Shown: positions 1 to 64,000 of the stretch, in pieces
Position numbering within the stretch: position 1 is the first letter of the stretch
Layout: each line of letters starts with the position of its first letter
Origin: Nemertoderma westbladi
Taxonomy: Eukaryota; Animalia; Xenacoelomorpha
Length of the DNA stretch: 64,000 bases
Direction: 5' to 3'
NCBI GenBank assembly: GCA_032718475.1
Contig: JAUCBJ010007417.1
Location: forward strand, 1 to 64,000
Notes under the pieces: model-generated
Seen by the model: the letters and a program-made list of their open reading frames with translations, nothing else
Database searches by the model: none
Told to the model about the DNA's origin: nothing
Made by a program: the position numbers and the translations under genes

Positions 1-287
1 ATTATTTATATTTAACATAATAATTAAAAAAACATTAAATTAAAATAAAGGGAGAAGTTACCAGGCAATAAGATGCACTTAGGATAACAGTTTAGATACA
101 TAGTAAAATAAATTCACAGAATTGAATTCAAAAATATAAACAATTTGAAATACAGTATGATTAGATAATTTCAAGTACAGTAAGCTAAGAAGTATATGTA
201 ACAACAACTGAAATAAAACAAATAACCAGAAGTTCAGTCGATCTAAACATTAAATTAAATTTAAAATTATATAAGAATATAATTAAA

Positions 288-3115
288 CTATGGTGCACCG
301 TCAAACGTACAATACCTCACCAAATCTACATTTTTTAATTTACGAGAAAATTCGCTTTTTGATTTAGCCTCCACTAAAGATGACGGTAAACTGTTCCAAA
401 TTGAAACAACACGGTTTGAAAAAAATTCATTGAATATTTTTAGCCGAGAACGTCTTTGGAAAAGTTTAAATTTATGGCCGCGTAATCCACCTTGCCGTGC
501 GTAACAGAAAAACTGGTCAAAATCAACATTCACATAGTTATTAACGATACCAAACGTCATTTTTAGGTCATTGGCGATGCGGCGCTCCTGCAGGGATTCT
601 AATTTAAGGAAACCTAATCGTTGCATATAAGAATAATTACTATCAATTTTGCATCTGGAAAATAAACGACGTGTGAAATACCTTTGCACTTTTTCAAGTT
701 TGTTTATAGAACCTTGTTGGTATGGTGACCAAACAGGGGTGCAGTATTCAACGATTGGTCTGACAAACGATTTGTATGCAACCAAAATCGACACCAAATG
801 GGCAGAATTAAAACATCGAAAAATCATGTTAATAATTTTACAAGCTTTATGTGCCTGTTGTTTACAGTATGAGTCAAACTTGAGATCGGAACATATCATC
901 AGACCCAAATCCTTGCATTCCTTATCCTCTTTGAGCGATTTCTCGCACAACTTGTATGACGCTTTCTGGTTATTCTTACCAACATATACCACGGAGCATT
1001 TGTGAGCAGCGACCGAGAGTTGCCAGTCGGCTGCCCAGTCACCCAACTTTGACAGCGAACACTGTAATAAATGACTCTCCTTTGACGGCGCATACAGTTT
1101 GACGTCATCTGCAAACAGTTTGCATGTAATAATATCAACTAGTTGTGGCAGGTCATTAATAAATATTAAGAACAGAACTGGCCCCAACACACTTCCTTGA
1201 GGTGTACCGGAAATGACGTCACATACCTTCGAGAAACAGGCACCAACCACGAATCTCTGTGTTCGGCCTGACAAGAACGCTGCGATCCAAGCCAGTAGAT
1301 TACCTCCGATTCCATAACTTGTAAGTTTAGAAATCAGTTTCGAATGGACTACAGAGTCAAACGCCTTTGCGTAGTCAATGTATATTATGTCTAGATTATT
1401 CTTGTCATCAATTAGTTTAAGCCAATCAGCTGTGCATTCGAGTAGTTGGGTACATGTGGAACGTTTCTCTAAGAAGCCGTGTTGGGACCTTGATATTAAT
1501 TTGTGCAAAAGCAAATAGCGACATATCTCATCCTTGATGCACATCTCCATGACTTTGCAGGCAATGCACGTCAGGGAAATTGGTCTGTAGTTGTACGCAT
1601 CTAGAGGATCACCCTTCTTAAAGGAAGGAATAACGACGGCAGTCAACCAGACTGGTGGAAGAGAGTGATATTCAAATGACGCTTTAAATATGGCCGAGAG
1701 CGGAGCGGCTAGGTTACATGCTAGGTTAGAGAATAATAAGCACGGGAATCCGTCCGGGGTGCGACTAGATTTTGGTTTCAGTTTTTTGAGCATTTTCAGC
1801 ACAGTTACCGGATCGAATGGGACTTTATCGAGTTTCACATTTATAGGAACTTTTCGCGGCAATGGGTGTATTGTATTGTTATCAGATGTAAAGTTCTCAG
1901 AAAGAACATCAGCAAATATACTAGCCTTTACAGCGTCATCAAGTATAATATCTCCATTATATTTCAGAGGTCCGATTCCTGAGTTTGTTTTTCGTTTCGA
2001 ATTAACAAATTTGAACATGGAGCTACGGTCGCCCGACGTAAGTATTTTCGTTTCCCGGACACAAGCAGCGCGGAACACCGCCTTAGAGACTTCATCTGCG
2101 GCATGTTTATACGCTTCTTTTCCACCAGGCGAATTTCTTCTTCTCCAGAGCAATTTCTTTGTGCGCTGCAGCTGATGTACATAAGCTGGATAATATTTTT
2201 TCTTTCCTGAGTTCGCGAATTTCTTAAATGGGATACAAAGATCAATACCTTTCTTCAATGTTGTACTGAATATTTCCCAAAGCTCTGTTACTGAGCTACA
2301 TGATGTAAATAGATCCTTCCAGTTAACAGTTCGAAGAAATAATCCAAACTGATTATAGTCACCGTTTTTGAAATCGTAGTAGCCATCAGTATGATCTGGT
2401 ATGATAGCTTGGGTCGGAGAGGTGATAAGGAATTCCACGGTATCATGGTCACTTGAACCAAAAGGTATGTTTGTGTCAACACCAGAAACATGGTTGTCAT
2501 CAGTACTGAAAACTAGGTCGAGGACTGAATCCTTACGTGTAGGTTTAAGTTGCAGTTGAGATAAACTTGCTTCCAAGACGAGATCAGCGAAGGATTGGTA
2601 TAATGCATTGCTAGGGTGAGTGAAATCGACCCAATTAAACTCTCTGAGGTTGAAGTCGCCGGTAATCGCGCACGGAATGGTTGTGTCGGTTAGTTCTGCG
2701 AGACACTCGCACAGCAGATTGTTTTTGTGATGCTGATCGTTTATATAATCGGGTCTGTAGGCACAGATAAAACGAGATGGAATATCACCAATAATATCGA
2801 TTGAGATTACCTCGAGTTCATTAAATTTGTTCGGTATAGGTGTTTGCACACATTTAATGTCGGATGAGACAAATATAGCAACCCCTCCACCTCTATCAAG
2901 TCGATCCTTCCGAAATACACGAAAACGCGTTCCATGAGTGAGTAATGCATCGGGAACTGCTTCATGGAGCCATGTTTCAGTAACAGCAACGATATTACAA
3001 TTCGTATTTGAAAGGAGTTCGGTTATATCACAGAGTTTATTCATAATTGATTGCGCGTTGAAACAGCAGCAATGACATATTCCATTCGTAGCATGGGTAG
3101 CTTCTCCCGCATTTA
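288..3115 (-). CDS. LINE ORF2: apurinic-like endonuclease + reverse transcriptase (frame is open upstream of the ATG at 3044 and overlaps the ORF1 stop)
   Basis: Motifs FNAQSIMNK (upstream of ATG), VTETWL, GDFN, SDHD, NYRPISLT, IDYAKAFD, PQGSVLGP, FADD; CR1-type C-terminus YKSFVRPIVEY...LEKVQRYFTR. Confidence 0.93.
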
Positions 3116-4231
3116 GTTTAAAAGCTCCTGAGACTCCTGCATAGCAGTAGCCGCTGGTGCCGCTCCCGGAACTGAGCTTGCAATTGGTTGGGGAATCGTC
3201 GCACTCGCACCCATCGTACCTACGTGGTTGTCATTACTGACCAAACGCCCTGGCCGCGAGCATGCGTTACGGCGTGATTCGCGCCTAAGGAACTGCTCCC
3301 TCGCCTGGAATCTCGTTAGATCGCGATTGATGTAAACGTTGCGGTAGTTATGGGAGTTTTTAAGTTTCTTTTTAGTCTGGAGAATATTAGAGGCTAGTTC
3401 CACACTTGATAACTGGACTGTTATCCGTGCAGGCTTGTTGTCTCGTGCAGGTAACTGTGAGACGATGCTAACTGATGATTGGGAAGCTGGAACATCGAAG
3501 TCATTCTCGAGAAGACTTGATAGGCATTCGATGGCCGTTTTCCCGTCCTCGATTTGTAAACCCGTGATAGTAACATTGCGTGCACGTTTCTGACGTTTGT
3601 CCACTTCCTGGTCTACTTCATTGACATTCAGTCTGGGGGGATCCGGATTCATTGCACCGGTACGTGGAGAACCTCGACCTCTACCTTTAGTTTCGACATA
3701 TCGCCATCTGCGGGAAGAAGACGCGTCTCTCCCGTTGTCGACATCAACAGAGGCGCTTAACCGATCATCGATTTCCTTCCGAAAGGACGCCAATTCGACT
3801 TTCAGAACACTCTGCAGCTGAGAGGCAATGCTGTCTGCATCTTGTTGTCTGTTGTCACCGTCACCCCCATTGATACAAAGTGAACCGCTAGAAAGGCAAG
3901 AATTACAGATAATCTTGCAGTTAAGACATTTCGCCATGATGTTAACTTCTTGGGTGGACAGTTTAAGACAGGAACCGTGGATCCATTTCCCACAGATCTC
4001 GCATCCTAGGCAGTTGTTTCCTGATACCTTTTTACGGCAATGCGGACAGTTGTCTTCTCCTTGAGTTGGACGAGAATTCGATTTACATGATTTTATATGA
4101 GAGTTGAGTGATGAAGTATCTATGAATAGAACACTACAGTGCTCGCATTCAAACAGTTCTTGACTTGGTTTAATTACCGATATGCTTGTTCTTCTTCCTT
4201 TAGCCGCCGCCGCCGCCACCGCTGCCGGCAT
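3113..4231 (-). CDS. LINE ORF1 with C2H2 zinc finger, PHD finger and RRM-like C-terminal part
   Basis: CEHC...HIKSC; CPHC...CEICGKWIHGSC...ICNSC (PHD pattern); NVTITGL and VYINRDLT motifs typical of CR1/L2-group ORF1. Confidence 0.88.
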   Translation of the reverse strand: MPAAVAAAAAKGRRTSISVIKPSQELFECEHCSVLFIDTSSLNSHIKSCKSNSRPTQGEDNCPHCRKKVSGNNCLGCEICGKWIHGSCLKLSTQEVNIMAKCLNCKIICNSCLSSGSLCINGGDGDNRQQDADSIASQLQSVLKVELASFRKEIDDRLSASVDVDNGRDASSSRRWRYVETKGRGRGSPRTGAMNPDPPRLNVNEVDQEVDKRQKRARNVTITGLQIEDGKTAIECLSSLLENDFDVPASQSSVSIVSQLPARDNKPARITVQLSSVELASNILQTKKKLKNSHNYRNVYINRDLTRFQAREQFLRRESRRNACSRPGRLVSNDNHVGTMGASATIPQPIASSVPGAAPAATAMQESQELLN

Positions 4232-4929
4232 GGTAGATTTGCAACAGTTGAAGGTGACGAGGAAACCAACGAGTTGATGGATTGGGCAATGGGCGTTCAG
4301 GGCAACCCAGCGCCAAAGCAGTATATTATTATTATATTAAAGTATGAAAGTTGACAGTGTCGAACAGTACAGCAGGATGATATAGTAGCAGATGTAGGTA
4401 TAAAGCAGGTATTTCTGTATTTTAGTACCGGCACCGGTACTGATATCTATATATAGCTACAGCAGTATGCAGTAGCAGTAATAGGCCTATAGAACCTACC
4501 CTACCACCTACCGGCTGACCGCAGGCAGCAGGACGACCCAGACGACCGGTGCGGTGCCGTACAACACTGGTGCTTACTGCTTAGATCGTGGCTTTTCCAG
4601 AAGGTAATATATCCCGATCGGGATATGTCAGTGAATGTACATAACTGTCATTTACTACTGTATATTCTACTCTACTATGTAAAACTACAGTATTAGAGTA
4701 GGTATATTTCTGTATTTGGTGTTTGGAAAACTAGAATGTCAATAAATATTATTAGAATGTGAAGTGAAGTCTGCACTGCTAACCAACTAAATCCACCTAA
4801 AAAAAACGTGAAGAAAATGAAACCAGGATGACAATGGCAGAATGGTAATGCATTCTAGCATTCGCCGATTCGCGCATGACACTGAATAATCTGTTGTGCC
4901 GGTAATTGAACATGAACATGTTTCTGTGT

Positions 4930-6620
4930 TTAGAAGACTTCGTGCAGCACGTTTGATACTGAATCAATCCATTGAAACGTTTTAAGAGACCTTCGCGCAG
5001 TATGTGAGATACTGAAACAATCAGTTGAAACGTTTATGAGACCTTCATGCAGCACGTACGTGGGGTACCTGGGTACCGTAACAATCTGTTGAAATGTTTA
5101 AGATACCATTGTGCAGCACATCTTAGATACTGAAACAATCTATTGAAACGTTTAAGATACCTTCATGCAGCATGTGGAGTTCTCTGTAACAATCTATTGA
5201 AACATTTAAGATACCTGTGAGCAGTATATGGGATACTGAAACAATTCGTTGAAATGTGTAAGACTGTAAGAGAGAACAATCTGGTGAATCGTTTAAGAGA
5301 CCTTCATGCAGCACATTAGATTTGGATACTGAAACAATCTATTGAAACGTTTAAGAGACCTTCATGCAGTTGCAGCACGTTGGATACTGAAACAATCTAT
5401 TGAAACGTAAGTGACCTTCATGCAGCACGTTAGATACTGAAACAATCTATTGAAACGTAAGTGACCTTCATGCAGCACGTTGGATACTGAAACAATCTAT
5501 TGAAACGTTTAAGATACCATTGTACAGCACTTTGGATACTGAAACAATCTATTGAAACGTTTAAGATACCTTCATGCAGCACGTTGGATACTGAAACAAT
5601 CTATTGAAACGTTTAGAATACCTTCATGCAGCACATTGGATACTGAAACAATCTGTTGAAACGTTAAGAGACCTTCGCGCAGCACGTTAGATACTGAAAC
5701 AATCTATTGAAACGTAAGTGACCTTCATGCAGCACGTTGGATACTGAAACAATCTATTGAAACGTTTAAGATACCATTGTACAGCACTTTGGATACTGAA
5801 ACAATCTATTGAAACGTTTAAGATACCTTCATGCAGCACGTTGGATACTGAAACAATCTGTTGAAACGTTCAAGAGACCTTTGTGCAGCACATTGGATAC
5901 TGAAACAATCTATTGAAACGTTTAGAATACCTTCATGCAGCACATTGGATACTGAAACAATCTGTTGAAACGTTAAGAGACCTTCGCGCAGTATGTGAGA
6001 TACTGAAACAATCCGTTGAAATGTCCAAGAGTCAACAATCTGTTGAAACGTTTAAGAGACAGACCTTCATGTAGTACGTTGGATACTGAAAAAATCTATT
6101 GAAACGTTTGAGAGACCTTCGCGTAGTATGTGAGATACTGAAACAATCCGTTGAAACGTTTAAGAGACCTTCATGCAGTTGCAGCACGTTGGATACTGAA
6201 ACAATCTATTCATGAAACGTTTAAGAGACCGTCATGCAGCACGCTGGATACTGAAACAATCTATTAAAACGTAAGAGACCTTCATGCAGCACGTTGGATA
6301 CTGAAACAATCTATTGAAACGTTTAAGATACCATTGTGCAGCACTCTGGATACTTCATGCAGCACGTTGGATACTGAAACAATCTGTTGAAACGTTTAAG
6401 AGACCTTCATGCAGCACATTGGATTTGGATACTGAAACAATATATTGAAACGTTTAAGAGACCTTCATGCAGCACGTTGGATACTGAAACAATCTATTGA
6501 AATGTAAGAGACCTTCATGCAGCACATTGGATACTGAAACAATCTGTTGAAACGTTTAAGAGACCTTTGCGCTGTAGCCTATATCTGTATATGGGATACG
6601 GTACTGTAACAAACTGTTGA
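4930..6620. repeat. ~52-bp degenerate tandem satellite (ggatactgaaacaatctattgaaacgtttaagagaccttcatgcagcacgtt), ~30 copies
   Basis: Unit recurs directly; the same family occurs at 7810-8960. Confidence 0.9.
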
Positions 6621-7809
6621 AATTTCATAGTAGGGCTACGAAGGCTGGTACTACCTGGTAGGCAGATACGGTACCGGTACTACACACTAAACTGCAGTAT
6701 TCTCCGTCCGGTATGTGGAAGCAGGACAATTCGGTCCCGGACAATTCGGTCCGGACAATTCGGTCCCGGACAATTCGGTCCCGGACAATTCGGTCCCATT
6801 AATTTTGTGTTTTGGGGCCGAATTGTCCGGGACCGAATTGTCCGGATACTGACAGGACAATTCGGTCCCAAAACATGCATATTAATGGGACCGAATTGTC
6901 CGGGACCGAATTGTCTGGGACCGAATTGTCCGGGACCGAATTGTCCGGGACCGAATTGTCCGGGACCGAATTGTCCAGGACCGAATTGTCCGGGACCAAA
7001 TTTAATTTGTACTATATAATGGTGAATGTTCTAGAACCTTAATATATATTATTATATGGTAGCTAGTGTTTTTTTTACTAGCTAGTATTTTTTTTTTAAT
7101 AAAAAAAATTTACTTTTTTTGTTAACATTATTATTTATGGTAGCTATGGTGTTTTTATGGAGCTTGTGATTTATTTACTAGCTAGTAATAGTACGTATTT
7201 AAAATGTTTAAAACTGATTTTTTTTTATATACTGCGTAAGTATAATGTATGTGTTGTTGGTTGGTAACAAGCCTAAATTCAGAAATTATTATCCTAGACA
7301 GTCGGTGATATAGGCGATTTTGGACTTGATCCAATTTTGGAACTTGCTAAGTCAAAATTGGACTTCCATTCCAATATCGGAATTAATTTTGACATGAATT
7401 ACAGTGAATTTTCCACAGCCTACAATTTTTTCAGACGGGATCTGAAATTTAACCTACATGTTCTTCACTACAAAATAAGAGTTTTAACCGTGCACGAGAA
7501 AATTTCACGGTGCACCACAAAGACAACCGACATTTAAAGTTTTGCACATCCAATTTTGGACTTTAGGTCAAATTTTGTCTTTCCATCAGCACTATACTAC
7601 TGTACTACAGTACTACACTGTACGTACAGTACACTACAGGACAATGGCAGAATGGGTATTGTATTGTTTCTATTGAACAGCACATAGCAGCACTTAGCAC
7701 TTTAAGTCCACAGTTGTCTTTCTGAATGAAATTTATCTTATTTACTCTATTTTGTTTCACTTTGTCAATGTACATACTGACATACGTAAATAGATTTTAA
7801 AAACTAGAA

Positions 7810-8960
7810 CTGTAACAATCTGTTGAAATGATTAAGATACCTTCCATGTCCTTCACACAGTATGTGAGATACTGAAACAAATCCATTGAAACGTTTAAGA
7901 GACCTCCGTGCAGCATGTGGGGCACTGTAACAATCTATTGAAACGTTTAAGAGACCTTCGTGCAGCACGTTGGATACTGAAACAATCTGTTGAAACGTTT
8001 AAGAGACCTTCGTGCAGCACATGCGATACTGTAACATTGTGTAACAATCTGATGAAACGTTTGAGAGACCTTCGCGCATTATGTGAAATACTGAAACAAT
8101 CTGTTAAAACTTTTGAGACCTTCGCGCAGCATGTGGAGAACTGTAACATTGTGTAACAAGCTGTTGAAACGTTTAAGAGACCTTCACGGAGCACGCGGCG
8201 CACTGTAACATTGTGTAACAAGCTGTTCAAATGTTTACGAGACCTTCGCGCAGCACGTGGCGCACTGTAACATTGTGTAACAAGCTGTTCAAATGTTTAA
8301 GAGACCTTCGCGCAGCACGTGGCGTGCTCCAACATTGTGTAACAAACTGTTGAAACGTTTAAGAGACCTTCGCGCAGCACGTGGCTTACTGTAACATTGT
8401 GTAACAAGCTCTTGAAACGTTTAAGAGACCTTCGCGCAGCACGTGGCGTACTCCAACATTGTGTAAGAAGCTGTTCAAATGTTTAAAAGACCTTCGCGCA
8501 GCACGTGGCTTACTGTAACATTTTGTAACAAGCTGTTGAAACGTTTGAGAGACTTTCGCGCAGCACGTGGCGCACTGTAACATTGTTAACAAGCTGTTGA
8601 AACGTTTAATAGACCTTCGTGCAGCACATGGGGGTACTGAAACAATCTGTTGAAACGTTTGAGAGACCTTCGCGCAGCACGTGGCGCACTGTAACATTGT
8701 ATAACAAGCTGTTCAAATGTTTAAGAGACCTTCGCGCAGCACGTGGCTTACTGTAACATTGTGTAACAATATGTTGAAACGTTTGAGAGACCTTCGCGCA
8801 GCACGTGGCGTACTCCAACATTGTGTAACAAACTGTTGAAACGTTTAAGATACCTCCACGTTCGCGCAGTATGTGAGATACTGAAACAATCTGTTGAAAC
8901 GGTTCAAAGGCCTTCGCGCAGCACATGAGACAATAAAACAATATATTGAAACGATTAAGT
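7810..8960. repeat. 52/62-bp tandem satellite, variant of the 4930-6620 family
   Basis: Shared core gttgaaacgtttaagagaccttc(g/a)(c/t)gcagcacgt; 62-bp period (gacc at 8241, 8303, 8365). Confidence 0.88.
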
Positions 8961-9039
8961 GGTCTATATATTTTCCATCATAGCTAACACCCCAATTCAT
9001 GATATTGACTGATTGAATGGGATAATCTTTTTAGGCTCA

Positions 9040-9350
9040 TTAAGCCAAGCTGCCAAGGAATGCCTGTTCACCACCATGGATGATATTCTATAGTAAACCT
9101 TTCTAAACTCTTCTATAGTAAACCATTTTATTTTCCAAAGTTGCCTTGGTTCCCATTTATCGACCACTCACAAGGATGAAAGCTAGGGATGGTCTAGGCT
9201 GAAGCATTTAAAGCACTGTCAGACTGTGTAGCTGTGCTCAAACAGTGCTGCCCTCGTGCACCATACCGTGCCCAGGCTGGCGTGCCCCATCTAAGGATCG
9301 AAACAGGGCTTCCTAATAGGAAGCCCAGGAATGTCACCAATAGACCAAGT
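9040..9350 (-). mobile_element. Degenerate tRNA-derived SINE (Meta-domain-like central segment)
   Basis: On the - strand: A-box-like tggtctattgg, B-box-like gtttcgatcc, then ctagctttcatccttgtgagtggtcgataaatgggaacc, which resembles the Meta-SINE conserved domain as I recall it. Confidence 0.5.
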
Positions 9351-10889
9351 TGCAGCTTGGTCTAGGGTCTAGCTGCAGCTGTGCTTCTAGCGTAGAACTG
9401 TGCTGTACAGGGTACAGCTCTAGTCATGCCCATATAGCCTTATAATCGGACCCCTGTACCTTGTTACTTGTTAGTGTTACAGCAGTCATCCTCCATAGCA
9501 TCTCTGCAAACAAAGTCCAATTTTGGAATGTATGAATACATTTCTGCAAAAGCATGGTAGGAATAATGAATTTGACAAAAAAAACATATATTTATTGAAA
9601 AATGATAGAATTTATGATGGAAATATACTTGCAGGACTTTAAAATATTTTTTTTTAATTTAGAAAAGTCCAATTTTGGAGTGTATTCCGATTTCGGAATC
9701 TACCCTCGCACAAAGTTCCAAAATTGGAATAAGTCCAAAATCGCCTATATCACCGACTGCTAGATAATAGCTGGATCTCATTAAGAGACTGTTATAATAT
9801 CATCAATATTGTTGGTAATTAATATAATCAGCAACAGTTTAGGCCTAATTCTGAAATATCAATGTTTTCACAGGTGTTTTTATAATTTCAAGGAAATGCT
9901 AGCTAGTAAAAAAAAACACTAGCTACACCTTAATAAATAATATATAATAATGTTCTCGAACACTACCAATAACAAAAATAAAAAAAAATACAGTATTTTT
10001 AAAATTTCAAAAAATTCTAGCAAGTAAATAACACTAGCTTAGCTACCATAACAAATATCTCTACTAATGTTCTAGAACATTCACCAATATCAAAAAAGCA
10101 CTAAAAAGTTGCTATCAGGAACCGGACAATTCGGTCCCGGACAATTCGGTCCCGGACAATTCGGTCCTAGGACAATTCGGTCCTAGGACAATTCGGTCCC
10201 GGACAATTCGGACCCGGACAATTCGGTCCCATTTATTTACAGTTTTGGGACCGAATTGTCCGGGACCGAATTGTCCGGGACCGAATTGTCCGGACCGAAT
10301 TGTCCGGGACCGAATTGTCCTACATCCCGGTATGTCTATTTGTAGTCTGGTTCTGGTAGTCGTAGTAGTGACACACACCCTCTACCCAGCTGCCCTCCTA
10401 GTCCAGTAATGGTACCGGTACACGTATACCGGTATACCTATACATTATACAAAAAAATACAATCATCTCATGTCTCATGACTAACCTACCAGCTACCACA
10501 ATATATCCCGATCGGGATATTTACAAAGATTTTCACTCTGCAATATCTTTTCAAAGCCCTAACACCACATTGCGGGGCACAAACGAATATAACCCATTTT
10601 TTCTGATCTATCTGCTGGATGGCGCCATTTGGGTCGCTTTTTTATAGTTTAGGTCGCTTTTTGGAAAGGTTGAATATATCCCGATCGGGATAGGGAACCC
10701 TACTGCTTGTCTGATTCATTATACAAGTTATACCGAACTGCCGAACAGCCGAAAGCAGTCAGGCGTCAGGCAGAACAATAGGTAGGCCTACAGCAAATCA
10801 AATTATTAAGAATTGAAGCAACAGTAATAATCTGATAATAGCCAAAGCCAATACCGGTCAGTCTGTCAGTTCTTAGGGTACCGGTAGGT

Positions 10890-11075
10890 TTCTTAAACTG
10901 TTAAATAGGAAGTTTTTTTTCTTCCTATATAGGACAGTCTGGGAAATTAGCCCAATAGGGAAACTTATTTATTTCCCTATAGGGAAATTTGTGTTTCCCT
11001 ATCCTATACCTTCCCTGCTATAGCTGTATTCTGTATAGGGACATCAAAGTTTTCCCTATACAGCTATAGGGAAAT
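10890..11075. repeat. Cluster of ttccctataggg-type palindromic motifs, probable MITE remnant
   Basis: Several ccctat/ataggg copies in both orientations; no clear TIR/TSD found. Confidence 0.35.
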
Positions 11076-12449
11076 TATGCAAATCTTGGTTTTTAATTAA
11101 TTTTACATGATTTTTATTTATTTTAGACTGTACATTTCCTGTTTTCTGTTTTAATAATAATGAATAATTGAATAGGCCTAATATTATTAAGCAGTTGAGT
11201 GCAGAAGTGCTTTGACCTGTTGACAGTTTGATTCAAAATATATTGAATATTGGTACCGGTACACTACTTACTTACACTTAATTTATATTTGAATTTATAC
11301 ACGTCGATTTACTTTTAATCAGAGGTTGTTTATTTTCATCAAAAAAATCACCTCCGCCTTGCACAACACACACTTTGAAACACGTTCAGACGTTACCGGT
11401 ATCATGTAAATCTGAAATCCATTTGAATTTTGAATAATAATAATATTAGTCTGATATATAAGACAGATATAGTCAGATAGTAGGTAAGGTACTGGTGCCG
11501 CAGTATCGGTAGTCCAGTTCCAGTAGTAATAGTACCAGAGTACCGGTATGTAAATGTTGTTTTTTGATGCATATATTTTGCCAATAACTGAAAACTTACA
11601 ACAAGCCAGCAGCCACTACAGCACTTCATTCAAAACAAACATACTGGCATAACTTTATCCTGTATATGCCTGCATGTTTGATGTTTAATTAGATGTCATG
11701 CTGTCATCTGGTCACTTGTTCAGTGTTTATTTTAATTTTATGCGGATTTATGGTCCATTGCAGCATTCAGGTATTGGTCCCTATGTGGGTGGATGTGGTC
11801 CTTGTCCGAGCTGTCTAGTTTACCTCTGCATTTTATGCAGCTATGCAGCAGTGTGACAAGTGACATTGTCGTGCCGTGACAGCATTACACCGACTGACCG
11901 AATAGACATAAGCTATTAGTGCTGATGGCATTGCATAATCCTGTAATCTTCGGCACTGCTAGTTTAGAATTAATTGTATTAGTCAGTTAGTAGAAGTGAG
12001 AAGAGAAGATGGTAGGCTTAATAGGCCTATTATAAATAGAATTGAATTAAACTTCAGAACTTGAAATTAACTGAATTTTTTAAATTATCAATCAGGAACA
12101 AACAATGAAATAAATAAGAAAAACAAAGTAAAGTACCGTATCATAAAATAAACAACAAATAAATGGCCCATTACCTGAATGGTTACCTTAAGTGGTACTT
12201 GCCTTGCGGTTAGTTATGTACAATGGCCAAATCTGGCAGTGAATGTGAATTGCCATATTTGGTTATCATTACTCTACAAAACTGGCAACATAGGGTTTTG
12301 CTTACCGGTAGCTGATTTGGCAACCATAGCCGTAGAAAGCCGCCATTGCGTAATATGACAACTTAACTTTCTGACTTTGCTGCCTAATCCAGTAATACAG
12401 TAATAATATGTGAGAATATTTAGAATAGTAGAACAGAAACTGTCAACAA

Positions 12450-12780
12450 TAAAAAGGTATTGGTTCTTGGTGTAACGTTCAGTTCAAATCTTTCATTCTC
12501 CAATCACTGTTCTTATTCTATCATAGCATCCCGAGCTACATGTGTTCTAAATCTTGTGAAACATACATTTACCTTTATGACAGTATGGAGCGTTGGAGCC
12601 TCATATGTTCATCAACCTCTATCTAGCTATTACAGTATTATACTGTTACTTAATGATATGGTATTACTCATACAAATGCCTGGATTTGAATAAACAAATT
12701 AAATTAGGCAGCAGAAGTACCGAAGTACCGTATGTCTTAACGATCATCCTATATATGATACTACGATATGTCTAATCCAT
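12450..12780 (+). pseudogene. Decayed CR1-like LINE ORF2 C-terminal fragment
   Basis: Translation VLGVTFSSNLSFSNHC...RATCVLNLVKHTF resembles the post-RT thumb region (compare DLGLMICSDLKFDSYC...KACKIINMIFRCF in the 288-3044 ORF). Confidence 0.55.
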
Positions 12781-13178
12781 AATCTAGCCTATACTATACT
12801 CTGTGATTATATTACTCTTATTAAGTCCCGGTATATATTTTGGTTCATAATGAAACTATTTATATCCATCGTTATCGGGTTAATTATATCGCTATTGTTT
12901 CTTATTGCTTCTCTTTTGATACGATCAGCAGTCACATGAATTCAGTTTAGCAGATATTGGCAACATATATGCATCCCAATGTGAAATAACTTTTTACAAT
13001 CGGACAAGAGTGTCCACTGTCCATGTCCAAGCGAATATCGTTTATTGTAATTTTATTGCAATCTGAAATAGCTGCTGCGAAAACTATATTGTGGTATTAT
13101 AAAATGGTGTAAGCCTAAAAGGTGGTTACTTGAATTTGTAAAATCGAATTACCTAAGTAATTTATAATACGGTACAAT

Positions 13179-14015
13179 ATGGCTGAAGGCGATGTTAATA
13201 TCAAGGCGTTTCTTTACGCCTGGTGCGGTAAACGCAAGGTAGTTCCTCAGTACGAGATGAAATCGCACGCGGGAGGGAAAAACCGCCAGCGATTTCAGTG
13301 CGAGGTTAGAGTTCCTGGGTTCGATTACATAGCTGTCGGGAATTCCACCAGCAAAAAGGATTCCCAGACGAATGCTGCTAACGATTTCGCGCAATTCCTC
13401 GTGCGGGGCGGTTTCATGAATGCCGCAGAGGTGCCGCGTCTGGAGTTGGAGGGGAGTGGGGAGACGTATCCTCCCGTCGGAATGAAACCGGAACCGGGGG
13501 GCGGCTACCCCAACGACAACCAGCACCCCCCGCCGATGATGGGGAGGCCGAGGTTCAACCCCGGCGGAGCGCCGCATATCGATTACGCTCAACGCGATCA
13601 ACTCCGCGTCGAGGAGTCGGAGATGGTCGATCTCACAGCTAAGATTCACGGTAATTGGACGATGGAGAACGCCAAAGGAAAACTACATCAGTACCTGCAG
13701 ATGACGAAGCAGAGCAATTGCGATTACAAGTACAGTATGGTGGGGCCGGACAATTGTAGGTCTTTCGTTGCGGAGATGGGGATAATGGCTAAGGGTGTGG
13801 GACGTCGGATCCACGCCAGGGAACATGGTTCCAACAAGAAAGTAGCCTCCATGGCATGCGCTCTCAGTCTAACTAGACAACTCTACCATATAAAGGAGAT
13901 AGAAGCTTTCTCTGGAACTCTGAAGAATTTGGATAAAGAGAAGATCCCGGAATATCCGCTTAAACTTCCTGATGAAGTTTTCGCTAAGTTGACGGCTTTG
14001 GTTGATACACTGCAG
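13179..14015 (+). CDS. DHX9: DHX9 / RNA helicase A (maleless) coding exon 1: dsRBD1, linker, dsRBD2
   Basis: DVNIKAFLYAWCGKRK...GNSTSKKDSQTNAANDF and HGNWTMENAKGKLHQYLQ...EHGSNKKVASMACALSLTRQLYH match the DHX9 dsRBDs; donor CAG|GTTAAT; 837 nt, phase 0. Confidence 0.95.
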
Positions 14016-14059
14016 GTTAATATGTTTAATATATATAAATAAATAAATTATGGAATTAG

Positions 14060-17000
14060 GTCCCATTGTCTCCTCCACTACTTCTCTAATTCTATCCTCT
14101 ATCTCCCATTGTGTCCCCCACTACTTCTCTAACTCTATCCTGTATGTACCATTGTGTCCCCCACTACTTATCTAACTCTATCCTCTATCTCCCATTGTGT
14201 CCCCCACTACTTCTCTAACTCTATCCTCTATGTACCATTGTGTCCCCCACTACTTATCTAAATCTATCCTCTATCTCCCATTGTGTCCCCCACTACATAT
14301 CTAACTATCCTCTATCTCCCATTGTGCCCCCCACTACTTCTCTAACTCTATCCTCTATGTACCATTGTGTCCCCCACTACTTCTCTAACTCTATCCTCTA
14401 TGTACCATTGTGTCCCCCACTACTTCTCTAACTCTATCCTCTATCTCGCATTGTGTCCCCCACTACATATCTAACTCTATCCTCTATCTCCCATTGTGTC
14501 CCCCACTACTTCTCTAAATCTATTCTCTATCTCCCATTGTGTCCCCCACTACTTCTCTAACTCTATCCTCTATCTCCCATTGTGTCCCCCATTACTTATC
14601 TAACTCTATCCTCTATGTACCATTGTGTCCCCCACTACTTCTCTAACTCTATCCTCTATGTACCATTGTGCCCCCCACTACTTATCTAACTCTATCCTCT
14701 ATGTACCATTGTGTCCCCCACTACTTATCTAACTCTATCCTCTATCTCCCATTGTGTCCCCCACTACTTCTCTAATTCTATCCTCTATCTCCCATTGTGT
14801 CCCCCACTACTTCTCTAACTCTATCCTCTATGTACCATTGTGTCCCCCACTACTTATCTAAATCTATCCTCTATCTCCCATTGTGTCCCCCACTACATAT
14901 CTAACTATCCTCTATCTCCCATTGTGCCCCCCACTACTTCTCTAACTCTATCCTCTATGTACCATTGTGTCCCCCACTACTTCTCTAACTCTATCCTCTA
15001 TCTCCCATTGTGTCCCCCACTACATATTTAACTCTATCCTCTATATCCCATTGTGTCCCCCACTACTTCTCTAACTCTATCCTCTATGTACCATTGTGTC
15101 CCCCACTACTTATCTAAATCTATTCTCTATCTCCCATTGTGCCCCCCACTACTTCTCTAACTCTATCCTCTATGTACCATTGTGTCCCCCACTACTTCTC
15201 TAACTCTATCCTCTATCTCGCATTGTGTCCCCCACTACATATCTAACTCTATCCTCTATCTCCCATTGTGTCCCCCACTACTTCTCTAACTCTATCCTCT
15301 ATGTACCATTGTGTCCCCCACTACTTTTCTAACTCTATCCTCTATCTCCCATTCTGTCCCCCACTACTTATCTAACTCTATCCTCTATCTCCCATTGTGT
15401 ACCCCACTACTTCTCTATCTCTATCCTCTATGTACCATTGTGTCCCCCACTACTTTTCTAACTCTATCCTCTATATCCCATTGTGTCCCCCACTACTTCT
15501 CTAACTCTATCCTCTATCTCCCATTGTGTCCCCCATTACTTATCTAACTCTATCCTCTATGTACCATTGTGTCCCCCACTACTTCTCTAACTCTATCCTC
15601 TATGTACCATTGTGTCCACCACTACTTATCTAACTCTATCCTCTATCTCCCATTGTGTCCCACACTACTTATCTAACTCTATCCTCTATCTCCAATTGTG
15701 TCCCCCACTACTTCTCTAACTCTATCCTCTATGTACCATTGTGTCCCCCACTACTTATCTAACTCTATCCTCTATCTCCCATTGTGTCCCCCACTACTTC
15801 TCTAATTCTATCCTCTATCTCCCATTGTGTCCCCCACTACTTCTCTAACTCTATCCTCTATGTACCATTGTGTCCCCCACTACTTATCTAACTCTATCCT
15901 CTATCTCCCATTGTGTCCCCCACTACTTCTCTAACTCTATCCTCTATGTACCATTGTGTCCCACACTACTTCTCTAACTCTATCCTCTATGTACCATTGT
16001 GTCCCCCACTACTTCTCTAACTCTATCCTCTATGTACCATTGTGTCCCACACTACTTATATAACTCTATCCTCTATGTACCATTTTGTCCCCCACTACTT
16101 CTCTAACTCTATCCTCTATGTACCATTGTGTCCCCCACTACTTCTCTAACTCTATCCTCTATCTCCCATTGTGTCCCACACTACTTATCTAACTCTATCC
16201 TCTATCTCCAATTGTGTCCCCCACTACTTCTCTAACTCTATCCTCTAAGTACCATTGTGTCCCCCACTACTTATCTAACTCTATCCTCTATCTCCCATTG
16301 TGTCCCCCACTACTTCTCTAACTATATCCTCTATCTCCAATTGTGTCCCCCACTACTTATCTAACTCTATCCTCTATCTCCAATTGTTTCCCCCACTATA
16401 TACTTCTCTAACTCTATCCTCTATGTACCATTGTGTCCCCCACTACTTATCTTACTCTATCCTCTATCTCCCATTGTGTCCCACACTACTTATCTAACTC
16501 TATCCTCTATCTCCAATTGTGTCCCCCACTACTTCTCTAACTCTATCCTCTATGTACCATTGTGTCCCCCACTACTTCTCTAACTCTATCCTCTATCTCC
16601 CATTGCGTCCCCCACTACTTCTCTAACTCTATCCTCTATCTCCCATTGTGTCCCCCACTACTTCTCTAACTCTATCCTCTATATCCCATTGTGTCCCCCA
16701 CTACTTCTCTAACTCTATCCTCTATCTCCCATTGTGTCCCCCACTACTTCTCTAACTCTATCCTCTATCTCCCATTGTGTCCCCCACTACTTCTCTAACT
16801 CTATCCTCTATCTCCCATTGCGTCCCCCACTACTTCTCTAACTCTATCCTCTATGTACCATTGTGTCCCCCACTACTTCTCTAACTCTATCCTCTATCTC
16901 CCATTGTGTCCCCCCTACTTCTCTAACTCTATCCTCCATGTACCATTGTGTCCCCACTACTTTTCTAACTCTATCCTCTATCTCCCATTGTGTCCCCCAC

Positions 17001-20000
17001 TACTTCTCTAACTCTATCCTCTATGTACCATTGTGTCCCCCACTACTTCTCTAACTCTATCCTCTATCTCCCATTGTGTCCCCCACTACTTATCTAACTC
17101 TATCCTCTATGTACCATTGTGCCCCCACTACTTCTCTAACTCTATCCTCAATCTCCCATTGTGTCCCCCACTACTTCTCTAACTCTATCCTCTATCTCCC
17201 ATTGTGTCCCCCACTACTTCTCTAACTCCATCCTCTATCTCCCATTGTGTCCCCCACTACTTCTCTAATTCTATCCTCTATGTACCATTGTGTCCCCCAC
17301 TACTTCTCTAACTCTATCCTCTATCTCCCATTGTGTCCCCCACTTCTTATCTAACTCTATCCTCTATCTCCCATTGTGTCCCCCACTACTTCTCTAACTC
17401 TATCCTCTATGTACCATTGTGTCCCCCACTACTTATCTAAATCTATCCTCTATCTCCCATTGTGTCCCCCACTACTTCTCTAACTATATCCTCTATCTCC
17501 CATTGTGTCCCCCACTACTTCTCGAAATCTATCCCCCCGCTCCCATTACGTCCCCCACTACTTCTCTAACTCTATCCTCTATGTACCATTGTGTCCCCCA
17601 CTACTTATCTAAATCTATCCTCTATCTCCCATTGTGTCCCCCACTACTTCTCTAACTCTATCCTCTATCTCCCATTGTGTCCCCCACTACTTCTCGAAAT
17701 CTATCCCCCCGCTCTAATTACGTCCCCCACTACTTCTCTAACTCTATCCTCTATGTACCATTGTGTCCCCCAATACTTATCTAAATCTATCCTCTATCTC
17801 CCATTGTGTCCCCCACTACTTCTCTAACTCTATCCTCTATCTCCCATTGTGTCCCCCACTACTTCTCAAAATCTATCCCCCCGCTCCCATTACGTCCCCC
17901 ACTACTTCTCTAACTCTATCCTCTATGTACCATTGTGTCCCCCACTACTTATCTAAATCTATCCTCTATCTCCCATTGTGTCCCCCACTACTTCTCGAAA
18001 TCTATCCCCCCGCTCCCATTACGTCCCCCACTACTTCTCTAACTCTATCCTCTATGTACCATTGTGTCCCTCACTACTTATCTAAATCTATCCTCTATCT
18101 CCCATTGCGTCCCCCACTACTTCTCTAACTCTATCCTCTATGTACCATTGTGTCCCCCACTACTTCTCTAACTCTATCCTCTATGTACCATTGTGTCCCC
18201 CACTACTTCTCGAAATCTATCCCCTCGCTCCCATTACGTCCCCCACTACTTCTCTAACTCTATCCTCTATGTACCATTGTGTCCCCCACTACTTATCTAA
18301 CTCTATCCTCTATCTCCCATTGCGTCCCCCACTACTTATCTAACTCTATCCTCTATGTACCATTGTGTCCCCCACTACTTATCTAAATCTATCCTCTATC
18401 TCCCATTGTGTCCCCCACTACTTCTCTAACTATATCCTCTATCTCCCATTGTGTCCCCCACTACTTCTCGAAATCTATCCCCCCGCTCCCATTACGTCCC
18501 CCACTACTTCTCTAACTCTATCCTCTATGTACCATTGTGTCCCCCACTACTTATCTAAATCTATCCTCTATCTCCCATTGTGTCCCCCACTACTTCTCTA
18601 ACTCTATCCTCTATCTCCCATTGTGTCCCCCACTACTTCTCGAAATCTATCCCACCGCTCCCATTACGTCCCCCACTACTCCTCTAACTCTATCCTCTAT
18701 GTACCATTGTGTCCCCCACTACTTATCTAAATCTATCCTCTATCTCCCATTGTGTCCCCCACTACTTCTCGAAATCTATCCCCCCGCTCCTTTTACGTCC
18801 CCCACTACTTCTCTAACTCTATCCTCTATGTACCATTGTGTCCCCCACTACTTATCTAAATCTATCCTCTATCTCCCATTGCGTCCCCCACTACTTCTCT
18901 AACTCTATCCTCTATGTACCATTGTGTCCCCCACTACTTCTCTAACTCTATCCTCTATCTCCAATTGCGTCCCCCACTACTTCTCTAACTCTATCCTCTA
19001 TGTACCATTGTGTCCCCCACTACTTCTCTAACTCTATCCTCTATCTCCCATTGCGTCCCCCACTACTTCTCTAACTCTATCCTCTATGTACCATTGTGTC
19101 CCCCACTACTTCTCTAACTCTATCCTCTATCTCCAATTGCGTCCCCCACTACTTCTCTAACTCTATCCTCTATGTACCATTGTGTCCCCCACTACTTCTC
19201 TAACTCTATCCTCTATCTCCCATTGCGTCCCCCACTACTTCTCTAACTCTATCCTCTATGTACCATTGTGTCCCCAACTACTTCTCTAACTCTATCCTCT
19301 ATGTACCATTGTGTCCCCCACTACTTATCTAACTCTATCCTCTATGTACCATTGTGTCCCCCACTACTTATCTAACTCTATCCTCTATGTACCATTGTGT
19401 CTCCCACTACTTATCTAACTCTATCCTCTATGTACCATTGTGTCCCCCACTACTTATCTAACTCTATCCTCTATGTACCATTGTGTCTCCCACTACTTCT
19501 CTAACTCTATCCTCTATCTCCCATTGTGTCCCCCACTACTTCTCTAACTCTATCCTCTATGTACCATTGTGTCTCCCACTACTTATCTAACTCTATATCT
19601 CCCATTGTGTCCCCCACTACTTACCTAACTCTATCCTCTATGTACCATTGTGTCCCCCACTACTTCTCTAACTCTATCCTCTATCTCCCATTGTGTCCCC
19701 CACTACTTCTCTAACTCTATCCTCTATCTCCCATTGTGTCCCCCACTACTTCTCGAAATCTATCCCCCCACTCCCATTACATCCCCCACTACTTCTCTAA
19801 CTCTATCCTCTATGTACCATTGTGCCCCCCACTACTTCTCTAACTCTATCCTCTATCTCCCATTGTGTCCCCCACTACTTCTCTAACTCTATCCTCTATC
19901 TCCCATTGTGTCCCACACTACTTATCTAAATCTATCCTCTATCTCCCATTGTGTCCCCCACTACTTCTCTAACTCTATCCTCTATCTCCCATTGTGTCCC

Positions 20001-23000
20001 CCACTACTTATCTAAATCTATCCTCTATCTCCCATTGTGTCCCCCACTACTTCTCGAAATCTATCCCCCCGCTCCCATTACGTCCCCCACTACTTCTCTA
20101 CCTCTATCCTCTATGTACCATTGTGTCCCCCACTACTTATCTAACTCTATCCTCTATGTACCATTGTGTCCCCCACTACTTCTCGAAATCTATCCCCCCG
20201 CTCCCATTACGTCCCCCACTACTTCTCTACCTCTATCCTCTATGTACCATTGTGTCCCCCACTACTTATCTAACTCTATCCTCTATGTACCATTGTGTCT
20301 CCCACTACTTATCTAACTCTATATCTCCCATTGTGTCCCCCACTACTTCTCTAACTCCATCCTCTATCTCCCATTGTGTCCCCCACTACTTCTCTAATTC
20401 TATCCTCTATGTACCATTGTGTCCCCCACTACTTCTCTAACTCTATCCTCTATCTCCCATTGTGTCCCCCACTTCTTATCTAACTCTATCCTCTATCTCC
20501 CATTGTGTCCCCCACTACTTCTCTAACTCTATCCTCTATGTACCATTGTGTCCCCCACTACTTATCTAAATCTATCCTCTATCTCCCATTGTGTCCCCCA
20601 CTACTTCTCTAACTATATCCTCTATCTCCCATTGTGTCCCCCACTACTTCTCGAAATCTATCCCCCCGCTCCCATTACGTCCCCCACTACTTCTCTAACT
20701 CTATCCTCTATGTACCATTGTGTCCCCCACTACTTATCTAAATCTATCCTCTATCTCCCATTGTGTCCCCCACTACTTCTCTAACTCTATCCTCTATCTC
20801 CCATTGTGTCCCCCACTACTTCTCGAAATCTATCCCCCCGCTCTAATTACGTCCCCCACTACTTCTCTAACTCTATCCTCTATGTACCATTGTGTCCCCC
20901 AATACTTATCTAAATCTATCCTCTATCTCCCATTGTGTCCCCCACTACTTCTCTAACTCTATCCTCTATCTCCCATTGTGTCCCCCACTACTTCTCAAAA
21001 TCTATCCCCCCGCTCCCATTACGTCCCCCACTACTTCTCTAACTCTATCCTCTATGTACCATTGTGTCCCCCACTACTTATCTAAATCTATCCTCTATCT
21101 CCCATTGTGTCCCCCACTACTTCTCGAAATCTATCCTCTATCTCCCATTGCGTCCCCCACTACTTCTCTAACTCTATCCTCTATGTACCATTGTGTCCCC
21201 CACTACTTCTCTAACTCTATCCTCTATGTACCATTGTGTCCCCCACTACTTCTCTAACTCTATCCTCTATGTACCATTGTGTCCCCCACTACTTCTCTAA
21301 CTCTATCCTCTATCTCCCATTGTGTCCCCCACTACTTATCTAAATCTATCCCCTCGCTCCCATTACGTCCCCCACTACTTCTCTAATTCTATCCTCTAAG
21401 TACCATTGTGTCCCCCACTACTTCTCTAACTCTATCCTCTATGTACCATTGTGTCCCCCACTACTTATCTAACTCTATCCTCTATCTCCCATTGCGTCCC
21501 CCACTACTTATCTAAATCTATCCCCTCGCTCCCATTACGTCCCCCACTACTTCTCTAATTCTATCCTCTAAGTACCATTGTGTCCCCCACTACTTCTCTA
21601 ACTCTATCCTCTATGTACCATTGTGTCCCCCACTACTTCTCTAACTCTATCCTCTATGTACCATTGTGTCCCCCACTACTTCTCTAACTCTATCCTCTAT
21701 GTACCATTGTGTCCCCCACTACTTATCTAACTCTATCCTCTATCTCCCATTGCGTCCCCCACTACTTATCTAACTCTATCCTCTATGTACCATTGTGTCC
21801 CCCACTACTTATCTAAATCTATCCTCTATCTCCCATTGTGTCCCCCACTACTTCTCTAACTATATCCTCTATCTCCCATTGTGTCCCCCACTACTTCTCG
21901 AAATCTATCCCCCCGCTCCCATTACGTCCCCCACTACTTCTCTAACTCTATCCTCTATGTACCATTGTGTCCCCCACTACTTATCTAAATCTATCCTCTA
22001 TCTCCCATTGTGTCCCCCACTACTTCTCTAACTCTATCCTCTATCTCCCATTGTGTCCCCCACTACTTCTCGAAATCTATCCCACCGCTCCCATTACGTC
22101 CCCCACTACTTCTCTAACTCTATCCTCTATGTACCATTGTGTCCCCCACTACTTATCTAAATCTATCCTCTATCTCCCATTGTGTCCCCCACTACTTCTC
22201 GAAATCTATCCCCCCGCTCCTTTTACGTCCCCCACTACTTCTCTAACTCTATCCTCTATGTACCATTGTGTCCCCCACTACTTATCTAAATCTATCCTCT
22301 ATCTCCCTTTGCGTCCCCCACTACTTCTCTAACTCTATCCTCTATGTACCATTGTGTCCCCCACTACTTCTCTAACTCTATCCTCTATCTCCAATTGCGT
22401 CCCCCACTACTTCTCTAACTCTATCCTCTATGTACCATTGTGTCCCCCACTACTTATCTAACTCTATCCTCTATCTCCCATTGCGTCCCCCACTACTTCT
22501 CTAACTCTATCCTCTATGTACCATTGTGTCCCCCACTACTTCTCTAACTCTATCCTCTATGTACCATTGTGTCCCCCACTACTTATCTAACTCTATCCTC
22601 TATGTACCATTGTGTCCCCCACTACTTATCTAACTCTATCCTCTATGTACCATTGTGTCTCCCACTACTTATCTAACTCTATATCTCCCATTGCGTCCCC
22701 CACTACTTCTCTAACTCTATCCTCTATGTACCATTGTGTCCCCCACTACTTCTCTAACTCTATCCTCTATGTACCATTGTGTCCCCCACTACTTATCTAA
22801 CTCTATCCTCTATGTACCATTGTGTCCCCCACTACTTCTCTAACTCTATCCTCTATGTACCATTGTGTCCCCCACTACTTCTCTAACTCTATCCTCTATC
22901 TCCAATTGCGTCCCCCACTACTTCTCTAACTCTATCCTCTATGTACCATTGTGTCCCCCACTACTTCTCTAACTCTATCCTCTATCTCCCATTGTGTCCC

Positions 23001-26000
23001 CCACTACTTCTCTAACTCTATCCTCTATGTACCATTGTGTCCCCCACTACTTATCTAAATCTATCCTCTATCTCCCATTGTGTCCCCCACTACTTCTCTA
23101 ACTATATCCTCTATCTCCCATTGTGTCCCCCACTACTTCTCGAAATCTATCCCCCCGCTCCCATTACGTCCCCCACTACTTCTCTAACTCTATCCTCTAT
23201 GTACCATTGTGTCCCCCACTACTTATCTAAATCTATCCTCTATCTCCCATTGTGTCCCCCACTACTTCTCTAACTCTATCCTCTATCTCCCATTGTGTCC
23301 CCCACTACTTCTCGAAATCTATCCCACCGCTCCCATTACGTCCCCCACTACTCCTCTAACTCTATCCTCTATGTACCATTGTGTCCCCCACTACTTATCT
23401 AAATCTATCCTCTATCTCCCATTGTGTCCCCCACTACTTCTCGAAATCTATCCCCCCGCTCCTTTTACGTCCCCCACTACTTCTCTAACTCTATCCTCTA
23501 TGTACCATTGTGTCCCCCACTACTTATCTAAATCTATCCTCTATCTCCCATTGCGTCCCCCACTACTTCTCTAACTCTATCCTCTATGTACCATTGTGTC
23601 CCCCACTACTTCTCTAACTCTATCCTCTATCTCCAATTGCGTCCCCCACTACTTCTCTAACTCTATCCTCTATGTACCATTGTGTCCCCCACTACTTCTC
23701 TAACTCTATCCTCTATCTCCCATTGCGTCCCCCACTACTTCTCTAACTCTATCCTCTATGTACCATTGTGTCCCCCACTACTTCTCTAACTCTATCCTCT
23801 ATCTCCAATTGCGTCCCCCACTACTTCTCTAACTCTATCCTCTATGTACCATTGTGTCCCCCACTACTTCTCTAACTCTATCCTCTATCTCCCATTGCGT
23901 CCCCCACTACTTCTCTAACTCTATCCTCTATGTACCATTGTGTCCCCCACTACTTCTCTAACTCTATCCTCTATGTACCATTGTGTCCCCCACTACTTAT
24001 CTAACTCTATCCTCTATGTACCATTGTGTCCCCCACTACTTATCTAACTCTATCCTCTATGTACCATTGTGTCTCCCACTACTTATCTAACTCTATCCTC
24101 TATGTACCATTGTGTCCCCCACTACTTATCTAACTCTATCCTCTATGTACCATTGTGTCTCCCACTACTTCTCTAACTCTATCCTCTATCTCCCATTGTG
24201 TCCCCCACTACTTCTCTAACTCTATCCTCTATGTACCATTGTGTCTCCCACTACTTATCTAACTCTATATCTCCCATTGTGTCCCCCACTACTTACCTAA
24301 CTCTATCCTCTATGTACCATTGTGTCCCCCACTACTTCTCTAACTCTATCCTCTATCTCCCATTGTGTCCCCCACTACTTCTCTAACTCTATCCTCTATC
24401 TCCCATTGTGTCCCCCACTACTTCTCGAAATCTATCCCCCCACTCCCATTACATCCCCCACTACTTCTCTAACTCTATCCTCTATGTACCATTGTGCCCC
24501 CCACTACTTCTCTAACTCTATCCTCTATCTCCCATTGTGTCCCCCACTACTTCTCTAACTCTATCCTCTATCTCCCATTGTGTCCCCCACTACTTCTCGA
24601 AATCTATCCCCCCGCTCCCATTACGTCCCCCACTACTTCTCTAACTCTATCCTCTATGTACCATTGTGTCCCCCACTACTTATCTAACTCTATCCTCTAT
24701 CTCCCATTGTGTCCCCCACTACTTCTCGAAATCTATCCCCCCGCTCCCATTACGTCCCCCACTACTTCTCTACCTCTATCCTCTATGTACCATTGTGTCC
24801 CCCACTACTTATCTAACTCTATCCTCTATGTACCATTGTGTCTCCCACTACTTATCTAACTCTATATCTCCCATTGTGTCCCCCACTACTTCTCTAACTC
24901 TATCCTCTATCTCCCATTGTGTCCCCCACTACTTCTCGAAATCTATCCCCCCGCTCCCATTACGTCCCCCACTACTTCTCTAACTCTATCCTCTATGTAC
25001 CATTGTGTCCCCCACTACTTATCTAACTCTATCCTCTATCTCCCATTGTGTCCCCCACTACTTCTCTAACTCTATCCTCTATCTCCCATTGTGTCCCCCA
25101 CTACTTCTCGAAATCTATCCCCCCGCTCCCATTACGTCCCCCACTACTTCTCTAACTCTATCCTCTATGTACCATTGTGTCCCCCACTACTTCTCTAAAT
25201 CTATCCTCTATCTCCCATTGTGTCCCCCACTACTTCTCGAAATCTATCCCCCCGCTCCCATTACGTCCCCCACTACTTCTCTAACTCTATCCTCTATGTA
25301 CCATTGTGTCCCCCACTACTTATCTAAATCTATCCTCTATCTCCCATTGTGTCCCCCACTACTTCTCTAACTCTATCCTCTATGTACCATTGTGTCCCCC
25401 ACTACTTCTCTAACTCTATCCTCTATGTACCATTGTGTCCCCCACTACTTCTCTAACTCTATCCTCTATGTCCCATTGTGTCCCCCACTACTTCTCTAAC
25501 TCTATCCTCTATCTCCCATTGCGTCCCCCACTACTTATCTAACTCTATCCTCTATGTACCATTGTGTCCCCCACTACTTATCTAAATCTATCCTCTATCT
25601 CCCATTGTGTCCCCCACTACTTCTCTAACTATATCCTCTATCTCCCATTGTGTCCCCCACTACTTCTCGAAATCTATCCCCCCGCTCCCATTACGTCCCC
25701 CACTACTTCTCTAACTCTATCCTCTATGTACCATTGTGTCCCCCACTACTTATCTAAATCTATCCTCTATCTCCCATTGTGTCCCCCACTACTTCTCTAA
25801 CTCTATCCTCTATCTCCCATTGTGTCCCCCACTACTTCTCGAAATCTATCCCACCGCTCCCATTACGTCCCCCACTACTTCTCTAACTCTATCCTCTATG
25901 TACCATTGTGTCCCCCACTACTTATCTAAATCTATCCTCTATCTCCCATTGTGTCCCCCACTACTTCTCGAAATCTATCCCCCCGCTCCTTTTACGTCCC

Positions 26001-29000
26001 CCACTACTTCTCTAACTCTATCCTCTATGTACCATTGTGTCCCCCACTACTTATCTAAATCTATCCTCTATCTCCCTTTGCGTCCCCCACTACTTCTCTA
26101 ACTCTATCCTCTATGTACCATTGTGTCCCCCACTACTTCTCTAACTCTATCCTCTATCTCCAATTGCGTCCCCCACTACTTCTCTAACTCTATCCTCTAT
26201 GTACCATTGTGTCCCCCACTACTTATCTAACTCTATCCTCTATCTCCCATTGCGTCCCCCACTACTTCTCTAACTCTATCCTCTATGTACCATTGTGTCC
26301 CCCACTACTTCTCTAACTCTATCCTCTATGTACCATTGTGTCCCCCACTACTTATCTAACTCTATCCTCTATGTACCATTGTGTCCCCCACTACTTATCT
26401 AACTCTATCCTCTATGTACCATTGTGTCTCCCACTACTTATCTAACTCTATATCTCCCATTGCGTCCCCCACTACTTCTCTAACTCTATCCTCTATGTAC
26501 CATTGTGTCCCCCACTACTTCTCTAACTCTATCCTCTATGTACCATTGTGTCCCCCACTACTTATCTAACTCTATCCTCTATGTACCATTGTGTCCCCCA
26601 CTACTTCTCTAACTCTATCCTCTATGTACCATTGTGTCCCCCACTACTTCTCTAACTCTATCCTCTATCTCCAATTGCGTCCCCCACTACTTCTCTAACT
26701 CTATCCTCTATGTACCATTGTGTCCCCCACTACTTCTCTAACTCTATCCTCTATCTCCCATTGTGTCCCCCACTACTTCTCTAACTCTATCCTCTATGTA
26801 CCATTGTGTCCCCCACTACTTATCTAAATCTATCCTCTATCTCCCATTGTGTCCCCCACTACTTCTCTAACTATATCCTCTATCTCCCATTGTGTCCCCC
26901 ACTACTTCTCGAAATCTATCCCCCCGCTCCCATTACGTCCCCCACTACTTCTCTAACTCTATCCTCTATGTACCATTGTGTCCCCCACTACTTATCTAAA
27001 TCTATCCTCTATCTCCCATTGTGTCCCCCACTACTTCTCTAACTCTATCCTCTATCTCCCATTGTGTCCCCCACTACTTCTCGAAATCTATCCCACCGCT
27101 CCCATTACGTCCCCCACTACTCCTCTAACTCTATCCTCTATGTACCATTGTGTCCCCCACTACTTATCTAAATCTATCCTCTATCTCCCATTGTGTCCCC
27201 CACTACTTCTCGAAATCTATCCCCCCGCTCCTTTTACGTCCCCCACTACTTCTCTAACTCTATCCTCTATGTACCATTGTGTCCCCCACTACTTATCTAA
27301 ATCTATCCTCTATCTCCCATTGCGTCCCCCACTACTTCTCTAACTCTATCCTCTATGTACCATTGTGTCCCCCACTACTTCTCTAACTCTATCCTCTATC
27401 TCCAATTGCGTCCCCCACTACTTCTCTAACTCTATCCTCTATGTACCATTGTGTCCCCCACTACTTCTCTAACTCTATCCTCTATCTCCCATTGCGTCCC
27501 CCACTACTTCTCTAACTCTATCCTCTATGTACCATTGTGTCCCCCACTACTTCTCTAACTCTATCCTCTATCTCCAATTGCGTCCCCCACTACTTCTCTA
27601 ACTCTATCCTCTATGTACCATTGTGTCCCCCACTACTTCTCTAACTCTATCCTCTATCTCCCATTGCGTCCCCCACTACTTCTCTAACTCTATCCTCTAT
27701 GTACCATTGTGTCCCCCACTACTTCTCTAACTCTATCCTCTATGTACCATTGTGTCCCCCACTACTTATCTAACTCTATCCTCTATGTACCATTGTGTCC
27801 CCCACTACTTATCTAACTCTATCCTCTATGTACCATTGTGTCTCCCACTACTTATCTAACTCTATCCTCTATGTACCATTGTGTCCCCCACTACTTATCT
27901 AACTCTATCCTCTATGTACCATTGTGTCTCCCACTACTTCTCTAACTCTATCCTCTATCTCCCATTGTGTCCCCCACTACTTCTCTAACTCTATCCTCTA
28001 TGTACCATTGTGTCTCCCACTACTTATCTAACTCTATATCTCCCATTGTGTCCCCCACTACTTACCTAACTCTATCCTCTATGTACCATTGTGTCCCCCA
28101 CTACTTCTCTAACTCTATCCTCTATCTCCCATTGTGTCCCCCACTACTTCTCTAACTCTATCCTCTATCTCCCATTGTGTCCCCCACTACTTCTCGAAAT
28201 CTATCCCCCCACTCCCATTACATCCCCCACTACTTCTCTAACTCTATCCTCTATGTACCATTGTGCCCCCCACTACTTCTCTAACTCTATCCTCTATCTC
28301 CCATTGTGTCCCCCACTACTTCTCTAACTCTATCCTCTATCTCCCATTGTGTCCCCCACTACTTCTCGAAATCTATCCCCCCGCTCCCATTACGTCCCCC
28401 ACTACTTCTCTACCTCTATCCTCTATGTACCATTGTGTCCCCCACTACTTATCTAACTCTATCCTCTATGTACCATTGTGTCCCCCACTACTTCTCGAAA
28501 TCTATCCCCCCGCTCCCATTACGTCCCCCACTACTTCTCTACCTCTATCCTCTATGTACCATTGTGTCCCCCACTACTTATCTAACTCTATCCTCTATGT
28601 ACCATTGTGTCTCCCACTACTTATCTAACTCTATATCTCCCATTGTGTCCCCCACTACTTCTCTAACTCTATCCTCTATCTCCCATTGTGTCCCCCACTA
28701 CTTCTCGAAATCTATCCCCCCGCTCCCATTACGTCCCCCACTACTTCTCTAACTCTATCCTCTATGTACCATTGTGCCCCCCACTACTTCTCTAACTCTA
28801 TCCTCTATCTCCCATTGTGTCCCCCACTACTTCTCTAACTCTATCCTCTATCTCCCATTGTGTCCCCCACTACTTCTCGAAATCTATCCCCCCGCTCCCA
28901 TTACGTCCCCCACTACTTCTCTAACTCTATCCTCTATCCCCCATTGCGTCCCCCACTACTTCTCGAAATCTATCCCCCCCGCTCCCATTACGTCCCCCAC

Positions 29001-30353
29001 TACTTCTCTAACTCTATCCTCTATCTCCCATTGCGTCCCCCACTACTTCTCTAACTCTATCCTCTATCTCCCATTGTGTCCCCCACTACTTCTCTAACTC
29101 TATCCTCTATGTACCATTGTGTCCCCCACTACTTATCTAAATCTATCCTCTATCTCCCATTGCGTCCCCCACTACTTCTCTATCTCTATCCTCTATGTAC
29201 CATTGTGTCCCCCACTACTTCTCTAACTCTATCCTCTATCTCCCATTGTGTCCCCCACTACTTCTCTAACTCTATCCTCTATGTACCATTGTGTCCCCCA
29301 CTACTTCTCTAACTCTATCCTCTATGTACCATTGTGTCCCCCACTACTTTTCTAACTCTATCCTCTATCTCCAATTGTGCCCCCCACTACTTCTCTAACT
29401 CTATCCTCCATGTACCATTGTGTTCCCCACTACTTCTCTAACTCTATCCTCTATCTCCCATTGTGTCCCACACTACTTATCTAACTCTATCCTCTATCTC
29501 CCATTGCGTCCCCCACTACTTCTCTAACTCTATCCTCTATGTACCATTGTGTCCCCCACTACTTATCTAACTCTATCCTCTATCTCCAATTGTGCCCCCC
29601 ACTACTTCTCTAACTCTATCCTCCATGTACCATTGTGTCCCCCACTACTTCTCTAACTCTATCCTCTATCTCCCATTGCGTCCCCCACTACTTATCTAAC
29701 TCTATCCTCTATCTCCCATTGTGTCCACCACTACTTCTCGAAATCTATCCCCCCGCTCCCATTGCATCCCCCACTACTTTTCTAACTCTATCCTCTATCT
29801 CCCATTGTGTCCCCCACTACTTCTCTAACTCTATCCTCTATGTACCATTGTGTCCCCCACTACTTCTCTAACTCTATCCTCTATCTCCCATTGTGTCCCC
29901 CACTACTTCTCTAACTCTATCCTCTATGTACCATTGTGTCCCCCACTACTTCTCTAACTCTATCCTCTATCTCCCATTGTGTCCCCCACTACTTCTCGAA
30001 ATCTATCCCCCCGCTCCCATTGCATCCCCCACTACTTTTCTAACTCTATCCTCTATCTCCATTGTGTCCCCCACTACTTCTCGAAATCTATCCCCCCGCT
30101 CCCATTGCATCCCCCACTACTTTTCTAACTCTATCCTCTATCTCCCATTGTGTCCCCCACTACTTCTCTAACTCTATCCTCTATCTCCCATTGTGTCCCC
30201 CACTACTTCTCTAACTATATCCTCTATCTCCCATTGTGTCCCCCACTACTTCTCTAACTCTATCCTCTATGTACCATTGTATATCCCACTACTTATCTAG
30301 CTCTATCCCCCCGCTCCCATTGTGTCCCCCACTACTTCTCTAACTCCATCCAG
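14060..30353 (+). repeat. 43-bp satellite (~380 copies) in DHX9 intron 1, derived from the intron 1/exon 2 junction
   Basis: Unit tcccattgtgtcccccactacttctctaactctatcctctatc; 30/35 ungapped identity to 31744-31778 taactctatcccccag|gtcccagtgtgtcccccac. Confidence 0.95.
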
Positions 30354-30400
30354 GCACCAATATTAATTGGTCTATATTATTGAGTAATTATATCTAATAT

Positions 30401-31050
30401 TGTTCGAACGTTCACCAATATTAATTGGTCTATTATATTGGGTAATTCTATTTTACATTGTTTGAACGTAAAGTCTCCGCCCAGAAAGTCCACCCGCGCG
30501 CAGGTGATAATTAGGGGTCAACTCCATATTGACCCCACAGCAGGCTATAAATAGGGGCGCATCGGGTCTAAAACTTCAAGAGTTTTCACTCTGCCTCAGG
30601 CATAACTGTTGAGCCCAGCTCCTCAGTATAGCAGAGGTCCCTGGCCTAGAAGTCAGCTCTGTTCCGAGTTGGGGCCGTCTTTGTTGCTGGATCGGGCCTG
30701 AGAAAGGCTTTGCGGTCGCCAGTAACTTAAGACGATTCCGCCGTCGGACGGCTGTACTACCTTAGCCTAAGCCAACTCTGGTCCAAAGTTGGGGCCTTCT
30801 TTGTTGCTGGATCCGGCCTGCGAAAGGCTTTGCGGTTGCCTGTAACGTAAGACGGTTCCACCGTTGGTCTGAGCTCATTGGCGAGAAAAGCCCGGAGCGG
30901 TGCGCTTGTGTGCTCGCTATTGCCTACCAGGCAAAAGTGGCAGCGTCTCCACCGGCTCGGCTCTCCTGCCCACGGTAGTGCTGGTGCACTATCCCCAGGC
31001 TATATGTTTATTTGTGGTTCGCCCAAATAAACCTTTATGGTCTGAGAACA
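30401..31050 (+). mobile_element. Probable solo LTR or LTR-like insertion
   Basis: TGTTC...GAACA termini, TATAAATA near 30546, AATAAA near 31026, internal ~120-bp duplication, GC-richer than its flanks; TSD ambiguous (tat/atatt). Confidence 0.45.
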
Positions 31051-31759
31051 TATTGCAGCTAACATTTTAAGTCCAATCGGCCCCACCCCTGTTTGGACTC
31101 AGACGGTAACCTGGTGTTCTGCACTATCGCCAAGTTCCAATAGCGTGAAGCTGCACCAAGTTTATTACGACTTTCCCATAACTTGATAGACGTTCTGAGG
31201 GGACATTGCTTTTAAGACGTTCTACGACTTTATTAGCCCATGACTTTTTCACGATTTATTAAGACGTTTTTTAAAACAATTGATTATTGTTAGATTTCTT
31301 TCCCTTTATTTGTATATTTTTTCCGGTGTATTTTTAGCAAAACAAAACGGCTAAAAATACGGTATATTTTCTCTGCCTTTTGGATTATTTAGAGGCTATA
31401 CTTTGGATCCTAACGGACCCAAAGCACCCTTCACCCGGTTTCTATCTTTTTCCTCATCCCAGAGGTTTTTCTACAGTGTTACAGTAAGCTATTTCATTTA
31501 TTTAGAAGGAAGCAATACAGTATTATTTGGGAAGAATAGAAAATCACTGTGTTTTTGTACTATATAGAAAAGTTGTGGATGTCCGTAAATAACAAGCCAT
31601 TGAAGGACCGTGTTCAAGTGGAAATATTTATGTTAGCCGGAAAACCAAAACACTAAGCGAAATGAGCACTACCTGGAACTTTTTTGAGATTCAAAGCCGT
31701 TTTAGGAGCTTATCGTGCCAAGGAATACGAGAAATCCATTACATAACTCTATCCCCCAG

Positions 31760-32114
31760 GTCCCAGTGTGTCCCCCACCCGCTACACCACAGGAATGCCT
31801 GTCTCTGGTGGCGGACGACCAGTGGATTATTGAGAAGTACGCGACCGGCGGTGAGGGATTCGTGATGTCCGCTGTTCCGTGGACCCCACCGATGCCGAAC
31901 TGGAATCCTTGGACCGGGTCCAACATCGACGAGGGTCCGCTAGCGAACGCCTCTCCCGAGCAGATATCGGCCGACTTACGGTTGCGAGAGGAGCGGAAGA
32001 GCAATGACGTCACGCTGCACGGGATAAGCGAGGCTCGGCGAAACCTTCCTATCTGTAACAGTTACGATCAGATAATGGAAGCCGTTGCTAATAACACTGT
32101 GGTTATTCTTAAAG
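31760..32114 (+). CDS. DHX9: DHX9 coding exon 2 (MTAD region up to the strand before Walker A)
   Basis: VPWTPPMPNWNPWTGSNIDEGPLA...RRNLPI...NNTVVILKG; acceptor CCCAG|GTC, donor AAAG|GTGTGA; phase 0 to 1. Confidence 0.93.
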
Positions 32115-32191
32115 GTGTGAATTTGTATAAAGTAACAGCTAAGTGAATTCTTATGAGTTGTGATAGTAACATGTCAACATGTCGATTTTTC

Positions 32192-35100
32192 GACAGGGTG
32201 TGGTAAGACCACCCAGGTACCCCAGTACATCCGTTATTGTTGCAGGTCAGACAGGGTGCGGTAAGACCACCCAGGTACCCCCCAGTACATCCGTTATTGT
32301 TGCAGGTCAGACAGGGTGCGGTAAGACCACCCAGGTACCCCCCAGTACATCCCTTATTGTTACAGGTCACGCAGGGTGCGGTAAGACCACCCAGGTGCCC
32401 CCCAGTACATCCGTTATTGTTACAGGTCAGGCAGGGTGCGGTAAGACCACCCAGGTACCCCAGTACACCCGTTATTGTTGCAGGTCAGACAGGGTTCGGT
32501 AACACCACCCAGGTACCCCAGTACATACGTTATTGTTGCAGGTCAGATAGGGTGCGGTAAGATCACCCAGGTACCCCCCAGTACATTCGTTATTGTTGCA
32601 GGTCAGGCAGGGTGCGGTAAGACCACCCAGGTACCCCCCAGTACATCCGTTATTGTTACAGGTCAGGCAGGGTGCGGTAAGACCACCCAGGTACCCCAGT
32701 ACACCCGTTATTGTTGCAGGTCAGACAGGGTGCGGTAAGACCACCCAGGTGCCCCCCAGTACATCCGTTATTGTTGCAGGTCGGATAGGGTGCGGTAAGA
32801 CCACCCAGGTACCCCCCAGTACATCCCTTATTGTTACAGGTCACGCAGGGTGCGGTAAGACCACCCAGGTGCCCCCCAGTACATCCGTTATTGTTACAGG
32901 TCAGGCAGGGTGCGGTAAGACCACCCAGGTACCCCAGTACACCCGTTATTGTTACAGGTCAGATAGGGTGCGGTAAGATCACCCAGGTACCCCCCAGTAC
33001 ATTCGTTATTGTTGCAGGTCAGGCAGGGTGCGGTAAGACCACCCAGGTACCCCCCAGTACATCCGTTATTGTTACAGGTCAGGCAGGGTGCGGTAAGACC
33101 ACCCAGGTACCCCAGTACACCCGTTATTGTTGCAGGTCAGACAGGGTGCGGTAAGACCACCCAGGTGCCCCCCAGTACGTCCGTTATTGTTGCAGGTCGG
33201 ATAGGGTGCGGTAAGACCACCCAGGTACCCCCCAGTACATCCCTTATTGTTACAGGTCACGCAGGGTGCGGTAAGACCACCCAGATGCCCCCCAGTACAT
33301 CCGTTATTGTTGCAGGTCAGACAGGGTGCGGTAAGACCAACCAGGTACCCCCCAGTACATCCGTTATTGTTGCAGGTCAGACAGGGTGCGGTAAGACCAC
33401 CCAGGTACCCCCCAGTACATCCCTTATTGTTACAGGTCACGCAGGGTGCGGTAAGACCACCCAGGTGCCCCCCAGTACATCCGTTATTGTTACAGGTCAG
33501 GCAGGGTGCGGTAAGACCACCCAGGTACCCCAGTACACCCGTTATTGTTGCAGGTCAGACAGGGTTCGGTAACACCACCCAGGTACCCCAGTACATACGT
33601 TATTGTTGCAGGTCAGATATGGTGCGGTAAGATCACCCAGGTACCCCCCAGTACATTCGTTATTGTTGCAGCTCAGGCAGGGTGCGGTAAGACCACCCAG
33701 GTACCCCCCAGTACATCCGTTATTGTTACAGGTCAGGCAGGGTGCGGTAAGACCACCCAGGTACCCCAGTACACCCGTTATTGTTGCAGGTCAGACAGGG
33801 TGCGGTAAGACCACCCAGGTACCCCAGTACATCCGTTATTGTTGCAGGTCGGATAGGGTGCGGTAAGATCACCCAGGTACCCCCCAGTACATCCGTTATT
33901 GTTGCAGGTCAGACAGGGTGCGGTATGACCACCCACGTACCCCAGTAGGCCTACACCCGTTATTGTTGCAGGTCAGACAGGGTGCGGTAAGACCACCCAA
34001 GTACCTCTTACTACATCCGTTATTGTTGCAGGTCAGGCAGGGTGCGGTAAGACCACCCAGATACCCCCCAGTACATCCGTTATTGTTGCAGGTCAGACAG
34101 GGTGCGGTATGACCACCCACGTACCCCTGTAGGCCTACACCTGTTATTGTTGCAGGTCAGACAAGGTGCGGTAAGACCACCCAGGTACCCCCCCAGTACA
34201 TCCGATATTGTTGCAGGTCAGACAGGGTGCGGTAAGACCACCCAGGTACCCCCCAGTATATCCGTTATTGTTACAGGTCAGGCAGGGTGCGGTAAGACCA
34301 CCCAGGTACCCCAGTACACCCATTATTGTTGCAGGTCAGACAGGGTGCGGTAAGACCACCCAGGTACCCCAGTACACCCGTTATTGTTGCAGGTCAGACA
34401 GGGTGCGGTATGACCACCCACGTACCCCAGTAGGCCTACACCTGTTATTGTTGCAGGTCAGACAAGGTGCGGTAAGACCACCCAGGTACCCCCCCAGTAC
34501 ATCCGATATTGTTGCAGGTCAGACAGGGTGCGGTAAGACCACCCAGGTACCCCCCAGTACATCCGTTATTGTTACAGGTCAGGCAGGGTGCGGTAAGACC
34601 ACCCAGGTACCCCAGTACACCCGTTATTGTTGCAGGTCAGACAGGGTGCGGTAAGACCACCCAGGTACCCCAGTACACCCGTTATTGTTGCAGGTCAGAC
34701 AGGGTGCGGTAAGACCACCCAGGTACCCCAGTACACCCGTTATTGTTGCAGGTCAGACAGGGTGCGGTAAGACCACCCAGGTACCCCAGTACACCCGTTA
34801 TTGTTGCAGGTCAGACAGGGTGCGGTAAGACCACCCAGGTACCCCAGTACATCCGTTATTGTTACAGGTCAGACAGGGTGCGGTAAGACCACCCAAGTAC
34901 CCCTTAGTACATCCGTTTTTGTTGCAGGTCAGACAGGGTGCGGTAAGACCACCCAGGTACCCCAGTACATCCGTTATTGTTGCAGGTCGGATAGTGTGCG
35001 GTAAGATCACCCAGGTACCCCCCAGTACATCCGTTATTGTTGCAGGTCAGACAGGGTGCGGTAAGACCACCCAGGTACCCCCCAGTACATCCGTTATTGT

Positions 35101-36196
35101 TACAGGTCAGGCAGGGTGCGGTAAGACCACCCAGGTACCCCAGTACACCCGTTATTGTTGCAGGTCAGACAGGGTGCGGTAAGACCACCCAGGTACTCCA
35201 GTACATCCGTTATTGTTGCAGGTCAGATAGGGTGCGGTAAGATCACCCAGGTACCCCCCAGTACATCCGTTATTGTTGCGGGTCAGGCAGGGTGCGGTAA
35301 GACCACCCAGGTACCCCCCAGTACATCCGTTATTGTTACAGGTCAGGCAGGCTGCGATAAGACCACCCAGGTACCCCAGTACACCCGTTATTGTTGCAGG
35401 TCAGACAGGGTCGGTAAGACCACCCAAGTACCCCTTAGTACACCGTTATTGTTGCAGGTCAGACAGGGTGCGGTAAGACCACCCAAGTACTCCTAGTACA
35501 TCCGTTTTTGTTGCAGGTCAGACAGGGTGCGGTAAGACCACCCAAATACCCCTTAGTACATCCGTTATTGTTGCAGGTCAGGCAGGGTGCGGTAAGACCA
35601 CCCAGGTACCCCCCAGTACATTCGTTATTGTTACAGGTCAGACAGGGTGCGGTAAGACCACCCAGGTACCACACCCGTTATTGTTGCAGGTCAGACAGGG
35701 TGCGGTAAGACCACCCAGGTACCCCAGTACATCCGTTATTGTTGCAGGTCAGAAAGGGTGCGGTAAGACCACCCAAGTACCTCTTACTACATCCGTTATT
35801 GTTGCAGGTCAAGCAGGGTGCGGTAAGACCACCCAGATACCCCCCAGTACATCCGTTATTGTTGCAGGTCAGACAGGGTGCGGTAAGACCACCCAGGTAC
35901 CCCCCAGTACATCCGTTTTTGTTGCAGGTCAGACAGGGTGCGGTAAGACCACCCAAGTACCCCTTAGTACATCCGTTATTGTTGCAGGTCAGACAGGGTG
36001 CGGTAAGATCACCCAAGTACCCCTTAGTACATCCGTTATTGTTGCAGGTCAGACAGGGTTCGGTAAGACCACCCAGATACCCCCCAGTACATCCGTTATT
36101 GTTGCAGGTCAGACAGGGTGCGGTAAGACCACCCAGGTACCCCAGTACATCCGTTATTGTTGCAGGTCAGACAGGGTGCGGTAAGACCACCCAAGT
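32192..36196 (+). repeat. ~58-62-bp satellite, left arm (~67 copies), copy of the intron 2 acceptor + Walker A coding start of exon 3
   Basis: Unit tacatccgttattgttgcag|gtcagacagggtgcggtaagaccacccaggtacccccag matches 44393-44450. Confidence 0.95.
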
Positions 36197-39100
36197 TGAT
36201 TCTATTCAGATCAATTTTTAAACAAATTATAAAAAGCCTTATTTTCATTTTTCAAAATTATAGAAACACCATTCTTGATATTACACTAATATTAGCAATA
36301 ACAATTAACACACTACTTTTAAAGGCGGGCGATATACATCCTAACCCAGGCCCGGAATCACCACATAACATAACAAATCTAAAGGACTACTTGCAAATAA
36401 ACAAAGAGGGAACAATTTTCATTCAAATAAATAGCCGTAGTCTAGTTAAAAATATAAACGAACTTCGTCACGCCTTGGTGGGATCCAAAAATGCCATCGT
36501 TTCTGTTACAGAAACGTGGCTAAAACGTAATATCCACGATAGTGTAGTAGCAATTCCTGGGTATGTACTACATCGACGGGATCGAAAATCTAAGAAAGGC
36601 GGGGCGGGGGGGTTCTAATTTATGTACCAATAGGAATAAATAATACAGGACGGCAGGACATAAAATCAAACAATAAACTGGAGTCAATATGGGTGGAAAT
36701 AGACAATTACTTAGTATGTACTATATACAATCCTCCAAGAGCTAATAAAGAATTTTTCAAGCAGTTTTCCGAAGAGCTAGAAAATGCACTAATGTTAGAA
36801 CCTAGCAAGAGGATTTTAGTACAAGGCGACTTTAATATAAATATACTTAAAACAGAAAAAAATCCCAAAAAGCAATTACTAAACGATCTACTTAATCAAT
36901 ATAACATTTCAATATTAAATACAAAGACTCCGACTCGAATAGCAAAAAACTCCGAATCGCTCATAGATTTATTACCGGTACTATCAAACATTGACAACAA
37001 TAAAATTAAAGCGTGCCTTACGATTCCATGTATATTTTCTGATCATGACTACACAATAATTAAAATAAACCAAAAATGCAGATCATCGGCAGGGCAACAA
37101 AAAGTATGGGTACAGTACCGTGACTACTCAAAATTTGATAAAAATAAATTCCGGGCTGACTATCAAAACTCGATATGGGACCACATTTATAATGAATCAG
37201 ATATCAATAAACAATTCGAAATTTTTGAAAGTCAAATTGAAACAGTTTTAGATCGTTTTGCCCCATACAAACGGAAACTTCAACTCACAGAAAAAGAGCA
37301 CCATCAATTTACAGCGGATAATAATTGGTCGACAGAAAAATTAGAGGAACTACGTAAAAATAAATATTCTAAATTTTTACAGTGGCGGAAAACAAAATTG
37401 GAATTGGACTATAAAGAATATAAATTATTAAGGAACAAGTTTAACACACTAAACAGCAATCTGAAAAATAAATACATTAAATCAAAATTCGCTGAGGCCT
37501 CAAATAGCAAAACACGTTGGCAAATAATAAACAAAATCCTGAACAGAAATAAAAACTTACGAAATATATGCAGCTAAACACATCTTGGAAAACTAATAAC
37601 TGAAAAGAAACAAATTGTAGATATTTTGAACAGCACGTATATAAATATAGGAAATTTCTATAAGGACGCGCCAATATCAAGTCAAGGCAACAATAAATTA
37701 AATGTCAAAGACGTTCACAAATTTTCATTTACGGGGGTAACAGAACTCGAAGTTTTTGAAATAATTAATAAACTAAATAAAAATAAATCTAGTGGGCCTT
37801 CGAACATACCAACAGAAATATTTAAACAGTTAAAAGCCGACATAGTTATTCCGCTAACATACATATTAAATCAGTGCCTAACGAAATCAAAATTTCCAGA
37901 TAAACTGAAAATAGTCAACATAACACCAATTTATAAAAAAGGCGATGCTCTTGACCCAGAGAATTATAGACCAGTAGCTGTAACATCACCAATTGCGAAG
38001 GTATTTGAAAAAATAATGTTTAATCAGATGCATAGATATATAAATCACAATAAAATATTATACAAAAAACAATTTGGATTCAGGAATGGTTACTCCACTA
38101 TCGATGCAATTACATACCTAACAGAAAAGTGGCGGGAGAATTTGAACAAAGGTGAATATATAGCGGTGGCATTTTTGGATCTCAGCAAGGCATTTAATTC
38201 CATAAATAGACAACTTTTAATAGATAGACTATCAACTATAGGGTTTCACACCACAGCAACATCGCTCATACAAAATTATTTACATAACCGGAAACAAAGG
38301 GTAAGCATGGGTCAAACAAAATCCGATTGGTTAGTAGAAACCAGGGGAGTACCACAAGGAACTATTTTGGGCAGCCTACTATTCACACTATATATAAATG
38401 ACATTCACCACGCCACACAAAATACAACGGACATATTGCAATACGCAGACGACACAGTATTATATACAACACATAAGGACCCCGTAGAGGCAACAAAAAT
38501 ACTAAAAGCTGAAATTGACACAATAAATAAAACGTTTCAAGATCACCATTTAAAATTAAACCCTTCAAAAACTGAATTTTTACTCTTATCACCAAAACAA
38601 CAACAAACAAATATCACGAATACTCATACACAAATTCATCTTCACGTGGGGCAGGCAGATCCAATAGACCAATCACTATCAGTTAAATATTTAGGTGTAC
38701 AAATAGATAACCAATTGCAATGGAAAGAATATAAATAAAATGACTCAAAATATGGCACTAAGTATATCAACCCTACGTAGTATAAAAGGACAGCTAACAA
38801 ACACAACAAAACTGCAAATCTATAAATCACTCACATTATTAAAGCACAAATCCCTTTGCTGTCAGCCTTACGCGAATATGTCGGACTACAATTTCTATAT
38901 AAATACATTAACAACATAACACAACCGTTCTCAACTCTCGACCTACCATTCCTAAATCGAGCAGACGGATCTAGGACACTTCCCCCCCGGACACTTCCCC
39001 CCCGGACACTTCCCCCCCGCCCAAGTAGGACACTTCCCCCCCGGACACTTCCCCCCCGGACACTTGCCCCCCGGACACTTCCCCCCCAGTTAAAGTGTTA

Positions 39101-40890
39101 AAATTAATCTGGGTGCATCAAAGCAATAAACAAAAGTTAAAGATGGTTACAGGACAAGTTGTATCTAGACAAGTTTTTTGAAAATTATAAAAGAAACATT
39201 TTTTAGTCAAATTTTGTTTGTTTTTCTTTTAATTCCTTTAATTCTTTAAATTTCTTTTAATTGGGGGCTGCCGCCGCCAAACCCCCGCTTCTTTTGTTGG
39301 GAGCTACCGCCCCCAAACCCCCGCTTCTTTTGTTGGGAGCTACCGCCCCCAAACCCCCGCTTATTTTCTTGGGGGCTGCCGCCCCCAAACCCCCGCTTCC
39401 TTTGTTGGGAGCTACCGCCCCCAAACCCCCGCTTATTTTCTTGGGGGCTGCCGCCCCCAAACCCCCGCTTCTTTTCTTGGGGGTTATCGCCCCCAGACCG
39501 CGGCATTTCCCTGAGTGCCCGTGGTGAAAGACTTAAGACCACTTTAAAATAATTAATTCATGTTTGTATCATTAGATAATAAATTGACTAAGCCTAAAGT
39601 AGGAGCTGTATTGAATGTTAACCAATTTAATATATAAATTACTACAATATTATATAATTCAACAAAATCCTATTAAAAATATTGCAAGTAACCAGGAAAT
39701 TTAATATGTAGTGTGTATAATATCTATATACAGTAGTATGTATAGTAGTAATACGTATACCAATATGTAATGCTGAACACAGAATACAGGTCGACGCATG
39801 TCGATTTTACCCTGGAGAGGTATAATTTTGATTGCAACAATAATATTAATCCCCATCTGCTACAATTTGAAGAATACTATTACATAATAATACCTATAAT
39901 TAAAACAATTAATTATTATAATTCTATAGTTAATAAAAACAGTATATCATTCCGGGGATGGAATTTATAGGTCATCTAATATAATTAATTGTTTAAAGAT
40001 TAGTAAACAATACGATGTAATTGCATTGATAAAACCCATAAATAAAACTTGGATATAAAATGTAAAATCGGGATGCAAAAGATCACTTTCTGAGCTACGA
40101 ATGGAAAATTGGATACAAATTATCTGGATACAAGCGGTCCGTTTACCTTACAAAATGAAAAATACGAATGTGCGAAGTTAAGAACAGTCGGGGGGGAAGT
40201 GTCCGCGGGGGGGAAGTGTCTGGGGGGGAAGTGTCCGGGGGGGAAGTGTCCTACTTGAGCGGGGGGGAACTGTCCGGGGGGGAAGTGTCCGGGGGGGAAG
40301 TGTCCGAACACCGAGCAGACATAAAAATAAATCCACGCACTAACAACATAAACATTCCACACACAAAAAACAGATACGGGCACGAAAGTATTACAGTAAA
40401 TCTTATTAATTTATGGAACACATTACCGGTTCACGTGACAAGTTCAAAATCACTCCAAATTTTTAAAAATCTATTGAAAAAAATATTCCATGTAAAATTT
40501 GAGCGGAGCGAGGTGACATAATTAGTAATATATAATAAAATGAACACGAACCGCAAAATAAACACAAAAGTCAAAATATAAAAAACCTGCACCCCCAACA
40601 AATGAATGTTTAATAACAAACTATCTTTAACAATTACCTACCTATTGATTACGTTTATTGTGCTGTGTATAGAGTACTACCGTTTAGTTAGGAATTATTA
40701 GATACAGTAGCTTATATGTATATTTAGTTAGAAACATGCATCATAGATACATGCCGCCCTGTGACACTTATTCAGTCAATTATCAGTAGGTACCTCGTGT
40801 ACAAACTGCCTCATGTATGTTTTGTTGCATAATGAGTTTTACTGAATAAAAGAGTTGAATGAATGAATGAATGAATGAATGAATGAATGA
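36197..40890 (+). mobile_element. Decayed L2/Crack-group LINE inserted inside a satellite unit
   Basis: APE motifs (INSRSL, VTETWL, GDFNI, SDHD) and RT motifs (NYRPVA, FLDLSKAF, GVPQG, YADD) broken by frameshifts/stops near 36610, 37575 and 38738; (TGAA)n tail at 40856-40890; interrupted unit resumes with duplicated aag(t). Confidence 0.92.
38967..40311. mobile_element. Non-autonomous foldback/Mutator-like element nested in the LINE
   Basis: 9-bp TSD cgagcagac at 38958-38966 and 40312-40320; inverted arrays of 15-bp ggacacttccccccc; internal 36-bp GC-rich tandem at 39261-39500; removing it restores the LINE frame LNRAD-IKINP. Confidence 0.88.
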
Positions 40891-43800
40891 AAGTACCCCT
40901 TAGTACATCCGTTATTGTTGCAGGTCAGACAGGGTGCGGTAAGACCACCCAAGTACCCCTTAGTACATCCGTTATTGTTGCAGGTCAGACAGGGTGCGGT
41001 AAGACCACCCAAGTACCCCTTAGTACATCCGTTATTGTTGCAGGTCAGACAGGGTGCGGTAAGACCACCCAGGTACCCCAGTATACCTGTTATTGTTGCA
41101 GGTCAGACAAGGTGTGGTAAGACCACCCAGGTACCCCCCAGGACATCCGATATTGTTGCAGGTCAGACAGGGTGTGGTAAGACCACCCAGGTACCCCCCA
41201 GTACATCCGTTATTGTTGCAGGTCAGACAGGGTGCGGTAATATCACCCAAGTACCCCTTAGTACATCCGTTATTGTTGCAGGTCAGACAGGGTGCGGTAA
41301 GACCACCCAGGTACCCCATTACACCTGTTATTGTTGCAGGTCAGACAAGGTGCGGTAAGACCACCCAGGTACCCCCCAGTACATCCGATATTGTTGCAGG
41401 TCAGACAGGGTGCGGTAAGACCACCCAAGTACCCCTTAGTACATCCGTTATTGTTGCAGGTCAGACAGGGTGTGGTAAGAAGACCACCCAAGTACCCCTT
41501 AGTACATCCGTTATTGTTGCAGGTCAGACAGGGTGCGGTAAGACCACCCAGGTACCCCTTAGTACATCCGTTATTGTTGCAGGTCAGGCAGGGTGCGGTA
41601 AGACCACCCAGGTACCCCCCAGTACATCCGATATTGTTGCAGGTCAGACAGGGTGCGGTAAGACCACCCAAGTACCCCTTAGTACATCCGTTATTGTTGC
41701 AGGTCAGACAGGGTGCGGTAAGACCACCCAGGTACCCCAGTACATCCGTTATTGTTGCAGGTCAGACAGGGTGTGGTAAGAAGACCACTCAAGTACCCCT
41801 TAGTACATCCGTTATTGTTGCAGGTCAGACAGGGTGCGGTAAGACCACCCAGGTACCCCCCAGTACATCCGATATTGTTGCAGGTCAGACAGGGTGCGGT
41901 AAGACCACCCAAGTACCCCTTAGTACATCCGTTATTGTTGCAGGTCAGACAGGGTGCGGTAAGACCACCCAGGTACCCCCCCAGTACATCCGATATTGTT
42001 GCAGGTCAGACAGGGTGCGGTAAGACCACCCAAGTACCCCTTAGTACATCCGTTATTGTTGCAGGTCAGACAGGGTGCGGTAAGACCACCCAGGTACCCC
42101 CCAGTACATCCGATATTGTTGCAGGTCAGACAGGGTGCGGTAAGACCACCCAGGTACCCCCCAGTACATCCGTTTTTGTTGCAGGTCAGACAGGGTGCGG
42201 TAAGACCACCCAGGTACCCCAGTACATCCGTTATTGTTGCAGGTCAGACAGGGTGTGGTAAGAAGACCACCCAAGTACCCCTTAGTACATCCGTTATTGT
42301 TGCAGGTCAGACAGGGTGCGGTAAGACCACCCAGGTACCCCCCCAGTACATTCGTTTTTGTTGCAGGTCAGACAGGGTGCGGTAAGACCACCCAAGTACC
42401 CCTTAGTACATCCGTTATTGTTGCAGGTCAGACAGGGTGCGGTAAGACCACCCAGGTACCCCCCAGTACATCCGTTTTTGTTGCAGGTCAGACAGGGTGC
42501 GGTAAGACCACCCAAGTACCCCTTAGTACATCCGTTATTGTTGCAGGTCAGACAGGGTGCGGTAAGACCACCCAAGTACCCCTTAGTACATCCGTTATTG
42601 TTGCAGGTCAGACAGGGTGCGGTAAGACCACCCAGGTACCCCCCAGTACATCCGTTTTTGTTGCAGGTCAGACAGGGTGCGGTAAGACCACCCAGGTACC
42701 CCTTAGTACATCCGTTATTGTTGCAGGTCAGACAGGGTGCGGTAAGACCACCCAGGTACCCCCCAGTACATCCGATATTGTTGCAGGTCAGACAGGGTGC
42801 GGTAAGACCACCCAGGTACCCCCCAGTACATCCGTTTTTGTTGCAGGTCAGACAGGGTGCGGTAAGACCACCCAGGTACCCCAGTACATCCGTTATTGTT
42901 GCAGGTCAGACAGGGTGTGGTAAGAAGACCACCCAAGTACCCCTTAGTACATCCGTTATTGTTGCAGGTCAGACAGGGTGCGGTAAGACCACCCAGGTAC
43001 CCCCCCAGTACATTCGTTTTTGTTGCAGGTCAGACAGGGTGCGGTAAGACCACCCAAGTACCCCTTAGTACATCCGTTATTGTTGCAGGTCAGACAGGGT
43101 GCGGTAAGACCACCCAGGTACCCCCCAGTACATCCGTTTTTGTTGCAGGTCAGACAGGGTGCGGTAAGACCACCCAAGTACCCCTTAGTACATCCGTTAT
43201 TGTTGCAGGTCAGACAGGGTGCGGTAAGACCACCCAAGTACCCCTTAGTACATCCGTTATTGTTGCAGGTCAGACAGGGTGCGGTAAGACCACCCAGGTA
43301 CCCCCCAGTACATCCGTTTTTGTTGCAGGTCAGACAGGGTGCGGTAAGACCACCCAAGTACCCCTTAGTACATCCGTTATTGTTGCAGGTCAGACAGGGT
43401 GCGGTAAGACCACCCAAGTACCCCTTAGTACATCCGTTATTGTTGCAGGTCAGACAGGGTGCGGTAAGTCCACCCAGGTACCCCTTAGTACATCCGTTAT
43501 TGTTGCAGGTCAGACAGGGTGCGGTAAGACCACCCAAGTACCCCTTAGTACATCCGTTATTGTTGCAGGTCAGACAGGGTGCGGTAAGACCACCCAGGTA
43601 CCCCCCAGTACATCCGTTTTTGTTGCAGGTCAGACAGGGTGCGGTAAGACCACCCAAGTACCCCTTAGTACATCCGTTATTGTTGCAGGTCAGACAGGGT
43701 GCGGTAAGACCACCCAAGTACCCCTTAGTACATCCGTTATTGTTGCAGGTCAGACAGGGTGCGGTAAGACCACCCAGGTACCCCCCAGTACATCCGTTTT

Positions 43801-44412
43801 TGTTGCAGGTCAGACAGGGTGCGGTAAGACCACCCAAGTTCCCCTTAGTACATCCGTTATTGTTGCAGGTCAGACAGGGTGCGGTAAGACCACCCAAGTA
43901 CCCCTTAGTACATCCGTTATTGTTGCAGGTCAGACAGGGTGCGGTAAGAAGACCACCCAAGTACCCCTTAGTACATCCGTTATTGTTGCAGGTCAGACAG
44001 GGTGCGGTAAGACCACCCAGGTACCCCCAGTACATCCGATATTGTTGCAGGTCAGACAGGGTGCGGTAAGACCACCCAAGTACCCCTTAGTACATCCGTT
44101 ATTGTTGCAGGTCAGGCAGGGTGCGGTAAGACCACCCAGGTACCCCCCAGTACATCCGATATTGTTGCAGGTCAGACAGGGTGCGGTAAGACCACCCAAG
44201 TACCCCTCAGTACATCCGTTATTGTTGCAGGTCAGGCAGGGTGCGGTAAGACCACCCAGGTACCCCCAGTACATCCGTTATTGTTGCAGGTCAGACAGGG
44301 TGCGGTAAGAAGACCACCCAAGTACCCCTTAGTACATCCGTTATTGTTGCAGGTCAGACAGGGTGCGGTAAGACCACCCAAGTACCCCTTAGTACATCCG
44401 TTATTGTTGCAG
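40891..44412 (+). repeat. 60-bp satellite, right arm (~59 copies), contiguous with exon 3
   Basis: Same unit as 32192-36196, more homogeneous; the last copy is the real acceptor/exon 3 start. Confidence 0.95.
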
Positions 44413-44867
44413 GTCAGACAGGGTGCGGTAAGACCACCCAGGTACCCCAGTATATTCTCTCTCGGATGATCAGCCAAGGCAGGGCGGCTGACTGCAACAT
44501 CGTGGTCACTCAACCACGACGGATTTCCGCGATTTCTGTTGCGGAACGCGTCGCAGCTGAACGAGGCGAGGACATCGCTGATTCTGTCGGGTACTCGGTA
44601 CGTTTCGAGTCCTACCTCCCACGGCCTCACGGCTCCGTAATGTTCTGCACCGTGGGCGTCCTCCTCAGGAAGCTTGAGTCCGGTCTCCGAGGAGTATCCC
44701 ACGTAATTGTGGACGAGATCCACGAACGGGATTTGAACTCGGATTTTCTCCTCATTCTCCTTAAAGACATGGTCGCCAAGTATCCTGCTATGAGAGTGAT
44801 TCTCATGAGCGCGACCATCGATACCTCCATGTTTAGCGATTACTTTGGCAATTGTCCAGTCATAGAG
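44413..44867 (+). CDS. DHX9: DHX9 coding exon 3 (motifs I-III)
   Basis: [45 protein letters not shown]; acceptor TTGCAG|GT, donor GAG|GTTTGT; phase 1 to 0. Confidence 0.95.
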
Positions 44868-45071
44868 GTTTGTTTTTATATTATATCGTTCTTCCGTTCG
44901 TACTTTTAATACAAATATTGCATTCCATTTGGGAGACGTGATAATTTTGTTTTTTTTTTACAATAAAACTTTACTTGAAAATTTAAATACTCTGTCTGTA
45001 GTATATATAACAACATGTTTATTGTGTTGAACTTTATACGTCGGTTGGGAATACTTTATGTGACTACCGGT

Positions 45072-46157
45072 TAGAGTTGTAACTGAGACCTGTTTTTCTT
45101 AATCCCGGTGTACCAGAGACCTACCCAGAGAATTATTTTGAAAAATACCGGAGACCAGAGCCGGAGATCAGAGACTTTGTTTATTTTTGTACTTACAATT
45201 TGATTACTCCCCTATAGCACAAACAGGTACATACGGCCTTAGAACTATTTTTCTATGGTTGAATTACAGTAAAGTAAATCCAACCCATTTCAACCTCTAC
45301 TTACTTACCCATTGTAAGAAAATAAGCGCACGTACAGTTTTGGGGGCTTAATTAATATTAATTTGGTTATTTGTTTATTAATTCGTTCTTATTTTGTTAC
45401 TACTACTACTACTACTACTTATGTTATCGTCTATTATCTATTATCTATTATCTTATGATGTTATCATCTATTTTGTTATTGTTAATAATATGTTACATAA
45501 ATTTGTTTTGCGCCATAGGTACCGGTACTTTGTTAATTAAACTAAAGGCACTTATTTTACAATTGTTCAAATCATATACATTTCAATGTACTATAAACTT
45601 AGTCATTTACGAATACTTAGTGCACCCAGGTATAGTGCTCTACTCGCCCCATTTACAAGCCTCGTTACGCTCGTTCTCTCCATTTGGTCGTCATATTATC
45701 TATCCAATAACAAATTGAATGGAGATCAGCCCTTTCTTTCACTTTTAAACTTTGAGTGCTCAAATTAAGCGCCCGTATCCTTAAAGAAGAACCATCTTTA
45801 GGTGCTAATTTAACTTAAAATTAAACGCACCTTAAATTAATTAAATAGAAGATTATCGGTACATTTATTAGAAATATAAATAGTGTAAAAGTAAATATAT
45901 ATAATTGTGTTGAATTGGTATATGAAAAATAGTTAAAAATGAAAGAAATAATTGTAAAAAATTTGTGAAAAATAATCATCATTTCACATTTTGTGTTGTA
46001 CAGGATCTATTTTTAAATATCTATTTCTGTCAAATCACTTATCTCTGGGTAAAATGCCTGTTTCAATACCCGGGAACCAGAGAACTATCCGGAGACCGAA
46101 AAATAGCCCGGAGAATCCAGAGACAGAGATCAATGACAAGTCTCTGTTTCAACTCTA
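45072..46157. mobile_element. hAT-like non-autonomous element
   Basis: TIR tagagttg(t/a)aac.gagac ... gtctctgtttcaactcta; 8-bp TSD ctaccggt at 45064-45071 and 46158-46165. Confidence 0.85.
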
Positions 46158-46171
46158 CTACCGGTATATAC

Positions 46172-46810
46172 TAGAGTTGAAACAGAGACCTGTTTTTCTT
46201 AATCCCGGTGAACCAGAGACCTACCCGGAGAATTATTTTGAAAAATACTGTAGACCACAGATCAGAGACTTTGCTTATTTTTCTACAATAATAATTGATT
46301 ATAGCACAAACAAGTACCGGTACGTAATTATATTACGTATTATATAGAGTTGAAACAGAGACCTGTCACTGATCAAAAACAGGTCTCTGTTTCAACTCTA
46401 GTATTATATTATATAATTACTTAAATATTGTAACTATTTTCTATACTCCAACACATTCGACCCTTAAAACCCAATAACAATCGAAAAAATAATCGCTGAG
46501 TACAGTTTAGGTTATTGTAACATTAATTTGTTTTCAGTTTTCCTACATTTAGGTAATTTGTCTATAATAAAAAAAGGCATTTACCTTCCAATGTTTCTAT
46601 AAACTTGGTCATTTACTACTCCGCTCGCCACCTTTACAAGCCTCATTGCGCTCGTATCACCATTTGTTCTCCGTAATATATAACCTACGCCTACAACAAG
46701 GTGAAAAGAACTCAACCTTTACTTTTCAACTTTGTGCTCAAATTAAGCACACTTATCCTTAAAATAAGAACCCCTGTAGGTGCTAAATTATCTTAATTAA
46801 ATCGGGTTAA
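46172..46810. mobile_element. Second, right-truncated copy of the same hAT-like family
   Basis: 46172-46320 matches 45072-45230 and 46590-46800 matches ~45585-45820; no right TIR before the 51-bp array begins. Confidence 0.7.
46345..46400. mobile_element. 56-bp minimal hAT-like MITE (two TIRs only)
   Basis: 22-bp perfect TIR tagagttgaaacagagacctgt + 12-bp spacer; 8-bp TSD gtattata at 46337-46344 and 46401-46408. Confidence 0.85.
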
Positions 46811-46814
46811 ATCA

Positions 46815-49800
46815 GGTCGAACCCACCCGGTTACGGTTTACTATTTCGTTGTGTTTTAGGTGTCCGGTCGGACCCACCCGGTTACGGTTTACTATTTCGT
46901 TGTGTTCTAGGTGTCCGGTCGAACCCACCCGGTTACGGTTTACTATTTCGTTGTGATCTAGGTGTCCGGTCGAACCCACACGGTTACGGTTTACTATTTC
47001 GTTGTGTTCTAGGTGTCCGGTCGAACCCACCCGGTTACGGTTTACTATTTCGTTGTGTTCTAGGTGTCCGGTCGAACCCACCCGGTTACGGTTTACTATT
47101 TCGTTGTGTTCTAGGTGTCCGGTCGAACCCACACGGTTACGGTTTACTATTTCGTTGTGTTCTAGGTGTCCGGTCGAACCCACCCGGTTACGGTTTACTA
47201 TTTCGTTGTGTTCTAGGTGTCCGGTCGAACCCACCCGGGTACGGTTTACTATTTCGTTGTGTTCTAGGTGTCCGGTCGAACCCACCCGGTTACGGTTTAC
47301 TATTTCGTTGTGTTCTAGGTGTCCGGTCGAACCCACCCGGTTACGGTTTACTATTTCGTTGTGTTCTAGGTGTCCGGTCGAACCCACCCGGGTACGGTTT
47401 ACTATTTCGTTGTGTTCTAGGTGTCCGGTCGTACCCACCCGGTTACGGTTTACTATTTCGTTGTGATCTAGGTGTCCGGTCGAACCCACCCGGTTACGGT
47501 TTACTATTTCGTTGTGTTCTAGGTGTCCGGTCGAACCCACCCGGGTACGGTTTACTATTTCGTTGTGCTCTAGGTGTCCGGTCGAACCCACCCGGTTACG
47601 GTTTACTATTTCGTTGTGTTCTAGGTGTCCGGTCGAACCCACCCGGTTACGGTTTACTATTTCGTTGTGTTCTAGGTGTCCGGTCGAACCCACCCGGTTA
47701 CGGTTTACTATTTCGTTGTGTTCTAGGTGTCCGGTCGAACCCACCCGGTTACGGTTTACTATTTCGTTGTGTTCTAGGTGTCCGGTCGGACCCACCCGGT
47801 TACGGTTTACTATTTCGTTGTGTTCTAGGTGTCCGGTCGAACCCACCCGGTTACGGTTTACTATTTCGTTGTGTTCTAGGTGTCCGGTCGAACCCACCCG
47901 GTTACGGTTTACTATTTCGTTGTGTTCTAGGTGTCCGGTCGAACCCACCCGGTTACGGTTTACTATTTCGTTGTGTTCTAGGTATCCGGTCGGACCCACC
48001 CGGTTACGGTTTACTATTTCGTTGTGTTCTAGGTGTCCGGTCGAACCCACCCGGTTACGGTTTACTATTTCGTTGTGTTCTAGGTGTCCGGTCGAACCCA
48101 CCCGGTTACGGTTTACTATTTCGTTGTGTTGTAGGTGTCCGGTCGAACCCACCCGGTTACGGTTTACTATTTCGTTGTGTTCTAGGTGTCCGGTCGGACC
48201 CACCCGGTTACGGTTTACTATTTCGTTGTGTTCTAGGTGTCCGGTCGAACCCACCCGGTTACGGTTTACTATTTCGTTGTGTTCTAGGTGTCCGGTCGGA
48301 CCCACCCGGTTACGGTTTACTATTTCGTTGTGTTCTAGGTGTCCGGTCGAACCCACCCGGTTACGGTTTACTATTTCGTTGTGTTCTAGGTGTCCGGTCG
48401 AACCCACACGGTTACGGTTTACTATTTCGTTGTGTTCTAGGTGTCCGGTCGAACCCACCCGGTTACGGTTTACTATTTCGTTGTGTTCTAGGTGTCCGGT
48501 CGAACCCACCCGGTTACGGTTTACTATTTCGTTGTGTTCTAGGTGTCCGGTCGAACCCACCCGGGTACGGTTTACTATTTCGTTAGGTGTCCGGTCGAAC
48601 CCACCCGGTTACGGTTTACTATTTCGTTGTGTTCTAGGTGTCCGGTCGGACCCACCCGGTTACGGTTTACTATTTCGTTGTGTTCTAGGTGTCCGGTCGA
48701 ACCCACCCGGGTACGGTTTACTATTTCGTTAGGTGTCCGGTCGAACCCACCCGGTTACGGTTTACTATTTCGTTGTGTTCTAGGTGTCCGGTCGGACCCA
48801 CCCGGTTACGGTTTACTATTTCGTTGTGTTCTAGGTGTCCGGTCGAACCCACACGGTTACGGTTTACTATTTCGTTGTGTTCTAGGTGTCCGGTCGAACC
48901 CACCCGGTTACGGTTTACTATTTCGTTGTGTTCTAGGTGTCCGGTCGAACCCACCCGGTTACGGTTTACTATTTCGTTGTGTTCTAGGTGTCCGGTCGAA
49001 CCCACCCGGGTACGGTTTACTATTTCGTTAGGTGTCCGGTCGAACCCACCCGGTTACGGTTTACTATTTCGTTGTGTTCTAGGTGTCCGGTCGAACCCAC
49101 CCGGGTACGGTTTACTATTTCGTTGTGTTCTAGGTGTCCGGTCGAACCCACCCGGGTACGGTTTACTATTTCGTTAGGTGTCCGGTCGAACCCACCCGGT
49201 TACGGTTTACTATTTCGTTGTGTTCTAGGTGTCCGGTCGAACCCACCCGGGTACGGTTTACTATTTCGTTGTGTTCTAGGTGTCCGGTCGAACCCACCCG
49301 GGTACGGTTTACTATTTCGTTAGGTGTCCGGTCGAACCCATCCGGTTACGGTTTACTATTTCGTTGTGTTCTAGGTGTCCGGTCGGACCCACCCGGTTAC
49401 GGTTTACTATTTCGTTGTGTTCTAGGTGTCCGGTCAAACCCACCCGGGCACGGTTTACTATTTCGTTGTGTTCTAGGTGTCCGGTCGGACCCACCCGGTT
49501 ACGGTTTACTATTTCGTTGTGTTGTAGGTGTCCGGTCGAACCCACCCGGTTACGGTTTACTATTTCGTTGTGTTCTAGGTGTCCGGTCGAACCCACCCGG
49601 TTACGGTTTACTATTTCGTTGTGTTCTAGGTGTCCGGTCGGACCCACCCGGTTACGGTTTACTATTTCGTTGTGTTGTAGGTGTCCGGTCGAACCCACCC
49701 GGTTACGGTTTACTATTTCGTTGTGTTCTAGGTGTCCGGTCAAACCCACCCGGGCACGGTTTACTATTTCGTTGTGTTCTAGGTGTCCGGTCGGACCCAC

Positions 49801-50043
49801 CCGGTTACGGTTTACTATTTCGTTGTGCTCTAGGTGTCCGGTCGGACCCACACGGTCACGGTTACGGTTTACTATTTCGTTGTGTTCTAGGTGTCCGGTC
49901 GGACCCACCCGGTTACGGTTTACTATTTCGTTGTGTTCTAGGTGTCCGGTCGAACCCACCCGGTTACGGTTTACTATTTCGTTGTGATCTAGGTGTCCGG
50001 TCGAACCCACCCGGTTACGGTTTACTATTTCGTTGTGTTCTAG
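46815..50043 (+). repeat. 51-bp satellite (~64 copies), copy of the intron 3 acceptor + start of exon 4
   Basis: Unit gtgtccggtcgaacccacccggttacggtttactatttcgttgtgttctag; the first 36 nt are identical to exon 4 at 50044-50079; a few 44-bp deletion variants at 48580-49330. Confidence 0.96.
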
Positions 50044-50394
50044 GTGTCCGGTCGAACCCACCCGGTTACGGTTTACTATCTCGAGGATTGCGTGGAACTC
50101 GTCGACTTTAAACCGCCGCCGCCGCGGAAGAAGGGCCGCGGTAACCGTGACGACGACGAAGACGAACCCGATCTGGAAGCCGTCGGAGAGGACGACGAGA
50201 ACCTGAACCTGATCGTGTCTGACGCGTACAAAGCCACGACCAAGTGGGCCGTCACCCACATGTCGGAGAAGGAGTTGAGTTTCGAGTTGATCGAGGCTCT
50301 TCTGCGGCACATCTCGAGTCTCAACCAACCCGGCGCTGTGCTCATCTTCCTTCCCGGGTGGTCCCTCATCCAGGCTCTCCTAAAACACCTCCAG
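50044..50394 (+). CDS. DHX9: DHX9 coding exon 4
   Basis: VSGRTHPVTVYYLEDC...SFELIEALL...PGAVLIFLPGW (motif IV); TAG|GTG acceptor, CAG|GTTTGT donor; phase 0 to 0. Confidence 0.95.
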
Positions 50395-51050
50395 GTTTGT
50401 TATTGTTATCGGTATTAACTTAAAAATATTTAAATTCAATCAATATTGGCAAACCATCAATCAGTAATCGATATAGTTTCTATATTTCACAAAAAAATTT
50501 ATTACTTAATTATTAAATTTATTTGCTTATTTTTTATTCAGTTTGGGACTTTTGGAAATGACCTGGTATAATTATTGTTCACCTTTCCTGGTTAACGTGC
50601 TACTACCATATTAAGTGTTAGTGAGGCTGAGCCCAACCGAATACAAACAGTAGTCAGTATAGTTCAGTCTTATGTTTAAATTTGTTTGAATATAAATGTA
50701 AATTTATTTTTGGTGTTTTTTACATTTACATTAATTCTTTTTTGTTTTACATTAATTGTTAATTTTGTCAACTATTAATTCGTTGTACGGGCAAAAAATC
50801 GGCCAAAAAATGTACATCCGTCTGGAGCAGGAACCGGTTTTTCTCAAAAAACCGGCCGAATAACCGGCACACCCCTCGAAGTAATTAATTACTAATTAGT
50901 AATTATAAAATAAAAATAATATAATATAAATAATATAATAATAATATAAACTAATATAAAAATAAATAAAATTAATTTGTAATTAATATTACAAATTAAA
51001 GATTTTGAATAAGTCGCATCCGCCGATTCTGTAGAAAGATGTAGAAGAGG

Positions 51051-51548
51051 AATGAATATTAATTAAACTTATACAGTAAACCTAACCTTTAAATGAATAT
51101 TAATTAAACTTATACAGTAAACCTAACCTTTAAATGAATATTAATTAAACTTATACAGTAAACCTAACCTTTAAATGAATATTAATTAAACTTATACAGT
51201 AAACCTAACCTTTAAATGAATATTAATTAAACTTATACAGTAAACCTAACCTTTAAATGAATATTAATTAAACTTATACAGTAAACCTAACCTTTAAATG
51301 AATATTAATTAAACTTATACAGTAAACCTAACCTTTAAATGAATATTAATTAAACTTATACAGTAAACCTAACCTTTAAATGAATATTAATTAAACTTAT
51401 ACAGTAAAACCTAACCTTTAAATGAATATTAATTAAACTTATACAGTAAACCTAACCTTTAAATGAATATTAATTAAACTTATACAGTAAACCTAACCTT
51501 TAAATGAATATTAATTAAACTTATACAGTAAACCTAACCTTTAATTAA
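51051..51548. repeat. 41-bp AT-rich tandem repeat (~12 near-identical copies) in intron 4
   Basis: Unit aatgaatattaattaaacttatacagtaaacctaaccttta; unrelated to exon sequence; loose inverted flanks at ~51022 and ~51900 suggest it sits in a MITE. Confidence 0.9.
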
Positions 51549-52447
51549 TTACCGAGTATATTTATATCGAATTAATTCTAAATCAAATGATAAATAATAA
51601 TATAATATTATTTGGTGGTTTGGTTACCAAAATAGTTATCTCTATCCGTGTAAGTAATATTTAATTAATAAATTATTGATTTTATTTTTTGCATTAATTT
51701 TCAGTCACTTTTATTTATTATTTTAATCAAACGAAAGTTTCCAAATTCGTTTCAATTTTAACACAAAAACTTCACTTACCCTATTATCCTATCGTAGTTA
51801 GTAAAATATTTGCAATTTGTTTAACAAATTTAACAATTTATTTATTTTTGTAGATAAAGGTTTATATTTAGTGGTTAAAGGGGAAATATAGAAGATTCTT
51901 TCTTACAGAATCAGCCTCCTTATTAACCTTTAGGAAAGCAACGGGCAGTAAAAGTTAAAAATCGCAATATTCGTTTCCGGTGTTGGGCCACCGGGCACCG
52001 GCTGCTATAGAAATTGGCTTTAAAGTCACTAAAAATATCAACAATAATAATTTATCTTATAGGAATGAAAACTGTATATATTTCATTTATTTTATGTCGC
52101 TGAAGAAGAAGATGTCTCAATAGCGCCATAATATAGTTTTTATAATGTATTATTGTTGCTACGTCTTTGCCGACTTTGCAAAGCTGTGCCCAACAATAAA
52201 TTAATAGTTTGTTATAATAGCATCTGTACTATATCATAATAATACATCGAACAATTAATAGTGACTTAGTATTAGTTTTTACCCTAAAACTGTACAGAAC
52301 TGCATCATATTCAACGTGCACCTGATGGGTTATCTCATTATGATGTTTTAGAAGCGCAAAATTTGTAGAAAATTATTGTTTGTTTCTGGAAATGGATTTC
52401 CCTTCACGGATTATTTCATAATTAATAATTATTTTTATTTCCGATAG

Positions 52448-52947
52448 GCTCACTCTTTGTTCGGTAACGGACAGATGTTCCGACTGCTTGCTCTCCACTC
52501 CCAGATCCCCAGACAGGATCAACGCAGGGTATTCGACCACACCCCTCCCGGAGTCACCAAGATAATCATATCGACAAACATCGCGGAATCCTCTATAACC
52601 ATCGACGACGTTGTCTTTGTTATCGACTCATGTAAGGCCAAGATTAAACTCTTCACGTCGCACAACAACATGACCAACTACGCGACGGTGTGGGCCTCGC
52701 GAACCAACCTCGAGCAGCGACGGGGCCGGGCGGGTAGGGTGCGGCCGGGTTTCGCCTTCCACCTGTGCTCGGCCGCGCGCTACGCCCGACTCAACGAGCA
52801 CGCAGTCCCCGAGATCCTCCGGACCCCGCTGCACGAGATCGCGCTCTCGGTCAAACTGCTGCGACTCGGTGACATCCGCGCGTTCCTCGCCAAGGCCCTC
52901 GAACCGCCTCCTATAGACATGGTGGTTGAGGCTGAAGTCACTCTCAG
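52448..52947 (+). CDS. DHX9: DHX9 coding exon 5 (motifs V-VI)
   Basis: [45 protein letters not shown]; acceptor ATAG|GCT, donor AG|GTATAA; phase 0 to 2. Confidence 0.96.
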
Positions 52948-53020
52948 GTATAATTAGAAGTCCTTTATAATACCTTTATAAACTTATTGTAATTTTCGTT
53001 GTGCACTACCTAGCAAATTC

Positions 53021-53100
53021 GGCATCCAGGTGGGATCGAACTGCTGACCTCCAGGTTGGAAGTCTTTCAGCTGTAAACTCAGCAGATAAATGGTAGACCG
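53021..53100 (-). mobile_element. tRNA-derived SINE head fragment
   Basis: The - strand reads cttccaacctggaggtcagcagttcgatcccacctggatgcc (B box GTTCGATCC); no complete cloverleaf. Confidence 0.45.
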
Positions 53101-53834
53101 GGGAAGTGGAAAACTATCTTAGTAATGTATGTCCGCAATTTACCTCAGAACTGTCAATCATCTACAGTCTATGTCCTCAACTCTATGATGTACTTCGCGT
53201 TCTTATCCTCTCGCTACTAATGAACTACTTCGCTATAGCTATCCCCGAAGGGAAATTATAATTAATAACATAACATAATGCTACTCTGGGCTATTATAAT
53301 TCGTTTGAAATGCGTACAGTTTTATACAGTAACAGTTGTAACACGGATATCGCAATAAACAAACCTAAGGAACAATTTGTAACTATGGTAACTAACGTTG
53401 GTAATGTTAAGTGTTATTATCGAATCTTTCATTGAATAACGAAAAGGGGTTATTTCTTTTAAATATACGACGGTTATTCGAAATTAAGCTGAGTTAAATC
53501 GGGAAGATTTAAACCAAGTTTATTTTCGAGAACGTCGTTTGTTTTGTAATAAAAACCGTAGTTTACAGGTTTAAACCGTATGCTTTAGGGGCTATAAATG
53601 TAAAAAACACGTCTGTGTTTGTAAAACCATGGTTATTTCCGAATGCTATAAAACTACGACTATTATTATTATCACCTTTAAATATATGAAGATTATTTTT
53701 TATTTATATTTTATTGATTTAAATTAACCCGCGTGGTTACATTTGAACCGCGGCAGTGATTATAAACTAATGATGTTGCAACACCAACTACACTAAACTT
53801 GCAACACCGTTTATTTTCTAAACCGTTTTTTCAG

Positions 53835-54733
53835 AGTGCCGGATAATCCTGGATCATATGGAATGGAAAAATAGTTTTATTCTTAAATTGATACTTTTTC
53901 GCTCGAAAATACCCCAAAATCGGGATCAAAAGGAGTACATTTTTTCCCTAGGGAAAAAGAGAACCCAGGATTGTATTGATTTTACTTTTTTTCGCCGAAA
54001 AAATCTAAATTAAACATGAGAAAATATTTTTGGATTTATTTCTTAAATTTTATGAGATGTGTTGAATGAGCTTTGAAGTAGAAAAGGTTTGCATGTAATT
54101 TGAGCAAAATCCATTGAAACACTCAAAAAGTTATTGCAACTTTAGTGTCTGCAATGCGAACTCCAAAACGGAACTCAATATCCATCCAATAGGGTTGGTG
54201 TGCGAAAAAATTGTTGGGCTAGAAACAATTGAATGAGGGGTAATAAGGTGCCCTCAATCGAGTGGCGGGGTGTGTTTTTTTGTAAAAACACGAGGAAACG
54301 TTCTAAATGGCGGGTTTAATTAAGCGCGAGACGGGAAGCCCATTGTGAAAATCGGCTGTGATTGGCTGCTACATATTACGCAGTACTTGATCTGATAACT
54401 TTTTATCTTGGTTTCTATGGATAGACATTTTCGATCGATTCAAAAACATATTAAATCTCAATCATTTTTCACACGTGGCTTATATCACTATATTATTTAC
54501 ATTGACTAAGGCAGCATCAGGAGTTGAAGAGCTAATCACAGTAAAATACTCAATGTTCAATATTTTATATTTTATTTTACTTTTTTCGCCGGGAAAAAAG
54601 TAAAATCATTGCAATCCTATGGGTTACTTTTTTTCCATCTAGGGAAAAAGGTGCCCCTTTTTCTCCCGATTTTGGTTTTGAAAACTAACACAATATTATC
54701 TCTACAATCAGACGATATGATATTAGACGGCGC
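53835..54733. mobile_element. Degenerate MITE with long imperfect inverted repeats (intron 5)
   Basis: ccaaaatcggga...tttttccctagggaaaaa (53914-53958) is inverted relative to 54628-54675; exact ends uncertain. Confidence 0.5.
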
Positions 54734-55162
54734 TAACGCCGAGGATATTTTTCCCCAAGTAAACTAATATATAATATTTAAGATAAAAACGGAAACCACT
54801 CTTTTCATTAAATTTTCTAGCGAAATTCAGATATTCTGTCCTCGTGTGTTGAGTTTTCCACTCGTTGGCATTCTAGCACTCACTTCAATTTTGTAAAATT
54901 CAACCACTAAGACAGAATAGTTGAATTTCGCCAAACTGAAAATAAGTGAAAATATCGAATTTTCTTTCAACAAATATTTTTTTATAATAATAGTCTCCAC
55001 TCCACCACTTTTTTAAAAACATTTTACTCGAAAATTAAACAGGATTTACAAACTGTAACCCATTATTAATAATTATTCGATAATTATTCGAATAATTGTT
55101 TATTAAAAATTAACTTCGAATGGAATTCCATATTCTAGTTGTCTATGTTTGTTTGTTTCCAG

Positions 55163-56687
55163 GGAGATGAAGGCGTTGGACGTGCAGGATGAGTTGACGG
55201 CTCTCGGACGACTTCTCGCCCGGATGCCAATAGAACCGCGACTCGGGAAGATGGTCATAATGGGGAGCATCTTCGGTGTGGCCGACGCGATGGCCGTAAT
55301 CGGGGCGATGACCTGCTTCCCGGAGCCGTTCGAGAGCCCCGGCGAGCGACGCAAACTGACGTTCGCGCAGCGCGCCATGGCCGGAAGCCGGTGTAGCGAC
55401 CACGTGGCGTTACTCACCGCCTTCCAGGGATGGGAGGATGCGCGTACTGTAGGCGGCGACCGCGGCGAGGAGATGTACTGCGAGCGGAAGCTGCTGAATA
55501 TGTCGACCCTTCGGATGACCTCGGAAGCGGTGAACCAACTCAAGGATATCCTAATGGCCGCGGGATTCCCGGAAGAGCGGTTACTCCCCACGCAGTACAG
55601 CAACACCGGCCCCGACAGTAAACTCGATCTGGTCATCTCGTTGCTCACACTCGGTCTCTACCCCAACGTTTGTTTCCACAAGGAGAAACGAAAGATCATC
55701 ACGCAAGGCGGTCGACTCGCTTTGGTTCATAAACTCAGCGTTAATTGCTCGAACGAAGGCCGCGTATTTCCTTCGCCGTATTTCGTTTTCGGCGAGAAGA
55801 TTCGCACTCGAGCTGTTTCCGCGAAACAGATGACCATGGTGACCCCGGTGCAGCTTCTATTGTTTGGTTGTCGGAATGTGCAGAGTGAAGGTGGTCTCGT
55901 TCGTATGGACGATTGGTTGAACTTTCGGATGGAGCATAAGGAAGCCGCCAATGTTGTCGCTATTCGGCAGGTGATGGAGGACTTTGTGATGAGGGTTTGT
56001 TCGGATCCCGATATGTTGGCTGGGGATCTTGGGGAAGAAGATCGGGAGTTGTGCGAGGTGGTTCGGTTGCTGTCCCGGCCGAGTATAGGGGCGAGGAGTG
56101 CGGAGGAGGTGGGGGCAATGGGGGGCGACCAGGGGGGGCCGTCGGCGAAACGGATGCGGCCGAGTGGGGGTGTGTACGGGGGAGGGGGGTATGGGGGTGG
56201 GGGGTACGGGGGAGGGGGTGGGGGGTACGGGGGAGGGGGCTACCAAGGTAATAGGGGGTTTAGGGGTGGTGGTGGTGGTAGGGGTTACGACTTTGGTGGG
56301 GCGGCCCGTGGTGGGGGGTTTGGCGGCGGAGGGGGGCCCCCAGGGGGCTTCGATTCTGGATCTGGAGAGAGTTACTCGGGCGGTCCGTATATGGGCGACG
56401 GGGGCGCTACTGATGGGAACGCCGCCCAGAACGGAGGCGACGGCCGTTGGGGCGGCCCTAGGGGCGGTTCCTGGGCGGCCAGGCCGTCGTTACAAGGGAG
56501 CGGTGCCCCCCCGCCGGGTGGCCCAAGGGGGGGCGGACCCCCAGGGCCCAGGGGGTTCAGGGCTGGGCGGGGGATAGTTGGTGCTGGTCCCTATGGGGCC
56601 GATTTTGGGGCGAATAGGGGGGCTCCGCGAGGCGCCCCTAGGGGCAGTTGGCGGCACCAAGGATACGGTTCTAGCACGGGTTACTAG
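55163..56687 (+). CDS. DHX9: DHX9 coding exon 6: HA2, OB-fold, NLS-like segment, Gly/RGG-rich tail, stop
   Basis: (R)EMKALD...LGRLLARMPIEPRLGKM, SDHVALL, LYPNVCFHKEKRK, PSPYFVFGEKIRTRAVSAK; PSAKRMRP followed by GGY/RGG repeats; CCAG|G acceptor in phase 2. Confidence 0.96.
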
Positions 56688-57004
56688 GCAACCAGTATAC
56701 TGGTTACTAGGCAGCTACAATGACTTATGATAACTCTGTTTCGCTTCATTGTTTGTCCACTTCTATAAACGTATTTTTGTTTTTTGCAATTCTCAACATC
56801 GTAGCTTAAGTGACATAAAATAACAATTTTTCAGTCTATAGATTTATCTAGAGAGATTTAGGGCCTTTCTGTAGTGCAATATTGCCCAGTGGGTTATGGG
56901 GCTTTACAAATAATCATCAGTCCCAACCCATTATTGGTTAAAGTGTTCAAAACTTCATCACCTAATAGAGTATAGCATGTCTTAAAGTGTGAAATAGTAT
57001 AAAA

Positions 57005-57010
57005 AAATAA
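57005..57010 (+). terminator. Candidate DHX9 polyadenylation signal
   Basis: AATAAA about 320 nt after the stop; no transcript evidence. Confidence 0.3.
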
Positions 57011-57474
57011 AATCCGACACAACTCGACACCTTATGACACTTAAGTTACGACAAACTACTATGACTGATTTATGGATTGTCGATATGCAATTCTAGAGTA
57101 TTTAGTTCAATTCAACTTACAATATCCTAATAGTTACAAAAGTTGAAAGTTTAGTAATATCGTTGTTAGTTCGGTTTAATCTTCACCACTAAACATAACT
57201 TGTTTCCATGACATTTTGTGTTTGTTTTGTTTCCTTTTGAATTATTATATACGTAAAGAAAACATAACTCAGTTCCATTTTATTTATAATATACATCAAA
57301 CAAACCCACTACCACGTTGTTTTTAGAAGACATTGGGGGTGGTATGGGTGTCTTACGGGGGAGATTGTGTCCGCAGTTAGTTTTCTTTATTGATATAGCA
57401 TTGTGTCTCTTACAGTACAAAATTTAAAATGTTTTATTATTAAATTGTTATTTTTCGCAGTTCGCACGAATATG

Positions 57475-57801
57475 GGTAGGTGTAAAACGCGGATCCGGAT
57501 CCGGATTCAGGATCCGGATACGGATCAGGACCCGGATTTGCGAGTGTAAAAGGCGGATCCGGATTTACATACAATCCGTAACTGAGTGTAATATGCGGAT
57601 TCTGAAATACGCAATCCGTATTGCAGTGTAAAACGCGGATTCATATATTTTGTGAATCCGGAATGGAGTGTAAAATACGGATTTACGTTAATTACCAAGT
57701 TTTGTTGGATCCGGAATGGAGTGTAAAACACGGATTTTCGTTAATTACCAAGTTTTGTTGGATCCGGAATGGAGTGTAATACACGGATTTTCGTTAATTA
57801 C
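57475..57801. mobile_element. One end of a MITE-like element with gtgtaaaa..cggat subterminal repeats, cut by the LTR insertion
   Basis: Repeated gtgtaaaacgcggat/ggatccgg motifs; the last ~52-bp unit breaks off at ttaattac|tgttat. Confidence 0.5.
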
Positions 57802-58163
57802 TGTTATGTTGTATGAATATATGGAAATCTATATAAACATTACGACATTATAATATTATTATTAGAACTTCATTATGTAGGTTAGCAACACATGCATACC
57901 GGCACCACAGTACTAAAGCACTATGACAGTATCAGACATATTGGTAGGCCTAGCCTAAACAACAATATAGATATGTAACAATCGCGGTACCGGTAAAGAT
58001 ATATATATTTTTTTTTTTTAATAACTACACCCCAGTCGGGGTAAAATGACTGTATATTAATTAATTTTAATTAAATACCATATAATATTATATACACCGA
58101 AATAACATGATAATTATTGAAGTCGATACAGTACAGTTTAGTTAGGCCTTAAATATTGATTTG

Positions 58164-61017
58164 TTATGGTTGTGCTAAGGTTGATAAGGGTGGACAAAGT
58201 GTACATGAAAGACAGTGATAGCGGTCCGAGCATGAGTGCTGGCAGAATCGGCAGACGCAGTTCTGTGACAGCGGGTGAAAAAGAGTTTGATCGGTGCAGA
58301 GTTTAAAATGAAAACCATGGGAAGTTGTCCGAGTTACAACGTGTCGGTTTTTCTGGTTTTGGCGTTTCCATATGTCCGAGGTGAAAGCGGGCCCGTTTAT
58401 AAAACCTTCTTGGATGAAATTTAATTCGCGTTCCTCTCGGTGTACTCTGTATAATGAGATTGCGTTTCGATTGAAGGTATTTGGGTTGCGTTCTAGAATG
58501 CACTCGACAAACATTTGTTGATCAATAAGCTTTAGTGCCATAGTGGAAGATGCGGATTTGTGTAAGGCCAGCATTGATTTAGCGAATGCTGATTTTATTT
58601 TATCTACTTCTTTTAAATGTGCCAGTGTAAAATAAGGACCGATTTCTGTGAACGCGTATGTTACCAAAGGGTCTATTTTAGAATTAAAAATTTTGATGGC
58701 AGTGTCAATTGATAATAAACGGAGGTGCTGTATTGAGCCAATAATTCCAAATGCCTTTATTTTCTTTAATTGAATATGCTGTGTGAATGATAATGAAGGC
58801 TGGAGAGTAATTCCTAGGTATTCGTATTTATTCTCGAGTTTGACTATATTATTTCCATATGTGAATTTGTCATCTTTGCTGTATCGACCGCCCTTGCGAA
58901 ATTTAATAATCTTTGTTTTCAATAAATTTACTTCCATACCGTTTAATTTACACCAGTTGGATATAACATCGAGAGCTGATTGGACGTCGCATCTGTTACT
59001 GGAGTATATCACCAAATCGTCTGCATAGAATATGAATTTGAGTAAGGCAGCTACATTTCTTAGTGCCGTTGCTAGGTCGGCAATGAATAAAATAAAGCAG
59101 GTGGGGCTCAGACAGTCCCCCTGTAAAATCCCTCGTAATTGTTCAATGAGGTTCGAGTAACGGAGACCATCAAAGATGCGGAAATAATTACATAACAATT
59201 CCTTTATTATGTCGAAGGTCTTTCCCCTCACACCTAAGTTGTAGAGCTTGTTTAGTAATACTTTACGGCTTAAAAGGTCAAACGCTTTCCGGAAATCAAC
59301 AAATAATGCATATGTTATTCTTGATTGTCTAGTGGGCGAGTTAAAGGCTGTTGTAATGTCCTGAAGTAACTTCGATATAGCATGTATTGTAGATCGTTGA
59401 GGGACAAAACCAAACTGTTCGAGTGGAATGAAGTTAGCGAGAGCGCTGCGTATTCGCTTGTTAATAGTCGACGTGAGAATTTTCAGAAGAACACACAGAA
59501 GAGCTATCCCGCGGTAGTTGTCGGGGTCCGTGATTTTTCCAGATTGAAGGCAATTTCCCAATATCAAAGCAGACGTTATAGAGTAGAGTTATTAATGATA
59601 AAAGTTGTGGAATCCCCTGTTTTATGTGCTCATAGTATATGCCGTCATGTCCGCACGCCTTGTTGTTTGGTAGGTCGGTAATTGTCTCTAGAATTTCCGA
59701 TTCTGTAAACTGTTCATTGAACCACTCGTCCAGCTCGCGTTCGGGATCAGATGAAACCGGGGTAGTAGCCACTCCTTCAGGATCATTTGGAGTTCCTAGT
59801 AAGTCCGTAAAATGTTCCTCGAGCCGTGTAGCATCAATGGGAGCAATCGACGGTTTATGTTTCTGCTTGAAAAGGGACCAGGGAGTAATTTCGACGCGGA
59901 CGATCAGATCCAATAGTTTATCATTGTCGTAGGCGTTTCGTTTATCCTTTACTAGAGATTTATATTGCTTCCGTAGACGCCAGAAGTGTGTGTTAGCGTC
60001 TGTAGAAACGTGACGAGACAACATAGCAGCCATTAATGTAGATTTTTGATTTCGGCATTCTTCGTCAAACCATGGCTTCCCATGGGTTACTCGGGGGCGT
60101 ATCAAATTGGAAGACCCGGTTATAGCATCATTTAGAAGTAGTGTGGCCGTGTTAATATCGCTATGAGTTACTAGATTTTCAAACACAAGTTGAAGATTCG
60201 CATGGTTAGAAAGTTTACCAGAATCAATTTTTCGTGTATATCGATGTGGCCTGCTGGGGATCTGAAGGTTTGAGTCTGTATTAAGATATATGTTTGCAGA
60301 GACTCTCTGATGTTTACGTATTGGACTGAGGTGGATTTGCAGCTGTGGTAGACAGCTTGGAGCCACCGAGGGGTAACGAATAAACACTAGATCTATTACA
60401 CTTTCTCCCTGGGGTGAGATGTAGGTAGGAGCAGATGGATCATTTAAACAATAGAATCCGAGTTGATTTAAATTATCTGATAAACATGCTCCACGGTTAC
60501 CCTTATCCAATCGACAGTTGAAATCGCCTGACACCACTATAGGTTTACTGTAGTCAGCGAATGAGATTGCTCGGTTAATAGAGAGAGTTATATCTTCTAG
60601 CGCAGTATCAGGGTTAAAGTAAAACACACTAAAATATCCCGAATTTGTTTTAATTGCTATGTAATTCCGATCCAGAGACACGATAGATGGATTCAAACAC
60701 GGTTTGCATAGAATAATTATACCTTCGGACGGCCGACCCCGGGTGCGTTTCAGCGCGGGTTGGATAAATGAGTAATAGTTTGGAAAATCAATTTCTGACT
60801 TACAATATAAAGTTTCGGTGAAGAGTAAAACATCTGCACTACTGCTTAGTTCATTGTCATCGACATTATCGCGAATAAACTGTAGGCCCTCAACATTCCA
60901 GAGAACAATGTTGAGGAGGCGCCCCGTACCTACTGGGGGTTGTGTTGTTGGGTTTGATTTGAGTCGTTGAGATGAGAGTCCGAATGAATAAGTGCCATTT
61001 GTCCCGTAGGAGGCCAC
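58164..61017 (-). pseudogene. LINE ORF2 (APE + RT), frameshifted by a deletion near 59540
   Basis: LWNVEGL, TET, GDFN; NYRGIALL, FVDFRKAFD, LQGDCLSP, YADD, KTKIIKFRKGG, YLG; split into 59461-61017 and 58164-59567, with the segment between PSIWK and KITDPDNYR missing. Confidence 0.88.
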
Positions 61018-61739
61018 ATTTGGTTGCCGAGATCCCCGTTCTCTCGCGGTCTGACTCCATACCGAGCACGTTCGTCACCGCGTAATTGATAGTTTCGGAT
61101 GGTTATTCCGCTATCCCAAAGTAGGGGATCCATGATTCGATCGCGATCGGACTGGTTGCACACAATGTGAAAGCTATTAAACGTTGGGTTTTCCATTCTC
61201 GACGTTACAGGGTTGACTTCACTAAAGGGTACTCCTTCAGCGGTTAGATACGATGTGATATCTTCAGCAGTTGTTGACGGTACTAGTCTGCCGATATGTA
61301 TGTGGGCATTACGTGGGGGTGATGGTGCTGCGCGAAGAGGGCCTCCGACCTTAACGCCGCGAGCGACTGGCGCGGTGCCCGGGGGTCTATAATATCGAGG
61401 AGGTCCTGGAGGGGGGGCAGATGTTTGTGTACCGGGTGGGAGTCCCTGAGTGTTACCGGTAGGCCTTGCAGCATCAGCATATGAAACCGAGGTACTGGTA
61501 GGTGGGGGCGGGGTAACGGATCTGGAAGACTGGAGCTTTATCAGGTTGTCTTTCGAGGATATCGATTCCTGTTGAGCATTTGCGAGCCTACCCAAACAGG
61601 AGGTGAACATGGCCGACATGTCCATCAGTTTATCCGTTACTAGTTTCTCATCTTCATTAGATACACTCTTTTTCAATTTGGCATTCCTGAATAGTCTGAG
61701 GATTTCTTCTTGGTGCGCGCTAAATTTATCCGGATCCAT
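60930..61739 (-). CDS. LINE ORF1 (coiled-coil + RRM-like)
   Basis: SYADAA motif; IHIGRLVPSTTAEDITSYL...SFHI...LWDSGITIRNY RRM-like segment; lies directly 5' of ORF2. Confidence 0.8.
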   Translation of the reverse strand: MDPDKFSAHQEEILRLFRNAKLKKSVSNEDEKLVTDKLMDMSAMFTSCLGRLANAQQESISSKDNLIKLQSSRSVTPPPPTSTSVSYADAARPTGNTQGLPPGTQTSAPPPGPPRYYRPPGTAPVARGVKVGGPLRAAPSPPRNAHIHIGRLVPSTTAEDITSYLTAEGVPFSEVNPVTSRMENPTFNSFHIVCNQSDRDRIMDPLLWDSGITIRNYQLRGDERARYGVRPRENGDLGNQMWPPTGQMALIHSDSHLNDSNQTQQHNPQ

Positions 61740-61979
61740 AAGAAGATCAGCAGTACAGCAGTGAGTCAGTCACACAGCAGTACCAAGCGTACAGTCTTAC
61801 AGTCCCAGTTGGACAAGTAGGCAATGTCAAAGGTTGTATGTGTGCTGTGTATTTAATAGTTAATAGACACCTTAATAATTTGTCTATGTCGTGGGAACGT
61901 GACCTCTCTGGTAGAGCGGCTCTGTAGACAATTATATATATCATATCATATCATATCATATATGATATGATATGATATA

Positions 61980-63108
61980 CAGTTGTGTTCTCAATTAAAG
62001 TCCATTCTTCAATCTGTTCAATCTGTTCAATTTCCTCAATCTGTAAAACTCTTTCATGGCACCGCAAGTTTCTAGCCTACTGAGTGATTGACAGACGGTC
62101 GTGGTTGGCTCCACAAAGTAAAGCTGTTTGTTGATTTGACTGAGTAGATTAATGCAGGGTTCAGATAAATTATGGGGCACTTGCAAGCCAATAAAGTAAA
62201 TGTATTTTAGTAAGCATTATTTACAGTATATTACAAATTAAATGTTTACTAACTGATTACATTTAACATGGTATAGCAAATAAATGTACTATTTAAAAAT
62301 AAAAACGTTTAAAATATCTAAAGCGGCTAAAGCGATAACGAACGGTTTTTCTAAACATAAACTATCTAAGGGACATGCAGCACATTAAATATTGTATATA
62401 AGAGATTGCATTATAATGATCTAATGATTATGATTATATTTTTTCATTCCTTGTTGTGTTATTTGCATGCTTTTATTTGTATATTTAAATTAAATAATTG
62501 AATAATAATTAACATAAATATATTTAATTATAAACAATTATTTATTGAAAAATTATTTCTACAGAACAATACATTCTACCAAGCATTTTTCCAGGGGCTT
62601 ATTCGTTTATTGTAATAATTAATGCAGGGAATAGTGCGGTTAGCCAAGTCAAATAATCTACAGTACATTGTATAGACTGCAACTGGAAAGGAGGAATTTA
62701 ACTACAGTATTCTACAGTACACTACCGCAATTCAGTAGAACACCACACACACACCAACTGTATTGTTACAGTGCCTGTCAATCAATCTAAGGCTTTGCGG
62801 GATCCCATTAGTAGCCTGGCCTATAGTTGTTTGATGCAGCCGCCATGCTCTTTGAGCTTAGTCTACCCGCCTAGCCGCCCTGCTCTTTATTCCCCTGCCC
62901 TATACTAACCCATGGCATATCTGCACAGAGGGATACTTCGGCTCTACATTTTCAATCTGTTAAATCTGATCAATCTAGACAGAAAGTCTGGATTGAAGAA
63001 GTTGAACGTAGGTTCAATTTCATCAATCTAACTATTATTTTTCTACGAGAGTAGATTGATTCGGATTGATGCAGATTGAAGAATGGATTTTAATTGTGAA
63101 CAAGACTG
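61980..63108. mobile_element. Tc1/mariner (pogo-like) MITE
   Basis: ~36-bp imperfect TIR cagt...gttc.caattaaa.tccattcttcaatctg, TA on both flanks, subterminal caatct repeats, no ORF. Confidence 0.8.
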
Positions 63109-63342
63109 TATATCTTATATATATATATCTTTGATATATATCATATCAAAGATATATATCAGATATATAACAACTCCCCTTTCTTTCAGTTTAATGTCTG
63201 GACTATAGTTAATTATCCTATAATTTCCTTTCCTTTCCTTTCCTTTCGAGTTTAAAATATAACTTTCTTCTTATTTAAAATGTTTCAATCACAATTAAAC
63301 TTTTCCAGTTTAAAATATAACTTTCGTCCTAATCAAAATATT

Positions 63343-64000
63343 TCAATCATAATAGTCTTGAAATCGAACTTTCTTAACATTATTAGCGAGTCTCTCTGAC
63401 CGACGTAGCGATGAAGGTTTCATATCACAGCTTATTGGAAAGTGGATAGAGGTTTCTTCCATCGATTCAGTTTCTTCCAATAAACGTTGTCGTAGAAATC
63501 GACGATTTCTCCAAAGTGTACGGCCTGAACGTAGTTTCACTCTGTAATCTCTATATTTCCCGACGGAAACGATTTTGCCACTTCGATCCCACAATTTCGA
63601 TTTAGGGTTTTGAATCCAAACTTCCATGTCAACCTTCAATGGTGTTAGATCGTGCGCTGTAGCATTATAATGTGATGCTACTTTATCTTCCAACTTTATT
63701 TGTTTGTCAACAAAATTGGCATGTTGTACCCACGTTTTCATAAAATTCGAATGATGTATTGGCAACCGAGTTCGAATATTATGGCCAAAGATCATCTCAT
63801 TTGGTGATGCACCCGATGATCTCGGCGTATTGCGGTATTCCATCAGTGCTTCTTGGAATTGTTCATCGTCGATATGTATGTTATCCATTTTCAGTAACAT
63901 ATTTTTAACAGTTTTAACCGTTGCCTCTGCGAGTCCATTCGCCTGCGGGTAATGTGGGCTACTTGCTTCCCATTTTGCTTCCCACCGTGTTAGAAATTTA
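63343..64000 (-). CDS. Gypsy-type pol C-terminus (integrase), 5'-truncated by the window edge
   Basis: SSPHYPQANGLAEATVKTVK (integrase E motif), ALMEYRNTP...SPNEMIFG, VWIQ...W..GKI...YRV...RNRRFLR. Confidence 0.9.
   Translation of the reverse strand, partial: KFLTRWEAKWEASSPHYPQANGLAEATVKTVKNMLLKMDNIHIDDEQFQEALMEYRNTPRSSGASPNEMIFGHNIRTRLPIHHSNFMKTWVQHANFVDKQIKLEDKVASHYNATAHDLTPLKVDMEVWIQNPKSKLWDRSGKIVSVGKYRDYRVKLRSGRTLWRNRRFLRQRLLEETESMEETSIHFPISCDMKPSSLRRSERLANNVKKVRFQDYYD

Follow-up and report, generated by a model that had tools for sequence, protein, structure and literature searches.

Very large mirage minisatellites at three consecutive acceptors of a DHX9 gene

Introns 1, 2, and 3 of a DHX9 gene contain three minisatellite arrays (~380 x 43, 126 x 58-60, and 65 x 51 nt, respectively), the units of which span the acceptor junction of their own intron. 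Together, the arrays account for 27,045 of 43,509 bp (62%), in agreement with the initial annotation, where ~27 kb of a 43.5-kb gene had been assigned to them. The arrays are mirage minisatellites, an already-known repeat type, and represent a very large case of it. They have probably grown by slippage and unequal exchange, and their tolerance is likely due to a whole exon following the last copy alone. Most likely, they serve no function themselves and are passengers of a genome rich in repeats.

Gene model and junction-derived arrays

All positions refer to the window, i.e., the whole 64,000-nt stretch of DNA analysed. The six exons of DHX9 join into 4,023 nt with an intact frame of 1,340 aa and one terminal stop (Table 1). 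The Pfam domains dsrm (two copies), DEAD, Helicase_C, HA2_C, and OB_NTP_bind were found in the product, and its named matches, among the best 120 of 752, were RNA helicase A/DHX9 with 53-61% identity. All real donors have the form NAG/GT (the slash marks the splice junction) with a loose intronic part. Introns 2 and 3 are 12.3 and 5.2 kb long, intron 2 lying in phase 1 at the first Walker A glycine. Three LINE-type reverse transcriptase (RT) frames are present in the window, and a search for structured RNA gave zero Rfam matches anywhere in it.

Table 1. Exons, arrays, and intervening segments of the DHX9 gene
Feature	Position	Strand	Basis or remark
Exon 1, two dsRBDs	13179..14015	+	Gene model, Pfam
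Unique spacer, donor 1 to array 1, 44 nt	14016..14059	+	Final AG abuts first exon-head copy
Array 1, ~380 x 43 nt	14060..30351	+	TRF and junction alignment
Unrelated 1.4-kb segment, array 1 to real acceptor	30352..31732	.	57-nt and 81-nt two-copy repeats; no Rfam match
Real intron-1 acceptor and exon-2 head	31733..31778	+	30/35 nt identical to array-1 unit
Exon 2	31760..32114	+	Gene model; last 13 nt (32102-32114) similar to array-2 unit tail
Array 2, first part, ~67 units of 58-64 nt	32192..36196	+	TRF; 66 copies retain acceptor AG
Broken LINE in array 2	36197..40890	+	Endonuclease and RT, (TGAA)n tail, AAGT on both sides
Array 2, second part	40891..44412	+	58 decoys, all CAG/GT, running into real exon-3 start
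Exon 3, Walker A to motif III	44413..44867	+	Opening 40-45 nt = final array-2 copy
Array 3, ~64 units of 51 nt (five of 44 nt)	46815..50043	+	TRF; 63 decoy TAG/GT acceptors
Exon 4	50044..50394	+	Opening 36-40 nt = final array-3 copy
Exon 5	52448..52947	+	Acceptor TAG/GC, unamplified
Exon 6, Gly/Arg-rich tail and stop	55163..56687	+	Acceptor CAG/GG, unamplified

The TRF analysis gave periods and copy numbers of 43 and 379.9 (14061-30351), 60 and 67.4 (32192-36193), 60 and 59.2 (40891-44448), and 51 and 64.7 (46815-50083). Sequence from the centre of each array was compared by alignment with the 10 junctions of the gene, on both strands. Each array matched its own acceptor junction only, with scores of 45, 174, 194, and 190 and no more than 21 for the runner-up junction. 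The derivation of three unrelated units from three separate amplifications, each centred on its own acceptor, as proposed from inspection of the sequence, is real. Against every junction, the score was at most 22 for five further tandem arrays of the window, so the flanking 52/62-nt, 41-nt, 53-nt, and 36-nt arrays were rejected as junction-derived; being unrelated to junctions, the other arrays indicate that this genome readily makes satellites. In this one gene, three of the five acceptors and none of the five donors are amplified.

The array-1 unit consists of ~19 nt of the exon-2 head and 24 nt of the intron-1 tail. The acceptor AG is gone in 371 of the 372 parsed copies, and AG occurs only 4 times in 16,291 nt. 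Selective purging of AG was considered and is not claimed: both junction AGs lie among ~5 differences per 35 nt (hand-estimated P ~0.06), and homogenisation implies few events. Array 2 is a single array interrupted by a 4.7-kb LINE, which itself holds a nested inverted-repeat element (38974-40306). The ~60-bp unit first reported for it holds for forms with 2 extra bases, the exon-matching unit being 58 nt long. The AG is retained in 124 array-2 copies, 123 of them YAG/GT, and splicing to these decoys would leave the frame open for only 2 of the 124. In array 3, every unit carries a stop, and the frame would stay open for none of the 63 decoys. The stop in every array-3 unit and the 2/124 open array-2 decoys rule out selection for in-frame units. 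As the initial annotation had it, the real exon start is the final copy in introns 2 and 3, which was borne out by unit parsing.

Variant units recur in blocks along the arrays, as is typical of array turnover. Exact internal repeats of 2,918, 937, 661, and 298 nt were detected at multi-unit offsets; the array segments contain 76, 45, 22, and 16 distinct unit forms, and the first copies are truncated or divergent. The 2,918-nt repeat is internal to array 1 (offset 3,769), and the length of this array is therefore uncertain by ~3.8 kb. All three arrays begin in the exon head (at +1, +5, and ~+4 to +7 for arrays 1, 2, and 3, respectively) and not in the intron tail, array 2 starting 77 nt past donor 2.

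Growth, tolerance, and splicing

The passenger reading would require an initial chance duplication of a 43-58-nt piece spanning the acceptor, followed by head-to-tail growth within the intron through ordinary minisatellite turnover, i.e., slippage and unequal exchange. Exon definition would select the last acceptor, the sole copy with a complete exon behind it, and most wrong acceptor choices would presumably be cleared by nonsense-mediated decay. Of the two processes offered in the initial annotation, a splice-junction-biased mechanism and selection that permits only duplications whose last copy is the functional one, the latter fits best. Several observations speak against the passenger model. 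A simple duplication of tail plus head should begin at the intron tail, and all three arrays begin in the head. There is a weak AG/GT bias, and the agreement of the array-2 unit with the spliced junction exceeds expectation. Finally, an array-2 unit contig occurs in an RNA-like sample (X3).

Samples X1, X2, X3, and X5 were examined as assembled contigs; X1 and X2 come from different studies, and X3 is an RNA-like run that is not on record as RNA. Array-2 bins had unit-contig depths of 566 and 2,164 in X1 (flanking exon, 29.7) and 502 and 299 in X2 (flanking exon, 30.5), far higher than the exon, and the array-3 edge had a depth of 489 in X1 and 85 in X2, where contig depth is not equal to copy number. 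The lower depths in X2 at equal exon depth hint at possible allele length differences, which have been reported for mirages. Because unit contigs pile up in a second, independent DNA sample, arrays 2 and 3 are not assembly artefacts. The contigs examined covered arrays 2 and 3. An assembly origin of the arrays, in whole or in large part, is very improbable: array 1 holds the long exact repeat and none of the contigs crosses any whole array, but the units vary, and a LINE that itself carries a nested element interrupts array 2. Sample X5, at 85% likeness, left most of exon 3 uncovered and was uninformative.

In X3, one contig joins the exon-3 end to the exon-4 head, and X2 is unbranched across that donor; the gene is therefore spliced. 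The spliced contig ends ~21 nt into the 36-nt head shared by the copies, so the acceptor copy that was used is indistinguishable. The 58-nt array-2 unit contig in X3 had a depth of 50.8 compared with 2.5 for the spliced contig, and array 2 may thus not always be cleanly removed.

Alternative origins of the arrays

A possible, though tentative, alternative is that the repeat itself gave rise to intron 2. Duplication of 58 nt of exon sequence around the Walker A AG/GT would have supplied both splice sites, with the donor formed from the first GT and the acceptor from the last AG, and the repeat would have grown on. This corresponds to Rogers' tandem-duplication model, an established mechanism (PMC3443670); it is confined to intron 2 and compatible with the main explanation. 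The array-2 unit tail agrees with the exon-2 end at 8 of 11 free positions, and at 9 of 11 in the ACAG variant (17/67 units of the first part). Of the 1,018 remaining YAG sites of the window, only 1 reached 8, as did 1 of 156 T-rich ones, with a simulated P of 0.004 per test or ~0.013 over three arrays. The last 13 nt of exon 2 and the first 45 nt of exon 3 make up the whole 58 nt with 52/58 identity, and one of the mismatches converts AAG to the CAG required of an acceptor. However, four wrong exon ends gave 48-50, so the lead is 2-4 nt, and the 13-nt span was picked post hoc. Moreover, intron 2 opens with the donor GTGTGA and a 77-nt unique spacer instead of a head copy, and arrays 1 and 3 agree with their spliced junctions at 25/43 and 44/51, no better than controls.

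Orthologous loci were sought in metagenomes (8 of 64 parts, with a ranking that favours unbroken matches). Among the best 80 of 494 matches, there was one clear orthologous locus, full length at 54% identity; it has no introns along its whole length and could be a transcript. Most of the other matches among these 80 look paralogous (30-41%). As a weak test, gene-model breaks were compared in 120 homologues: none fell at the intron 2 or 3 sites, and two lay within exon 3. Intron positions were also sought in the literature, and none turned up.

It is less likely that AG/GT decoys correct themselves in the manner of recursive splicing, with a donor rebuilt at a wrongly chosen copy (AAG/GTCAGA or GAG/GTGTCC) and then joined to the last acceptor. 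Such self-correction would account for AG/GT acceptors alone being free to amplify. The amplified acceptors are AG/GT in 3/3 cases and the unamplified ones in 0/2, as all three amplified exons start with GT and the other two do not; with five acceptors, too few for this purpose, the arrangement arises by chance 1 time in 10 and is weak evidence. Arrays 2 and 3 contain 123 and 63 YAG/GT decoys, respectively, the rebuilt donor looks comparable to the NAG/GT donors of the gene, and array-2 sequence is contained in X3. Recursive sites are defined by AG/GT in long introns (PMC6110456). Against this, array 1 has lost its AGs, which makes a ratchet impossible there.

A mechanism directed at junctions, e.g., repair at the acceptor that copies RNA, either partly spliced or after reverse transcription, appears more doubtful still. 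It would explain why three adjacent acceptors of a single gene are affected, why array 1 opens exactly at AG/GT, and why the array-2 unit resembles a spliced junction. Starts within 7 nt of head +1 have a probability of ~0.003 if random, with that range chosen afterwards, and the window contains the three LINE-type RT frames. However, selection removes exonic duplications, and purely intronic ones escape attention for want of an exon match; junction arrays are therefore the kind that would be spotted in any case. In addition, the tails of the array 1 and 3 units are intronic and not cDNA-like, and the units lack a poly(A) tail or target duplication.

Significance and comparison with known systems

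Since the class is known, the arrays are a modest surprise, and their value is as test material. The spliceosome chooses one acceptor beyond 124 and 63 near-identical upstream decoys, which offers a direct test of exon definition. Three fates are seen in one gene: retention of AG together with an in-frame stop, retention of AG with frames that are mostly broken, and loss of AG. Junction arrays will also misguide gene predictors and read mappers. A combined scenario, by which intron 2 was made by a 58-bp exonic duplication in the ATP-binding motif, now at ~126 copies, and AG/GT acceptors were free to become satellites via respliced decoys, seems unlikely; if true, mirage arrays would give rise to new introns and also act as natural ratchets with several steps. 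Were intron 2 lineage-specific, it would be a rare example in animals of an intron arising from an exonic duplication whose founding repeat is still legible.

The initial annotation knew of no named element class with this pattern. This was incorrect: PMC3087553 and PMC3902484 describe mirages in amphioxus as tandem repeats across intron-exon borders, with the same anatomy and with splicing left intact. They are reported there for the globins BflGb6 and BflGb9 (PMC3087553), PGBD5 and troponin C (PMC3902484), and Adh3, the latter credited in both papers to Canestro et al. 2002. No genome-wide survey of junction-spanning arrays was found in the openly available literature that was searched.

All three DHX9 arrays have units spanning the intron-exon boundary of the host gene, and the BflGb6 mirage likewise joins the intron 3' end to the exon 5' start (PMC3087553). 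As in the amphioxus mirages, splice signals (AG/GT) occur in many, not all, units (AG kept in 124 and 63 copies and lost in 371/372 of array 1), and concerted turnover with divergent edges is evident from blocks of like units and truncated or different first copies. The scale differs: BflGb6 has 3-6 units compared with ~65-380 per DHX9 array, and the DHX9 arrays take up 27 kb of one gene in three consecutive introns. The host is not an amphioxus; its DHX9 is 59% identical to that of Branchiostoma (best 120 of 752 matches).

With intron gain by AGGT tandem duplication (Rogers 1989, reviewed in PMC3443670), the array-2 unit shares its 52/58-nt agreement with the spliced junction around AG/GT, whereas the 77-nt spacer after donor 2 and the misfit of arrays 1 and 3 depart from it. 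Human variable internal tandem repeats are likewise boundary minisatellites that lengthen or create introns; they have a mean of 4 copies of 30 nt and occur in primate genes of recent duplication (PMC2812944), while a conserved helicase and kilobase arrays are involved here. Recursive (ratchet) sites and the DHX9 decoys are both YAG/GT inside introns of >5 kb, but the former are single, conserved, and supported by junction reads (PMC6110456), whereas the latter are 186 near-identical copies known from sequence alone.

DHX9 gene and junction-derived arrays

The joined exons of DHX9, separated by GT-AG introns, comprise 4,023 nt and encode 1,340 aa with a single stop, at the end. The product contains two dsRBDs, DEAD, Helicase_C, HA2_C, and an OB fold (Pfam). 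Of 7,993 candidates scored with the exon-6 query, 752 matched; the best 120 of these 752 showed 53-61% identity, and the named ones among the 120 were nearly all animal RNA helicase A/DHX9. The database searched thus contains no near relative of this animal. The gene has only five introns, and gene-model breaks of a few homologues inside the region of exon 3 hint at intron loss in this lineage. A full-length intronless DHX9 frame (54% identity) in a metagenome contig (L001:62-3511) is either a transcript or an intronless gene.

Features of the DHX9 region (RT, reverse transcriptase; TRF, Tandem Repeats Finder)
Feature	Position	Strand	Characteristics
LINE-type element	288-4336	-	Endonuclease and RT domains; unbroken frame, 980 codons
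52/62-nt satellite	4900-8950		Upstream of DHX9; no kinship to any DHX9 junction
Inverted 15-nt arrays	6717-7002, 10122-10327		Interleaved with the satellite; look like foldback-element arms
DHX9	13179-56687	+	
Exon 1	13179-14015	+	
Array 1	14061-30351		379.9 x 43 nt (TRF)
Array 1 to acceptor	30352-31732		57-nt and 81-nt duplicated pieces; no Rfam match
Exon 2	31760-32114	+	
Array 2, first part	32192-36193		67.4 x 60 nt (TRF)
LINE in array 2	36197-40890		(TGAA)n tail, AAGT at either side
Nested element of this LINE	38974-39087, 40189-40306		Inverted 15-nt-unit arrays as bounds; 36-nt tandem repeat inside
Array 2, second part	40891-44448		59.2 x 60 nt (TRF)
Exon 3	44413-44867	+	
Intron 3, unique part	45090-46410		High-copy dispersed repeats; contig depth mostly thousands vs 30
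Array 3	46815-50083		64.7 x 51 nt (TRF)
Exon 4	50044-50394	+	
Intron-4 array	51051-51544		Twelve copies, 99% alike, of AT-rich 41-nt unit; not junction-derived; probably very young
Exon 5	52448-52947	+	
Exon 6	55163-56687	+	
LINE-type element	58164-61769	-	Endonuclease and RT domains

The middle of each array was compared with all 10 DHX9 junctions on both strands. Own acceptors scored 45, 174, 194, and 190, and the next best junction at most 21; every array middle thus matched its own acceptor alone, supporting the initial annotation, which derived each unit from its own intron-end/exon-start junction. Five other tandem arrays in the window scored at most 22 against every junction, i.e., none matched. 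The proposed share of ~27 kb in a 43.5-kb gene was borne out by counting (27,045 of 43,509 bp), as was the identity of the final copy with the real exon start in introns 2 and 3. Array 1 stops 1.4 kb short of the real acceptor of intron 1; the sequence between the two is unrelated, and that acceptor shares 30 of 35 nt with the array-1 unit. The arrays start in the exon head (+1, +5, and about +4 to +7 from the exon start in arrays 1, 2, and 3), not in the intron tail, after spacers of 44, 77, and 1,947 nt. The units occur in 76, 45, 22, and 16 distinct forms, arranged as repeated blocks, and array 1 includes a 2,918-nt exact repeat (offset 3,769), either a recent or a false duplication. Array 2 is one array that was split by a broken LINE, so it predates this insertion; the LINE carries endonuclease and RT domains as well as a nested inverted-repeat element.

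Sequencing runs and splice signals

Contigs of four runs were aligned to 44300-46930, including X1 (possibly the source) and X2 (a different sample and study). Exon 3 depth was 29.7 in X1 and 30.5 in X2; two array-2 bins reached 566 and 2,164 (X1) and 502 and 299 (X2), and the array-3 edge 489 and 85, respectively. Because repeat depth far exceeds that of exon 3 in X2, the array-2 and array-3 units exist, as contigs, in an independent sample, which answers for them the earlier concern about an assembly artefact. The lower repeat depth hints at shorter alleles in X2, although contig depth is no copy number.

Upstream copies (decoys) that retain the acceptor AG number 124 in array 2 and 63 in array 3; in array 1 this AG is gone from 371 of the 372 parsed copies (4 AG in 16,291 nt). 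Decoy use was predicted to keep the frame open in 2/124 cases in array 2, which would insert 60 nt and 123 nt, and in 0/63 in array 3. In a further run, X3, a single contig (depth 2.5) links the exon 3 end with an exon-4 head, and an X2 contig passes the exon-3 donor unbranched; we infer that X3 is RNA, though it is not recorded as such. The spliced contig stops within the head common to array copies and is compatible with more than one acceptor copy. An 88-nt closed-loop X3 contig of the 58-nt array-2 unit (44348-44437; depth 50.8, ~20x the spliced contig) may represent intron 2 that was retained or spliced only in part, or may come from a different locus; contigs give no RNA levels. The array-3 unit was absent from X3 contigs in this alignment. 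All three amplified acceptors are AG/GT and the two unamplified ones AG/GC and AG/GG, a pattern with a 1 in 10 chance by arrangement. AG/GT is a recursive splice motif (PMC6110456), so decoy splicing could self-correct.

Origin of the arrays

The arrays probably began with chance duplication of a short piece across an acceptor. Exon definition is established in splice-site choice; it would prefer the last copy, because upstream copies hold only 19-45 nt of exon. Wrong choices, mostly frame-breaking, would be degraded, and growth would proceed through slippage and unequal exchange, as block duplications within the arrays are taken to show, with insertions gathered later. This account as a whole is rather probable; it leaves unexplained AG/GT at all amplified acceptors, the exon-head starts, and the likeness of the array-2 tail to the exon 2 end.

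That likeness would follow if intron 2 was gained by duplication of an exonic AGGT segment, making the array-2 unit the spliced exon 2-3 junction, as a published model predicts (PMC3443670). The 13-nt tail matches the exon 2 end at 8/11 free positions (9/11 in one variant); 8/11 is reached by 1/1,018 other YAG sites (simulation P = 0.004 per test), and the full unit is identical to the spliced junction at 52/58 positions. However, wrong exon ends give 48-50, a small margin over a span picked after looking, the 77-nt spacer stands between donor 2 and array 2, and arrays 1 and 3 fail the same test. Such intron birth, jointly with AG/GT-dependent tolerance of arrays, is unlikely.

Comparison with known boundary minisatellites

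The initial annotation knew of no named element class with this pattern; however, according to PMC3087553 and PMC3902484, minisatellites with such units in amphioxus genes are termed mirages. A genome-wide survey of such arrays, or a case this large, was not found in the open-access literature. The name was taken from Adh3 (units of 10-72 bp), and the mechanism was called unclear, with an intron-gain route proposed (PMC3087553). PGBD5 and troponin C also carry mirages (PMC3902484), and small minisatellites occur at boundaries in human duplicated genes (PMC2812944). In BflGb6, a globin of amphioxus, the intron 3' end and exon 5' start are repeated together as 3-6 units, each 150-160 bp long; mirages of this type splice normally, and allele length is unstable (PMC3087553). 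The DHX9 arrays likewise combine the intron 3' end and exon 5' start, but their host is not amphioxus; they are real, unusually large mirages, members of a class already known.
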